64,000 nt of DNA from Heptranchias perlo (lineage: Eukaryota), in contig NC_090366.1 in assembly GCF_035084215.1 (NCBI RefSeq), positions 13,888,001 through 13,952,000 on the forward strand. The letters run 5' to 3'. The position numbers and the translations under genes are program-made. Within the stretch, counting starts at the first letter, position 1. Every line of letters begins with the position of its first letter. Positions 1 through 64,000 of this stretch are shown one piece after another. The notes below the pieces were generated by a model. That model saw nothing but the letters and a program-made list of their open reading frames with translations, made no database searches and was not told the origin of the DNA.

Positions 1-619
1 AGTTGTAAAGGAGCCTGCGAGCCATGTGATAGAAACACATGGAAATGTTTGTTAGACGTCCCCCAGTGAGGCCAGGAAAACCGCACGTCCGATCCCGGGT
101 CTGTGCTGAGTCAGCCGGTCTTAGCCACGGCCCCGTCTCCCACCTGTCCCCCCCCCCCACGCTCCAGAGGGCAAGATCAAGGTGGGCCGTGGTGCCTTCC
201 ACAGTCAAATAGCTCCTTGGCACTCAATGCCCAGGGCTCCACAATTGAGGAACAAGCCAATTGCACCCTGGGGGCCAGATCCCAGAGTGAAAGATTGAAC
301 TCATTGGGTAGCTCGTTTCAGGGAGCCGGCACAGGCACGATGGGCCGAATGGCCTTCTCCTGTGCTATGATACTATGAGCTGTTGCCTTCAGAATGGGAG
401 GCAAGCACATCCATTGCTATTTCCTGTTAAATTTCGAGGAACTTTTGCACTGTATGTTTCGTGATAAAAGTGGGGGTCGGGGGGCATTTGGTAGCAAATT
501 GACCTTTGAGTTGCAAGATTCTGGGTTCAAGCCCCACTCTGGGCCCTAAGCACAAAGTTTAGGCCGACATTCTCGGTGGAGGGCAGCACCTTCCGGTGAG
601 AGGTTAACTTTTTTCTAAT

Positions 620-1445
620 TCATCCTCGGGGATGTGGGCGTCGCTGGCCAGGCCCGGCATTTATTGCCCAGCTCCTAGATGCCCCTTGAGAAGGTGGTGG
701 TGAGCCGCCTTCTTGAACCACTGCGGCCCGTGTGGTGACGGTTCTCCCGCAGCGCTGCTCGGGGAGGGGGAGTTCCAGGATTTTGACCCAGCGACGACGA
801 AGGAACGGCCGATGTATTTCCAAGTCGGGGCGGTGCGTGTGACTCGGAGGGGAACTCGGAGGTGGCGTTGTTCCCATGCGCCCGCTGCCCTTGTCCTTCT
901 AGGTGGTGGTGGTCACGGGATTGGGAGGTGCTGTCGAAGAAGTTAATCCTGTGGACAGTAGACACTGCAGTCATGGTGCGCCGGTGGTGGAGGGAATTTA
1001 AGGAGGTGGGCTGACTGCCGATCGAGCGGACTGATTCGCCCCTCGATAGCGCCGTGGGCATCTAGGGGATGGGCAATAAACACCAGCCTTGCTGGCGACG
1101 CCCACATCCCCAGAATGAAGCCAAAAAAAAATCACCAGCGAACAGCCCCACATCTGATGGAGGGACGGTCATTGATGAAGCAGCTGAAGATAGTTTGGGC
1201 CTAGGACGGTGCTCTGAGGAACTCCTGGGGCTGAGATGATCGGCCTCCAACGACCGCTACCATCTCCCTTTGCGCTCGGTGTGACTCCAGGCACTGGAGG
1301 GTTTCCCCCTCTGATTCCCATTGATCAATTTTACCAGGGGTTCCTTGGTGCCACACTCGGTCAAACGCTGCCTTGACGTAGCAGGCGGTCACTCTCGCCT
1401 CACCTCTAGAATTCAGCCTCTTGTGTCCGTTTTTGGACCAACGAG
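620..1445. mobile_element. Degraded fragments of the Zenon-like LINE
   Basis: Matches 43050-43450 (GGGATGTGGGCGTCGCTGG..TTTATTGCCC); KAAFDRVWHQG on minus. Confidence 0.75.
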
Positions 1446-1519
1446 GCCTGAGGCCTAGTGGTTCAGGCATCCGATTTGTATCTCTATACTCTTGCAATTT
1501 CCTCTTATCTTTCTTTCAG

Positions 1520-1607
1520 CCAGGCACACCAGGTTGATAATCATTGTTGTCATTGTTCTGCTGGCCTTCCTCACTGTGGTAGTTGTCGTCTTCCTCATTC
1601 TCAGGTG
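1520..1607 (+). CDS. CD22: CD22-like transmembrane exon (RHTRLIIIVVIVLLAFLTVVVVVFLILRW)
   Basis: ttctttcAG acceptor, 23-residue hydrophobic run, TG|GTAAGT donor (phase 2). Confidence 0.9.
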
Positions 1608-4600
1608 GTAAGTACATTCCCAGTGGAATTTCTGTAACTCGGTCTTTTGCTTTCCCATTGTTTGCCCCTTCCCTCCTGGTTTTGGTCCATTCCATAAGCC
1701 TTGGAATCTCATCCGAAGAGATTTTCCGGATCATTAGCGAGGTGGGGTGCTGGCGAGGGAAGAACTGCCCAAACCCTGGTCACCACCAGATATCTCCAAA
1801 GGTAACGGCCGTTGACATACAAACGTACCAAAATGAGGGGCAGGAAAAGACCAGGTGGTCCATCAAGCCTGCCCCACACCTCATGAAGGCTGGACCATCG
1901 AGTCTAGACACTTTCAACCCTCCCTCCCCACAGTCACGGAATCTCCTGGGAGAGGCACAAAGACCAGAGATAAACTCCCAGGGCCAATAAAATACTCTGG
2001 GAAATCCCTCTCCGACTCCCTCAGGCGATCGAACCCCACTCCAGGAGATCACACGGACCGTGTGTTATCTATAAAGACACTTATCTTCTGTACGATGCCA
2101 TCTCTGCCCCAGTCAGGGATCGGTCCAGCTCCCTCTCGAAGGCAAACAGAGAGTCAGCGTCAATCACACCAGCCGGAAACTCATTCCAGGGGATCACTAC
2201 TCTCTGGGTTAAAGAGGAACAGCCCAACTCCCGGTCTATTCCAACTTCCTGCGGTGTTTAAACTCATGTCCCAATCTGTCAAACTGGAATAATCTCTCAA
2301 ATGAATCATAGAATGGTTACAGCACAGAAGGAGGCCATTTGGCCTGTCGAGCCCGTGCTGGCTCTTTGTAAGGGCAATCCAGTTAGTCCCACTCCCCCGC
2401 CCTATCCCCGTAGCCCTGCAAATTTTTTCCCTTCAAGTACTTATCCAGTTCCCTTTTGAAGGCCACGATTGAATCTGCCTCCACCACCCCCTCGGGAGGC
2501 TCATTCCAGGTCAAAACCACTCGCTGCGTAAAAAAGTTTTTCCTCATGTCACCTTTGGTTCTTTTGCCAATCACCTTAAATCTGTGTCCTCTGGTTCTCG
2601 ACCCTTCCACCAATGGGAACAGTTTCTCCTTATTTACTTTATCTAAACCGGTCATGATTTTGAACACCTCGATCAAATCTCCTCTCAACCGTCTCTGCTC
2701 CAAGGAGAACAACCCCAGCTTCTCCAGTCCATCCACATAACTGAAGTCCCTCATCCCTGGAACCATTCAAGTAAATCTCTTCTGCACCCTCTCCAAGGCC
2801 TTCACATCCTTCCTAAAGTGCGGTGCCCAGAATTGGACATTGTGCCCTCTAGACATGTAATCTAACCCTTGCGTTATTTTCTAAACCTCTATCAGGTTGC
2901 CTCCAAGTCCAGGCTGCTGCAGAGTGAATAGACCCAGATCTATAAGCCAAGCAGAGTACTAAACTAGGCAACATTCTCATTGATATCCTCTGAACCTTTT
3001 CCAAGGCCCATTAAATCGCCCATCGTGTGAGGGGATAATGGCCAGGGTTTAGAAAAAGGTGTTTCATTCTCTCTTCCCTAACCCAGGAGATCACTTCAGG
3101 ACTCAAAGTGCTAACAGTAGGAACAGGAGGAGGCCATTCAGCCCCTCGAGCCCGTCCCGCCATTCAATGAGGTCACGGCTGACATAGGTAAGGGAACAGA
3201 GATGGGACCGGGGATCTTTCTGCCCTCTATGCTCAGCCAATCACAGGATGAACATAATCATTTTACAAAAGGATCCAATAGCCAAAAGCAATCAACAGAC
3301 GTCAGTGGATGCTGATAAAAAAAGTGTGCAGGATCCTTGCCTTTATTAATAGAGGCACAGAGTACAAAAGCAAGGAAGTTATCGCTAAACCCTTTATAAA
3401 ACTCTGGTTCGACCTCAGCTGGAGTATTGTGTCCAACTCTGGGCACCGCACTTTAGGAAGGATGTCAAGGCCTTGGAGAGGGTGCGGAGGAGATTTACCA
3501 GAATGGTCCCAGGGATGAGGGACTTCAGTTATGTGGAGAGACTGGAGAAGCTGGGATTGTTCTCCTCAGAGCAGAGAAGGTTAAGGGGAGATTTAATCGA
3601 GGGGTTCAAAATCACGAATGGGTTTTGATAGAGTAAATAAGGAGAAACTGTTTCCAGTGGCAGGAGGGTCGGTAACCAGAGGACACAGATTTAAGGTAAT
3701 TGGGAAAAGAACCAGAGGGGGAGATGAGGAGAATTTTTTTTACGCAGCGAGTTGTTCTGATCTGGAATGCGCTGCCTGAAAGGGCGGTGGAAGCAGATTC
3801 AATAATAACTTTCAAAAGGGGGAATTGGATAAATACTTGAAGGGGAAAAATTTGCAGGGGAAAGAGCAGGGGGGAGTGGGACTAATTGGATAGCTCTTTC
3901 AAAGAGCCAGCACAGGCACGATGGGCCGAATGGCCTCCTCCTGTGCTGTATCATTCTATGACTCCATGACCCCCAAACCCTTCCCATTCCATGAGAGATT
4001 ATTCTGCAAATCCTCTCGCTCATTCGAAGGAAAATATCTGATGCTAGCGGCTGAATTTCCTCCCTGGAATATTTATGTGCACTGCTGTTTCCTTAAGGAA
4101 GAAAACTAAGACGGATTCTCTCAACCAACCAGATACGGATATCGGTCACACTGTCTACAGCGTGATCATGAAACACAATAAGGTAAATGAAACCACAGCG
4201 TGAAAGAAAGAACCTGCATTTCTATCAAGCCTTTCACCACCTCAGGACGTCCCAAAGCCCCTTTACAGACAATGAAATACTTTTTGAAGTGTGGTCACTG
4301 TTGTAATGTAGGAAACGCGGCAGCCAATTTGCGCACAGCAAGATCCCACGAACGGCAATGTGATAAATGACCAGATCATCTGTTGGTTGAGGGATAAATA
4401 TCGGCCCAGGACACCGGGGAGAACTCCCCCCTGCTCTTCTTCCAATAGTGGCCGTGGGATCTTTTACGTCCACCTGAGAGGGCAGACGGGGGCTTCGGTT
4501 TAATGTCTCATTCGAAAGACGGCCCCTCCGACAGTGCGGCACTCCTTCGGTACTGACCCTCCGACATTGCAGCACTCCCTCGGTATTGACCCTCCGACAG

Positions 4601-7600
4601 TGCAGCACTCCCTCAGTACTGACCCTCCGACAGTGCAGCACTCCCTCAGTACTGACCCTCCGACAGTGCAGCGCTCCCTCAGTACTGACCCTCCGACAGT
4701 GCAGCACTCCCTCAGTACTGACCCTCCGACAGTGCAGCGCTCCCTCAGTACTGACCCTCCGACAGTGCAGCACTCCCTCAGTACTGACCCTCCGACAGTG
4801 CAGCGCTCCCTCAGTACTGACCCTCCGACAGTGCAGCACTCCCTCAGTACTGACCCTCTGACAGTGCAGCGCTCCCTCAGTACTGACCCTCCGACAGTGC
4901 GGCGCTCCCTCAGTACTGACCCTCCGACATTGCAGCACTCCCTCGATACTGACCCTCTGACAGTGCAGCGCTCCCTCAGTACTGACCCTCCGACATTGCA
5001 GCACTCCCTCGATACTGACCCTCTGACAGTGCAGCGCTCCCTCAGTACTGACCCTCCGACATTGCAGCACTCCCTCGATACTGACCCTCTGACAGTGCAG
5101 CGCTCCCTCAGTACTGACCCTCCGACATTGCAGCACTCCCTCGATACTGACCCTCTGACAGTGCAGCGCTCCCTCAGTACTGACCCTCCGACAGTGCAGC
5201 GCTCCCTCAGTACTGACCCTCCGACAGTGCAGCGCTCCCTCAGTACTGACCCTCCGACAGTGCAGCGCTCCCTCAGTACTGACCCTCCGACAGTGCGGCG
5301 CTCCCTCAGTACTGACCCTCCGACAGTGCAGCGCTCCCTCAGTACTAGCACTGGGGAGTGTCGGCCTGGATTATGGGCTCAAACATAGAAACATAGAAAA
5401 TAGGAGCAGGAGTCGGCCATTCGGCCCTTCAAGCCTGCTCCGCCATTCAATATGATCATGGCTGATCCTCTATCTCAATACCATATTCCCGCTCTCTCCC
5501 CATACCCCTTGATGCCTTTTGTGTCTAGAAATCTATCGAGCTCCTTCTTAAATATACTCAGTGACTTGGCCTCCACAGCCTTCTGTGGTAGAGAATTCCA
5601 CAGGTTCACCACCCTCTGAGTGAAGAAATTTCTCCTCATCTCAGTTCTAAATGTCCTACCCCGTATCCTGAGACTGTGACCCCTCGTTCTGGACCCCCCA
5701 GCCAGGGGAAACATCCTCCCTGCATCCAGCCTGTCTAGCCCTGTTAGTTAGAATTTTATACATCTCAAGCCTCTGGAGTGGGGGCTCGAGCCCCCGACCT
5801 TCTGTCTCAGGGGTGAGAGTGCGACCTTATGTGGTTGGGTGTCAAATTTTGCTTGCTGACACTGCTGTGAAGCACCTTGGGACGTTTTACTATGTTTAAA
5901 GATGCTGTATAGATATTGCCACTGTTGAGAAGTGAGAGGTGAGAATTGAAATTAATAATCTGCGCTCTGCTTTGCAGTCAAAGGAAAACACAGTGTATGA
6001 AAACATGGTGATGACCGAAGTGATGGCCTCCAACTGCAATCAGAGTCCTCTCCGGCCTGAAGACCGTATCGAGTACGCCTCGATCAACTTTACTCATGGT
6101 TCCAGAGATATCGGAGGACGTCACCAAAAGGATACGGCTTGGTTCGTATCTGCTGCTGGTGCCTTTGTTACCTCCAGACGCCATTATTCCAACGGTCTCC
6201 TGGCCGTCCTCCCATCTCCCACCCTCCGTAAACTCCAGCTCATCCAAAAACTCTGCTGCCCTGCTGTATCCTAACTCGCACCGAGTCCCGTTCACCCATC
6301 ACCCACTGTGCTCGCTGACCCACATTGGCTCCCGGTTCCGGGAACGCCTCGATTTTAAATTCCTCATCCTTGTTTTCAAATCCCTCGCGCCCCCCTTTCC
6401 CTATCTCTGTAACCTCCTCCAGCCCTCCGAGATCTCTGCGCCCCTCCAATCCCGGCCTCCCGCGCAGCCCCCCGATTCCCATCGCTCCGCCATTGGCGGC
6501 CGTGCTTTCAGCTGCCCGGGCCCTGAGCTCTGATGGGGAGGTCACGGAGGGATTCGAACAGGAGGATGGAGAGTTTTAAAATCGAGGCGCGGCCAGACCG
6601 GGAGCCAGTGTCGGTCAGCGAGCACAGGGTGGGTGATGGGGGAACGGGACTCGGTGCGAGTTAGGATACTGTGGGGGGGGGCAGCAGAGTTTTGGATGAG
6701 CTGGAGTTCACGGAGGGCGGGAGATGGGAGGCCAGCCGGGAGAGACAGTCATAATATTTACCTTTTTTTTGACTCTCGCGTTTCCTTTTGAATTTCACAG
6801 GCCGACAGGAAAGGAAAATTCCAGAGTGAATCGGCAGGCTGATGAGAAAGTAATTTATGGCCTTGTACACAAAGCACCTCCTTCAACCAAGGTACAGCAG
6901 GAGATGCGATGGCAATATGAGCTGTTGGATTAAATCATCTGGTTTATGCATTGACTCGGAGGTACAGAGACACCGAAAGCATCGACTGAGCAAATGCCCG
7001 CGTGTATTTTAAAAGCAAAATAATGCGGAAACTGGAAATCTGAAATAAGAACAGAAAATGCAACGGCAGCTCAGCGAGTGAGGCAGCGTCTGTGGAGAAA
7101 GAAACGGAGTTAATGTTTCAGGTCGAAGGCCTCTCGTCCGATATGTGTGTGTGTGTGTGTTTTCATTAACAGCAGACATGTGAGTGGACTGCAGAGTAGC
7201 GAACAGGCCGCATGTCAGATCCGGCTCAGTGGGCCACACCCCGTGAGTCAGAAGGTCGTGGGTTCGAGCCCCCACTCCAGAGACTCGAGCCCCACAATCC
7301 AGGCCGACACTCCCCAGTGCCCAGTACTGAGGGAGCGCCGCACTGTCGGAGGGTCAGTACTGAGGGAGCGCCGCACTGTCGGAGGGTCAGTACTGAGGGA
7401 GCGCCGCACTGTCGGAGGGTCAGTACTGAGGGAGCGCCGCACTGTCGGAGGGTCAGTACTGAGGGAGTGCTGTACTGTCGGAGGGTCAGTACTGAGGGAG
7501 CGCCGCACTGTCGGAGGGTCAGTACTGAGGGAGCGCCGCACAGTCGGAGGGTCAGTACTGAGGGAGTGCTGTACTGTCGGAGGGTCAGTACTGAGGGAGC

Positions 7601-10600
7601 GCCGCACTGTCGGAGGGTCAGTACTGAGGGAGGGCCGCACTGTCGGAGGGTCAGTACTGAGGGAGCGCCGCACTGTCGGAGGGTCAGTACTGAGGGAGGG
7701 CCGCACTGTCGGAGGGTCAGTACTGAGGGATCGCTACGCCGTCGGAGGGTCAGTACTGAGGGAGCGCTGCACTGTCGGAGGGTCAGTACTGAGGGAGCGC
7801 CACACTGTCGGAGGCTCAGTACTGAGGGAGCGCCGCACTGTCGGAGGGTCAGTACTGAGGGAGCGCTGCACTGTCGGAGGGTCAGTACTGAGGGAGCGCC
7901 GCACTGTCGGAGGGTCAGTACTGAGGGAGCGCCGCACTGTCGGAGGGTCAGTACTGAGGGAGCGCCGCACTGTCGGAGGGTCAGTACCGAGGGAGCGCTG
8001 CACTGTCGGAGGGTCAGTACTGAGGGAGCGCTGCACTGTTGGAGGTGCCGTCTTTCGGATGAGACGTTAAACCGAGGCCCCGTCTGCCCTCTCGGGTGGA
8101 TGTAAAAGATCCCACGGCCACTATTTCGAAGAAGAGCAGGGGGGAGTTCTCCCCGGTGTCCTGGGGCCGATATTTATCCCTCAACCAACATCACGAAAAA
8201 AACAGATGATCTGATCATTATCACATTGGTGTTTGCGGGATCTTGCTGTGCGCAATTCGGCTGAATTTGACAATGAAGGTAATCCATTGGCTGTGAAGCA
8301 TTTTGGGATGTCCTGAGTTTGTGAAAGCCGCGATATAAATGCTTCTTATTGTATCTGATGGTCAAAGACCAGCCATCAGTGAAACATAGTGCAGCATCAC
8401 AGGCCTGTAAAAGTAAGAACTTGCCTTTATAGGGCGCCTTTCACGTCCTCAGGACGTCCCGCGGCCAACGAGCGACCTTCTGAGCGGCACGTGCCGCGTG
8501 GGGGAGACGCAGCAGCCGTATATGCGCACAGCAGGATCCCGCAAGCTGCAAACGGATGGATGGTCCCGGTGGTGTTGACAGAGGGACACCCGGGGAGAGA
8601 GCTTCCCTGTTGTTCGATCAGCGCGAAGGCATCTTTAAGCACCCAGTGTGGGGACTGGAGTCACGTGTAGGCCCCAGACCCTGGGGTCAGGGTTCAAGGT
8701 TCATTGACCCCTGATTTTAGTGAACCAGTTGGGTTTTTATGACAACCCGGCGGCCGACGTGGCCAGTTCCGTTTACGTTTGTTCGACAAACGCCCCCGGT
8801 TTATTCAGTTTTATTTTACGGTGGAGTTTGGTGAAAAAGTCCAATTTAGTTTCGCTTGGAATCGACTTGAGCTGGAAACCAACAGCCACAAAAAAAAGAA
8901 ATGGTAGATTTCAGACACGAAAATATTCATTGTGGGTTAGGAAATTAGGCAGTAACGAAGAGTTGCCTCACACCAGCCTGATTGCATCTGCAAATCCTGG
9001 CTGGGTTTTGTAATTTTTCCTGTTACATTTCATCGAGGCGGAAAGTTCAGAAAACGTTTGGTGGGGACTGGACTCAGGATGTAGATCGCACGGAAGTAAG
9101 ATTGAAAAGCAGCTCCACACTTCCCATAAATACTCGGAGGCGAAACATTCGTAGGGCTGTGGGGAAACAGCAGGGGGGGTGGGGGAGCGGGACTAATTGC
9201 TCGTTGGAAGAGCCGGCACAGGCACGATGGGCCGAATGGCCGCCTGCTGTGCTGTAGCATTCTATCATTATGTGAGTCAGGCCAGTTGTCTCATCTCCGC
9301 AGCTCTGACAGTGCGGCGCTCCCTCAGTACTGACCCTCCGATAGTACAGCGCTCCCTCAGTACTGACCCTCCGACAGTGCGGCACTCCCTCAGTACTGAC
9401 CCTCCGACAGTGCGGCGCTCCCTCAGTACTGACCCTCCGACAGTGCGGCGCTCCCTCAGTACTGACCCTCCGACAGTGAGGCGCTCCCTCAGTACTGACC
9501 CTCCGACAGTGCGGCACTCCCTCAGTACTGACCCTCCGACAGTGCGGCGCTCCCTCAGTACTGACCCTCCGACAGTGAGGCGCTCCCTCAGTACTGACCC
9601 TCCGACAGTGCGGCGCTCCCTCAGTACTGACCCTCCGACAGTGCGGCGCTCCCTCAGTATTGACCATCCGACAGTGCAGCGCTCCCTCAGTACTGACCCT
9701 CCCACAGTACAGCGCTCCCTCAGTACTGACCCTCCAACAGTACAGCGCTCCCTCAGTACTGACCCTCCGACAGTATAGCGCTCCCTCAGTACTGACCCTC
9801 CGACAGTGCAGCGCTCCCTCAGTACTGACCCTCCGACAGTGCGGCACTCCCTCATACTGACCCTCCGACAGTGCAGCACTCCCTCAGTACTGACCCTCCG
9901 ACAGTGCAGCGCTCCCTCAGTACTGACCCTCCGACAGTGCAGCACTCCCTCAGTACTGACCCTCCAACAGGGCAGCACTCGCTCAGTACTGACCCTCCGA
10001 CAGGGCAGCACTCCCCCAATAGATCGAATCGGGCCAGGACCTACTCCGTTAATGGTAGGGCGTTGGGGAGAGTTATAGAACAAAGAGATCTAGGAGTACA
10101 GGTTCATAGCTCCTTGAAAGTGGAGTCACAGGTGGATAGGGTGGTGAAGAAGGCATTCAGCATGCTTGGTTTCATTGGTCAGAACATTGAATGCAGGAGT
10201 TGGGATGTCTTGTTGAAGTTGTACAGGGAATTGGTGAGGCCACACTTGGAATACTGTGTACAGTTCTGGTCACCCTATTATAGAAAGGATATTATTAAAC
10301 TAGAAAGAGTGCAGAAAAGATTTACTAGGATGCTACCGGGACTTGATGGTTTGACTTATAGGGAGAGGTTAGACAGACTGGGACTTTTTTCCCTGGAGAG
10401 TAGGAGGTTAAGGGGTGATCTTATAGAAGTCTATAAAATAATGAGGGGCATAGATAAGGTAGACAGTCAAAATCTTTTCCCAAAGGTAGGGGAGTCTATA
10501 ACGAGGGGGCATAGATTTAAGGTGAGATGGGAGAGATACAAAAGGATCCAGAGGGGCAATTTTTTCACTCAAAGGGTGGTGAGTGTCTGGAACGAGCTGC

Positions 10601-11650
10601 CAGGGGCAGTAGTAGAGGCGGGTACAATTTTGTCTTTTAAAAAGCATTTGGACAGTTACATGGGTAAGATGGGTATAGAGGGATATGGGCCAAGTGCAGG
10701 CAATTGGGACAAGCTTACTGGTGTAAACTGGGCGACATGGACATGTTGGGCCGAAGGGCCTGTTTCCATGTTGTAACTTCTATGATTCTATGATACTGAC
10801 CCTCCAACAGGGCAGCACTCCCTCATACTGACCCTCTGACAGTGCAGCACTCCCTCAGTACTGACCCTCCGACAGTGCAGCACTCCCTCAGTACTGACCC
10901 TCCGACAGTGCGGCGCTCCCTCAGTACTGACCCTCCAACAGTGCAGCGCTCCCTCAGTACTGACCCTCCAACAGTACAGCGCTCCCTCAGTACTGACCCT
11001 CCGACAGTGCAGCGCTCCCTCAGTACTGACCCTCCAACAGTGCAGCGCTCCCTCAGTACTGACCCTCCGACAGTGCGGCGCTCCCTCAGTACTGACCCTC
11101 CGACAGTGCGGCGCTCCCTCAGTACTGACCCTCCGACAGTGCGGCGCTCCCTCAGTACTGACCCTCCGACAGTGCGGCGCTCCCTCAGTACTGACCCTCC
11201 GACAGTGCGGCGCTCCCTCAGTACTGACCCTCCGACAGTGCGGCGCTCCCTCAGTACTGACACTGGGGGAGTGCCGGCTGGGATTACGGGGCTCGAGTCT
11301 CTGGAGTCGGGGCTCGAACCCACGACCTTCTGACTCAGAGGCGAGGGATGAAAGACCCACTGAGCCTCGGCTTAAAAGTTCAGAAGAAGCAAAAGTAGAG
11401 GAAGATAAGTAGCCAGCCAGAGCGTGTTTCCCATTCGGGAGTGGCAAACCAACTCATTCTGATTTTGCCCCTGTTACAGCACCAAGCCACCGATGATTAT
11501 GAAAATGTTGGCCATATATACTCAAATGGGGACGACACAAGTGAGGATGAAATCAATTACACCTCAGTTGTGCACGTAAACAAGCCCAGGAACCGTTTGC
11601 AACGACAGGAATCGGAGGAAAGCATCGACTACACCGCCATCAGGTTTTAA
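1520..11650 (+). CDS. CD22: CD22 (Siglec-2)-like receptor, 3' partial gene: join(1520..1607,4098..4182,5978..6141,6801..6891,11480..11650); ectodomain exons lie upstream of the window
   Basis: Five AG/GT-bounded exons with matching phases (1,2,0,2,0) give TM + tail. Tail motif order YENM..EDRIEYASINF / DEKVIYGLVHK / DDYENV..EDEINYTSV..ESIDYTAIRF* parallels human CD22 as recalled (YNPMMEDGISYTTLRF / DDTVTYSALHK / GDYENV..EDEGIHYSEL..ENVDYVILKH). Adjacent to a second Siglec. Confidence 0.8.
2305..3965. mobile_element. CR1 3' fragments (minus 2305-2840; plus 3300-3965)
   Basis: LEKLGLFSLEQRRLRGDLIE..NFFTQRV. Confidence 0.85.
4098..4182 (+). CDS. CD22: CD22-like cytoplasmic exon 1 (KKTKTDSLNQPDTDIGHTVYSVIMKHNK)
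   Basis: tttccttaAG acceptor (phase 2), basic stop-transfer residues, TVYSVI motif, AAG|GTAAAT donor. Confidence 0.85.
4205..5810 (-). mobile_element. tRNA-derived Deu-domain SINE (SacSINE1/AmnSINE-like) with internal 33-bp array (~25 units); head interrupted by a CR1 3' fragment (5384-5760)
   Basis: Deu core GTCTTTCG.ATGAGAC.TTAAACCGA..AAAGATCCCACGGC..CCCCGGTGTCCTGG; L2-like tail; head resumes at ~5765. Confidence 0.8.
5978..6141 (+). CDS. CD22: CD22-like cytoplasmic exon 2 (SKENTVYENM...EDRIEYASINF...DTAW)
   Basis: tttgcAG acceptor (phase 0), YENM and IEYASI motifs; weak donor TG|GTTCGT gives the phase 2 needed for the next exon. Confidence 0.8.
6160..6745. mobile_element. Two L2 LINE fragments in inverted orientation
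   Basis: L2 ORF2 C-terminal region (..RLDFKFLILVFKSL..IGGRAFS) on plus and its reverse complement. Confidence 0.8.
6801..6891 (+). CDS. CD22: CD22-like cytoplasmic exon 3 (PTGKENSRVNRQADEKVIYGLVHKAPPSTK)
   Basis: Long pyrimidine tract + cAG, ITIM VIYGLV, AAG|GTACAG donor. Confidence 0.85.
7222..8350 (+). mobile_element. Full-length Deu-SINE with 33-bp array (~22 units, 7322-8045)
   Basis: A-box-like GGCTCAGTGG, B-box GGTTCGAGCCC, array, Deu core, tail ending ATATAAATGC. Confidence 0.85.
9300..11370 (-). mobile_element. Deu-SINE 5' part with 33-bp arrays split by a CR1 insertion
   Basis: Arrays 9305-10015 and 10795-11260, tRNA-like head ~11270-11370. Confidence 0.8.
10019..10794 (+). mobile_element. 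5'-truncated CR1 LINE (ORF2 C-terminus + 3' UTR) nested in the SINE array
   Basis: QRDLGVQVH..LVRPHLEYCVQFWSPY..RRLRGDLIEVYK..FFTQRVV; TTCTATGATTCTATGA tail. Confidence 0.9.
11480..11650 (+). CDS. CD22: CD22-like last coding exon (HQATDDYENV...EDEINYTSV...ESIDYTAIRF*)
   Basis: ctgttacAG acceptor (phase 0), YENV plus two ITIM-type motifs, TAA at 11648-11650. Confidence 0.88.
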   Translation, partial: HQATDDYENVGHIYSNGDDTSEDEINYTSVVHVNKPRNRLQRQESEESIDYTAIRF

Positions 11651-11739
11651 CCCATTCAGGTACTGTTCCCTGAATAACTCCTGGAGTTAAGGCAACAGGC
11701 AGTAACGGCAGAAACTGCTGGGAACGCACCAAGAAAGGG

Positions 11740-25491: not shown

Positions 25492-25825
25492 AGGGGTCAG
25501 GCACCGACCTCCAGACTGGGAGGGGTCAGACACCGACCTCCAGACTGGGAGGGGTCAGACGTCGCCCCCCAGACTGGGAGGGGTCAGACACCGACCTCCA
25601 GACTGGGAGGGGTCAGACACCGACCTCCAGACTGGGAGGGGTCAGACGGCGACCCCCAGACTGGGAGGGGTCAGACGGCGACCCCCCAGACTGGGAGGGG
25701 TCAGTCGGCGACCTCCAGACTGGGAGGGGTCAGATGGCGACCTCCAGACTGGGAGGGGTCAGATGGCGACCTCCAGACTGGGAGGGGTCAGACGGCGACC
25801 TCCAGACTGGGAGGGGTCAGACAGC
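25492..25825. repeat. 29-bp minisatellite (~11 units)
   Basis: CGACCTCCAGACTGGGAGGGGTCAGACAC and variants. Confidence 0.9.
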
Positions 25826-26973
25826 GAACCCCGAACTCAAATCCCACCATTGTTGTTAAAAACCCAACTGGTTCACTAATCTCCTTCAGGGAAGGGGAGC
25901 TGCCGTCCTTACCTGGTCTGAGCCGAGGTGGCCTCTTGCCCATCCCCCGATTCCCATCGCTCCACCATTGGCGGCCGTGCCTTCAGCTGCCTGGGCCCTG
26001 AGCTCTGGAATTCCCTCCCTAAACCTCTCCGCCTCTCTCTCCTCCATTAAGTCGCTCCTTAAAACCTACCTCTTTGACCAAGCTTTTGGTCACCTGTCCT
26101 AATATCTCCTTATGTGGTTTGGGGTCAAATTTTTCCCTGTGAAGCACCTTGGGTCATTTTACTACGTTAAAGGCACTATAGAGGCTCACGTTGTTGTTTG
26201 TTGCTTGAAAAAAACCTGGCTTATGTCCCCTGTCGAGCTCCACTCCTCCAATAGCATTCAAAGCTCTCTATACAATGGTGAAATCCCTGAATTGTCTCCC
26301 TTCAGTGTATTAACAACCTTCTAAAGTCAAGACTGCCCATCAGTCAACAACTTGCGTAGTAAAACGTCCCAAGGCGCTTCACAGGAGCGATTATCAAACA
26401 AAATTTGACACCGAGCCACATAAGGAGATATTAGGACAGGTGACCAAAAGCTCGGTCAAAGAGGTAGGTTTTAAGGAGCGTCTTAAAGGAGGAGAGAGAG
26501 AGGCGGAGAGGTTTAGGGAGGGAATTCCAGAGCTCAGGGCCCAGGCAGCTGAAGGCACGGCCGCCAATGGTGGAGCGATGGAAATCAGGGGGATGGACAA
26601 GAGGCCAGAATTGGAGGAGCGCAGAGATCTCGGAGGAGGTTACAGAGATAGGGAGGGGAGGGCGAGGGCCATGGAGGGATTTGAACCGGAGGATGAGAGT
26701 TTTAAATTCGAGGCGATGCCGGACCGGGAGCCAATGTAGGTCAGCGAGCTCAGGGAGTGATGGGTGAACGGGACTCGGTGCGGGGGTAGGATACGGGGGC
26801 AGCAGAATTTGGGATGAGCTGCTTGTCACGGATGGTGGGAGGCCGGTCAGGAGAACATTGGAATAGTCGAGGCTAGAAGAAACAAAGACACCCACAGACA
26901 TAGCCTCTAAAACAACGGTTCCCAAAATTCAGAGATCGGAAGTCAAACCCTTGTATGACTCCTTCCCCTGGGC

Positions 26974-27192
26974 TCACTCCTGTTTAATCTCGGCGTACTG
27001 GGTGCTGTCTCTAGTCCCGACGATCCCCTCGGTCAAACGGACCTTGGAGAAGTCGATGCAGGCGTAGTGAAGTTCCAGCTCCTCCTGCTCCTCCACCTGT
27101 CCAGCCTCCCCGTTCTCCACCTGCTTGAGGCTCCCCGCCTCTCCGCCCTCCTCGTCTCCACTGCCATCGGCCAACTCTCCGTTCTCCTCCGG
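26974..27192 (-). CDS. Siglec last exon with ITIM (LHYACI) and ITSM-like motif (TQYAEI)
   Basis: ctttgcAG acceptor; acidic linker, then ELHYACIDF..DSTQYAEIKQE*, resembling CD33 ELHYASLNF..TEYSEV. Confidence 0.92.
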   Translation of the reverse strand, partial: PEENGELADGSGDEEGGEAGSLKQVENGEAGQVEEQEELELHYACIDFSKVRLTEGIVGTRDSTQYAEIKQE

Positions 27193-30100
27193 CTGCAAAG
27201 GGAACAAAGAGGGTCTCTCGCTCAACCGTTTATTTACTGTTCAGGCTCCTCCGAGTGTCGTGGGAACAGGAGGAGGCCCATTCAGCCTCCTCGGGCCTGT
27301 TACCATAGGAACAGTAGGACATTCAGCCCCTCGAGCCTGTTACTATAGGAACAGGAGGAGGCCCATTCAGCCCCCTTGAGCCTGTTACTATAGGAACAGG
27401 AGGACGCCCATTCAGCCCCCTTGAGCCTGTTACCATAGGAACAGTAGGACATTCAGCCCCTCGAGCCTGTTACCATAGGAACAGGAGGAAGCCATTCAGC
27501 CCCTCGAGCCTGTTCCGCCATTCAATTAAATCATGGCTGATCTGTACCTTAACTCCATTTACCCGCCTTAGCTCTATATCCCATGATCCCCTTACCCAAC
27601 AAAAATCTATCAATCCCAGTCTTGCCCCCAGCCTCCACAGCTTTTTGGGGGAGAGAGTTCCAGATTTCCACTCCCCTTTGTGTGAAGAAGTGCTTCCCGA
27701 CATCACCCCTGAACGGCCTATGCTACATTGAGTTACATCGAAACTACAGCACAGAAACAGGCCATTCAGCCCAACAGGTCTATCCCGGTGTTTATGCTCC
27801 ACACGAGCCTCCTCCCTCCCTACTCCATCTCACCCTATCACCATATCCTTCTATTCCTTTCTCCCTCATGTGTTTATCCAGCTTCCCCTTAAATCCATCT
27901 ACACTATTCACCTCAACTACTCCTTGTGGGAGCGAGTTCCACATTCTCACCACTCTCTGGGTAAAGAAGTTTCTCCTGAATTCACTATTGGATTTATTAG
28001 TGACAAGTGGAAACATTTTCTCTACGTCTACCCTATCATTATCTTAAAGACCTCTATCAGGTCACCCCTCAGCTTTCTCTTTTCTGCAGAAAAGAGTCCC
28101 AGCCTGTTCAGTCTTTCCTGATAGTTATAACCTCTCAGTTCTGGTATCAACCTTGTAAATCTTTTTTGCACCGTCTCCAGTGCCTCTATATCCATTTTAT
28201 AATATGGAGACCAGAACTGTGCACAGTGCTCCAAGTGTGGTCTAACCAAGGTACATGGAGACCAGAACTGTGCACAGTGCTCCAAGTGTGGTCTAACCAA
28301 GGTATATGGAGACCAGAACTGTGCACAGTGCTCCAAGTGTGGTCTAACCAAGGTACATGGAGACCAGAACTGTGCACAGTGCTCCAAGTGTGGTCTAACC
28401 AAGGTATATGGAGACCAGAACTGTGCACAGTGCTCCAAGTGTGGTCTAACCAAGGTATATGGAGACCAGAACTGTGCACAGTGCTCCAAGTGTGGTCTAA
28501 CCAAGGTATATGGAGACCAGAACTGTACACAGTGCTCCAAGTGTGGTCTAACCAAGGTATATGGAGACCAGAACTGTGCACAGTGCTCCAAGTGTGGTCT
28601 AACCAAGGTACATGGAGACCAGAACTGTGCACAGTGCTCCAAATGTGGTCTAACCAAGGTATATGGAGACCAAAACTGTGCACAGTGCTCCAAGTGTGGT
28701 CTAACCAAGGTATATGGAGACCAGAACTGTACACAGTGCTCCAAGTGTGGTCTAACCAAGGTATATGGAGACCAGAACTGTGCACAGTGCTCCAAGTGTG
28801 GTCTAACCAAGGTACATGGAGACCAGAACTGTGCACAGTGCTCCAAGTGTGGTCTAACCAAGGTATATGGAGACCAGAACTGTGCACAGTGCTCCAAGTG
28901 TGGTCTAACCAAGGTACATGGAGACCAGAACTGTGCACAGTGCTCCAAATGTGGTCTAACCAAGGTATATGGAGACCAGAACTGTGCACAGTGCCCCAAG
29001 TGTGGTCTAACCAAAGTATATGGAGACCAGAACTGTGCACAGTGCTCCAAGTGTGGTCTAACCAAGGTACATGGAGACCAGAACTGTGCACAGTGCTCCA
29101 AGTGTGGCCTAACCAAGGTATATGGAGACCAGAACTGTGCACAGTGCTCCAAGTGTGGTCTAACCAAGGTATATGGAGACCAGAACTGTGCACAGTGCTC
29201 CAAGTGCGGCCTAACCAAGGTATATGGAGACCAGAACTGTGCACAGTGCCCCAAGTGTGGTCTAACCAAAGTATATGGAGACCAGAACTGTGCCCAGTGC
29301 TCCAAGTGTGGTCTAACCAAGGTACATGGAGACCAGAACTGTGCACAGTGCTCCAAGTGTGGCCTAACCAAGGTATATGGAGACCAGAACTGTGCACAGT
29401 GCTCCAAGTGTGGTCTAACCAAGGTATATGGAGACCAGAACTGTACACAGTGCTCCAAGTGTGGTCTAACCAAGGTATATGGAGACCAGAACTGTGCACA
29501 GTGCTCCAAGTGCGGCCTAACCAAGGTATATGGAGACCAGAACTGTGCACTGTGCTCCAAGTGTGGTCTAACCAATGTTCTATATAATTTTAACATAACT
29601 TCTCAGCTTTTTAATTCTGTCCCTCTAGAAATGACCCCCCAGTCCTTGGTTTGCTTTTTTTTATGGCCTTATTAACCTGCGTCATAGAGAAGAGAGCCCC
29701 AGCCTGTTCGACCTTTCTTGATAAGGATATCCTCTCAGTTTTGGTAGCATCTAATTTGAAGGTTATGCCCACGCGCCCCTCCCCTTGTTCTGGACTACCC
29801 CACCCACCCCAAAGTAGAGGCAATAGTTTCTCTCTCTCTCTCGACTCTACACGAGCGAGAATTGGCACCTTCCAGAGGAGAAAGAGGGAAATGTTGTAAC
29901 CGACAAATAAATGAAGGGGTCCGTACCATGCTGGCCGTCAGTACTGGAGAGGGCTCAGCTGTCAGGACTTGCATCTCTGTGGAATTGTTTGCTGCCGATT
30001 TCACCTTTCTGAAATGAAGAAGACAAGAAAGGAAAGTTTATACTCTGGTTATTTCAGAGCCGTGCAGCTTTCGTTCCCTGGCCGGCCAGTGTAAACACTT

Positions 30101-33100
30101 CCAGGAATCACGTCCTCTCTCAGTCACCATCTCCATCTTCCATTTCCCCGTTCCTTTTGACCGTGCTGCATGAATTCCGGAAAGGCAAACTCGCACGGCC
30201 AGCGTGAGAGAGAGAGAGAGAGAGAGAGAAGAGAGTGGGAGAGAAGGTAATAGAGAGACAGAACGAACGAGAGAGGGTTCAGGCTCTGCCGAAGGGGAGG
30301 AGGGAAGAGAGGGAGAGAGGGAAGGAAGGTGAGAAGGTAACAGAGAGAGATCGAGCGAGTGGGCGAAAAGGGAGAAAATAAGAGAGGATGAATGAGAGAG
30401 TGAAAAAGGGGGAGAGAGCGAGAGAGATAATGCATGAGAGTGAGAAAGGAGAGGAAGCAAGAGAGGGAATGAACGAGTGAGTGAGAAAGGAGAGGAAGCG
30501 AGAGAGAGAACGATTGAGAGAATGAGAAAGGAGAGAAAGCAAGAGAGAGAACGAATGAATGAATGAGAAAGGAGGGTGAGCAAGAGAGAGAACGAATGAA
30601 TGAGTGAGAAAGGAGAGGAAGCAAGAGAGAGAATTAACGCAAGAGACTGAGAAAGGAGAGAAAGCAAGTGAGAGAACGAATGAAAGAGAGAGAATCATAG
30701 AATCATAGAAAGTTATGGCCCATCATGTCTGTGCCGGCTGGAAAAGAGCTTAATCGCTATAATAATTAAAGAGAGAAAGGAGAGAAAGGAAGAGAGAGAA
30801 TGAATGAAAGTGAACGAAATAGAGGGAAAAGAGAGAGAAAGAATGAGAAGGAAAATGACTGAAAAAAAGGATAAAAAGGGAGAAGGAGAAGTGGACAGGA
30901 TGGGTGGACAGAGGAGGAAACAACAGCTAGTTTGCAGAACAAGATCAAACCGACTCTGAGTTAATATTTGGGGAAAGTTGGCCAGAGTATTGGGAGAACA
31001 CTCTGCCCTTTAAATGGTGCCATGGGAACAGACGGTTGAGATATCTTTCAGCCCGTCTGCCCCTCTCAGGTGGGACGTAAAAGATCCCACGGCCACTAAT
31101 TGGAAGAAGAGCAGAGGGAGTTCTCCCCGGTGTCCTGGGGCCGATATTTATCTCTCAACATTGCTGCCTGTGGGATCTTGCTGTGCGCAAATTGGCTGCC
31201 GCGTTTCCTGCATTACAACAGTGACCACACTTCGAAAAAAAAAGTACTTCACTGGCCGTAAAGCGCTTTGGGACGTCCTGAGGTTGTGAAAGGCGCGGTA
31301 GAAATGCGAGTTCTTTTCGTTCTTATCAGAATGTTCACTTACCTCTTGCAACACACGATAATCTGACAGAATATTAAGGATAAGATGAGCATTCCAGCAG
31401 CACCAACCACCACTGGGATCAGCATCTCCGATAGATAGGGGCCTCTCCCTGGGAAGACAAATCAGGAGTTATTGCATCAGGTGAGAGGCAGCGCAGGATG
31501 AATGTGGAAGATCCTCCAAATCATCGCAAATGCCATGGCCGCGGTGTCGGCCGTGACTCAGTGGTTAGCACATTCTCTCTCTCGCCTCTGAGTCGGAAGG
31601 TCGTGGGTTCGAGCCCCCACTCCAGAGACTCGAGCCCCATAATTGCAGGTCGACACTCCCCCAGTGCCCAGTACTGAGGGAGCGCCGCACTGTCGGAGGG
31701 TCAGTACTGAGGGAGCGCCGCACTGTCGGAGGGTCAGTACTGAGGGAGCGCCGCACTGTCGGAGGGTCAGTACTGAGAGAGCGCCGCACTGTCGGAGGTT
31801 CAGTACCAAGGGAGCGCTGCACTGTCAGAGCGTCAGTACCGAGGGAGCGCTGCACTGTCGGAGGGTCAGTACTGAGGGAGCGCTGCACTGTCGGAGGGTC
31901 AGTACTGAGGGAGCGCTGCACTGTCGGAGGGTCATTACCGAGGGAGCGCTGCACTGTCGGAGGGTCAGTACCGAGGGAGCGCCGCACTGTCAGAGGGTCA
32001 GTACTGAGGGAGCGCCGCACTGTCGGAGGGTCAGTACTGAGGGAGCGCCGCACTGTCGGAGGGTCAGTACTGAGGGAGCGCCGCACTGTCGGAGGGTCAG
32101 TACCGAGGGAGCGCTGCACTGTCGGAGGGTCAGTACTGAGGGAGCGCTGCACTGTCGGAGGGTCAGTACTGAGGGAGCGCTGCACTGTCGGAGGGTCATT
32201 ACCGAGGGAGCGCTGCACTGTCGGAGGGTCAGTACCGAGGGAGCGCTGCACTGTCGGAGGGTCAGTACTGAGGGAGCGCCGCACTGTCGGAGGGTCAGTA
32301 CAGAGGGAGCGCCGCACTGTCGGAGGGTCAGTACTGAGGGAGCGCCGCACTGTCGGAGGGTCAGTACTGAGAGAGCGCCGCACTGTCGGAGGTTCAGTAC
32401 CAAGGGAGCGCTGCACTGTCAGAGCGTCAGTACCGAGGGAGCGCTGCACTGTCGGAGGGTCAGTACTGAGGGAGCGCTGCACTGTCGGAGGGTCAGTACT
32501 GAGGGAGCGCTGCACTGTCGGAGGGTCATTACCGAGGGAGCGCTGCACTGTCGGAGGGTCAGTACCGAGGGAGCGCTGCACTGTCAGAGCGTCAGTACCG
32601 AGGGAGCACTGCACTGTCGGAGGGTCAGTACTGAGGGAGCGCCGCACTGTCGGAGGGTCAGTACTGAGGGAGTGCCGCACTGTCGGAGGGTCAGTACTGA
32701 GGGAGCGCCGCACTGTCGGAGGGTCAGTACTGAGGGAGTGCCGCACTGTCGGAGGGTCAGTACTGAGGGAGCGCTGCACTGTCGGAGGGTCATTACCGAG
32801 GGAGCGCTGCACTGTCGGAGGGTCAGTACCGAGGGAGCGCTGCACTGTCAGAGCGTCAGTACCGAGGAAGCACTGCACTGTCGGAGGGTCAGTACTGAGG
32901 GAGCGCCGCACTGTCGGAGGGTCAGTACTGAGGGAGTGCCGCACTGTCGGAGGGTCAGTACTGAGGGAGCGCTGCACTGTTGCAGGTGCCATCTTTCGGA
33001 CAAGACGTTAAACCGAGGTCCCCCTCTGCCCTCTCAGGTGGGACGAAGAGCAGGGGGGAGTTCTCCCCGGTGTCCTGGGGCCGATATTTATCCCTCAACC

Positions 33101-36100
33101 AACATCACTAAAAAAACAGATGATCTGGTCATTTATCACATTGCTGTTTGTGGGATCTTGCTGTGCGTAAATTGGCTGTCGTGTTTCCTACATTACAACA
33201 GTGAGCACACTTCAAAAAAATACTTAATTGGCTGTAAAGCGCTTTGGGACGTCCTGAGGTGGTGAAAGACGCTGTAGAAATGGGAGTCTCTCTTTTTGTA
33301 CCAGATATTTAGAAACAAGGGTGATTCCAGAAGGTTCTCTCACCTTTGACCCACAGATACACCTTGAACCTCGCCTCTCCGTGTTCGTTTCTAACCGAGC
33401 AGATGGCCTTCACCTCCTTCTCATCCTCTCGTCCCCTCAGGGTCAGTGTGCCCGTCACCAGATGCCCGTTGCTGACCCGCGACGTCGCCAGATGGCCGTG
33501 CGTCTGGTTGCCGGTGAAGTTGCCGCGGGGGAGGTGCCACGTGAGGTTACCCGGAGGGTTGGATCTGGCCGCGCAGACGCAGGTAATGCCCTGGTCCCTC
33601 CAAGCGCACTCCGACACATCGGAAATCTCCGGCTTATCTAAGGGCGTAAAACAGAATGTTGGGACAGAATTGCAAAAAAAAAACTGCTGTAGAGGTTGGA
33701 AGACCGAAACGAAAAAACCAGAGAGCGCGGGAGAGGTGACCGGGTGCAAGGGTCAAGAGTTCAAAGGTTCAACCCTCTCCTCAGAACTCACCACATTGAT
33801 CAAACACTCCCAGGGCAGGTACAGGGTTAGATACAGAGTAAAGCTCCCTCTACACTGTCCCATCAAACACTCCCAGGGCAGGTACACGGGGTTAGATACA
33901 GAGTAAAGCTCCCTCCACACTGTCCCATCAAACACTCCCAGGGCAGGTACACGGTTAGATACAGAGTAAAGCTCCCTCTACACTGTCCCATCAAACACTC
34001 CCAGGGCAGGTACAGGGTCAGATACAGAGTAAAGCTCCCTCTACACTGTCCCATCAAACACTCCCAGGGCAGGTACAGGGTCAGATACAGAGTAAAGCTC
34101 CCTCTACACTGTCCCGTCAAACACTCCCAGGGCAGGTACAGCACGGGTTAGATACAGAGTAAAGCTCCCTAACTAAAACTATGGGACAGTGTAGAGGGAG
34201 CTTTACTCTGTATCTAACCCTGTACCTGCCCTGGGAGTGTTTGATGGGACAGTGTAGAGGGAGCGTCACTCTGTATCTAACCCTGTACCTGCCCTGGGAG
34301 TGTTTGATGGGACAGTGTAGAGGGAGCTTTACTCTGTATCTAACCCTGTACCTGCCCTGGGAGTGTTTGATGGGACAGTGTAGAGGGAGCGTCACTCTGT
34401 ATCTAACCCTGTACCTGCCCTGGGAGTGTTTGACGGGACAGTGTAGAGGGAGCTTTACTCTGTATCTAACCCTGTACCTGCCCTGGGAGTGTTTGATGGG
34501 ACAGTGTAGAGGGAGCGTCACTCTGTATCTAACACCTCCGACAGTGCAGCCCTCCCTCCGTACTGGCACTGGGAGCATCAGGCTAGATTATGTGCTCAGG
34601 TCTCTGGACTTGAATCCATGACCATCTGCCTCAGAAGTGAGAGAGAGAGAGAGAGCACTGCCCACTGAGCCAAGGCTGACTCTCTGAAACAATAGTGGAA
34701 GAGAAGGCAAAGAGCATGAGGACACTGGGGGATTCGATGAAGCCAATCTTGGGTTTAGAAAGTCCACAGATTGTAGGAGGACGGGAAGTCTGAGGGAGGG
34801 GAAGAATTCCACTGGTTTTGAGGGGCTGGTAAAGAATATGTTGGAGTGGGAGACAGCGTGGTATGTCTCGGTCATGCAGGCAGGAGGAAGGGGATGTGGG
34901 ACGAGCGATTTGGAGCTTGGGAGGGACGTTGATAAGAGCTGAGTAATTATGAGGTAAAAAAATGACAGTCGTGGAGTAACAGGAAAGGTTCTAGGTTGGA
35001 GGGGAGCGAGGGATGATCTGTGAGACCAGAAACTTTTCCTTGTATCCTTCAACAAGAAGAGTTCAGAGAACCTTCCCCAGGAGCAGGATTCAAATCCTGG
35101 GCCAGAGTTGGGAGTCAGGTGTGGTCGAGGGGAAAAGAGTGTTTGACACAAGAGGCGAGACCGAGCTTCTTGGAGTCAACGTCCAGCACGGAGAAGATGT
35201 GGGAGGTTCACGGGAGACGGTGAGGACCTGCCCTCAACTGTATCTCAGTGAATTCCAATCTGTTCAGCCACGAAACGTAAAACACTTACACTCCACACTG
35301 ACGAAGAACGGGATGGAGTTGCTGGAGCCCATTGTGTTTCCCGCCGTGCAGTAGAACCAAGCATCGAGCTCCCGCGTTACAAGACCCAGATTGACGGACG
35401 CTGTCCTTGCGTTTAACTCAGTCCTATTGCTCCCGTCGATCCTGAACCAGCTGTAGTTAGTGGCCGGCGGGTTACTCTTGCTGAAACAGGATAATGTTAC
35501 GTTGTCCCCCTCTTTTATTCCATGCTCGGCCCCGACGACCCTCACCGCTGTTTCCTTGGGAGGATCTGAAAGAGAGGAGGCGGAGGAGCCAGCCAAAAAC
35601 ATTAAGACGTTAATAAACTTACAGGATGGGCAAGCAAATTTCAATATAGACAAGTGTGAGGTGGTGCATTTTGGTAGGAAGAAAAAGGAGGCCACATACT
35701 GCTTGGATAATAAGAGTCTAACTGGGGTAGGAGAACAGAGGGATCTGGGGGTACAGATACACAAATCACTGAAAGTAGCGACGCAGGTTAATAAGGCCAA
35801 AAAATAGCAAAACAAGCACTGGGGTTCATTTCCAGAGGATAGAATTGAAAAGCAGAGAAGTTATGTTAAACTTGTATAGAACCTTGATTAGGTCTCACTA
35901 GGAGTACTGTGCACAGTTCTGGTCTCCATATACCTTGGTTGGACCACACTTGGAGCACTGTGCACAGTTCTGGTCTCCGTATACCTTGGTTAGACCACAC
36001 TTGGAGCACTGTGCACAGTTCTGGTCTCCATATACCTTGGTTAGACCACACTTGGAGCACAGTGCACAGTTCTGGTCTCCATATACCTTGGTTAGACCAC

Positions 36101-39100
36101 ACTTGGAGCACAGTGCACAGTTCTGGTCTCCATATACCTTGGTTAGACCACACTTGGAGCACTGTGCACAGTTCTGGTCTCCATATACCTTGGTTAGACC
36201 ACACTTGGAGCACTGTGCACAGTTCTGGTCTCCATATACCTTGGTTAGACCACACTTGGAGCACTGTGCACAATTCTGGTCTCCATATTATAAAAAAGGA
36301 TATGGAGGCATTGGAGAAGGTGCAAAAAAGATTTACAAGGATGATCCCAGAACTAAGAGGTTATAACTATCAGGAAAGACTGAACAGGCTGGGGCTCTTT
36401 TCTCTAGAAAAGAGAAGGCTGAGGGGTGACCTGATAGAGGTCTTTAAAGTTAAGAAGGGTTTCGATAGGCTAGAAATAGAGAGGCTTTTTTCCTCTTGAG
36501 AGGGAGTCCAAAACTAGGGGGCCATAAATATAAGATAGTCACTAACAAATCCAATCGGGAATTCAGGAGAAATTTCTTTACCCAGAGAGTGGTGAGAATG
36601 TGGAACTCGCTCCCACAAGGAGTAGTTGAGGTGAATAGTGTAGATGGATTTAAGGGGAAGCTGGATAAACACATGAGGGAGAAAGGAATAGAAGGATATG
36701 GTGATAGGGTGAGATGAAGTAGGGAGGGAGGAGGCTCGCGTGGAGCATAAACACCGGGATAGACCAGAGGGGCTGAACGGCCTCCTCCTCTTCCTATGTA
36801 AAAGGCTCGAGGGGCTGAACGGCCAACTTCTGTTCCTATGTAACAGGCTCGAGGGGCTGAATGGTCAACTCCTGTTCCTAGTAACAAGCTCGAGGGGCTG
36901 AACGGCCTCCTCCTGCTCCTATGTAACAGATTCAAGGGGCTGAATGGCCTTCTCCTTGCACTGGACGGTGCGTATCGCAACTCAGCCTTGCATCGTGAAC
37001 CTTGGCAAGGGAAGGGGTTCATAATACTCACATTTTAATGTGATGGTGACTGATTTTGGAGCGGTACCATGCTCGTTCTCTGCCACACACTGATGCTTTC
37101 CGTCCTCCTTGTACGTGACGTTATCAAACAGCAGCCATAACTCATTGCTGCCGATGCTCTGATTCCGTACGATCCCGTTCACTCTCCACGTTAAGTTAGA
37201 CGCTGGGACACTATCCACAGAGCAGCGAAGACATACAGACATCCCTTCTTCTGTTTCAATGGAAGAGTTGATCACTCGGCTGTCCAGCGAGCTGATGGAC
37301 AGGTTCCTCGGGGAATCTGAAATGGACAAAATCATTCGCAACGAGCAATGGCTTTCTGTTCTTTGGACGCGCTCATCGATTGGTACAGGAATCACCCTGC
37401 TCGCTCAGTGACTGGGAATCATACAGCACAGAAAAAGGCCATTCGGCCCATCGTGCCTGTGCCGGCTCTTTGAAAGAGCTATCCAATCAGTCCCACTCCC
37501 CCTCTGCTCTTTCCCCAGAGCCCTGGAAATTCTTCCCTTCAAGTATTTATCCAATTCCCCTTTTGAAAGTTATTATTGAATCTGCTTCCACCGCCCTTTC
37601 AGGCAGCGCATTCCAGATCAGAACAACTCGCTGCGTAAAAAACATTCTCCTCATCTCCCCCTCTGGTTCTTTTGCCAATTATTTTAAATCTGTGTCCTCT
37701 GGTTACCGACCCTCCTGCCACTGGAAACAGTTTCTCCTTATTTACTCTGTCAAAACCCCTTCATGATTTTGAACCCCTCGATTAAATCTCCCCTTAACCT
37801 TCTCTGCTCCAAGGAGAACAATCCCAGCTTCTCCAGTCTCTCCACGTAACTGAAGTCCCTCATCCCTGGTCCCATTCTGGTAAATCTCCTCCGCACCCTC
37901 TCCGAAGCCTGGACATCCTTCCTAAAGTGCGGTGCCCAGAGTTGGACACAATACTCCAGCTGAGGTCGAACCAATGGTTTGCAAAGGGTCTAAGATAACT
38001 TCCTTGCTTTTGTGCCTCGACTTAATAAAGACCAGGATCCTTATCGGCTTGTCCTGCCACCTTCAAAGGTTTGTATACGTACACCCCCAGGTCCCTCTGC
38101 TCCTGCGCTCTCTCTATAATTGTTACCATTCACTTACATTCCACACTGATGTAAAGAGAACAGTTTGTGGCTCCATACGAATTCAGGGCTGAACAGGTGT
38201 ACAACCCGGAGTCTGAGTCCGTCACCCTGTGGATCGAGAGGGTTAATTGGTTGGAGGTAGCGTTACTGATGACCGTATCGCCTTTAGACCAGGTGATGCT
38301 GGACGGTGGCCAACTGTCCACGAGACAGTCCCGTTGAAACGTGAAGCCTTCCAGTGCGACCGCGGACCCATTTATCGCCTTAATCCTCGGTCCATCTGCC
38401 GATGTGGGGGGTGGGGGTGAGGAGTTGGGGGTGTAGGGAGAGGAGGAAGGGGGGAAAGAGGGCGGAGAAATAAAAGATGTTCAGTATCCTTGTGCGTCGT
38501 GCTACAAAACAGGAAGAGAAAGAAAGAACTTGCAATAATACAGTGCCTTTCAAGACCGCAGGACCTCGCGCTCTACAGCCGATGAAGTACCTTTTGAAGT
38601 GTGGTCACTGTTGTAATGTAGGAAACGCGGCAGCCAATTTGCGCACAGCAAGATCCCACAAACAGCAATGTGATAAATGACCAGATCATCTGTTTTTTTA
38701 GTGATGTTGGTTGAGGGATAAATATCGGCCCCAGGACACCGGGGAGAACTCCCCCCTGCTCTTCTTCGAAATAGTGGCCGTGGGATCTTTTACGTCCCAC
38801 CTGAGAGGGGCAGATGGGGGCCCTCAGTTTAATGTCTCATCTAAACACAGCACCTCCGACATTGCAGCACTGCCTCAGTACTGACCCTCCGACAGGGCAG
38901 CGCTCCCTCAGTACTGACCCTCCGACAGTGCAGTGCTCCCTCAGTACTGACCCTCTGACAGTGCAGCACTCCCTCAGTACTGACCCTCCGACAGTGCAGC
39001 ACTCCCTCAGTACTGACCCTCCGACAGTGCAGTGCTCCCACAGTACCTGCCCTGGGAGTGTTTGATGGGACAGTGTAGAGGGAGCTTTACTCTGTATCTA

Positions 39101-42100
39101 ACCCTGTACCTGCCCTGGGAGTGTTTGATGGGACAGTGTAGAGGGAGCTTTACTCTGTATCTAACCCTGTACCTGTACTGGGAGTGTTTGATGGGACAGT
39201 GTAGAGGGAGCTTTACTCTGTATCTAACCCTGTACCTGCCCTGGGAGTGTTTGATGGGACAGTGTAGAGGGAGCTTTACTCTGTATCTAACCCTGTACCT
39301 GCCCTGGGAGTGTTTGATGGGACAGTGTAGAGGGAGCTTTACTCTGTATCTAACTCGTGCTGTACCTGCCCTGGGAGTGTTTGATGGGACAGTGTAGAGG
39401 GAGCGTTACTCTGTATCTAACCCTGTACCTGCCCTGGGAGTGTTTGATGGGACAGTGTGGAGGGAGCTTTACTCTGTATCTAACCCTGTACCTGCCCTGG
39501 GAGTGTTTGATGGGACAGTGTAGAGGGAGCTTTACTCTGTATCTAACCCTGTACCTGCCCTGGGAGTGTTTGATGGGACAGTGTGGAGGGAGCTTTACTC
39601 TGTATCTAACCCTGTACCTGCCCTGGGAGTGTTTGATGGGACAGTGTAGAGGGAGCTTTACTCTGTATCTAACCCTGTACCTGCCCTGGGAGCGTTTGAT
39701 TGTTAAAAGTGTTTCTGGTCCCCAGAACCGACATCCCCTTATTGATGAACATGAATCTTTGCCAGGACAAAAACGATATTCCACGACATCAAGAATTTAA
39801 AATCTCTCAGGTGCACGCCGATTGTTTGTGAAGGTGCAATCTCTTGTTCAATCAAAGAAGAGAGTTCTGTTGAAGAAACACAATCTGCTGCCGTGTGTAT
39901 CTCAGGGTAACTGTTGGGTACTTACAGTTAACGGTGATATTGATGCCTCGTTTAGCTTTCCCGTAGTCATTCCACGCCCGACAGTGATAAAGACCCTGCT
40001 CTCTCCGCGTGATGTTATCAAACTGAAGTACCAGCGTTTTGTTGAGGACAGAAGCCAAGATGTTTTGATTACTTGTCGACCACGTTATGTTGGACAATGG
40101 ATTACTCGTTACGCTGCAGTTGACCTGGACCGAATGTCCCTCCGTAACCAAAATGGGCGACATCTTCGCAATCTTTGGGCCGTCTAGTCATAGAATTACA
40201 TAGAATTACATCGGGTCCACAGCACAGAAACAGGCCATTCGGCCCAACTGGTCTATCCCGGTGTTTATGCTCCACACGAGTCTCCTCCCTCCCTACTTCA
40301 TCTCACCCTATCACCATATCCTTCTATTCCTTTCTCCCTCATGTGTTTATCCAGCTTCCCCTTAAATCCATCTACACTATTCACCTCAACCACTCCTTGT
40401 GGGAGCGAGTTCCACATTCTCACCGCTCTCTGGGTAAAGAAGTTTCTCCTGATTTTGGATTTATTATTCCAGAGGAAACAGAAGGCTGAGGGGTGACCTG
40501 ATAGAAGTCTCCATATCCTTTTTATAATATGGAGACCAGAACTGTGCACAGTGCTCCAAGTGTGGTCTAACCAAGGTATATGGAGACCAGAACTGTGAAC
40601 AATGCTCCAAGTGTGGTCTAACCAAGGTATATGGAGACCAGAACTGTGCACAGTGCTCCAAGTGTGGTCTAACCAAGGTATATGGAGACCAGAACTGTGC
40701 ACAGTGCTCCAAGTGTGGTCGAACCAAGGTATATGGAGACCAGAACTGTGAACAATGCTCCAAGTGTGGTCTAACCAAGGTATATGGAGACCAGAACTGT
40801 GCACAGTGCTCCAAGTGTGGTCTAACCAAGGTATATGGAGACCAAAACTGTGCACAGTGCTCCAAGTGTGGTCTAACCAAGGTATATGGAGACCAGAACT
40901 GTGCACGGTGCTCCAAGTGTGGTCTAACCAAGGTATATGGAGACCAGAACTGTGCACAGTGCTCCAAGTGTGGTCTAACTAAGGTATATGGAGACCAGAA
41001 CTGTGCACAGTGCTCCAAGTGTGGTCTAACTAAGGTATATGGAGACCAGAACTGTGCACGGTGCTCCAAGTGTGGTCTAACCAAGGTATATGGAGAGCAG
41101 AACTGTACACAGTGCTCCAAGTGTGGTCTAACTAAGGTATATGGAAACCAGAACTGTGCACAGTGCTCCAAGTGTGGTCTAACTAAGGTATATGGAGACC
41201 AGAACTGTACACAGTGCTCCAAGTGTGGTCTAACTAAGGTATATGGAGACCAGAACTGTGCCCAGTGCTCCAAGTGTGGTCTAACCAAGGTTCTGTACAA
41301 GTTTAACATAGGAACATAGGAACAGGAGTAGGCCATTCAGCCCCTCTTGCCTGCTCCGCCATTTGATAAGATCATGGCTGATCTGTGATCTAACTCCATA
41401 TACCTGCCTTTGGCCCATATCCCTTAATACCTTTGGTTGCCAAAAAGCTATCTATCTCAGATTTAAATTTAGCAATTGAGCTAGTATCAATTGCCATTTG
41501 CGGAAGACAGTTCCAAACTTCTACCACCCTTTGTGTGTAGAAATGTTTTCTAATCTCACTCCTGAAAGGTCTGGCTCTAATTTTTAGACTGTGCCCCCTA
41601 CTCCTAAAATCCCCAACCAGCGGAAATAGTTTCTCTCTATCCACCCTATCTGTTCCCCTTAATATCTTATAAACTTCGATCAGATCACCCCTTAACCTTC
41701 GAAACTCTAGAGAATACAACCCCAATTTGTGTAATCTCTCCTCGTAACTTAACCCTTGAAGTCCGGGTATCATTCTAGTAAACCTACGCTGCACTCCCTC
41801 CAAGGCCAATATGTCCTTCCGAAGGTGCGGTGCCCAGAACTGCTCACAGTACTCCAGGTGCGGTCTAACCAGGGTTTTGTATAGCTGCAGCATAACTTCT
41901 GCCCCCTTGTACTCCAGTCCTCTGGATATAAAGGCTAGCATTCCATTTGCCTTCTTGATTATTTTCTGCACCTGTTCATGACACTTCAATGATCTATGTA
42001 CCTGTATCCCTAAGTCCCTTTGGACATCCACTGTTTTTAACTTTTTACCATTTAGAAAGTACCCTGTTCTATCCTTTTTTGATCCAAAGTGGATGACCTC

Positions 42101-45100
42101 ACATTTGTCTACATTGAATTCCATTTGCCACAGTTTTGCCCATTCACCTAATCTATCAATATCGCTTTGTAATTTTATGTTTTCATCTACATTGCTTACA
42201 ATCCCACCAATCTTTGTGTCATCGGCAAACTTAGATATGAGACTTTCTATGCCTTCATCTAAGTCGTTAATAAATATTGTGAATAATTGAGGCCCCAAGA
42301 CAGATCCCTGCGGGACTCCACTAGTCACATCCTGCCAATGTGAGTACCTACCCATTATCCCTACTCTCTGTCGCCTTTCGCTCAGCCAACTTCCTAACCA
42401 AGTCCGTACTTTTCCCTCGATTCCAAGGGCTTCTATCTTAGCTAACAGTCTCTTATGTGGGACCTTATCAAATGCCTTCTGGGCCCGAAGGCTTTTTCTC
42501 AGCCCAACTTTACACAACACATTCCAGAGCTGATCAACAACAATTTGCATTTATATAGCGCCTTTAACATAGAAAAACATCTCAAGGCAATTCACAGGAG
42601 GGTAAATCAGACAAAATGTGACACCGAGCCACATGAGGGGATATTAGGACAGGTGACCAAAAGCTTGGTCAAAGAGGTAGGTTTTAAGGAACATCTTACA
42701 AGAGGAGAGAGAGAGAGGCGGAGAGGTTTAGGGAGGGAATTCCAGAGCTTAGGGCCCAGGCAGCTGAAGGCACGGCCGCCAATGGTGGAGCGATGGAAAT
42801 CGGGGGATGGGCGAGAGGCCAGAATTGGAGGAGCGCAGAGATCTCGGAGGGTCGTAGGGGCTGGAGGAGGTTACAGAGATAGGGAGGGGCGGTGAGGCCA
42901 TGGAGGGATTTGAACACGAGGTTGAAAGTTGTAAAATCGTGGCATTGCTGGACTGGGAGAACAATGTGAGCCTCGGTGGGGAGGGGGGTGGAGTGGGGGA
43001 ATGGGGTTGTGGGTGGGGGCAAGAACAGGCCATTATTTTATTCATTCATGGGATGTGGGCGTCGCTGGCGAGGCCGGCATTTATTGCCCATCCCTAATTG
43101 CCCTCGAGAAGGTGGTGGTGAGCCGCCTTCTTGAACCGCTGCAGTCCGTGTGGTGAAGGTTCTCCCACAGTGCTGTTAGGAAGGGAGTTCCAGGATTTTG
43201 ACCCAGCGATGATGAAGGAATGACGATATATTTCCAAGTCGGGATGGTGTGTGACTTGGAGGGGAACGTGCAGGTGGTGTTGTTCCCATATGCCTGCTGC
43301 CCTTGTCCTTCTAGGTGGTAGAGGTCGCGGGTTTGGGAGGTGCTATCGAAGAAGCCTTGGCGAGTTGCTGCAGTGCATCCTGTGGATGGTACACACTGCA
43401 GCCACAGTGCGCCGGTGGTGAAGGGAGTGAATGTTTAGGGTGGTGGATGGGGTGCCAATCAAGCGGGCTGCTTTGTCCTGGATGGTGTCGAGCTTCTTGA
43501 GTGTTGTTGGAGCTGCACTCATCCAGGCAAGTGGAGAGTATTCCATCACATTCCTGACTTGTGCCTTGTAGATGGTGGAAAGGCTTTGGGGAGTCAGGAG
43601 GTGAGTCACTCGCCACAGAATACCCAGCCTCTGACCTGCTCTCGTAGCCACAGTATTTATGTGGTTGATTTTTAATCACCCTCTGATATGGCCTAGCAAG
43701 ACACTCAGTTGTAAAATCTCGCTAAAAAAAGTCATAATAAGAATAAAACCGGACGGACCACCCGGCATCGGACCACCAGGCAACGGACACGACAACGGCA
43801 AACCAAGCCCAGTCGACCCTGTAAAGTCCTCCTCACTAACATCTGGGGACTTGTGCCAAAATTGGGAGAGCTGTCCCACAGACTAGTCAAGCAACAGCCT
43901 GACATAGCCATACTCACAGAATCATATCTTTCAGCCAACGTCCCAGACTCTTCCATCACCATCCCTGGGTATGTCCTGTCCCACCGGCAGGACAGACCCA
44001 CCAGAGGTGGCGGTACAGTGATATACAGTCAGGAGGGAGTGGCCCTGGGAGTCCTCAACATTGACTCTGGGCCCCATGAAATCTCATGGCATCAGGTCAA
44101 ACATGGGCACGGAAACCTCCTGCTGATTACCACCTACCGCCCTCCCTCAGCTGATGAATCAGTCCTCCTCCATGTTGAACACCACTTGGAGGGAGCACTG
44201 AGGGTAGCAAGGGCACAGAATGTACTCTGGGTGGGGGACTTCAATGTCCATCACCAAGAGTGGCTCAGTAGTCCTGTGTTGTAGCTTCACCAGGTTGGCA
44301 CCTTATTTTTAGGTACGCCTGGTGCTGCTCCTGGCATGCTCTTCTACACTCCTCATTGAACCAGGGTTGATCCCCTGGCTTGTTGGTAATGGTAGAGTGA
44401 GGAATATGCCGGGCCATGAGGTTACAGATTGTGCTGGAATACAATTCTGCTGCTGCTGATGGCCCACAGCGCCTCATGGATGCCCAGTTTGGAGCTGCTA
44501 GATCTGTTCTGAATCTATCCCATTTAGCACGATGGTAGTGCCACACAACACGTTGGATGGTGTCCTCAGTGCGAAGACGGGACTTCATCTCCACGAGGAC
44601 TGTGCGGTGGTCACTCCTACCAATACTGTCATGGACAGATGCATCTGACAGATAGATTGGTGAGGACGAGGTCAAATAGGTTTTTCCCTTGTGTTGGTTC
44701 GCTCACCACCTGCCGCAGGCCCAGTCTGGCATCTACGTCCTTCAGGACTCGGCCAGCTCGGTCAGTAGTGGTGCTACCGAGCCACTCTTGGTGATGGACA
44801 TTGAAGTCCCCCACCCAGAGTACATTCTGTGCCCTTGCTACCCTCAGTGCTTCCTCCAAGTGGTGCTCAACATGGAGGAGGACTGATTCATCAGCTGAGG
44901 GAGGACGGTAGGTGGTAATCAGCAGGAGGTTTCCTTGCCCATGTTTGACCTGATACCATAAGATTTCATGGGGTCTGGGGTCAATGTTGAGGACTCCCAG
45001 GGCCACTCCCTCCTGACTGTATATCACTGTACCGCCACCTCTGGTGGGTCTGTCCTGCCGGTGGGACAGGACATACCCAGGGATGGTGATGGAAGAGTCT

Positions 45101-48100
45101 GGGACGTTGGCTGAAAGGTATGATTCTGTGAGTATGGCTATGTCAGGCTGTTGCTTGACTAGCCTGTGGGACAGCTCTCCCAATTTTGGCACAAGTCCCC
45201 AGATGTTAGTGAGGAGGACTTTGCAGGGTCGACTGGGCTTGGTTTGCCTTTTTCATGTCCGATGCCGGGTGGTCCGTCCGGTTTTATTCTTATTATGACT
45301 TTTCGTAGCAGGATTGTACAACTGAGTGGCTTGCTCGGCCATTTCAGAGGGCAGTTTCGAATCAACCACATTGCTGTGGGTCTGGAGTCACGAATAGGCC
45401 CAGACCGGGAAAGGAGGGCAGGTTTCCTTCCCTAAAGGATATTGTGTGAGTTAGGGGAGTTCCAGAGGAGCTGAAGTTTACATGGGGCGGACGATAAGAG
45501 GCCGGCCGGGGAGCGTTGGGATAGTCGAGTCTGGAGGTGACGGTCGAGGGAATCTCACAGCATCTGACGGGGTGAGTCCACACTCACATTTAACATCGAG
45601 AAGAAGAGTTTGCTGAGACTCGGCGTTGGTGACAGAGTATTGGGCCTTGCATCCCAGTTGTTTACCCATGTCTCTGTGTGAGGGAACGAAGGTCAGAGAG
45701 GTGGAAAATACTGACGTCAAATTGCTCCTTTTGGTCAAGGTGACGGTGGCGGAATTGGTTAGAATGGTCTCATTAATCCAGGTCAGGTTCGGTCCCATCC
45801 CACTGCAATTATCCACAAACGTGCAAGTTAGTGTCGTCGTTTTATTGCTGACGATTTGCGGAGAGTATGATATGTTGGGTTTCTCTTCGAGATCTGTAGC
45901 GGGGGGGGAAGAAAGCAGATTTAGGTACATGGAAACAGGAGGAGGCTATTCAGCCCCTCGAGACTGTTCCGCCGTTCAATTAGATCATGCTGACCTGTAT
46001 CTTAACTCCATTTGCCCACCTTGGCTCCATATCCCTCGATACCCTCACCCAACAAAATGGTCATTAAATAACATGTTTACTATTTCACTACATCCCGTGC
46101 TGTACCTGCCCTGGGAGTGTTTGATGGGGACAGTGTAGAGGGAGCTTTACTCTGTATCTAACCCTGTACCTGCCCTGGGAGTGTTTGATGGGACAGTGTA
46201 GAGGGAGCTTTACTCTGTATCTAACCCTGTACCTGCCCTGGGAGTGTTTGATGGGACAGTGTAGAGGGAGCTTTACTCTGTATCTAACCCTGTACCTGCC
46301 CTGGGAGTGTTTGATGGGACAGTGTAGAGGGAGCTTTACTCTGTATCTAACCCTGTACCTTCCCTGGGAGTGTTTGATGGGACAGTGTAGAGGGAGCTTT
46401 ACTCTGTATCTAACCCTATATCTGCCCTGGGAGTGTTTGATGGGACAGTGTACAGGGAGCTTTACTCTGTATCTAACCCTGTACCTGCCCTGGGAGTGTT
46501 TGATGGGACAGTGTAGAGGGAGCTTTACTCTGTATCTAACCCTGTACCTGCCCTGGGAGTGTTTGATGGGACAGTGTAGAGGGAGCTTTACTCTGTATCT
46601 AACCCTGTACCTGCCCTGGGAGTGTTTGACGGGACAGTGTAGAGGGAGCTTTACTCTGTATCTAACCCTGTACCTGCCCTGGGAGTGTTTGATGGGACAG
46701 TGTAGAGGGAGCTTTACTCTGTATCTAACCCTGTACCTGCCCTGGGAGTGTTTGACGGGACAGTGTAGAGGGAGCTTTACTCTGTATCTAACCCTGTACC
46801 TGCCCTGGGAGTGTTTGACGGGACAGTGTAGAGGGAGCTTTACTCTGTATCTAACCCGTGCCCTGGGAGAGTTTGTTGCTGACTCCGATAGGCAGACTGT
46901 TCCAATCCCAGCACTGACATCCCTCACCTTGCTGAGTGTAAAACTCGTTGTAATAAAACGTACCTGAAATTTTTAAATCAAGATACGTGTTTCCGTCAGT
47001 GTAATTCTCCTTATCGAGCTCAATCCTGAAATGATATGTTCCATTGTCTGCACTCCTGATACTGTTTATCATCAGGGAACAACTCATCTCGGTCAGATTG
47101 CCCACCAGCTGACTGCGAGACTTGTAATCCTGGTCTACGTTGCTTCGGATTGTGTGATAAACTGTGGTCTGTGAGGGACGTTCGTAATCCTTGTACCAGA
47201 CGGCCACAAGCTGTGTAGGACCCAGAGCATTTGGGTAACTGTAGTTACAGGGGATTGTCACACACAAGCCTTTCTGTGCTGTCAGAACCCTGGGCATCTG
47301 CACAGTCCAGTTCGAATCTGTTGAAAGCACACCTGCGAAATGAAGGAAGCACATTCCACATCACTGAGAGAGAGGCTCAATACTTTTCAGTTTAAGTATC
47401 TCTCCACCGGGACTCCCCCACCCTGCCTCATCGGAGTGGCAGCGAATTTTGGCAGCTGTTCGACTGTGTGATGCCTCGCGCCCAAAACCAGTTCTGGACC
47501 TCATTCGCCATTCCACCCCCTCCACCCCCTCATGCACTTTCCAGTAAGGGATCTGATCAGCGGCCCCTGGTGAGTGCTGCTTCTCCTAACTCAGCGGTGA
47601 GTTCCCCAACACTTCTGGCCAGTGACATTTCCCAGTGCCCAGTACTGAGGGAGCGCCGCACTGTCGGAGGGTCAGTACTGAGGGAGTGCCGCACTGTCGG
47701 AGGGTCAGTACTGAGGGAGCGCTGCTCTGTCGGAGGGTCATTACTGAGGGAGTGCTGCACTGTCGGATGGTCAGTACTGAGGGAGCGCCGCACTGTCGGA
47801 GGGTCAGTACTGAGGGAGCGCCGCACTGTCGGAGGGTCATTACTGAGGGAGTGCTGCACTGTCGGAGGGTCAGTACTGAGGGAGCGCTGCACTGTCGGAG
47901 GGTCAGTACTGAGGGAGCGCTGCACTGTCGGAGGGTCAGTACTGAGGGAGCGCCGCACTGTCGGAGGGTCAGTACTGAGGGAGCGCTGCACTGTCGGAGG
48001 GTCATTACTGAGGGAGTGCTGCACTGTCGGAGGGTCAGTACTGAGGGAGCGCTGCACTGTCGGAGGGTCAGTTCTGAGGGAGCGCTGCACTGTCGGAGGG

Positions 48101-49747
48101 TCAGTACTGAGGGAGCGCCGCACTGTCGGAGGGTCAGTACTGAGGGAGCGCTGCACTGTGGGAGGGTCAGTACTGAGGGAGCGTCGCACTGTCGGAGGTG
48201 CCATCTTTCGGATGAGACGTTAAACCGAGGCCCCATCTGCCCTCTCAGGTGGGTGTAAAAGATCCCACCGCCCACTATTTTGAAGAAGAGCAGGGGGAGT
48301 TCTCCCCGGTGTCCTGGGGACGATATTTATCCCTCAACCAACATCACTAAAAGAGAATATCTGGTCATTATCACATTGCTCTGGAGTTCACTCCCTAAAC
48401 CTCTCCACCTCTCTCTCCTCCTTAAAAACTGGTTTTCAAATCCCTCCATTGCCCCTCGCCCCCCTCCCTATCTCTGTAACCTCCTCCAGCCCCTACAACC
48501 CTCCGAGATCTCTGCACTCCTCCAATTCTGGCCTCTTGTCCATCCCCCGATTCCCATCGCTCCACCATTGGCGGCCGTGCCTTCAGCTGCCTGGGCCCTA
48601 AGCTCTGGAATTCCCTCCCTAAACCTCTCCGCCTCTCTCTCCTCCTTAAAATCTACCTCTTTGACCAAGCTTTTGGTCACCTGTCCTAATATCTCCTTAT
48701 GTGGCTCGGTGTCAAATATTGTCACTGTGAAGCTCGTTGTTGTTGCTGTTTGTGGGATCTTGCTGTGCGCAAATTGGCTGCCCCGTTCCCCGCATTACAA
48801 CAGTGACCACACTTCAAAAAAATTACTTCATTGGCTGTGAAGCGCTTTGGGACGTCCTGAGGTGGTGAAAGACACGATAGAAATGGGAGTTCTTTCTTCC
48901 TATTTCTTTTCAATGTCACTACATGGATCGCAGCCTTTCAAGATGGCCCNNNNNNNNNNNNNNNNNNNNNNNNNNNNNNNNNNNNNNNNNNNNNNNNNNN
49001 NNNNNNNNNNNNNNNNNNNNNNNNNNNNNNNNNNNNNNNNNNNNNNNNNNNNNNNNNNNNNNNNNNNNNNNNNNNNNNNNNNNNNNNNNNNNNNNNNNNN
49101 NNNNNNNNNNNNNNNNNNNNNNNNNNNNNNNNNNNNNNNNNNNNNNNNNNNNNNNNNNNNNNNNNNNNNNNNNNNNNNNNNNNNNNNNNNNNNNNNNNNN
49201 NNNNNNNNNNNNNNNNNNNNNNNNNNNNNNNNNNNNNNNNNNNNNNNNNNNNNNNNNNNNNNNNNNNNNNNNNNNNNNNNNNNNNNNNNNNNNNNNNNNN
49301 NNNNNNNNNNNNNNNNNNNNNNNNNNNNNNNNNNNNNNNNNNNNNNNNNNNNNNNNNNNNNNNNNNNNNNNNNNNNNNNNNNNNNNNNNNNNNNNNNNNN
49401 NNNNNNNNNNNNNNNNNNNNNNNNNNNNNNNNNNNNNNNNNNNNNNNNNNNNNNNNNNNNNNNNNNNNNNNNNNNNNNNNNNNNNNNNNNNNNNNNNNNN
49501 NNNNNNNNNNNNNNNNNNNNNNNNNNNNNNNNNNNNNNNNNNNNNNNNNNNNNNNNNNNNNNNNNNNNNNNNNNNNNNNNNNNNNNNNNNNNNNNNNNNN
49601 NNNNNNNNNNNNNNNAGCCCCACTATGATTTTAATTCAGACCCCCCACCCCCCATTATCCCTTTCTCTCTCTCCGGTTAATGACGCCCTTTTTCGTACCT
49701 TGGAGAAAAGCCACAAAGGACAACACAGCCGTCCCTGGGCCACACAT
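26974..49747 (-). CDS. Siglec-family inhibitory receptor, 7 Ig domains (V + 6 C2), ~833 aa, MAG/CD33-related-like: complement(join(26974..27192,29927..30008,31343..31448,33344..33637,35290..35565,37032..37316,38138..38395,39926..40183,45588..45893,46964..47332,49699..49747))
   Basis: 11 exons, all AG/GT, with phase-1 Ig exons; total 2502 nt, open frame ending in TGA. V-set has LCVTIPC, CSLMI and DNGTYHFRIE; tail has LHYACIDF and TQYAEIK. Confidence 0.9.
27262..27513. repeat. ~40-45-bp tandem repeat (6 units) of a CR1 3' terminus
   Basis: ATAGGAACAGGAGGAGGCCATTCAGCCCCTCGAGCCTGTTACC, contiguous with CR1 27513-27720. Confidence 0.85.
27722..29685 (-). mobile_element. CR1 3' fragment with 51-bp array (~27 units, 28203-29575)
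   Basis: Same unit and same 3' UTR as the other three copies. Confidence 0.9.
29927..30008 (-). CDS. Siglec cytoplasmic exon 1 (KVKSAANNSTEMQVLTAEPSPVLTASM)
   Basis: Long pyrimidine tract + cAG (phase 2), ATG|GTACGG donor (phase 0). Confidence 0.85.
30205..30920. repeat. Purine-rich low-complexity tract
   Basis: GA-rich degenerate repeats. Confidence 0.9.
31343..31448 (-). CDS. Siglec transmembrane exon (GRGPYLSEMLIPVVVGAAGMLILSLIFCQIIVCCKR)
   Basis: tcttcccAG acceptor, hydrophobic run with no charged residue, AG|GTAAGT donor. Confidence 0.9.
31552..33295 (+). mobile_element. Full-length Deu-SINE with 33-bp array (~40 units)
   Basis: Head, array 31669-32985, Deu core, tail. Confidence 0.85.
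33344..33637 (-). CDS. Siglec Ig domain 7 exon (MAG D5-type)
   Basis: SECAWRDQGITCVCAARSNP..TLTLRG..AICSVRNEHG; 294 nt. Confidence 0.92.
33800..34532. repeat. 63-bp minisatellite, two oppositely oriented arrays (~6 + ~5.5 units)
   Basis: Unit CCCTGTACCTGCCCTGGGAGTGTTTGATGGGACAGTGTAGAGGGAGCTTTACTCTGTATCTAA; orientation flips at 34170-34181. Confidence 0.95.
35290..35565 (-). CDS. Siglec Ig domain 6 exon
   Basis: YPPKET..KEGDNVTLSCFSKSNPPATNYSWF..FYCTAGNTMG; 276 nt. Confidence 0.92.
35625..36950 (+). mobile_element. CR1 3' fragment with 51-bp array (~8 units) and tandemly repeated 3' end
   Basis: FNIDKCEVVHFG..RDLGVQIH, array 35880-36288, 3' repeats 36765-36950. Confidence 0.88.
37032..37316 (-). 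CDS. Siglec Ig domain 5 exon
   Basis: YSPRNLSI..EEGMSVCLRCSVDSVPASNLTW..DGKHQCVAENEHG; 285 nt. Confidence 0.92.
37415..38115 (-). mobile_element. CR1 3' fragment
   Basis: VRPQLEYCVQLWAPH..RRLRGDLIE. Confidence 0.85.
38138..38395 (-). CDS. Siglec Ig domain 4 exon
   Basis: YGP..CLVDSWPPSSITW..DSGLYTCSALNSYG; 258 nt, phase 1/1. Confidence 0.92.
38520..39045 (-). mobile_element. Deu-SINE 3' part with ~6 units, fused to a 63-bp array
   Basis: Deu core + tail; array runs directly into the 63-bp repeat. Confidence 0.8.
39043..39700. repeat. 63-bp minisatellite (~10 units)
   Basis: Same unit. Confidence 0.95.
39926..40183 (-). CDS. Siglec Ig domain 3 exon
   Basis: YGP..EGHSVQVNCSVTSNP..ITW..GLYHCRAWNDYG; 258 nt; GTAAGT donor; acceptor abuts a CR1 tail. 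Confidence 0.88.
40188..41305 (-). mobile_element. CR1 3' fragment with 51-bp array (~15 units)
   Basis: Array 40528-41290; tail ATGTAATTCTATGTAATTCTATG ends beside the exon acceptor. Confidence 0.88.
41306..42480 (-). mobile_element. Young 5'-truncated CR1 LINE, RT C-terminal half uninterrupted
   Basis: QKAFDKVPH..SGVPQGSVLGP..SKFADDTK..to stop; TTCCTATG tail. Confidence 0.93.
43045..45440 (-). mobile_element. Rearranged CR1-group (Zenon-like) LINE: 5' end + APE endonuclease, inverted second endonuclease copy, RT C-terminus + 3' UTR
   Basis: PDIAILTES, RGGGTVIY, TTYRPP, VGDFNVH (APE) on both strands; YKAQVRNVMEYSPLAW at the 3' end. Confidence 0.85.
45588..45893 (-). CDS. Siglec Ig domain 2 exon
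   Basis: LEEKPNI..LTCTFVDNCSG..PNLTW..STSLTFVPSHRDMGKQLGC; includes the Cys expected for the D1-D2 bond; 306 nt. Confidence 0.93.
46095..46868. repeat. 63-bp minisatellite (~12 units)
   Basis: Same unit. Confidence 0.95.
46964..47332 (-). CDS. Siglec V-set sialic-acid-binding domain exon
   Basis: NWTVQMP, GLCVTIPCNYSYP, VWYK, LVGNLTEMSCSLMI, DNGTYHFRIE; 369 nt, phase 1/1. Confidence 0.95.
47630..48900 (+). mobile_element. Deu-SINE with 33-bp array (~17 units) and nested L2 fragment (48380-48720)
   Basis: SINE core interrupted after CACATTGCT and resuming at TTGCTGTTTGTGGG. Confidence 0.8.
48950..49615. other. Assembly gap in the Siglec leader-V intron (others: 56287-56461, 56886-57497, 58004-58448)
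   Basis: Runs of N. Confidence 1.
49699..49747 (-). CDS. Siglec leader exon (MCGPGTAVLSFVAFLQG); exon begins at 49784 with 5' UTR
   Basis: Strong acceptor ttttcttttccAG, hydrophobic signal peptide, CAAG|GTACGA phase-1 donor joining G-VLS-TD of the V exon. Confidence 0.8.
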
Positions 49748-50470
49748 GTTCAGAGATGGGTTTCACCCTAAATCATTCACGAACCTGGAAAAGAAAATCA
49801 CAGCTTAGACATCAGAGGACACGACAGGCAACGCCTCCCCCACCCACACACTGGCCGCTCTTCATCGCTGAACCCTGACTGTCGACAAGATATTCAACCA
49901 CGGGGGGGCCACCTTTCGGATGAGACGCTAAACCGAGGCTCCCGTCTGCCCTCTCGGGTGGGACGTAAAAGATCCCACGGCCGCTATTTCGAAGAGGAGC
50001 AAGAGGGAGTTCTCCCCCGGTGTCCTGGGGCCGATATTTATCCCTCAATCAACATCACTGAAAAAAAAAAAACAGATTTTCCGGTCATTAACACATCGCT
50101 GTTTGTGGGATCTTGCTGTGCGCAAATTGGCTGCCGCGTTTCCCCCATTCCGACTCCCCCTGCTCTTCTTCGAAACAGTGGCCGTGGGATCTTTCACGCC
50201 CACCCGAAAAGGCAGACGGGAGCCTCGGTTTAACGTCTCATCCGAAAGTCAGCGCCTCCGACAGTGCAGTGCTGGCACTGGGGGAGCGTCGGCCTGGGTT
50301 TATGGGAGCTCCGGTCTCTGGAGTTGGGAGGCTCGAACCCACGACCTTCTGACCCAGAGGGGGGGAAGAGAGAGAGAGAGAGAGAGCGCTACTCACTGAG
50401 ACACGGCCCGACACACCAAAGCGGGAGAGGTCTAGACGTGGTTGAGACGGAGAAAGGATGATGCCCAACA

Positions 50471-50488
50471 GAAATGAGAAGTGAAAGG
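50471..50488. promoter_or_regulatory. Candidate PU.1/IRF composite-like or PRDM1-type motif GAAATGAGAAGTGAAAGG
   Basis: Motif match only, ~700 bp upstream of the Siglec leader exon in non-TE sequence. Confidence 0.3.
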
Positions 50489-50719
50489 GTTTTAACAGTG
50501 CGTACTGGAAAAAGTGAATTTCTCCACACAACAAGGCAAAGGCCCTCACATCCCTTCTGATCGCATTACACAATCCTATTTTACTTATAATGAGAGTTAC
50601 ACCATCATTCTTACACAATGCCCAGTCACACTGAATCTAGCACAGTCTGAACATTTGATTAACCCTTTTAAGAGATACTATTTTGAGGGGGGTGCGAGAG
50701 CAGAGAGACGCTAGTGGGG

Positions 50720-51422
50720 GGCATATTCACAAATCTCTGAAGGTGGCAGGGCAAGCTGTTAAGGTGGTTTAGAAAGTGTATGAGATACTTGACTTTGTAA
50801 ATAGGAACATTGAATACAAAAGCAGGGAAGTCATACTAAACCCTTCATAAAACACTGGTTGGGCCTCAGCTGGAGTATTGTGTCCAATTCTGGGCACCGC
50901 ACTTTAGGAAGGATGTCAAGGCCTCGGAGAGGGTGCGGAGGAGATTTACCAGAATGGGACCAGGGATGAGGGACTTCAGTTATGTGGAGAGACTGGAGAA
51001 GCTGGGATTGTTCTCCTTAGAGCAGAGAAGGTTAAGGGGAGATTTAATCGAGGCGTTCAAAATCATGAGGGGTTTTGATGGAGTAAATAAGGAGAAACTG
51101 TTTCCAGTGGCAGGAGGGTCGGTAACCAGAGGACACGGATTTAAGATAATTGGCGAAAGAGCCAGAGGGGGGAGATGGGGAGACATTTTTTCACACAGAG
51201 GGTAGTTATGATCTGGAACGCGCTCCCTGAAAGGACGGTGGGAGCAGATTGCATGGGAAGTTTCAGAAGGCAATTGGACATGTATCTGACGAGGACGAAT
51301 TTGCAGGGTTATGGGGAAAGAGCGGGGAGTGGGGACTAATTGGACAGCGCTTTCAAAGAGCCGGCACAGGCACGATGGGCCGAATGGCCTCCTCCTGTGC
51401 TGTCAGGTTGCATGATTCGATG
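50720..51422 (+). mobile_element. CR1 3' fragment inserted in the duplicated upstream block
   Basis: RRRFTRMGPGMRDFSYVERLEK. Confidence 0.85.
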
Positions 51423-51621
51423 AAATCCTAGGCTCTCTGGACAAGCCATTTCTCTCAGCTTTCGGCGCCCGCACGGGGGCAGCAAATGACGGCCCACTCA
51501 CGCCCATATCGCAGCCCACAAGTTGGAAGGGGGCGGGGACGGGGTCTGCGAGCAGGAAGAACGATTGAGTGGTGGGCACCCACAGAGAGGAGGCTTTCAC
51601 AGCAAGTAAGAGGGTGTGGTA

Positions 51622-52100
51622 AAGAAAGAGACTCCCATTTCTATCGTGCCTTTCACCACCTCAGGACGTCCCAAAGCGCTTTACAGCCAATGAAGTACTT
51701 TTGAAGTGTGCTCACTGTTGTAACGTAGGAAACGCGGCAGCCAATTTATGCACAGCAAGATCCCACAAACAGCAACGTAGTAATGATCAGATAATCTGTT
51801 TTTTAGTGATGTTGGTCGAGGGATAAATATCGGCCCCAGGACACCGGGGAGAACTCCCCCCTGCTCTTCTTCGAAATAGCGGCCGTGGGATCTTTTACGT
51901 CCCACCCGAGAGGGGCAGACGGGGCCTCGGTTTATCGCCTCATCCGAAAGACGGCCCCTCCGACAGTGCGGCGCTCCCTCAGTTCTGACACCGGGGAGTG
52001 TCAGCCTGGATTATGGGGCTCAAGTCTCTGGAGTGGGGGCTCGAACCCAAGACTTTGTGACTCGGAGGAGAGAGGCTGCGACCCACCTGAGTCACGGCCG
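51622..52100 (-). mobile_element. Deu-SINE with a single, unamplified 33-bp segment
   Basis: Complete SINE with one CCTCCGACAGTGCGGCGCTCCCTCAGT at 51957-51985. Confidence 0.85.
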
Positions 52101-52571
52101 ACGCACCAAAGGGGAGAGGTGTAGAAAGAAACTTTGGGTGCTGCTGCCTCACGCTTTGCCGCTGAGCAGAAGGAGGGAGAGACACACAAGTTGGAAGAGC
52201 ATAGAATGTCTGATGGAAGGTGGGGCTGCAGGAGATTGCTGAGATAGGGTGGAGTGTAGCAATGGAGCACCAGAGAAACAAGCAAATAAATTCTGGTGAC
52301 AAATTTCCTCAAACAATCGCAACAGATTTATTAATCCATGCCTTTGTCACTTTCAGGCTTAATATCTTCGACAGCACCTCCCAAACCCGCGTCGTCCGCC
52401 ACCTAGAAGGACAAGGGCAGCAGGCACATGGGAACACCACCACCTGCACGTTCCCCTCCGAGTCACACACCATCCCGACTTGGAAATATATCGGCCGTTC
52501 CTTCATCGTCGCTGGGTCAAAATCCTGGAACTCCCTTCCTAACAGCACTGTGGGAGAACCTTCACCACACG

Positions 52572-54346
52572 GGAGAAATTATAATGGGGAATAAGGAAAT
52601 GGCAGATGCGTTAAACAAATATTTTGTATCTGTCTTCACAGTAGAAGACACAAAAAGCATACCAGAAATGATGGGAAGCAAGGGGCTAATGAGAGCGAGG
52701 AACTTAAAGTAATTATTATCAGTAGAGAAAAAGTACTGGAGAAACTAATGGGACTAAAAGCCAATAAATCCCCTGGACCTGATGGCCTACATCCCAGGGT
52801 TCTATAAGAGGTGGCTGCAGAGATAGTGGGTGCATTGGTTTTGATCTTCCAGAATTCCCTAGATTCTAGAGCGGTCCCAGTGGATTGGAAGGTGGCAAAT
52901 GTAACCCCACTATTCAAGAAAGGAGGGAGAGAGAAAACAGGGAACTACAGGCCAGTTAGCCTGACATTAATAGTAGGGAAAATGCTGGAATCCATTATTA
53001 AGGACGTGGTAACAGGGCACTTAGAAAATCATAATATGATTAGGCAGAGTCAACATGGTTTTATGAAAGGGAAATCGTGTTTGACAAATTTATTAGAGTT
53101 TTTTGAGGATGTAACTAGCAGGGTAGATAAAGGGGAACCAGTGGATGTCGTATATTTGGATTTTCAAAAGGCATTCGATAAGGTGCCACATAAAAGGTTG
53201 TTACACAAGATAAGGGCTCATGGGGTTGGGGGTAACATATTAACATGGATAGAGGATTGGTTAACGGACAGAAAACAGAGAGTAGGGATAAACGGGTCAT
53301 TCTCAGGTTGACAGGCTGTAACTAGTGGGGTATCGCAAGGATCAGTGCTTGGGCCTCAGCTATTTACAATCTATATTAATGACTTGGATGAAGGGACCGA
53401 GTGTAATGTATCCAAGTTTGCTGACGATACAAAGCTAGGTGGGAAAGTAAGCAGTGAGGAGGACACAAAGAGTCTGCAGAGGGATATAGACAGGTTAAGT
53501 GAGTGGGCAAGAAGGTGGCAGATGGAGTATAATGTGGGGAAATGTGAGGTTATTCACTTTGGTAGGAAGAATAGAAAAACAAAATATTTTTTAAATGATG
53601 AGAAACTATTAAATGTTGGTGTCCAGACAGACTTAGGTGTTCTGGTACAAGAAACACAGAAAGTTAGCATGCAGGTACAGCAAGCAATTAGGAAGGCAAA
53701 TGGAATGTTGGCCTTTATTGTAAGGGGGCTGGAGTACAAGAGTGAGGAAGTCTTACTACAATTGTACAGGGCTTTAGTGGGACCTCACCTGGAGTACTGT
53801 GTACAGTTGTGGTCTCCTTATCTAAGGGAGGATATACTTGCCTTAGAGGCAGTGCAACGTAGGTTCACTAGATTAATTCCTGGGATGAGAGGGTTGTCCT
53901 ATGAGGAGAGATTGAATAGAATGGGCCGATATTCTCTGGAGTTTAGAAGAATGAGAGATGATCTCATTGAAACATATAAGATTCTGAGGGGGTTTGACAG
54001 GGTAGATGCTGAGAGGCTGTTTCCCCTGGCTGGAGAGTCTAGAACTAGGGGGCATAGTCTCAGGATAAGGGGTCGACCATTCAAGACTGAGATGAGGAGG
54101 AATTTCTTCACTCAGAGGGTTGTGAATCTTTGGAATTCTCTACCCCAGAGGGCTGTGGATGCTCAGTCGTTGAGTATAGTCAAGATTGAGATCAATAGAT
54201 TTTTGGACTCTTGGGGAATCAAGGGATATGGGGATTGGGCGGGAAAGTGGAGTTGAGGTTGAAGATCAGCCTCGATCTGATTGAATGGCGGAGCAGGCTC
54301 GAGGGGCCGAATGGCCGACTCCTGCTCCTATTTCTTATATTCTTAT
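52572..54346 (+). mobile_element. 5'-truncated CR1 LINE (RT domain, disabled by a frameshift and TGA at 53309) nested in another LINE's 3' end (52365-52571 / 54347-54460)
   Basis: NYRPVSLT, QHGFMKGKSCLTNL, YLDFQKAFDKV, KFADDTK; host sequence CACACGG|ACTGCAGCGG is split by the insert. Confidence 0.92.
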
Positions 54347-54839
54347 GACTGCAGCGGTTCAGGAAGGCAGCTCACCGCCACCTTCCCAGGGGGCAACTAG
54401 GGATGGGCAATAAATGCCGGCCTCGCCAGCGACGCCCACATCCCCAGAATGAATTGTTGAAAAGCCACTCCAACAACACCGGACTCACCTCAGCAGCCCA
54501 CGTTCCCACTTACACATTCCCCCACACACATCGCCATTAATTAATCTCCATTCCTCCGCTCTTCCAATTATGATTCCCTGTGCAAACCCCCACTTTACTC
54601 CTCCCCATCTCCACTGACACAAACACGGACACCGTCTCCCCACCGTTTAGAGCTCTCTTGCTGAAATTGCCCGGCTAAGTCGCCCCCTACTCTCTTCAAA
54701 TGGGCTTTCTGGCTATCTCTTCATTCCCTCTCCACCCTGCTGCGACTTGCAATAGATCCCTCCGTTTCTAAAGTACTCTGGGATGTTTCCTTATGTTTCA
54801 AGTATAAAGAGAGAGGGTACGATGCAGGAGATGCAAAAG

Positions 54840-55570
54840 GGAGAGGGTGGAGAACAGGAGAGAGAGAAGAGAACAGGAGAGGGGGAAGAGTACAGGAGAG
54901 GTGGAAGAGAGAGGGACGAGAACAGGAGAGGGGGAAGAGAGAGGGAAGAGGACAGGAGAGGGGGAAGAGAGAGGGAAGAGAACAGGAGGGGGGAAGAGTA
55001 CAGGAGAGGGGGAAGAGGACAGGAGAGGGGGAAGAGAGAGGGAAGAGGACAGGAGAGGGGGAAGAGAGAGGGAAGAGAACAGGAGAGGGGGAAGAGTACA
55101 GGAGAGGGGGAAGAGAGAGGGAAGAGGACAGGAGAGGGGGAAGAGAGAGGGAAGAGAACAGGAGAGGGGAAGAATACAAGAGAGGGGGAAGAGAGAGGGA
55201 AGAGGACAGGAGAGGGGGAAGAGAGAGGGAAGAGAACAGGAGAGGGGGAAGAGTACAGGAGAGGGGGAAGAGAGAGGGAAGAGAACAGGAGAGGGGGAAG
55301 AGTACAGGAGAGGGGGAAGAGAGAGGGAAGAGAACAGAAGAGGGGGAAGAGAGAGAAGAGATTGGGGGAAGGGACAGAGGTTATAGTGCAGGAGGGAGGG
55401 ATAGAAGACAGAGAAGGGAGTGGATAAGGAGATGTTAAGGAGGTGGGGTGGGAGAGAGGGAAGAGAGAGTTTAGAGCACAGGAGGGAGAGGAGTAGGAGA
55501 GGTTGACGAGAGGGAAAGGAGAGGGGTGGGAGGGGGGTAGGAGAGGGTAGAGTGCAGGAGAGGGAAAGGG
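54840..55570. repeat. Polypurine minisatellite (AGGAGAGGGGGAAGAGAGAGGGAAGAGAAC variants)
   Basis: Almost pure A/G on the + strand. Confidence 0.9.
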
Positions 55571-56084
55571 TCGGGAGGCAGAGAGTAAGAGCCCGAAAAC
55601 GAGTAATCTTTATACTCACGTGTCTTTAAAAGGATGTGAAGCCCACGATGGTCGAACTCATCGTGCTAAATCCCCTGGTCTCTCTCTCGAGAGAGAGATG
55701 GCGGGCGTTTCTGTACCGCAGGAGGGAACTGTTGAAGGTCTCAGTGTTCTCAGGTCCTTCACACCGTGTGAGACTAAGGGCGAGGGACCCAGGGTCACTG
55801 GGAAAACGGAGCATTAAGTGAGACACGGTGGGGTTTATTCAGAGCCTCCATACTGCAGGAATCTCCAAGCACGGAAGGTCCTGTCATGGGCCAGCCCAGT
55901 TGTCCCTCACATACCAACAATCTCCCTCCGCTACACATTGAAATTTCCTGCATCGATGTTTAAACTACAGGATCAGGAAATAACGGTTTCCTCTGGTGTT
56001 CCTTGTTCCATCACAGGCTCTGTGACTGTAAATGATGAAGTCATGTTCTTCATTTTAAAAACCAGTGTTCAAGATCTCCTCCTC

Positions 56085-56885
56085 CCGAGAGAAAGAGAGA
56101 GACAGACAGACGGAGAGAGAGAGACTGTGGGAGAGAGACTGAGAGAGAGAGATGTGAGAGAGACTGAGAGAAAGAGAGAGACTGTGAGAGAGACTGAGAG
56201 AGAGAGAGAGACTGTGAGAAAGAGAGAGACTGAGAGAGAGAGATGTGAGAGAGACTGAGAGAAAGAGAGACTGTGTGAGAGAGATGNNNNNNNNNNNNNN
56301 NNNNNNNNNNNNNNNNNNNNNNNNNNNNNNNNNNNNNNNNNNNNNNNNNNNNNNNNNNNNNNNNNNNNNNNNNNNNNNNNNNNNNNNNNNNNNNNNNNNN
56401 NNNNNNNNNNNNNNNNNNNNNNNNNNNNNNNNNNNNNNNNNNNNNNNNNNNNNNNNNNNNNGAGAGAAAGAGAGAGACTGTGAGAGAGACTGTGGGAGAG
56501 GCTGAGAAAGAGAGAGACTGTGAGAGAGCGACACTGAAAGATTGATTAAGAAAGAGAGAGACCATGAGAGAGACATTGTGAGAGAGAGACTGAGACTGTG
56601 AGAGACTGACACTGTGAGAGAGAGACTGCTAGTGAGAGACTGAGACTGTGAGAGACTGAGAGACACTGTGTGAGAGAGAGACTGAGACAGTGAGAGACAC
56701 TGTGCGTCTCATGGACCCTGTGAGAGAAAGAGACACAGACACTGTATCTGAGTCAATAGAAATAAAAACCGGGAGAGATGTAAAACAGGCTGCTGTCTCA
56801 CTATCACTGCCCTTACACCATCGCACAAAGTCAAAATCTACCCCACTGTGTGAGAGACAGAGTGAGACAGTGTGAGAGAGAGAGA
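56085..56885. repeat. (GA)n/GAGACT compound microsatellite containing and flanked by gaps
   Basis: Direct inspection. Confidence 0.9.
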
Positions 56886-57524
56886 NNNNNNNNNNNNNNN
56901 NNNNNNNNNNNNNNNNNNNNNNNNNNNNNNNNNNNNNNNNNNNNNNNNNNNNNNNNNNNNNNNNNNNNNNNNNNNNNNNNNNNNNNNNNNNNNNNNNNNN
57001 NNNNNNNNNNNNNNNNNNNNNNNNNNNNNNNNNNNNNNNNNNNNNNNNNNNNNNNNNNNNNNNNNNNNNNNNNNNNNNNNNNNNNNNNNNNNNNNNNNNN
57101 NNNNNNNNNNNNNNNNNNNNNNNNNNNNNNNNNNNNNNNNNNNNNNNNNNNNNNNNNNNNNNNNNNNNNNNNNNNNNNNNNNNNNNNNNNNNNNNNNNNN
57201 NNNNNNNNNNNNNNNNNNNNNNNNNNNNNNNNNNNNNNNNNNNNNNNNNNNNNNNNNNNNNNNNNNNNNNNNNNNNNNNNNNNNNNNNNNNNNNNNNNNN
57301 NNNNNNNNNNNNNNNNNNNNNNNNNNNNNNNNNNNNNNNNNNNNNNNNNNNNNNNNNNNNNNNNNNNNNNNNNNNNNNNNNNNNNNNNNNNNNNNNNNNN
57401 NNNNNNNNNNNNNNNNNNNNNNNNNNNNNNNNNNNNNNNNNNNNNNNNNNNNNNNNNNNNNNNNNNNNNNNNNNNNNNNNNNNNNNNNNNNNNNNNNGAG
57501 AGAGTGAGAGAGACAGTCTCTCAC

Positions 57525-58003
57525 TGGGTTGATTCCGGGTATGGAGGGGTTGCCTTATGAGGAAAGATTGAACAGGTTGGGTCTATACTCATTGGAGTTT
57601 AGAAGAATGAGAGGAGATCTTATTGAAACATACAAGATTCTGAGGGGACTCGATAGGGGAGATGCTGAGAGGATGTTACCCCTCATGGGGGAATCTAAAA
57701 CTAGGGGGCATAGTCTCAGAATAAGGGGTCACCCGTTTAAGACGGAAATGAGGAGGAATTTCTTCTCCCAGAGGGTCGTGAATCTTTGGAATTCTTTACC
57801 CCAAAAAGCTGTGGAGGCCGAGTCATTGAATACATTCAAGGCCGAGTTAGACAAATTTTTGATCAGCGAGGGAGTCAAAGGATATGGGGAAAGGGCGGGA
57901 AAGTGGAGTTGAGGTAAAAATCAGATCAGCCATGATCTCATTGAATGGCGAAGCAGGCTCGAGGGGCCGAATGGCCTACTCCTGCTCCTATCTTTTATGG
58001 TCT
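57525..58003 (+). mobile_element. CR1 3' fragment
   Basis: IPGMEGLPYEERLNRLGLYSLEFRR..GKWS. Confidence 0.88.
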
Positions 58004-58794
58004 NNNNNNNNNNNNNNNNNNNNNNNNNNNNNNNNNNNNNNNNNNNNNNNNNNNNNNNNNNNNNNNNNNNNNNNNNNNNNNNNNNNNNNNNNNNNNNNNN
58101 NNNNNNNNNNNNNNNNNNNNNNNNNNNNNNNNNNNNNNNNNNNNNNNNNNNNNNNNNNNNNNNNNNNNNNNNNNNNNNNNNNNGANNNNNNNNNNNNNNN
58201 NNNNNNNNNNNNNNNNNNNNNNNNNNNNNNNNNNNNNNNNNNNNNNNNNNNNNNNNNNNNNNNNNNNNNNNNNNNNNNNNNNNNNNNNNNNNNNNNNNNN
58301 NNNNNNNNNNNNNNNNNNNNNNNNNNNNNNNNNNNNNNNNNNNNNNNNNNNNNNNNNNNNNNNNNNNNNNNNNNNNNNNNNNNNNNNNNNNNNNNNNNNN
58401 NNNNNNNNNNNNNNNNNNNNNNNNNNNNNNNNNNNNNNNNNNNNNNNNCAGTGATTATTGTACTGTGGGTGAGACATGCTGTCTGCTCTCTGCTCACTTC
58501 CACAGACCCGGTCACGTCCTGAACGCAGGAAGACACAGACGGTGCCTCCCTTTCCTCGATTGTGGATATTTCAGCCCCGGCACAACTGCACAGCAAAGGC
58601 CTGGGAACGGGAGCCCGTTGTTTCCCTCCGCCTTCACTGACCAAGGTTTCACCCCCACACCAGCAGTAACTGGGCCCCCATCCCAGGCTGTGAAGCGACT
58701 GACTTTTATTTCAGTTTCATATTCAAACAAATTTTTGTCCCCTTCTGCTTAAATAAAACACATCGAAAGGTGAATTTTACATCTGGACTGCAGC

Positions 58795-59690
58795 AAAAGA
58801 ACTCCCATTTCTACAGCACCTTTCACCACCTCAGGACGTCCCAAAGCACTTTACAGACAATGAAGTACTTTTTGAAGTGTGGTCACTGTTTTAATGTAGG
58901 AAACGCAGCAGCCGATTTGCGCACAGCAAGATCCCACAAACAGCAATGTGATAATGATCAGATCATCTGTTTTTTTAGTGATGTTGGTTGAGGGATAAAT
59001 ATCGGCCCCAGGACACCGGGGAGAACTCCCCCCTGCTCTTCTTCGAAATAGTGGCCGTGGGATCTTTTACATCCACCTGAGAGGGCAGACGGGAGCCTGG
59101 GTTTAATGTCTCATTTGAAAGACGGCACCTCCGACAGTGCGGCGCTCCCTCAGTACTGACCCTCCGACAGTGCGGCGCTCCCTCAGTACTGCCCCTCCGA
59201 CAGTGAGGCGCTCCCTCAGTACTGCCCCTCTGACAGTGAGGCGCTCCCTCAGGACTGCCCCTCCGACAGTGCGGCGCTCCCTCAGTACCGACCCTCCGAC
59301 AGTGCGGCGCTCCCTCAGTACTGCCCCTCCGACAGTGAGGCGCTCCCTCAGTACTGACCCTCCGACAGCGCGGCGCTCCCTCAGTACTGACCCTCCGACA
59401 GCGCGGCGCTCCCTCAGTACCGACCCTCCGACAGCGCAGCGCTCCCTCAGTACTGACCCTCCGACAGCGCGGCGCTCCCTCAGCACTGACCCTCCGACAG
59501 CGCGGCGCTCCCTCAGCACTGACCCTCCGACAGCGCGGCACTCCCTCAGTACTGACCCTCCGACAGCGCGGTGCTCCCTCAGCACTGGGCACTGGGGGAG
59601 TGTCGGACTGGATTATGGGGCTCTGGAGTGGGACTTGAACACACAACCTTCTGACTCAGAGGCAAGACAGTGCTACTCACTGAGTCACAG
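58795..59690 (-). mobile_element. Full-length Deu-SINE with 33-bp array (~14 units)
   Basis: Tail, core, array, head. Confidence 0.85.
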
Positions 59691-60164
59691 CAAAGGGGAG
59701 AGGTCTAGACATGGCTGAGACGGAGTAAGGATGAACCCCAAACAGAAATGAGAAGCGAGAGGGTTTTGACAGTGCGTACTGGAACAGAGCAAAGTTCTCC
59801 ACATAACAAAGCGAAGGCCCTGACATCCCTTTTGATTGCATTACACGATCCTATTGATAAATTTATAATGAGAATTACACCATCATTCTTTCAGAGAGCC
59901 CAGCCACACTGAATCGAGCGCAGTCCAAACATTTCTCGGGGAAATTCTAGTCTCCCTGGACCAGGCCGTCTCTCTCAGCTTTTGGCGCCCACAATGGGAC
60001 ACCAATGTAGCGACCTGCAGATTAGACGGGGCCAGGATTATGGGGCTCAAGTCTCTGGGTGCGGGGGCTCGAACCCTCGACATTCTGACTCAGAGATGAG
60101 AGTTACTAACCACTGGGCCACGGATTTCACACCGACGCACGGAGAGATAACAGCCCATTACACG

Positions 60165-61215
60165 GGGGCATGGATAGGCTGAGTGAGTGGGCAAAACTGG
60201 GGCAGATGGAGTTCAACGTGGGAAAGTGTGAGGTCATCCACTTTGTACCCAAGAAAGATAGATCAGAGCATTTTCTAGATGGTGAGAAGCTCGGAACTGT
60301 GGAGGAGCGGAGAGATTCGGAGATCCAAGTACAGAAATCACTAAAAGCGACTGGACAGGTACAAAACATAATTTAAAAGGCGAATGGAATGTTGGCCTTT
60401 ATCTCGAGGGGGAAGTTAAGCTTCAGCTGCACAGAGCCTCGGTCAGACCCCCACCTGGAGAGACTGCGTTCAGTTCTGGGCACCGCACCTCAGGAAGGAT
60501 ATATTGGCCTTGGAGGGGGTGCAGGGCAGATTCACCAGAATGATACCCGGGGCTAAAGGGGGTTAAATTCCGAGGACAGGTCGCACAGACTGGGCTTGTA
60601 TTCCCTCGAGTGTAGAAGATTAAGGGGTGATCTAATCGAGGGGTTTAAGATGATTAAAGGATTCGATAGGGTCGATAGAGAGAAACTATTTCCTCTGGTG
60701 GGGGGACTCCAGAACAAGGGGGCAGAACCTTAAAATTAGAGCCAGGCCGTTCAGGGGTGATGTCGGGAAGCACTTCCTCACACAAAGGGGAGTGGGAATC
60801 TGGAACTCTCTCCCCCAAAAAGCTGTTGAGGCCGGGGGTCAATTGGAAATTTCAAAACTGAGATTGATCGATTTTTGTTGGGTGAGGGGATTAAGGGTTA
60901 CAGAACCAAGGCGGGTAAATGGGGTTAAGATACAGATCAGCCATGATTTAAGTGAATGGCGGAACAGGCTCGAGGGGCTGAATGGCCTCCTCCTGTTCCT
61001 ATGTAACAGAGTCAAGGGGCTGAATGGCCTCCAAAATCTCCAAAAAGCATTCATCCAGCAAGACAGTTATTGCTCTGGAGTTACATAGGAACAGGAGGAG
61101 GCCATTCAGCCCCTCGAGCCTGTTCCTCCATTCAATTAGATCATGGCTGATCCGTATCTTAACTCCATCTACCCGCCTTGGTTCCGTAACCCTTAATCCC
61201 CTCACCCAACAAAAG
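60165..61215 (+). mobile_element. Degraded CR1 3' fragment plus inverted copy of its 3' end
   Basis: DRLSEWAK..FNVGKCEVIHF; reverse-complement copy at 61080-61215. Confidence 0.85.
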
Positions 61216-61552
61216 TTGCCAGCCAAAGGATTGAAAATCTCACTCGCCCCTTTGCAGATCCTTTAAAGTGCCTCTTGAGCACGTTAGTCAGATGGTAATT
61301 CCTCTTTAAGAGCTGGGGGCCACTATCCTGCTCCCAGTATGAGTGTCTATAGCTGTGAGTGTAATGTGACTTCACCATCTGCTGGCAAGACTGGGTTTTT
61401 CAGACGAGGTATTTTTAAAAAAGAGACGTGCAATTATAAAGCGCCTTTAATGACCTCAGGAGCTCCCAAAGCGCTTTACAGCCAATGAAGTACTTTTGAA
61501 GTGTAGTCACTGTTGTAATGTAGGAATGAAATGGTGCCAGTTGGTCTCTCTG

Positions 61553-61584
<32 letters not shown>

Positions 61585-61599
61585 TCTCTCTCTCCTCGC

Positions 61600-62570
61600 T
61601 CTCTCTTTCTCATCTCTGAGTCAGAAGGTTGTGGGTTCGAGCCCCCACTCCAGAGACTTGAGCCCCGTAATCCAGGGCGGCACTCCCCGGTGCCCAGTAC
61701 TGAGGGAGCGCCGCACTGTCGGAGGGTCGGTACTGAGGGAGTGCCGCACTGTCGCAGGGTCAGTACTGAGGGAGCGCCGCACTGTCGGAGGGTCGGTACT
61801 GAGGGAGTGCCGCACTGTCGGAGGGTCAGTACTCAGGGAGCGCCGCACTGTCGGAGGGTCAGTACTGAGGGAGCGCTGCACTGTCGCAGGGTCAGTACTG
61901 AGGGAGCGCTGCACTGTCGCAGGGTCAGTACTGAGGGAGCGCTGAACTGTCGGAGGGTCAGTACTGAGGGAGCGCTGAACTGTCGGAGGGTCAGTACTGA
62001 GGGAGCGCTGCACTGTCGGAGGGTCAGTACTGAGGGAGCGCCGCACTGTCGGAGGGTCAGTACTGATGGAGCGCCGCACTGTCGGAGGGTCAGTACTGAG
62101 GGAGCGCCGCACTGTCGGAGGGTCAGTACTGAAGGAGCGCCGCACAGTCGGAGGGTCAGTACTGAGGGAGTGCCGCACTGTCGGAGGGTCAGTACTGAGG
62201 GAGCGCTGCACTGTCGGAGGGTCGGTACTGAGGGAGCGCCGCACTGTCGCAGGTGCCGTCTTTCAGCTGAGACATTAAACCGAGGGCCCCCATCTGCCCT
62301 CTCAGATCCCAAGGCCATTATTTCGAAGAAGAGCAGGGGGGAGTTCTCCCCGGTGTCCTGGAGCCAATATTTATCCCTCAACAAACATCGCGAAAAAAAG
62401 CAGATGATCTGGTCATTTATCACATTGCTGTTTGTGGGATCTTGCTGTGCGCAAATTGGCTGCTGCGTTTCCTACATTACAACAGTGAGCACACTTCAAA
62501 AAGTACTTCATTGGTTGTGAAACGTTTAGGGAGGTCCTGAGGTGGTGAAAGGCCCGATAGAAATGCAAGT
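61600..62570 (+). mobile_element. Deu-SINE with 33-bp array (~17 units)
   Basis: B-box head, array, core, tail. Confidence 0.85.
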
Positions 62571-62899
62571 TATTAATCCTCCAGGAGGTCCAGTCTTGAT
62601 CTGCGGGGCGATTCTGAGTGCTATAGGGTTCGCCCCAGTGTTGAACTCTGTGACCCAGCCGCAGTTCCCGTTTTAACTCGACGAAATGGGCTGTTTCAGC
62701 ACTAATCTCAGCTAGTTGCAAGCAAGGTCCTTTTTTTGTATCAACGCAGTCTCCCATCCAGTCTCACACTGTTGGACCATCAGTTTGAGGAACAGCCAGT
62801 CGAGATCGGGTAAGTTTAAGCAGACAATAATCTTCTCCCTCACACGATGCGTTTTCTGTCCCTTTGACACATCTGTTTGGACTCAGCACAACCTGCAGC

Positions 62900-64000
62900 A
62901 GGTCAGAAGGTCGTGGGTTCGAGCCCCCACTCCAGAGACTCGAGCCCCATAATCCAGGCTGACACTCCCCGGTGCCAGTACTGAGGGAGTGCTGCACTGT
63001 CGGAGGGTCAGTACTGAGGGAGTGCTGCACTGTCGGAGGGTTGGTACTGAGGGAGCGCGCACCGTCGGAGGGTTGGTACTGAGGGAGTGCTGCACTGTCG
63101 GATGGTCGGTACTGAGGGAGCGCCGCACTGTCGGAGGGTCAGTACTGAGGGAGCGCTGCACTGTCGGAGGGTCGGTACTGAGGGAGCGCCGCACTGTCGG
63201 AGGGTCGGTACTGAGGGAGCGCCGCACTGTCGGAGGGTCAGTACTGAGGGAGCGCCTCACTGTCGGAGGGTCAGTACTGAGGGAGCGCCGCACAGTCGGA
63301 GGGTCAGTACTGAGGGAGTGCTGCACTGTCGATGGGTCAGTGCTGAGGGAGCACCGCACTGTCGGAGGGTCAGTACTGAGGGACCGCTGCACTGTCGGAG
63401 GGTCAGTACTGAGGGAGCGCCGCACTGTCGGAGGGTCAGTACTGAGGGAGCGCCGCACTGTCGGAGGGTCAGTACTGAGGGAGTGCTGCACTGTCGGAGG
63501 GTCGGTACTGAGGGAGCGCCGCACTGTCGGAGGGTTGGTACTGAGGGAGCGCGCACCGTCGGAGGGTTGGTACTGAGGGAGTGCTGCACTGTCGGATGGT
63601 CGGTACTGAGGGAGCGCCGCACTGTCGGAGGGTCAGTACTGAGGGAGCGCCGCACTGTCGGAGGGTCGGTACTGAGGGAGCGCCGCACTGTCGGAGGGTC
63701 GGTACTGAGGGAGCGCCGCACTGTCGGAGGGTCAGTACTGAGGGAGCGCCTCACTGTCGGAGGGTCAGTACTGAGGGAGCGCCGCACAGTCGGAGGGTCA
63801 GTACTGAGGGAGTGCTGCACTGTCGATGGGTCAGTGCTGAGGGAGCACCGCACTGTCGGAGGGTCAGTACTGAGGGACCGCTGCACTGTCGGAGGGTCAG
63901 TACTGAGGGAGCGCCGCACTGTCGGAGGGTCAGTACTGAGGGAGCGCCGCACTGTCGGAGGGTTAGTACTGAGGGAGCGCCGCACTGTCGGAGGGTCAGT
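62900..64000 (+). mobile_element. Deu-SINE head + 33-bp array running off the window
   Basis: GGTTCGAGCCC head, ~31 units visible. Confidence 0.85.

What the first reader, a model, noticed from the sequence alone, without database searches (positions are those of the whole stretch)
4098..11650. CD22-like tail appears built from a duplicated two-exon signalling module
Seen: exons 4098-4182 (85 nt) and 6801-6891 (91 nt) are both phase 2->0 and end in xVYxxV/I-x-K..K type motifs (TVYSVIMK, VIYGLVHK). Each is followed by a phase-0 exon with YEN(M/V) and then ED-x-I-x-Y-x-S-(I/V) (EDRIEYASI, EDEINYTSV). Inference: the tail is [ITIM exon + YEN/ITIM exon] x2, a tandem duplication still legible here and eroded in mammals.
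Basis: partly seen in the sequence, partly recalled or inferred. Interest (0 to 1): 0.7.

Follow-up and report, generated by a model that had tools for sequence, protein, structure and literature searches.

The report
Shark CD22 tail: doubled Siglec cassette
The signalling tail of this shark gene for CD22, an immune "brake" receptor, uses four exons that repeat a two-exon layout found once in neighbouring Siglec genes, likely from an old internal duplication whose exon layout humans keep but whose sequence echo they have mostly lost.

Summary
The gene is an elasmobranch CD22 orthologue with a four-exon tail: A1 85 nt (phase 2→0), B1 164 nt (0→2; donor shown by spliced contigs), A2 91 nt (2→0), B2 (0→stop). 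Three of three neighbouring Siglec-like genes with a resolvable tail carry this A+B pair once, so CD22 has it twice. The window's own halves are not alike beyond shuffles (p=0.13). All similarity lies in the tyrosine motifs, so convergence is not excluded. "Eroded in mammals" is half right: human exons 11-14 keep the same phases, so the doubling likely predates the shark-mammal split, but copy 1 has lost motifs. The tail is predicted to work like mammalian CD22 (SHP-1, Grb2) with an extra Grb2-type site. The scan noted tail-exon duplications in other shark Siglecs, not in CD22. My paper searches found no statement of this origin. A modest evolutionary insight about a known receptor.

The parts
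1520..1607 (+). Transmembrane exon (88 nt, phase 1->2)
   Evidence: AG/GT ends, hydrophobic run, in frame with upstream Ig exons and with A1; aligns with the TM of shark CD22-like proteins
4098..4182 (+). Tail exon A1 (85 nt, phase 2->0), motif TVYSVI (ITSM-like), Tyr 9 codons before the intron; counterpart of human exon 11, which has no Tyr
   Evidence: junctions inferred, not seen in contigs
5978..6141 (+). Tail exon B1 (164 nt, phase 0->2): YENM at codon 7 and EDRIEYASI; ends at a weak donor TG|GTTCGT; counterpart of human exon 12
   Evidence: donor and join to A2 seen in spliced contigs of 4 of 4 runs of one sample; motifs
6801..6891 (+). Tail exon A2 (91 nt, phase 2->0), ITIM VIYGLV, Tyr 12 codons before the intron; counterpart of human exon 13
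   Evidence: covered end to end by spliced contigs
11480..11650 (+). Terminal tail exon B2 (phase 0->stop): YENV at codon 7, ITIM INYTSV, terminal IDYTAI; counterpart of human exon 14
   Evidence: 56% identical to the Carcharodon CD22-like C-terminus; single copy in the genome

Best explanation
This is the cytoplasmic tail of a shark CD22 orthologue, encoded by four exons (2->0, 0->2, 2->0, 0->stop) that likely arose by one in-gene tandem duplication of the standard two-exon Siglec tail, probably before sharks and mammals split. Inferred steps: a precursor tail had a short 2->0 exon with a V-Y-S-x-V motif and a terminal exon starting with YEN plus an acidic ITIM. The pair was copied in tandem. 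The upstream copy of the terminal exon lost its last motif and stop and was read on through a newly used phase-2 donor, the one change needed to keep frame into the second 2->0 exon. Copy 2 stayed intact everywhere examined, while copy 1 decayed lineage by lineage (rays lost its ITIM Tyr; mammals lost the A1 Tyr and the YEN). Predicted function, by analogy with mammalian CD22: after phosphorylation by a Lyn-like kinase the ITIM-type sites would bind SHP-1/2 and the two YEN sites would bind Grb2, giving seven conserved docking tyrosines against six in mammals.
For: (1) 3 of 3 neighbouring Siglec-like genes whose tail could be resolved have TM(1->2) + one 79-82 nt exon (2->0) + one terminal exon (0->stop) (predicted from DNA). 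(2) hhalign of half 1 vs half 2 from 9 elasmobranchs finds the A+B register unforced: probability 65.9%, E 5.7e-5, 48 columns, near the true orthologous pair shark half 2 vs mammal half 2 (86%, 5e-6). My own profile score beat 500 of 500 column shuffles and 496 of 500 shuffles that keep Tyr blocks intact. (3) Junction-anchored test p<=0.015 in 8 of 9 elasmobranchs; unconstrained local p<0.05 in 6 of 9. (4) YEN is at codon 7 after the phase-0 intron in both B exons in 8 of 9 (7 and 6 in the ninth), and the A-exon Tyr lies 8-12 codons before it; selection on the protein does not see intron position (inference). (5) The halves match each other better than either matches a profile of four single-cassette Siglec tails (10.6% and 2.8%). 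(6) Human exons 11/12/13 are 76/119/85 nt (PMC10000517) and exon 12 spans c.2208-c.2327 (PMC4292938), which gives the same phases. (7) The same gene shows other internal duplications: V-C-C before V-C-C, d1 vs d4 40% identical.
Against: The window's own halves do not beat shuffles in local alignment (p=0.13), and their best protein and DNA alignments take another register. With motifs removed only 1 of 9 elasmobranchs is nominally significant (p=0.047) and 0 of 7 mammals. With motifs kept intact but moved, only 4 of 9 stay at p<0.05 (window 0.06). The nine species are related, not independent, and their exon borders were projected from this window. B1 scores as well against terminal exons of neighbouring Siglecs (p 0.004-0.054) as against B2 (p 0.007) in the anchored test. 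Intron flanks show no likeness (p 0.45-1.0). No bony fish, amphibian or reptile CD22 tail was retrieved. No binding was tested.
Confidence: 0.68

Rival explanations
1. Convergence. The tail lengthened by other means (intron gain, exonisation), and selection for kinase, SHP and Grb2 sites produced similar acidic-x-Y-x-x-hydrophobic and YxN motifs twice.
For: No likeness outside the motifs or in DNA flanks. The window's halves fail the plain shuffle test. A YEN ... ED-x-IY layout also occurs in the terminal exon of another neighbouring Siglec-like gene.
Against: It does not explain the repeated 2->0 / 0-> phases, which equal the single Siglec cassette twice, nor YEN at the same codon after the intron. 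The Tyr-block-preserving null is beaten 496 of 500 times.
Confidence: 0.17
2. Capture from a neighbour. One cassette came from another Siglec of the cluster by unequal crossover or gene fusion, not from CD22's own tail.
For: CD22 lies among Siglec-like paralogues with the same cassette phases. B1's second motif resembles their proximal ITIM (HH E 0.003), and B1 scores as well against their terminal exons as against B2.
Against: The three neighbours' A exons have no Tyr and their terminal exons no YEN, whereas both CD22 halves have both. Half vs half 66%, half vs paralogue profile 3-11%.
Confidence: 0.1
3. Duplication in another register. B1's two tyrosines match the last two of B2 (the ITIM + terminal pair of all Siglecs), and its YEN arose later.
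For: The best single-sequence protein alignment and DNA alignment (p=0.025 vs codon shuffles) of B1 and B2 in this window take this register. Mammal half 1 aligns to the last motif of shark half 2.
Against: Profiles prefer the junction register; the second-ranked local hit, which pairs B1's last motif with B2's last motif, had probability 0.1%. This register needs loss of about 20 codons at the exon's 5' end.
Confidence: 0.05

Closest known systems
Mammalian CD22 (Siglec-2)
   Same: Four tail exons with the same phases; second half aligns motif for motif (HH 86%); YENV Grb2 site and ITIMs (PMC5302901, PMC3342095, passages); V-set Arg matching human R120; Ig domains 4-6 and 10-11 best match human D1-D3 and D6-D7 in order.
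   Different: Seven conserved motif tyrosines in sharks vs six; a Tyr motif in the first tail exon and a second YEN, both absent from 7 of 7 mammals; 11 Ig domains with two V-set domains vs 7 with one.
RefSeq 'B-cell receptor CD22-like' proteins of sharks and rays (e.g. XP_041037097.1 Carcharodon, XP_051901442.1 Pristis)
   Same: Collinear over the whole length, 41-47% identical, same motif order.
   Different: Automatic names only, with no statement on tail origin. Rays lack the B1 ITIM tyrosine.
Single-cassette Siglec tails (neighbouring genes here; CD33-related Siglecs, recalled)
   Same: TM(1->2) + short 2->0 exon + terminal 0->stop exon with an ITIM and a terminal Tyr motif.
   Different: One cassette, no Tyr in the short exon and no YEN in the three neighbours resolved.
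Inhibitory receptors with repeated tyrosine modules (LILRB/PIR-B, SIRP-alpha; recalled, not tested)
   Same: Tail lengthened by repeating a Tyr-bearing unit.
   Different: Other gene families; repeats there are recalled as plainly visible, here they are seen only by profile and exon phase.

Membership tests
Siglec | N-terminal V-set domain with the sialic-acid-binding Arg | tested here: met
   Both V exons pass Pfam V-set and Ig_CD22 cut-offs; Arg aligns with human CD22 R120 in both
Siglec | Run of C2-type Ig domains, single TM, cytoplasmic tail | tested here: met
   11 open phase 1-1 Ig exons + TM + tail in one open frame
Siglec | Binds sialic acid | not testable with these tools
   needs a binding assay
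CD22 (Siglec-2) | Tail with YENV Grb2 site flanked by ITIM/ITIM-like tyrosines, homologous to mammalian Y3-Y6 | tested here: met
   shark half 2 vs mammal half 2, HH 86%, E 5e-6; alignment
CD22 (Siglec-2) | Four cytoplasmic exons, phases 2-0, 0-2, 2-0, 0-stop | tested here: met
   window; human from published exon coordinates
CD22 (Siglec-2) | Seven Ig domains with one V-set (mammalian form) | tested here: not met
   11 domains, two V-set, shared with other sharks and rays; a lineage variant, not evidence against orthology
CD22 (Siglec-2) | Conserved synteny with mammalian CD22 neighbours (recalled: MAG, FFAR genes) | tested here: inconclusive
   Siglec-like genes lie on both sides but were not named; no long single-exon receptor ORF was recognised by eye among long ORFs of the 264 kb read
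CD22 (Siglec-2) | B-cell expression; SHP-1 and Grb2 recruitment | not testable with these tools
   contigs give neither tissue nor level
Tandem exon duplication | Repeated exon pair with the same phases and lengths | tested here: met
   85/91 nt, both 2->0; both B exons start in phase 0
Tandem exon duplication | Sequence likeness of the copies beyond chance | tested here: inconclusive
   met for profiles and anchored tests; not for this window alone, for non-motif residues or for intron DNA

The most novel reading that the evidence does not exclude
CD22's tail in all jawed vertebrates is a Siglec cassette doubled once; sharks keep both copies as two working SHP + Grb2 units, and the six mammalian tyrosines are the survivors (Y3-Y6 from the intact copy, Y1-Y2 from the decayed one). 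This would explain why Y1 has no clear role and why loss of human exon 12 shifts the frame. With two Arg-bearing V domains, shark CD22 would be doubled at both ends.
Probability: 0.45. Interest if true: 0.5.

Novelty: new variant of a known kind. Interest (0 to 1): 0.35.

Why it matters
If true, it gives an origin and a map for the much-studied tyrosines of CD22, a drug target in B-cell disease: which belong to the conserved core and which to a decaying copy. It also suggests a direct test, whether each shark half alone recruits SHP-1 and Grb2. It does not change what CD22 is thought to do, and exon duplication in receptor tails is an ordinary mechanism, hence the modest score.

Tried and rejected
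Word-based protein search with exon B2 found no candidate (weak evidence). P0003-P0005 are chance or unrelated hits by inspection and were dropped. The second contig lay (1450-4300, 98% likeness) showed nothing on the TM or A1 exons; the tool says a hole proves nothing. No run on record as RNA was listed; the four holders are guessed RNA and behave as spliced. Direct DNA repeats between the halves are only a 33-bp satellite and short pieces that look like interspersed repeats, not traces of the duplication. The motif-preserving null missed the A1 motif through a pattern error and was redone. One exon of the downstream paralogue was off by one base and corrected, so its A-exon control rows are not used. 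Rows left out of the tail statistics: duplicates or isoforms (Carcharodon X2-X4, Mobula birostris X4, Pristis X2, further primate isoforms), records without the second half (Heterodontus X2, Mobula hypostoma X3), without TM/tail (Hemitrygon, Rhincodon, Erpetoichthys) or with another tail (Hypanus, Pristis MAG-like, short Pristis forms, teleost hits, sialoadhesins). Two papers were not held, including the original exon-12 paper. No tree, structure or complex prediction was run: the tail is short and probably disordered (inference).
Full report
Observation. With the TM exon 1520-1607 (1->2) they form one open frame. B1's donor was not obvious from the DNA; contigs of 4 of 4 runs (one sample, guessed RNA) join 6141 to 6801 with GT..AG ends, so B1 is 164 nt, phase 0->2. 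The other junctions rest on splice signals, frame and orthologues; a second lay gave no contig on TM or A1 and is inconclusive.

What the gene is. In the 200 kb upstream lie 11 open phase 1-1 Ig exons, V-C-C-V-C7, ending about 1.1 kb before the window. The predicted protein is collinear with RefSeq CD22-like proteins of six sharks (45-47% identity) and two rays (41-42%). Both V domains pass Pfam Ig_CD22 and keep the Arg of human R120. Domains 4-6 and 10-11 best match human D1-D3 and D6-D7 in order. Among solved structures CD22 d1-d3 (E 8e-44) and d6-d7 (4e-34) are hit, though CEA, FCRL5 and MAG score higher overall. The second half of the tail aligns motif for motif with that of 7 mammalian CD22s (HH probability 86%). 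This is a CD22 orthologue; synteny was not settled.

Are the halves alike? For this window alone, no: local score 34, p=0.13 against residue shuffles; A1 vs A2 p=0.54; the best alignment is off-register. Across 9 elasmobranch tails (window plus 8; borders projected from the window; dropped rows listed under Tried and rejected) the unconstrained test gives p<0.05 in 6 of 9 and the junction-anchored test in 8 of 9. Keeping the Tyr motifs intact but moving them leaves 4 of 9, and removing the motifs leaves 1 of 9 at p=0.047. My own profile score was reached by 0 of 500 column shuffles and 4 of 500 Tyr-block-preserving shuffles. YEN lies at codon 7 of both B exons in 8 of 9 species. So the signal is real but is carried by three motifs and their position relative to the intron. 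DNA and intron flanks hold no trace in that register.

The decisive context. Three neighbouring Siglec-like genes have tails I could resolve from DNA: two upstream and one on the minus strand of the window (TM 31448-31343, short exon 30008-29927, last exon from 27192). All three have TM(1->2), one 79-82 nt exon (2->0) and one terminal exon (0->stop) with one or two Tyr motifs. The CD22 tail is this cassette twice, the first terminal exon cut short by a weak phase-2 donor. A profile of four single-cassette tails matches half 1 only at its ITIM (10.6%) and half 2 weakly (2.8%), less than the halves match each other, which favours copying of CD22's own tail over capture from a neighbour. Against this, B1 alone scores as well against neighbours' terminal exons as against B2 in the anchored test.

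Mammals. Published coordinates give human exons 11, 12 and 13 as 76, 119 and 85 nt (PMC10000517, passages), and exon 12 as c.2208-c.2327 with a frameshift from residue 736 when skipped (PMC4292938, passages). Mapped on the human protein, this gives the same four exons and phases. The layout is therefore shared and likely older than the shark-mammal split (inference from two lineages; no bony fish, amphibian or reptile tail was retrieved). The sequence echo is lost: anchored test 0 of 7, local 2 of 7, profile probability 1.5% and off-register. Mammalian exon 11 has no Tyr and exon 12 has YNP at codon 16 instead of YEN at 7; whether that Tyr descends from the shark YEN is unresolved. Rays have lost the B1 ITIM tyrosine. 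Copy 2 is intact in all 16 tails compared.

How it likely works. In mouse CD22, Y2/5/6 are ITIMs that recruit SHP-1 and the YENV site binds Grb2 (PMC5302901, PMC3342095, PMC6286995, PMC6173129; passages). By analogy the shark tail would be phosphorylated by a Lyn-like kinase and offer two strict ITIMs (A2, B2), two looser ones ending in Ile (B1, terminal), one ITSM-like site (A1; consensus recalled) and two YxN Grb2-type sites. The B1 site reads YENM here and in 5 of the 8 other species, which also fits a PI3K consensus (recalled), but YENV/L in three. None of this binding was tested.

Literature. Nine searches of the held library (two returned nothing) listed no paper on a duplicated CD22 tail or on shark CD22 structure. 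I read passages of nine papers and of a tenth on IgSF evolution, no whole text and no supplements. Subscription papers, including the original CD22 gene-structure papers and Siglec evolution reviews, are not held, so absence from print is not established. The scan's own notes describe tail-exon duplications in other shark Siglecs, unchecked here.

Verdict. Observation confirmed; duplication of a two-exon Siglec cassette is the best reading (about 0.68), convergence the main rival (0.17). It is a real but modest insight into the history of a known receptor: interest 0.35.

Noticed in passing
G000:C45, about 23.4 kb to 1.1 kb upstream of window base 1 (loci L002-L004): The ectodomain has 11 Ig exons with two V-set domains (V-C-C-V-C7), both keeping the sialic-acid Arg; the two-V design recurs in the six shark and ray orthologues aligned. 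Possibly a receptor with two ligand sites.
   Followed up: partly
window 47200-26975, minus strand: A Siglec-like gene (V, five C-type domains found, TM, single-cassette tail with ITIM and terminal Tyr motif) lies tail to tail with CD22; two of its Ig exons are near-identical to exons of the cluster 154-185 kb upstream.
   Followed up: partly
G000:C45, 185-131 kb upstream of the window (L015-L020): Cluster of Siglec-like genes with a near-identical duplicated terminal exon (about 166 and 148 kb upstream) and one terminal exon with a YENC ... IYANV layout and no classic ITIM.
   Followed up: partly
P0020 (Heterodontus CD22-like isoform X2): Its C-terminus reads like exon B2 in a shifted frame straight after B1 (by eye), i.e. 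a model that skips A2; this supports the same exon borders in a second shark.
   Followed up: no
window 6862-7249: Some contigs run from exon A2 into the following intron: intron retention or unspliced RNA.
   Followed up: no
window 4526-5346, 7322-8050, 9300-10010, 10795-11260: Arrays of a 33-bp satellite in both orientations fill the tail introns.
   Followed up: no
about 68 kb upstream of the window (L008): An ORF fragment that looks like a cyclic-nucleotide phosphodiesterase exon (recognised from memory) lies between the Siglec cluster and CD22.
   Followed up: no

What the first reader, a model, noticed from the sequence alone, without database searches (positions are those of the whole stretch)
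26974..49747. Complete 7-Ig inhibitory Siglec with a mosaic CD22 / MAG / CD33-related architecture
Seen: intact 11-exon ~833-aa ORF with leader, V-set (YHFRIE Arg; B-E and D1-D2 cysteines), six C2 domains, uncharged TM, and LHYACI + TQYAEI tail. Known: seven Ig domains is the CD22 count; MAG has five, with a distinctive last domain (SHC-x8-CLC..SNP..ILTLRG..VIC.ARN); a proximal ITIM plus distal TEYSEI-like pair defines CD33-related Siglecs. Here D7 (SEC-x8-CVC..SNP..TLTLRG..AICSVRN) is MAG-D5-like, D6 (EGDNVTLSC..SNPP..YSWF) is CD22-like, and the tail is CD33r-like. Inference: a lineage-specific or ancestral-type Siglec that fits no mammalian subfamily and may link MAG to the inhibitory CD33r Siglecs in early jawed vertebrates.
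Basis: partly seen in the sequence, partly recalled or inferred. Interest (0 to 1): 0.85.

Follow-up and report, generated by a model that had tools for sequence, protein, structure and literature searches.

The report
Shark seven-domain inhibitory Siglec gene
This is an intact sevengill-shark gene for a seven-domain sialic-acid receptor with an inhibitory-type tail; it is already in the public gene models, has counterparts in other sharks and rays, and is a member of a shark and ray receptor family, not a patchwork of three mammalian ones.

Summary
An 11-exon, 833-codon gene lies on the minus strand at 26974-49747. All 10 introns are GT-AG, and the seven Ig exons are all phase 1-1. The assembly gap lies inside intron 1, not in coding sequence.

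The gene is already annotated. All 11 exon peptides are exact, ordered substrings of the NCBI protein 'Schwann cell myelin protein-like [Heptranchias perlo]'. Scyliorhinus, Pristiophorus and Mobula models show the same seven-domain order, so the gene is not species-specific.

The 'CD22/MAG/CD33r mosaic' reading is only partly supported:
- The last domain's type also ends mammalian CD33-related Siglecs.
- The two-tyrosine tail, at the same spacing, also occurs in non-mammalian MAG.
- D6 belongs to a generic domain class, and its CD22 likeness is weak.

V+D2 trees place the gene in an elasmobranch Siglec clade (97/91). That clade is sister to tetrapod CD33-related Siglecs (96/85), with MAG outside. 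A MAG-sister placement is not quite rejected (AU p=0.053).

No RNA evidence was obtained. Other notes of this scan report many Siglec clusters elsewhere in the same genome.

The parts
49699..49747 (-). Exon 1: ATG and signal peptide (MCGPGTAVLSFVAFLQ plus one base), with donor CCAAG|GTACGA, phase 1
   Evidence: Read directly. The peptide is found at residues 1-16 of P0002. Leader length matches 4 of 5 orthologue models.
47333..49698 (-). Intron 1, which contains the assembly gap. No coding sequence appears to be missing.
   Evidence: N run listed. Phase-1 donor and phase-1 acceptor on either side. Orthologue N-termini.
46964..47332 (-). Exon 2: V-set domain with the YHFRIE arginine and three cysteines
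   Evidence: Pfam V-set 7.8e-12 and Ig_CD22 2.8e-10. Solved structures: sialoadhesin 1.2e-18, MAG 1.5e-14, Siglec-5 1.9e-14, CD22 5.6e-6.
45588..45893 (-). Exon 3: D2, a C2-set domain with the extra DNC cysteine
   Evidence: Pfam C2-set_2 3.6e-6. Solved structures: MAG 1.2e-8, CD22 1.1e-6.
39926..40183 (-). Exon 4: D3, I-set type. Its acceptor is preceded by (ATGTAATTCT)x2 instead of a clear pyrimidine tract.
   Evidence: MAG is the best Siglec among solved structures at 1.4e-18.
38138..38395 (-). Exon 5: D4, I-set type, a sister copy of D3
   Evidence: D3 against D4 gives E about 5e-11. MAG 8.3e-20. D3 and D4 group together in the domain tree.
37032..37316 (-). Exon 6: D5, the domain type that is repeated many times in the expanded elasmobranch family
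   Evidence: MAG 4.4e-18.
35290..35565 (-). Exon 7: D6, 92-95% identical in protein to two tandem domains of the public H. perlo 5-Ig model P0067
33344..33637 (-). Exon 8: D7, a membrane-proximal domain of the MAG-D5 / CD33r-last-domain type
31343..31448 (-). Exon 9: stalk and uncharged transmembrane segment, ending in phase 2
   Evidence: Hydropathy scan, DNA read, residue check.
29927..30008 (-). Exon 10: 82 nt, the juxtamembrane part of the tail ((R)KVKSAANNSTEMQVLTAEPSPVLTASM)
   Evidence: It has the best pyrimidine tract (18 of 20) among the 6 phase-compatible candidates. Splice sites read. The peptide is in P0002.
26974..27192 (-). Exon 11: acidic tail with LHYACI (ITIM) and TQYAEI (ITIM-like / ITSM-like), then the stop

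Best explanation
The locus is an intact gene of Heptranchias perlo for a type I membrane Siglec. It is already predicted by NCBI as 'Schwann cell myelin protein-like'. It is the sevengill member of a seven-Ig orthologue group shared by sharks and rays. That group belongs to a large elasmobranch Siglec family whose nearest relatives outside cartilaginous fishes are the tetrapod CD33-related Siglecs and, one step further out, MAG.

Inferred mechanism, not shown. The N-terminal V-set domain binds sialylated glycans through the arginine of YHFRIE. Six further Ig domains hold it far from the membrane. After tyrosine phosphorylation, LHYACI and TQYAEI in the tail recruit SH2 phosphatases (SHP-1/2) and damp signalling in the cell that carries the receptor.

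The apparent 'mosaic' is the shared modular plan of the MAG/CD33r branch: V, then C2, then I-set domains, then a D7-type domain, then a two-tyrosine tail. On top of that plan comes exon exchange among clustered elasmobranch paralogues.
For: - Gene model: 11 exons, 10 of 10 introns GT-AG, 833 codons.
- Public model: 11 of 11 exon peptides are exact, ordered substrings of P0002. P0002 is named 'Schwann cell myelin protein-like [Heptranchias perlo]'.
- Siglec hallmarks: Pfam V-set and Ig_CD22. The arginine and the cysteines align to sialoadhesin and MAG.
- Orthologues: of the 60 proteins segmented, 3 besides the focal one show V-D2-D3-D4-D5-D6-D7, with each domain best matched by its positional counterpart. 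They are Scyliorhinus, Pristiophorus and Mobula, at 37-63% identity per domain.
- Trees on V+D2: the focal clade has support 100/99 to 100/100.
- In the 56-row careful tree the main elasmobranch clade has 97/91, that clade plus the CD33r group 96/85, and those plus MAG 96/95. The CD33r group holds 7 mammals, 3 amphibians and one long-branch Betta row (names).
- The 108-row FastTree gives a compatible picture. The focal clade (100), the tetrapod CD33r group, the 5-Ig clade and the expanded family form an unresolved 71-row group (91) with MAG outside.
- Tail: 6 of 7 focal-clade rows keep LHYACI and TQYA[EQ]I at -32/-9.
Against: - P0002 is an automatic model and may rest on the same sequence signals that I used.
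- The canonical arginine is kept in only 2 of 5 orthologue-group members: Heptranchias and Scyliorhinus. Pristiophorus has T, Mustelus I and Mobula Q. Sialic-acid binding is therefore not a conserved property of the group.
- Deep branching is weakly resolved. In the 49-row tree the elasmobranch + CD33r node has only 89/78.
- AU tests do not reject focal + MAG (p 0.136), elasmobranch + MAG (p 0.195 and 0.053) or focal + CD22 (p 0.077). The groups tested were named after the tree had been seen.
- LHYACI ends in I. The ITIM signature quoted in PMC7226832 ends in L/V; wider consensus forms that allow I are recalled by me.
- No Siglec-1 or Siglec-15 rows were in the trees, and no chimaera sequence appeared among the named hits.
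Confidence: 0.75

Rival explanations
1. It is the elasmobranch orthologue of MAG (Siglec-4), enlarged to seven Ig domains. It would act in glia-axon adhesion rather than as an immune inhibitory receptor.
For: - NCBI names it and its orthologues SMP-like or MAG-like.
- MAG is the best solved-structure Siglec for D2, D3, D4, D5 and D7.
- Its tail aligns in motif and spacing with non-mammalian MAG tails.
- None of the 120 listed hits (of 136) to gecko MAG is chondrichthyan. Of these, 118 are named and 2 unnamed ones fall among amniotes. No chondrichthyan row fell in the MAG clade of the 108-row tree. A separate shark MAG was therefore not seen.
- The AU tests do not reject a MAG-sister position.
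Against: - Latimeria MAG V+D2 scores 288 bits against gecko MAG and 272 against paddlefish MAG, but only 102 against this protein. It reaches at most 110 against any elasmobranch protein held.
- The best trees put MAG outside elasmobranch + CD33r.
- MAG is split from all other rows at 100/100 in the D7-to-C-terminus tree.
- The essential arginine is lost in 3 of 5 orthologues. All three MAG rows in that alignment (rat, Latimeria, grass carp) keep it.
- Absence of a true shark MAG is not shown. The searches work by shared words or by the D7 domain, and 16 hits were not listed.
Confidence: 0.1
2. It is a true inter-subfamily chimera, built by exon shuffling from CD22, MAG and CD33r-type genes.
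For: - Exon exchange does happen in this cluster. D6 is 92% and 95% identical to domains 3 and 4 of P0067, while V, D2 and D7 are 42%, 38% and 33% identical.
- The V+D2 and D7-to-tail trees disagree on which elasmobranch subfamily is nearest.
- D6 falls in a domain class (support 95, quick tree) that also holds most CD22 C2 domains. CD22 d6-d7 is its best Siglec among solved structures.
Against: - Every exchange partner that I could identify is an elasmobranch paralogue.
- No focal domain nests inside a CD22 or MAG clade.
- The D6 class also holds domain 3 of tortoise Siglec-10, and of Candoia, gar and paddlefish Siglecs.
- The D7 type and the tail are shared by MAG and CD33r alike.
- The domain tree has 89 columns for 110 rows and is a quick search.
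Confidence: 0.07
3. It is a CD22 (Siglec-2) paralogue or orthologue, as its seven Ig domains and its position next to a CD22-like gene might suggest.
For: - It has seven Ig domains.
- Pfam Ig_CD22 matches the V-set.
- First-stage notes describe a CD22-like neighbour, tail to tail.
- AU does not reject focal + CD22 on one side of a branch (p 0.077).
Against: - CD22 proteins give the weakest scores for every focal domain, and none of the 7 CD22 or CD22-like rows has a D7-type domain.
- CD22 is the V-set's weakest Siglec match but one among solved structures, at 5.6e-6.
- Mammalian CD22 rows carry four tyrosine motifs, against two here.
- The neighbour's CD22 identity could not be verified: tblastn with CD22 tails found nothing.
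Confidence: 0.03
4. It is an unexpressed or decaying copy within a birth-and-death cluster. It is intact by sequence but not used.
For: - There is no transcript evidence.
- The D3 acceptor lacks a clear pyrimidine tract.
- The introns are packed with minisatellites and LINE fragments.
Against: - 833 codons are open across 11 exons with canonical splice sites.
- All domain cysteines, the arginine and both tail motifs are intact.
- Orthologues are kept in sharks and rays.
Confidence: 0.05

Closest known systems
NCBI gene models of the same orthologue group: MAG-like [Scyliorhinus canicula] 858 aa (P0155), SMP-like X2 [Pristiophorus japonicus] 819 aa (P0156), MAG-like X1 [Mobula hypostoma] 848 aa (P0160)
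   Same: They have the same seven domains in the same order. Scyliorhinus and Mobula carry the same LHYACI / TQYA[EQ]I tail; in Pristiophorus that tail is on isoform X4, not on X2. The clade has support 100/99-100.
   Different: Identity per domain is 37-63%. Pristiophorus, Mustelus and Mobula have lost the canonical arginine. Some isoforms drop domains: Mobula X2 lacks D6, and Pristiophorus X4 lacks D3/D4.
Tetrapod CD33-related Siglecs (for example wombat Siglec-10, cat Siglec-5)
   Same: The tail matches: ELHYASINF...TEYSEIK against ELHYACIDF...TQYAEIK. The last domain is of the D7 type. They are the sister group in V+D2 trees. Arginine loss among orthologues is a habit I recall for this subfamily.
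   Different: The rows used here have two to five Ig domains rather than seven. The sister relation has moderate support only. Synteny with the CD33r cluster was not tested.
MAG / Siglec-4 (mouse structure 5LF5; fish and coelacanth MAG with ITIM)
   Same: The order V, C2, I-set domains, D5-type domain is shared. MAG is the best solved-structure match for five of the seven domains. Non-mammalian MAG has a homologous two-tyrosine tail (PMC7226832 passages).
   Different: MAG has five domains. It is far more conserved: 272-288 bits among bony-vertebrate MAGs against 102 here. It forms a separate clade.
CD22 / Siglec-2
   Same: Both have seven Ig domains and an inhibitory tail. D6 falls in the same broad C2 class as CD22 domains.
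   Different: CD22 has no D7-type domain. Its V-set and D2 are distant. Mammalian CD22 rows have four tyrosine motifs.

Membership tests
Siglec family | N-terminal V-set Ig domain followed by C2-type Ig domains, a single membrane span and a cytoplasmic tail | tested here: met
   Pfam on each exon, hydropathy, exon model.
Siglec family | Conserved arginine on the F strand that binds the sialic-acid carboxylate | tested here: met
   YHFRIE aligns with sialoadhesin YNFRFE and MAG YYFRGD. The role of the residue is established knowledge, recalled.
Siglec family | Three cysteines in the V-set and an extra cysteine in D2 (intra-sheet and inter-domain disulfides) | tested here: met
   The cysteines of the V-set and of D2 align with those of MAG. 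Which cysteines pair is recalled, not tested.
Siglec family | Actual binding of sialylated glycans | not testable with these tools
   Needs an Fc-fusion glycan array with an Arg-to-Ala control.
MAG (Siglec-4) orthologue | Groups inside the MAG clade | tested here: not met
   The MAG clade (99/95 to 100/99) excludes it. A sister position is not rejected by AU.
MAG (Siglec-4) orthologue | Five Ig domains with strongly conserved V+D2 | tested here: not met
   It has seven domains. It scores 102 bits against Latimeria MAG V+D2, while gecko and paddlefish MAG score 288 and 272.
MAG (Siglec-4) orthologue | Last domain of the MAG D5 type | tested here: met
   (2e-11; the next solved-structure hit is at 2e-3). 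The domain is also present in CD33r Siglecs, so it is not exclusive.
MAG (Siglec-4) orthologue | Expression in myelinating glia | not testable with these tools
   No reads could be laid.
CD22 (Siglec-2) | V-set and D2 group with CD22; CD22-type tail with several ITIMs | tested here: not met
   Only the count of seven Ig domains agrees.
CD33-related Siglecs | Membrane-proximal ITIM plus distal ITIM-like motif | tested here: met
   LHYACI at -32 and TQYAEI at -9, as in wombat Siglec-10 with LHYASI and TEYSEI. The feature is not exclusive: non-mammalian MAG has it too.
CD33-related Siglecs | Common descent with tetrapod CD33r Siglecs to the exclusion of MAG, CD22 and others | tested here: inconclusive
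   The sister grouping has 89/78 with 49 rows and 96/85 with 56 rows. AU for the MAG-sister alternative gives p 0.195 and 0.053.
CD33-related Siglecs | Location in the CD33r gene cluster (conserved synteny) | not tested

The most novel reading that the evidence does not exclude
The elasmobranch Siglec family that includes this gene may be the cartilaginous-fish counterpart of the tetrapod CD33-related Siglecs. If so, inhibitory CD33r-type Siglecs already existed in the common ancestor of jawed vertebrates. They would have arisen beside MAG from a gene with a V, C2, I-set, D7-type plan and a two-tyrosine tail, and would later have been lost in teleosts. The published picture I read says that fish genomes lack CD33-related Siglecs. 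This conserved seven-Ig gene would then be the least derived, most MAG-like surviving member of that family.
Probability: 0.4. Interest if true: 0.55.

Novelty: new member of a known kind. Interest (0 to 1): 0.33.

Why it matters
The only fish-Siglec paper I could read (PMC7226832, passages) lists four Siglecs in fish and states that fish genomes lack CD33-related Siglecs. It does not mention sharks or cartilaginous fishes. Here a shark gene, its orthologues in sharks and rays, and dozens of automatically named paralogues form a clade. That clade sits next to the tetrapod CD33-related Siglecs and carries the same inhibitory tail module.

If this placement holds, it moves the origin of that immune-regulatory branch back to the base of jawed vertebrates. 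It would also make the link between MAG and CD33r testable in an accessible animal such as the catshark.

For this locus alone the result is modest. It is a correct and already annotated gene model, and the 'three-way mosaic' is explained by shared ancestry plus local exon exchange.

Tried and rejected
- RNA evidence. The look-up of sequencing runs listed 24 runs, none on record as RNA.
I could therefore not compare the D6 exon with the neighbour gene's exons at the DNA level, nor check synteny in Scyliorhinus.
- Neighbour identity. A local tblastn of CD22 and CD22-like tails and of three full shark Siglecs against window 1-26000 and 49800-64000 gave no hit at E 1e-3. The first-stage claim of a CD22-like neighbour therefore stays unverified by me.
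- True shark MAG. Searching with gecko MAG listed 120 of 136 hits, none chondrichthyan. Two unnamed hits turned out to be amniote-like. The Atlas look-up gave taxa only at phylum level and did not help. This does not show absence.
- Lungfish 826-aa 'MAG-like' protein (P0023). I considered it as an orthologue and rejected it. It groups with the reptile Siglec-10-like proteins (99/98), and its middle domains are repeats of the D7 type.
- Literature. Six of the seven searches found no paper on cartilaginous-fish Siglecs; the seventh gave the teleost paper PMC7226832. One search (siglec + sharks + ITIM + rays) returned 0 papers. The whale-shark genome paper holds the word 'siglec' once (listing only). 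PMC7916940 mentions MAG only for mice (passages). Subscription papers are not in the library and supplements were closed, so a description elsewhere cannot be excluded.
- Structure prediction was not run. The sequence matches to solved Siglec structures already answered the domain questions.

Full report
**1. What is in the sequence**

The gene lies on the minus strand. Seven open stretches with Ig-like translations have phase-1 acceptors and phase-1 donors at these boundaries:
- V 47332-46964
- D2 45893-45588
- D3 40183-39926
- D4 38395-38138
- D5 37316-37032
- D6 35565-35290
- D7 33637-33344

A hydropathy scan of the minus strand between D7 and the tail found several hydrophobic windows. Only the one at the transmembrane exon, 31448-31343 (DNA), is splice-compatible and appears in P0002. 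That exon ends in phase 2.

The last exon, 27192-26974, starts in phase 0. An exon of length 1 modulo 3 must therefore lie between them. Of six phase-compatible candidates, 30008-29927 (82 nt) has by far the best pyrimidine tract, 18 of 20. It also has canonical splice sites.

The leader exon, 49747-49699, starts with ATG and ends with a phase-1 donor. All 10 introns are GT-AG. The exon lengths sum to 2499 nt, or 833 codons.

**2. The assembly gap**

The N run at 48950-49615 lies inside intron 1. The donor before it and the acceptor after it have matching phases. Four of five orthologue models have a 16-residue leader before the first glycine of the V exon, as here; Mustelus has 17. I see no sign of a coding exon hidden in the gap. 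Contiguity across it rests on the scaffold only, and I did not try to fill it.

**3. The gene is already annotated**

The search of 1.84 billion representative proteins with the D7 exon alone gave 193 proteins at E up to 1e-3 and 11 at E up to 1e-30. It returned an 833-aa protein, P0002.

All 11 exon peptides are exact, ordered substrings of P0002. Its sources name it 'Schwann cell myelin protein-like [Heptranchias perlo]', on a 15.7-Mb contig. I cannot tell whether that model had transcript support.

**4. Siglec hallmarks**

- Pfam gives V-set (7.8e-12) and Ig_CD22 (2.8e-10) on exon 2, C2-set_2 on D2, and Ig_3/I-set on D3-D6. On D7, C2-set_2 falls just under its cut-off.
- Against solved structures the V-set matches sialoadhesin (1.2e-18), MAG (1.5e-14), Siglec-5, Siglec-8 and CD33. 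CD22 comes only at 5.6e-6.
- YHFRIE aligns with the arginine motif of sialoadhesin and MAG. The V-set and D2 cysteines align with those of MAG.
- The ectodomain has 30 N-glycosylation sequons, and the membrane span has no charged residue.

**5. Orthologues**

A search with P0002 gave 110 proteins at E up to 1e-10 among the 8000 candidates scored. Most of the named ones, and all of the top 71, are from sharks and rays. They carry a mix of automatic names: MAG-like, CD22-like, Siglec-10/12/13, sialoadhesin-like, hemicentin-like.

I segmented 60 labelled proteins with the seven focal domains as queries. Three besides the focal protein show the same seven domains in the same order:
- Scyliorhinus canicula, 858 aa
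- Pristiophorus japonicus, 819 aa
- Mobula hypostoma, 848 aa

Each of their domains is best matched by its positional counterpart, at 37-63% identity. Shorter isoforms or relatives drop D6 (Mobula X2) or D3/D4 (Pristiophorus X4, Mustelus). The gene is thus an orthologue group shared by sharks and rays, not a species-specific novelty.

**6. Are the 'mosaic' markers diagnostic?**

*D7.* Among solved structures it matches MAG domain 5 at 2e-11; the next hit is at 2e-3. The PDB holds no long CD33r ectodomain, however. In the wider data a D7-type last domain is present in:
- 9 of 9 MAG rows;
- 3 of 4 mammalian CD33r rows (cat Siglec-5, degu Siglec-11, wombat Siglec-10);
- both turtle rows;
- 19 of the 24 elasmobranch rows segmented.

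It is present in 0 of 7 CD22 or CD22-like rows. In the domain tree these form one class of 28 rows (support 97, quick tree).

*The tail.* LHYACI and TQYAEI lie 32 and 9 residues from the end. The same spacing is seen elsewhere:
- gecko MAG: IDYANI at -32
- Xenopus MAG: TDYANI and TEYAEI
- Latimeria MAG: ..YANLDFSK..TEYAEI
- axolotl 'MAG-like': LQYASI and TLYSEV
- wombat Siglec-10: LHYASI at -27 and TEYSEI at -8, the same pair a few residues closer
- mammalian CD22: a comparable last pair at -28 and -8

PMC7226832 (passages read) already states that fish and coelacanth MAG carry ITIMs and that this is probably ancestral.

*D6.* Its solved-structure hits are FCRL5 (6.8e-14), contactin-2 and CEA, then CD22 d6-d7 (2.1e-9), CD22 d3 (2e-7) and MAG d3 (2.6e-7). 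In the domain tree it sits in a 32-row class (support 95, quick). That class holds most CD22 C2 domains, but also domain 3 of tortoise Siglec-10 and of Candoia, gar and paddlefish Siglecs.

*D3, D4 and D5.* MAG is their best Siglec among solved structures, at 1.4e-18, 8.3e-20 and 4.4e-18.

So the domain classes are real, but they are shared across subfamilies. None of them ties a part of this gene to CD22, MAG or CD33r specifically.

**7. Phylogeny of V+D2**

*49 rows, 228 columns, careful search.* Eleven of the 60 proteins were left out because they are truncated, have several V-sets or duplicate an isoform.
- MAG: 99/95
- Focal clade of 6 rows: 100/99
- All 19 elasmobranch rows: 94/92
- Elasmobranch + mammal/amphibian CD33r: 89/78
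- Those plus MAG: 87/94

*56 rows.* The longest branches were removed and 12 rows were added.
- Main elasmobranch clade: 97/91
- That clade + CD33r: 96/85. The CD33r group holds 7 mammals, 3 amphibians and one long-branch Betta protein that UniRef calls CD22; names come.
- Those plus MAG: 96/95

*108 rows, FastTree.* This gave a compatible picture: the focal clade (100), the tetrapod CD33r group, the 5-Ig clade and the expanded family form an unresolved 71-row group (91) with MAG outside. No chondrichthyan row fell in the MAG clade.

*AU tests.* They are weak:
- focal + MAG, p 0.136
- elasmobranch + MAG, p 0.195 (49 rows) and 0.053 (56 rows)
- focal + CD22, p 0.077

The groups were named after the trees had been seen.

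*Other results.* A second, smaller elasmobranch clade (Stegostoma, Pristiophorus, Carcharodon) groups with lungfish and reptile Siglec-10-like proteins (87, quick tree). Latimeria MAG V+D2 scores 288 and 272 bits against gecko and paddlefish MAG. It scores only 102 against the focal protein and at most 110 against any elasmobranch protein held.

**8. Real mosaicism, but within the cluster**

In the tree of D7 to the C-terminus (41 rows, 235 columns) the focal group nests with the expanded elasmobranch family (17 rows, 100/100). The 5-Ig 'MAG-like' clade stands apart (100/100). In V+D2 it is the 5-Ig clade that joins the expanded family (99/97).

The focal D6 is 92% and 95% identical to domains 3 and 4 of P0067, 'MAG-like X2 [H. 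perlo]', which lies on the same contig. V, D2 and D7 of the two proteins are only 42%, 38% and 33% identical. In other sharks the corresponding 5-Ig protein has a D5-like domain and then a D6-like domain. This points to a recent exon conversion and duplication between neighbouring genes in Heptranchias. I could not study it at the DNA level.

**9. Function (inferred)**

With the arginine, the cysteines and the tail motifs intact, the most likely role is a sialic-acid-binding inhibitory receptor that signals through SHP-type phosphatases.

One caution: only 2 of 5 members of the orthologue group keep the arginine, Heptranchias and Scyliorhinus. Pristiophorus has T, Mustelus I and Mobula Q. This looks like the fast-evolving CD33r Siglecs (recalled) rather than like MAG.

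The cell type is unknown.

**10. Literature**

Seven searches found no paper in the library on Siglecs of cartilaginous fishes. PMC7226832 (passages) says that fish regularly have Siglec-1, CD22, MAG and Siglec-15 and lack CD33-related Siglecs. The words 'shark' and 'cartilaginous' occur 0 times in it. Supplements were closed and subscription papers are not held, so this is not proof that the family is undescribed.

**11. Earlier notes of this scan**

Twenty-four notes on this genome fit the word 'Siglec', several of them on the same contig. The family expansion has therefore been seen repeatedly in this scan.

**Verdict**

This is a new, uncharacterised but already auto-annotated member of a known kind. 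Interest is moderate to low for the locus itself and somewhat higher for the family-level question.

Noticed in passing
window 35290-35565 (D6 exon) against public protein P0067: D6 is 92% and 95% identical in protein to two tandem domains of the H. perlo 5-Ig Siglec P0067. The other shared domains are 33-42% identical. This indicates a recent exon conversion and duplication between clustered genes.
   Followed up: partly
V-set exon 46964-47332 and the orthologue proteins P0155, P0156, P0158, P0160: The sialic-acid-binding arginine is kept in Heptranchias and Scyliorhinus. It is replaced in Pristiophorus (T), Mustelus (I) and Mobula (Q), so 2 of 5 keep it.
   Followed up: partly
window 40184-40215, just upstream of the D3 exon on the minus strand: The D3 acceptor is preceded by a tandem ATGTAATTCT ATGTAATTCT and has only 13 of 20 pyrimidines. 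A first-stage note calls this a CR1 3' tail. The exon is still in the public model and in the orthologues.
   Followed up: partly
introns, e.g. 28007-29596, 31565-33265, 33753-34621, 35866-36499, 38814-39800, 40298-41336, 46088-46967, 47468-48275; also 4234-5388, 7147-8105, 9074-10083, 17088-18152, 19063-20958, 22012-22566: The same few minisatellite families recur all over the window. They read as long repetitive ORFs in several frames, for example ..LEHCAQFWSPYTLVRPH.. and ..PPTVRRSLSTD... They fill much of the introns.
   Followed up: no
window 41390-42550 (minus strand) and 43853-45192: There is a 386-aa ORF that looks like a LINE reverse transcriptase, and two inverted ORFs that look like endonuclease and N-terminal fragments. 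All lie in the 5.4-kb intron between D2 and D3. These names come from reading the translations, not from a family search.
   Followed up: no
window 5939-6274, plus strand: An ORF holds ..VYENM.. and ..IEYASINF... A first-stage note reads it as part of a CD22-like tail of the upstream, convergent gene. My tblastn with CD22 tails found nothing at E 1e-3, so its family is unverified.
   Followed up: partly
proteins P0178, P0180, P0205 (Stegostoma, Pristiophorus, Carcharodon): A second elasmobranch Siglec lineage groups with lungfish and reptile 'Siglec-10-like' proteins rather than with the main elasmobranch family. This suggests at least two ancient Siglec lineages besides MAG and CD22.
   Followed up: partly
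proteins P0009 (S. canicula) and P0011 (Pristis pectinata): Family members carry several V-set domains: three in tandem in P0009, and V-C2-C2-V-C2... in P0011.
   Followed up: no
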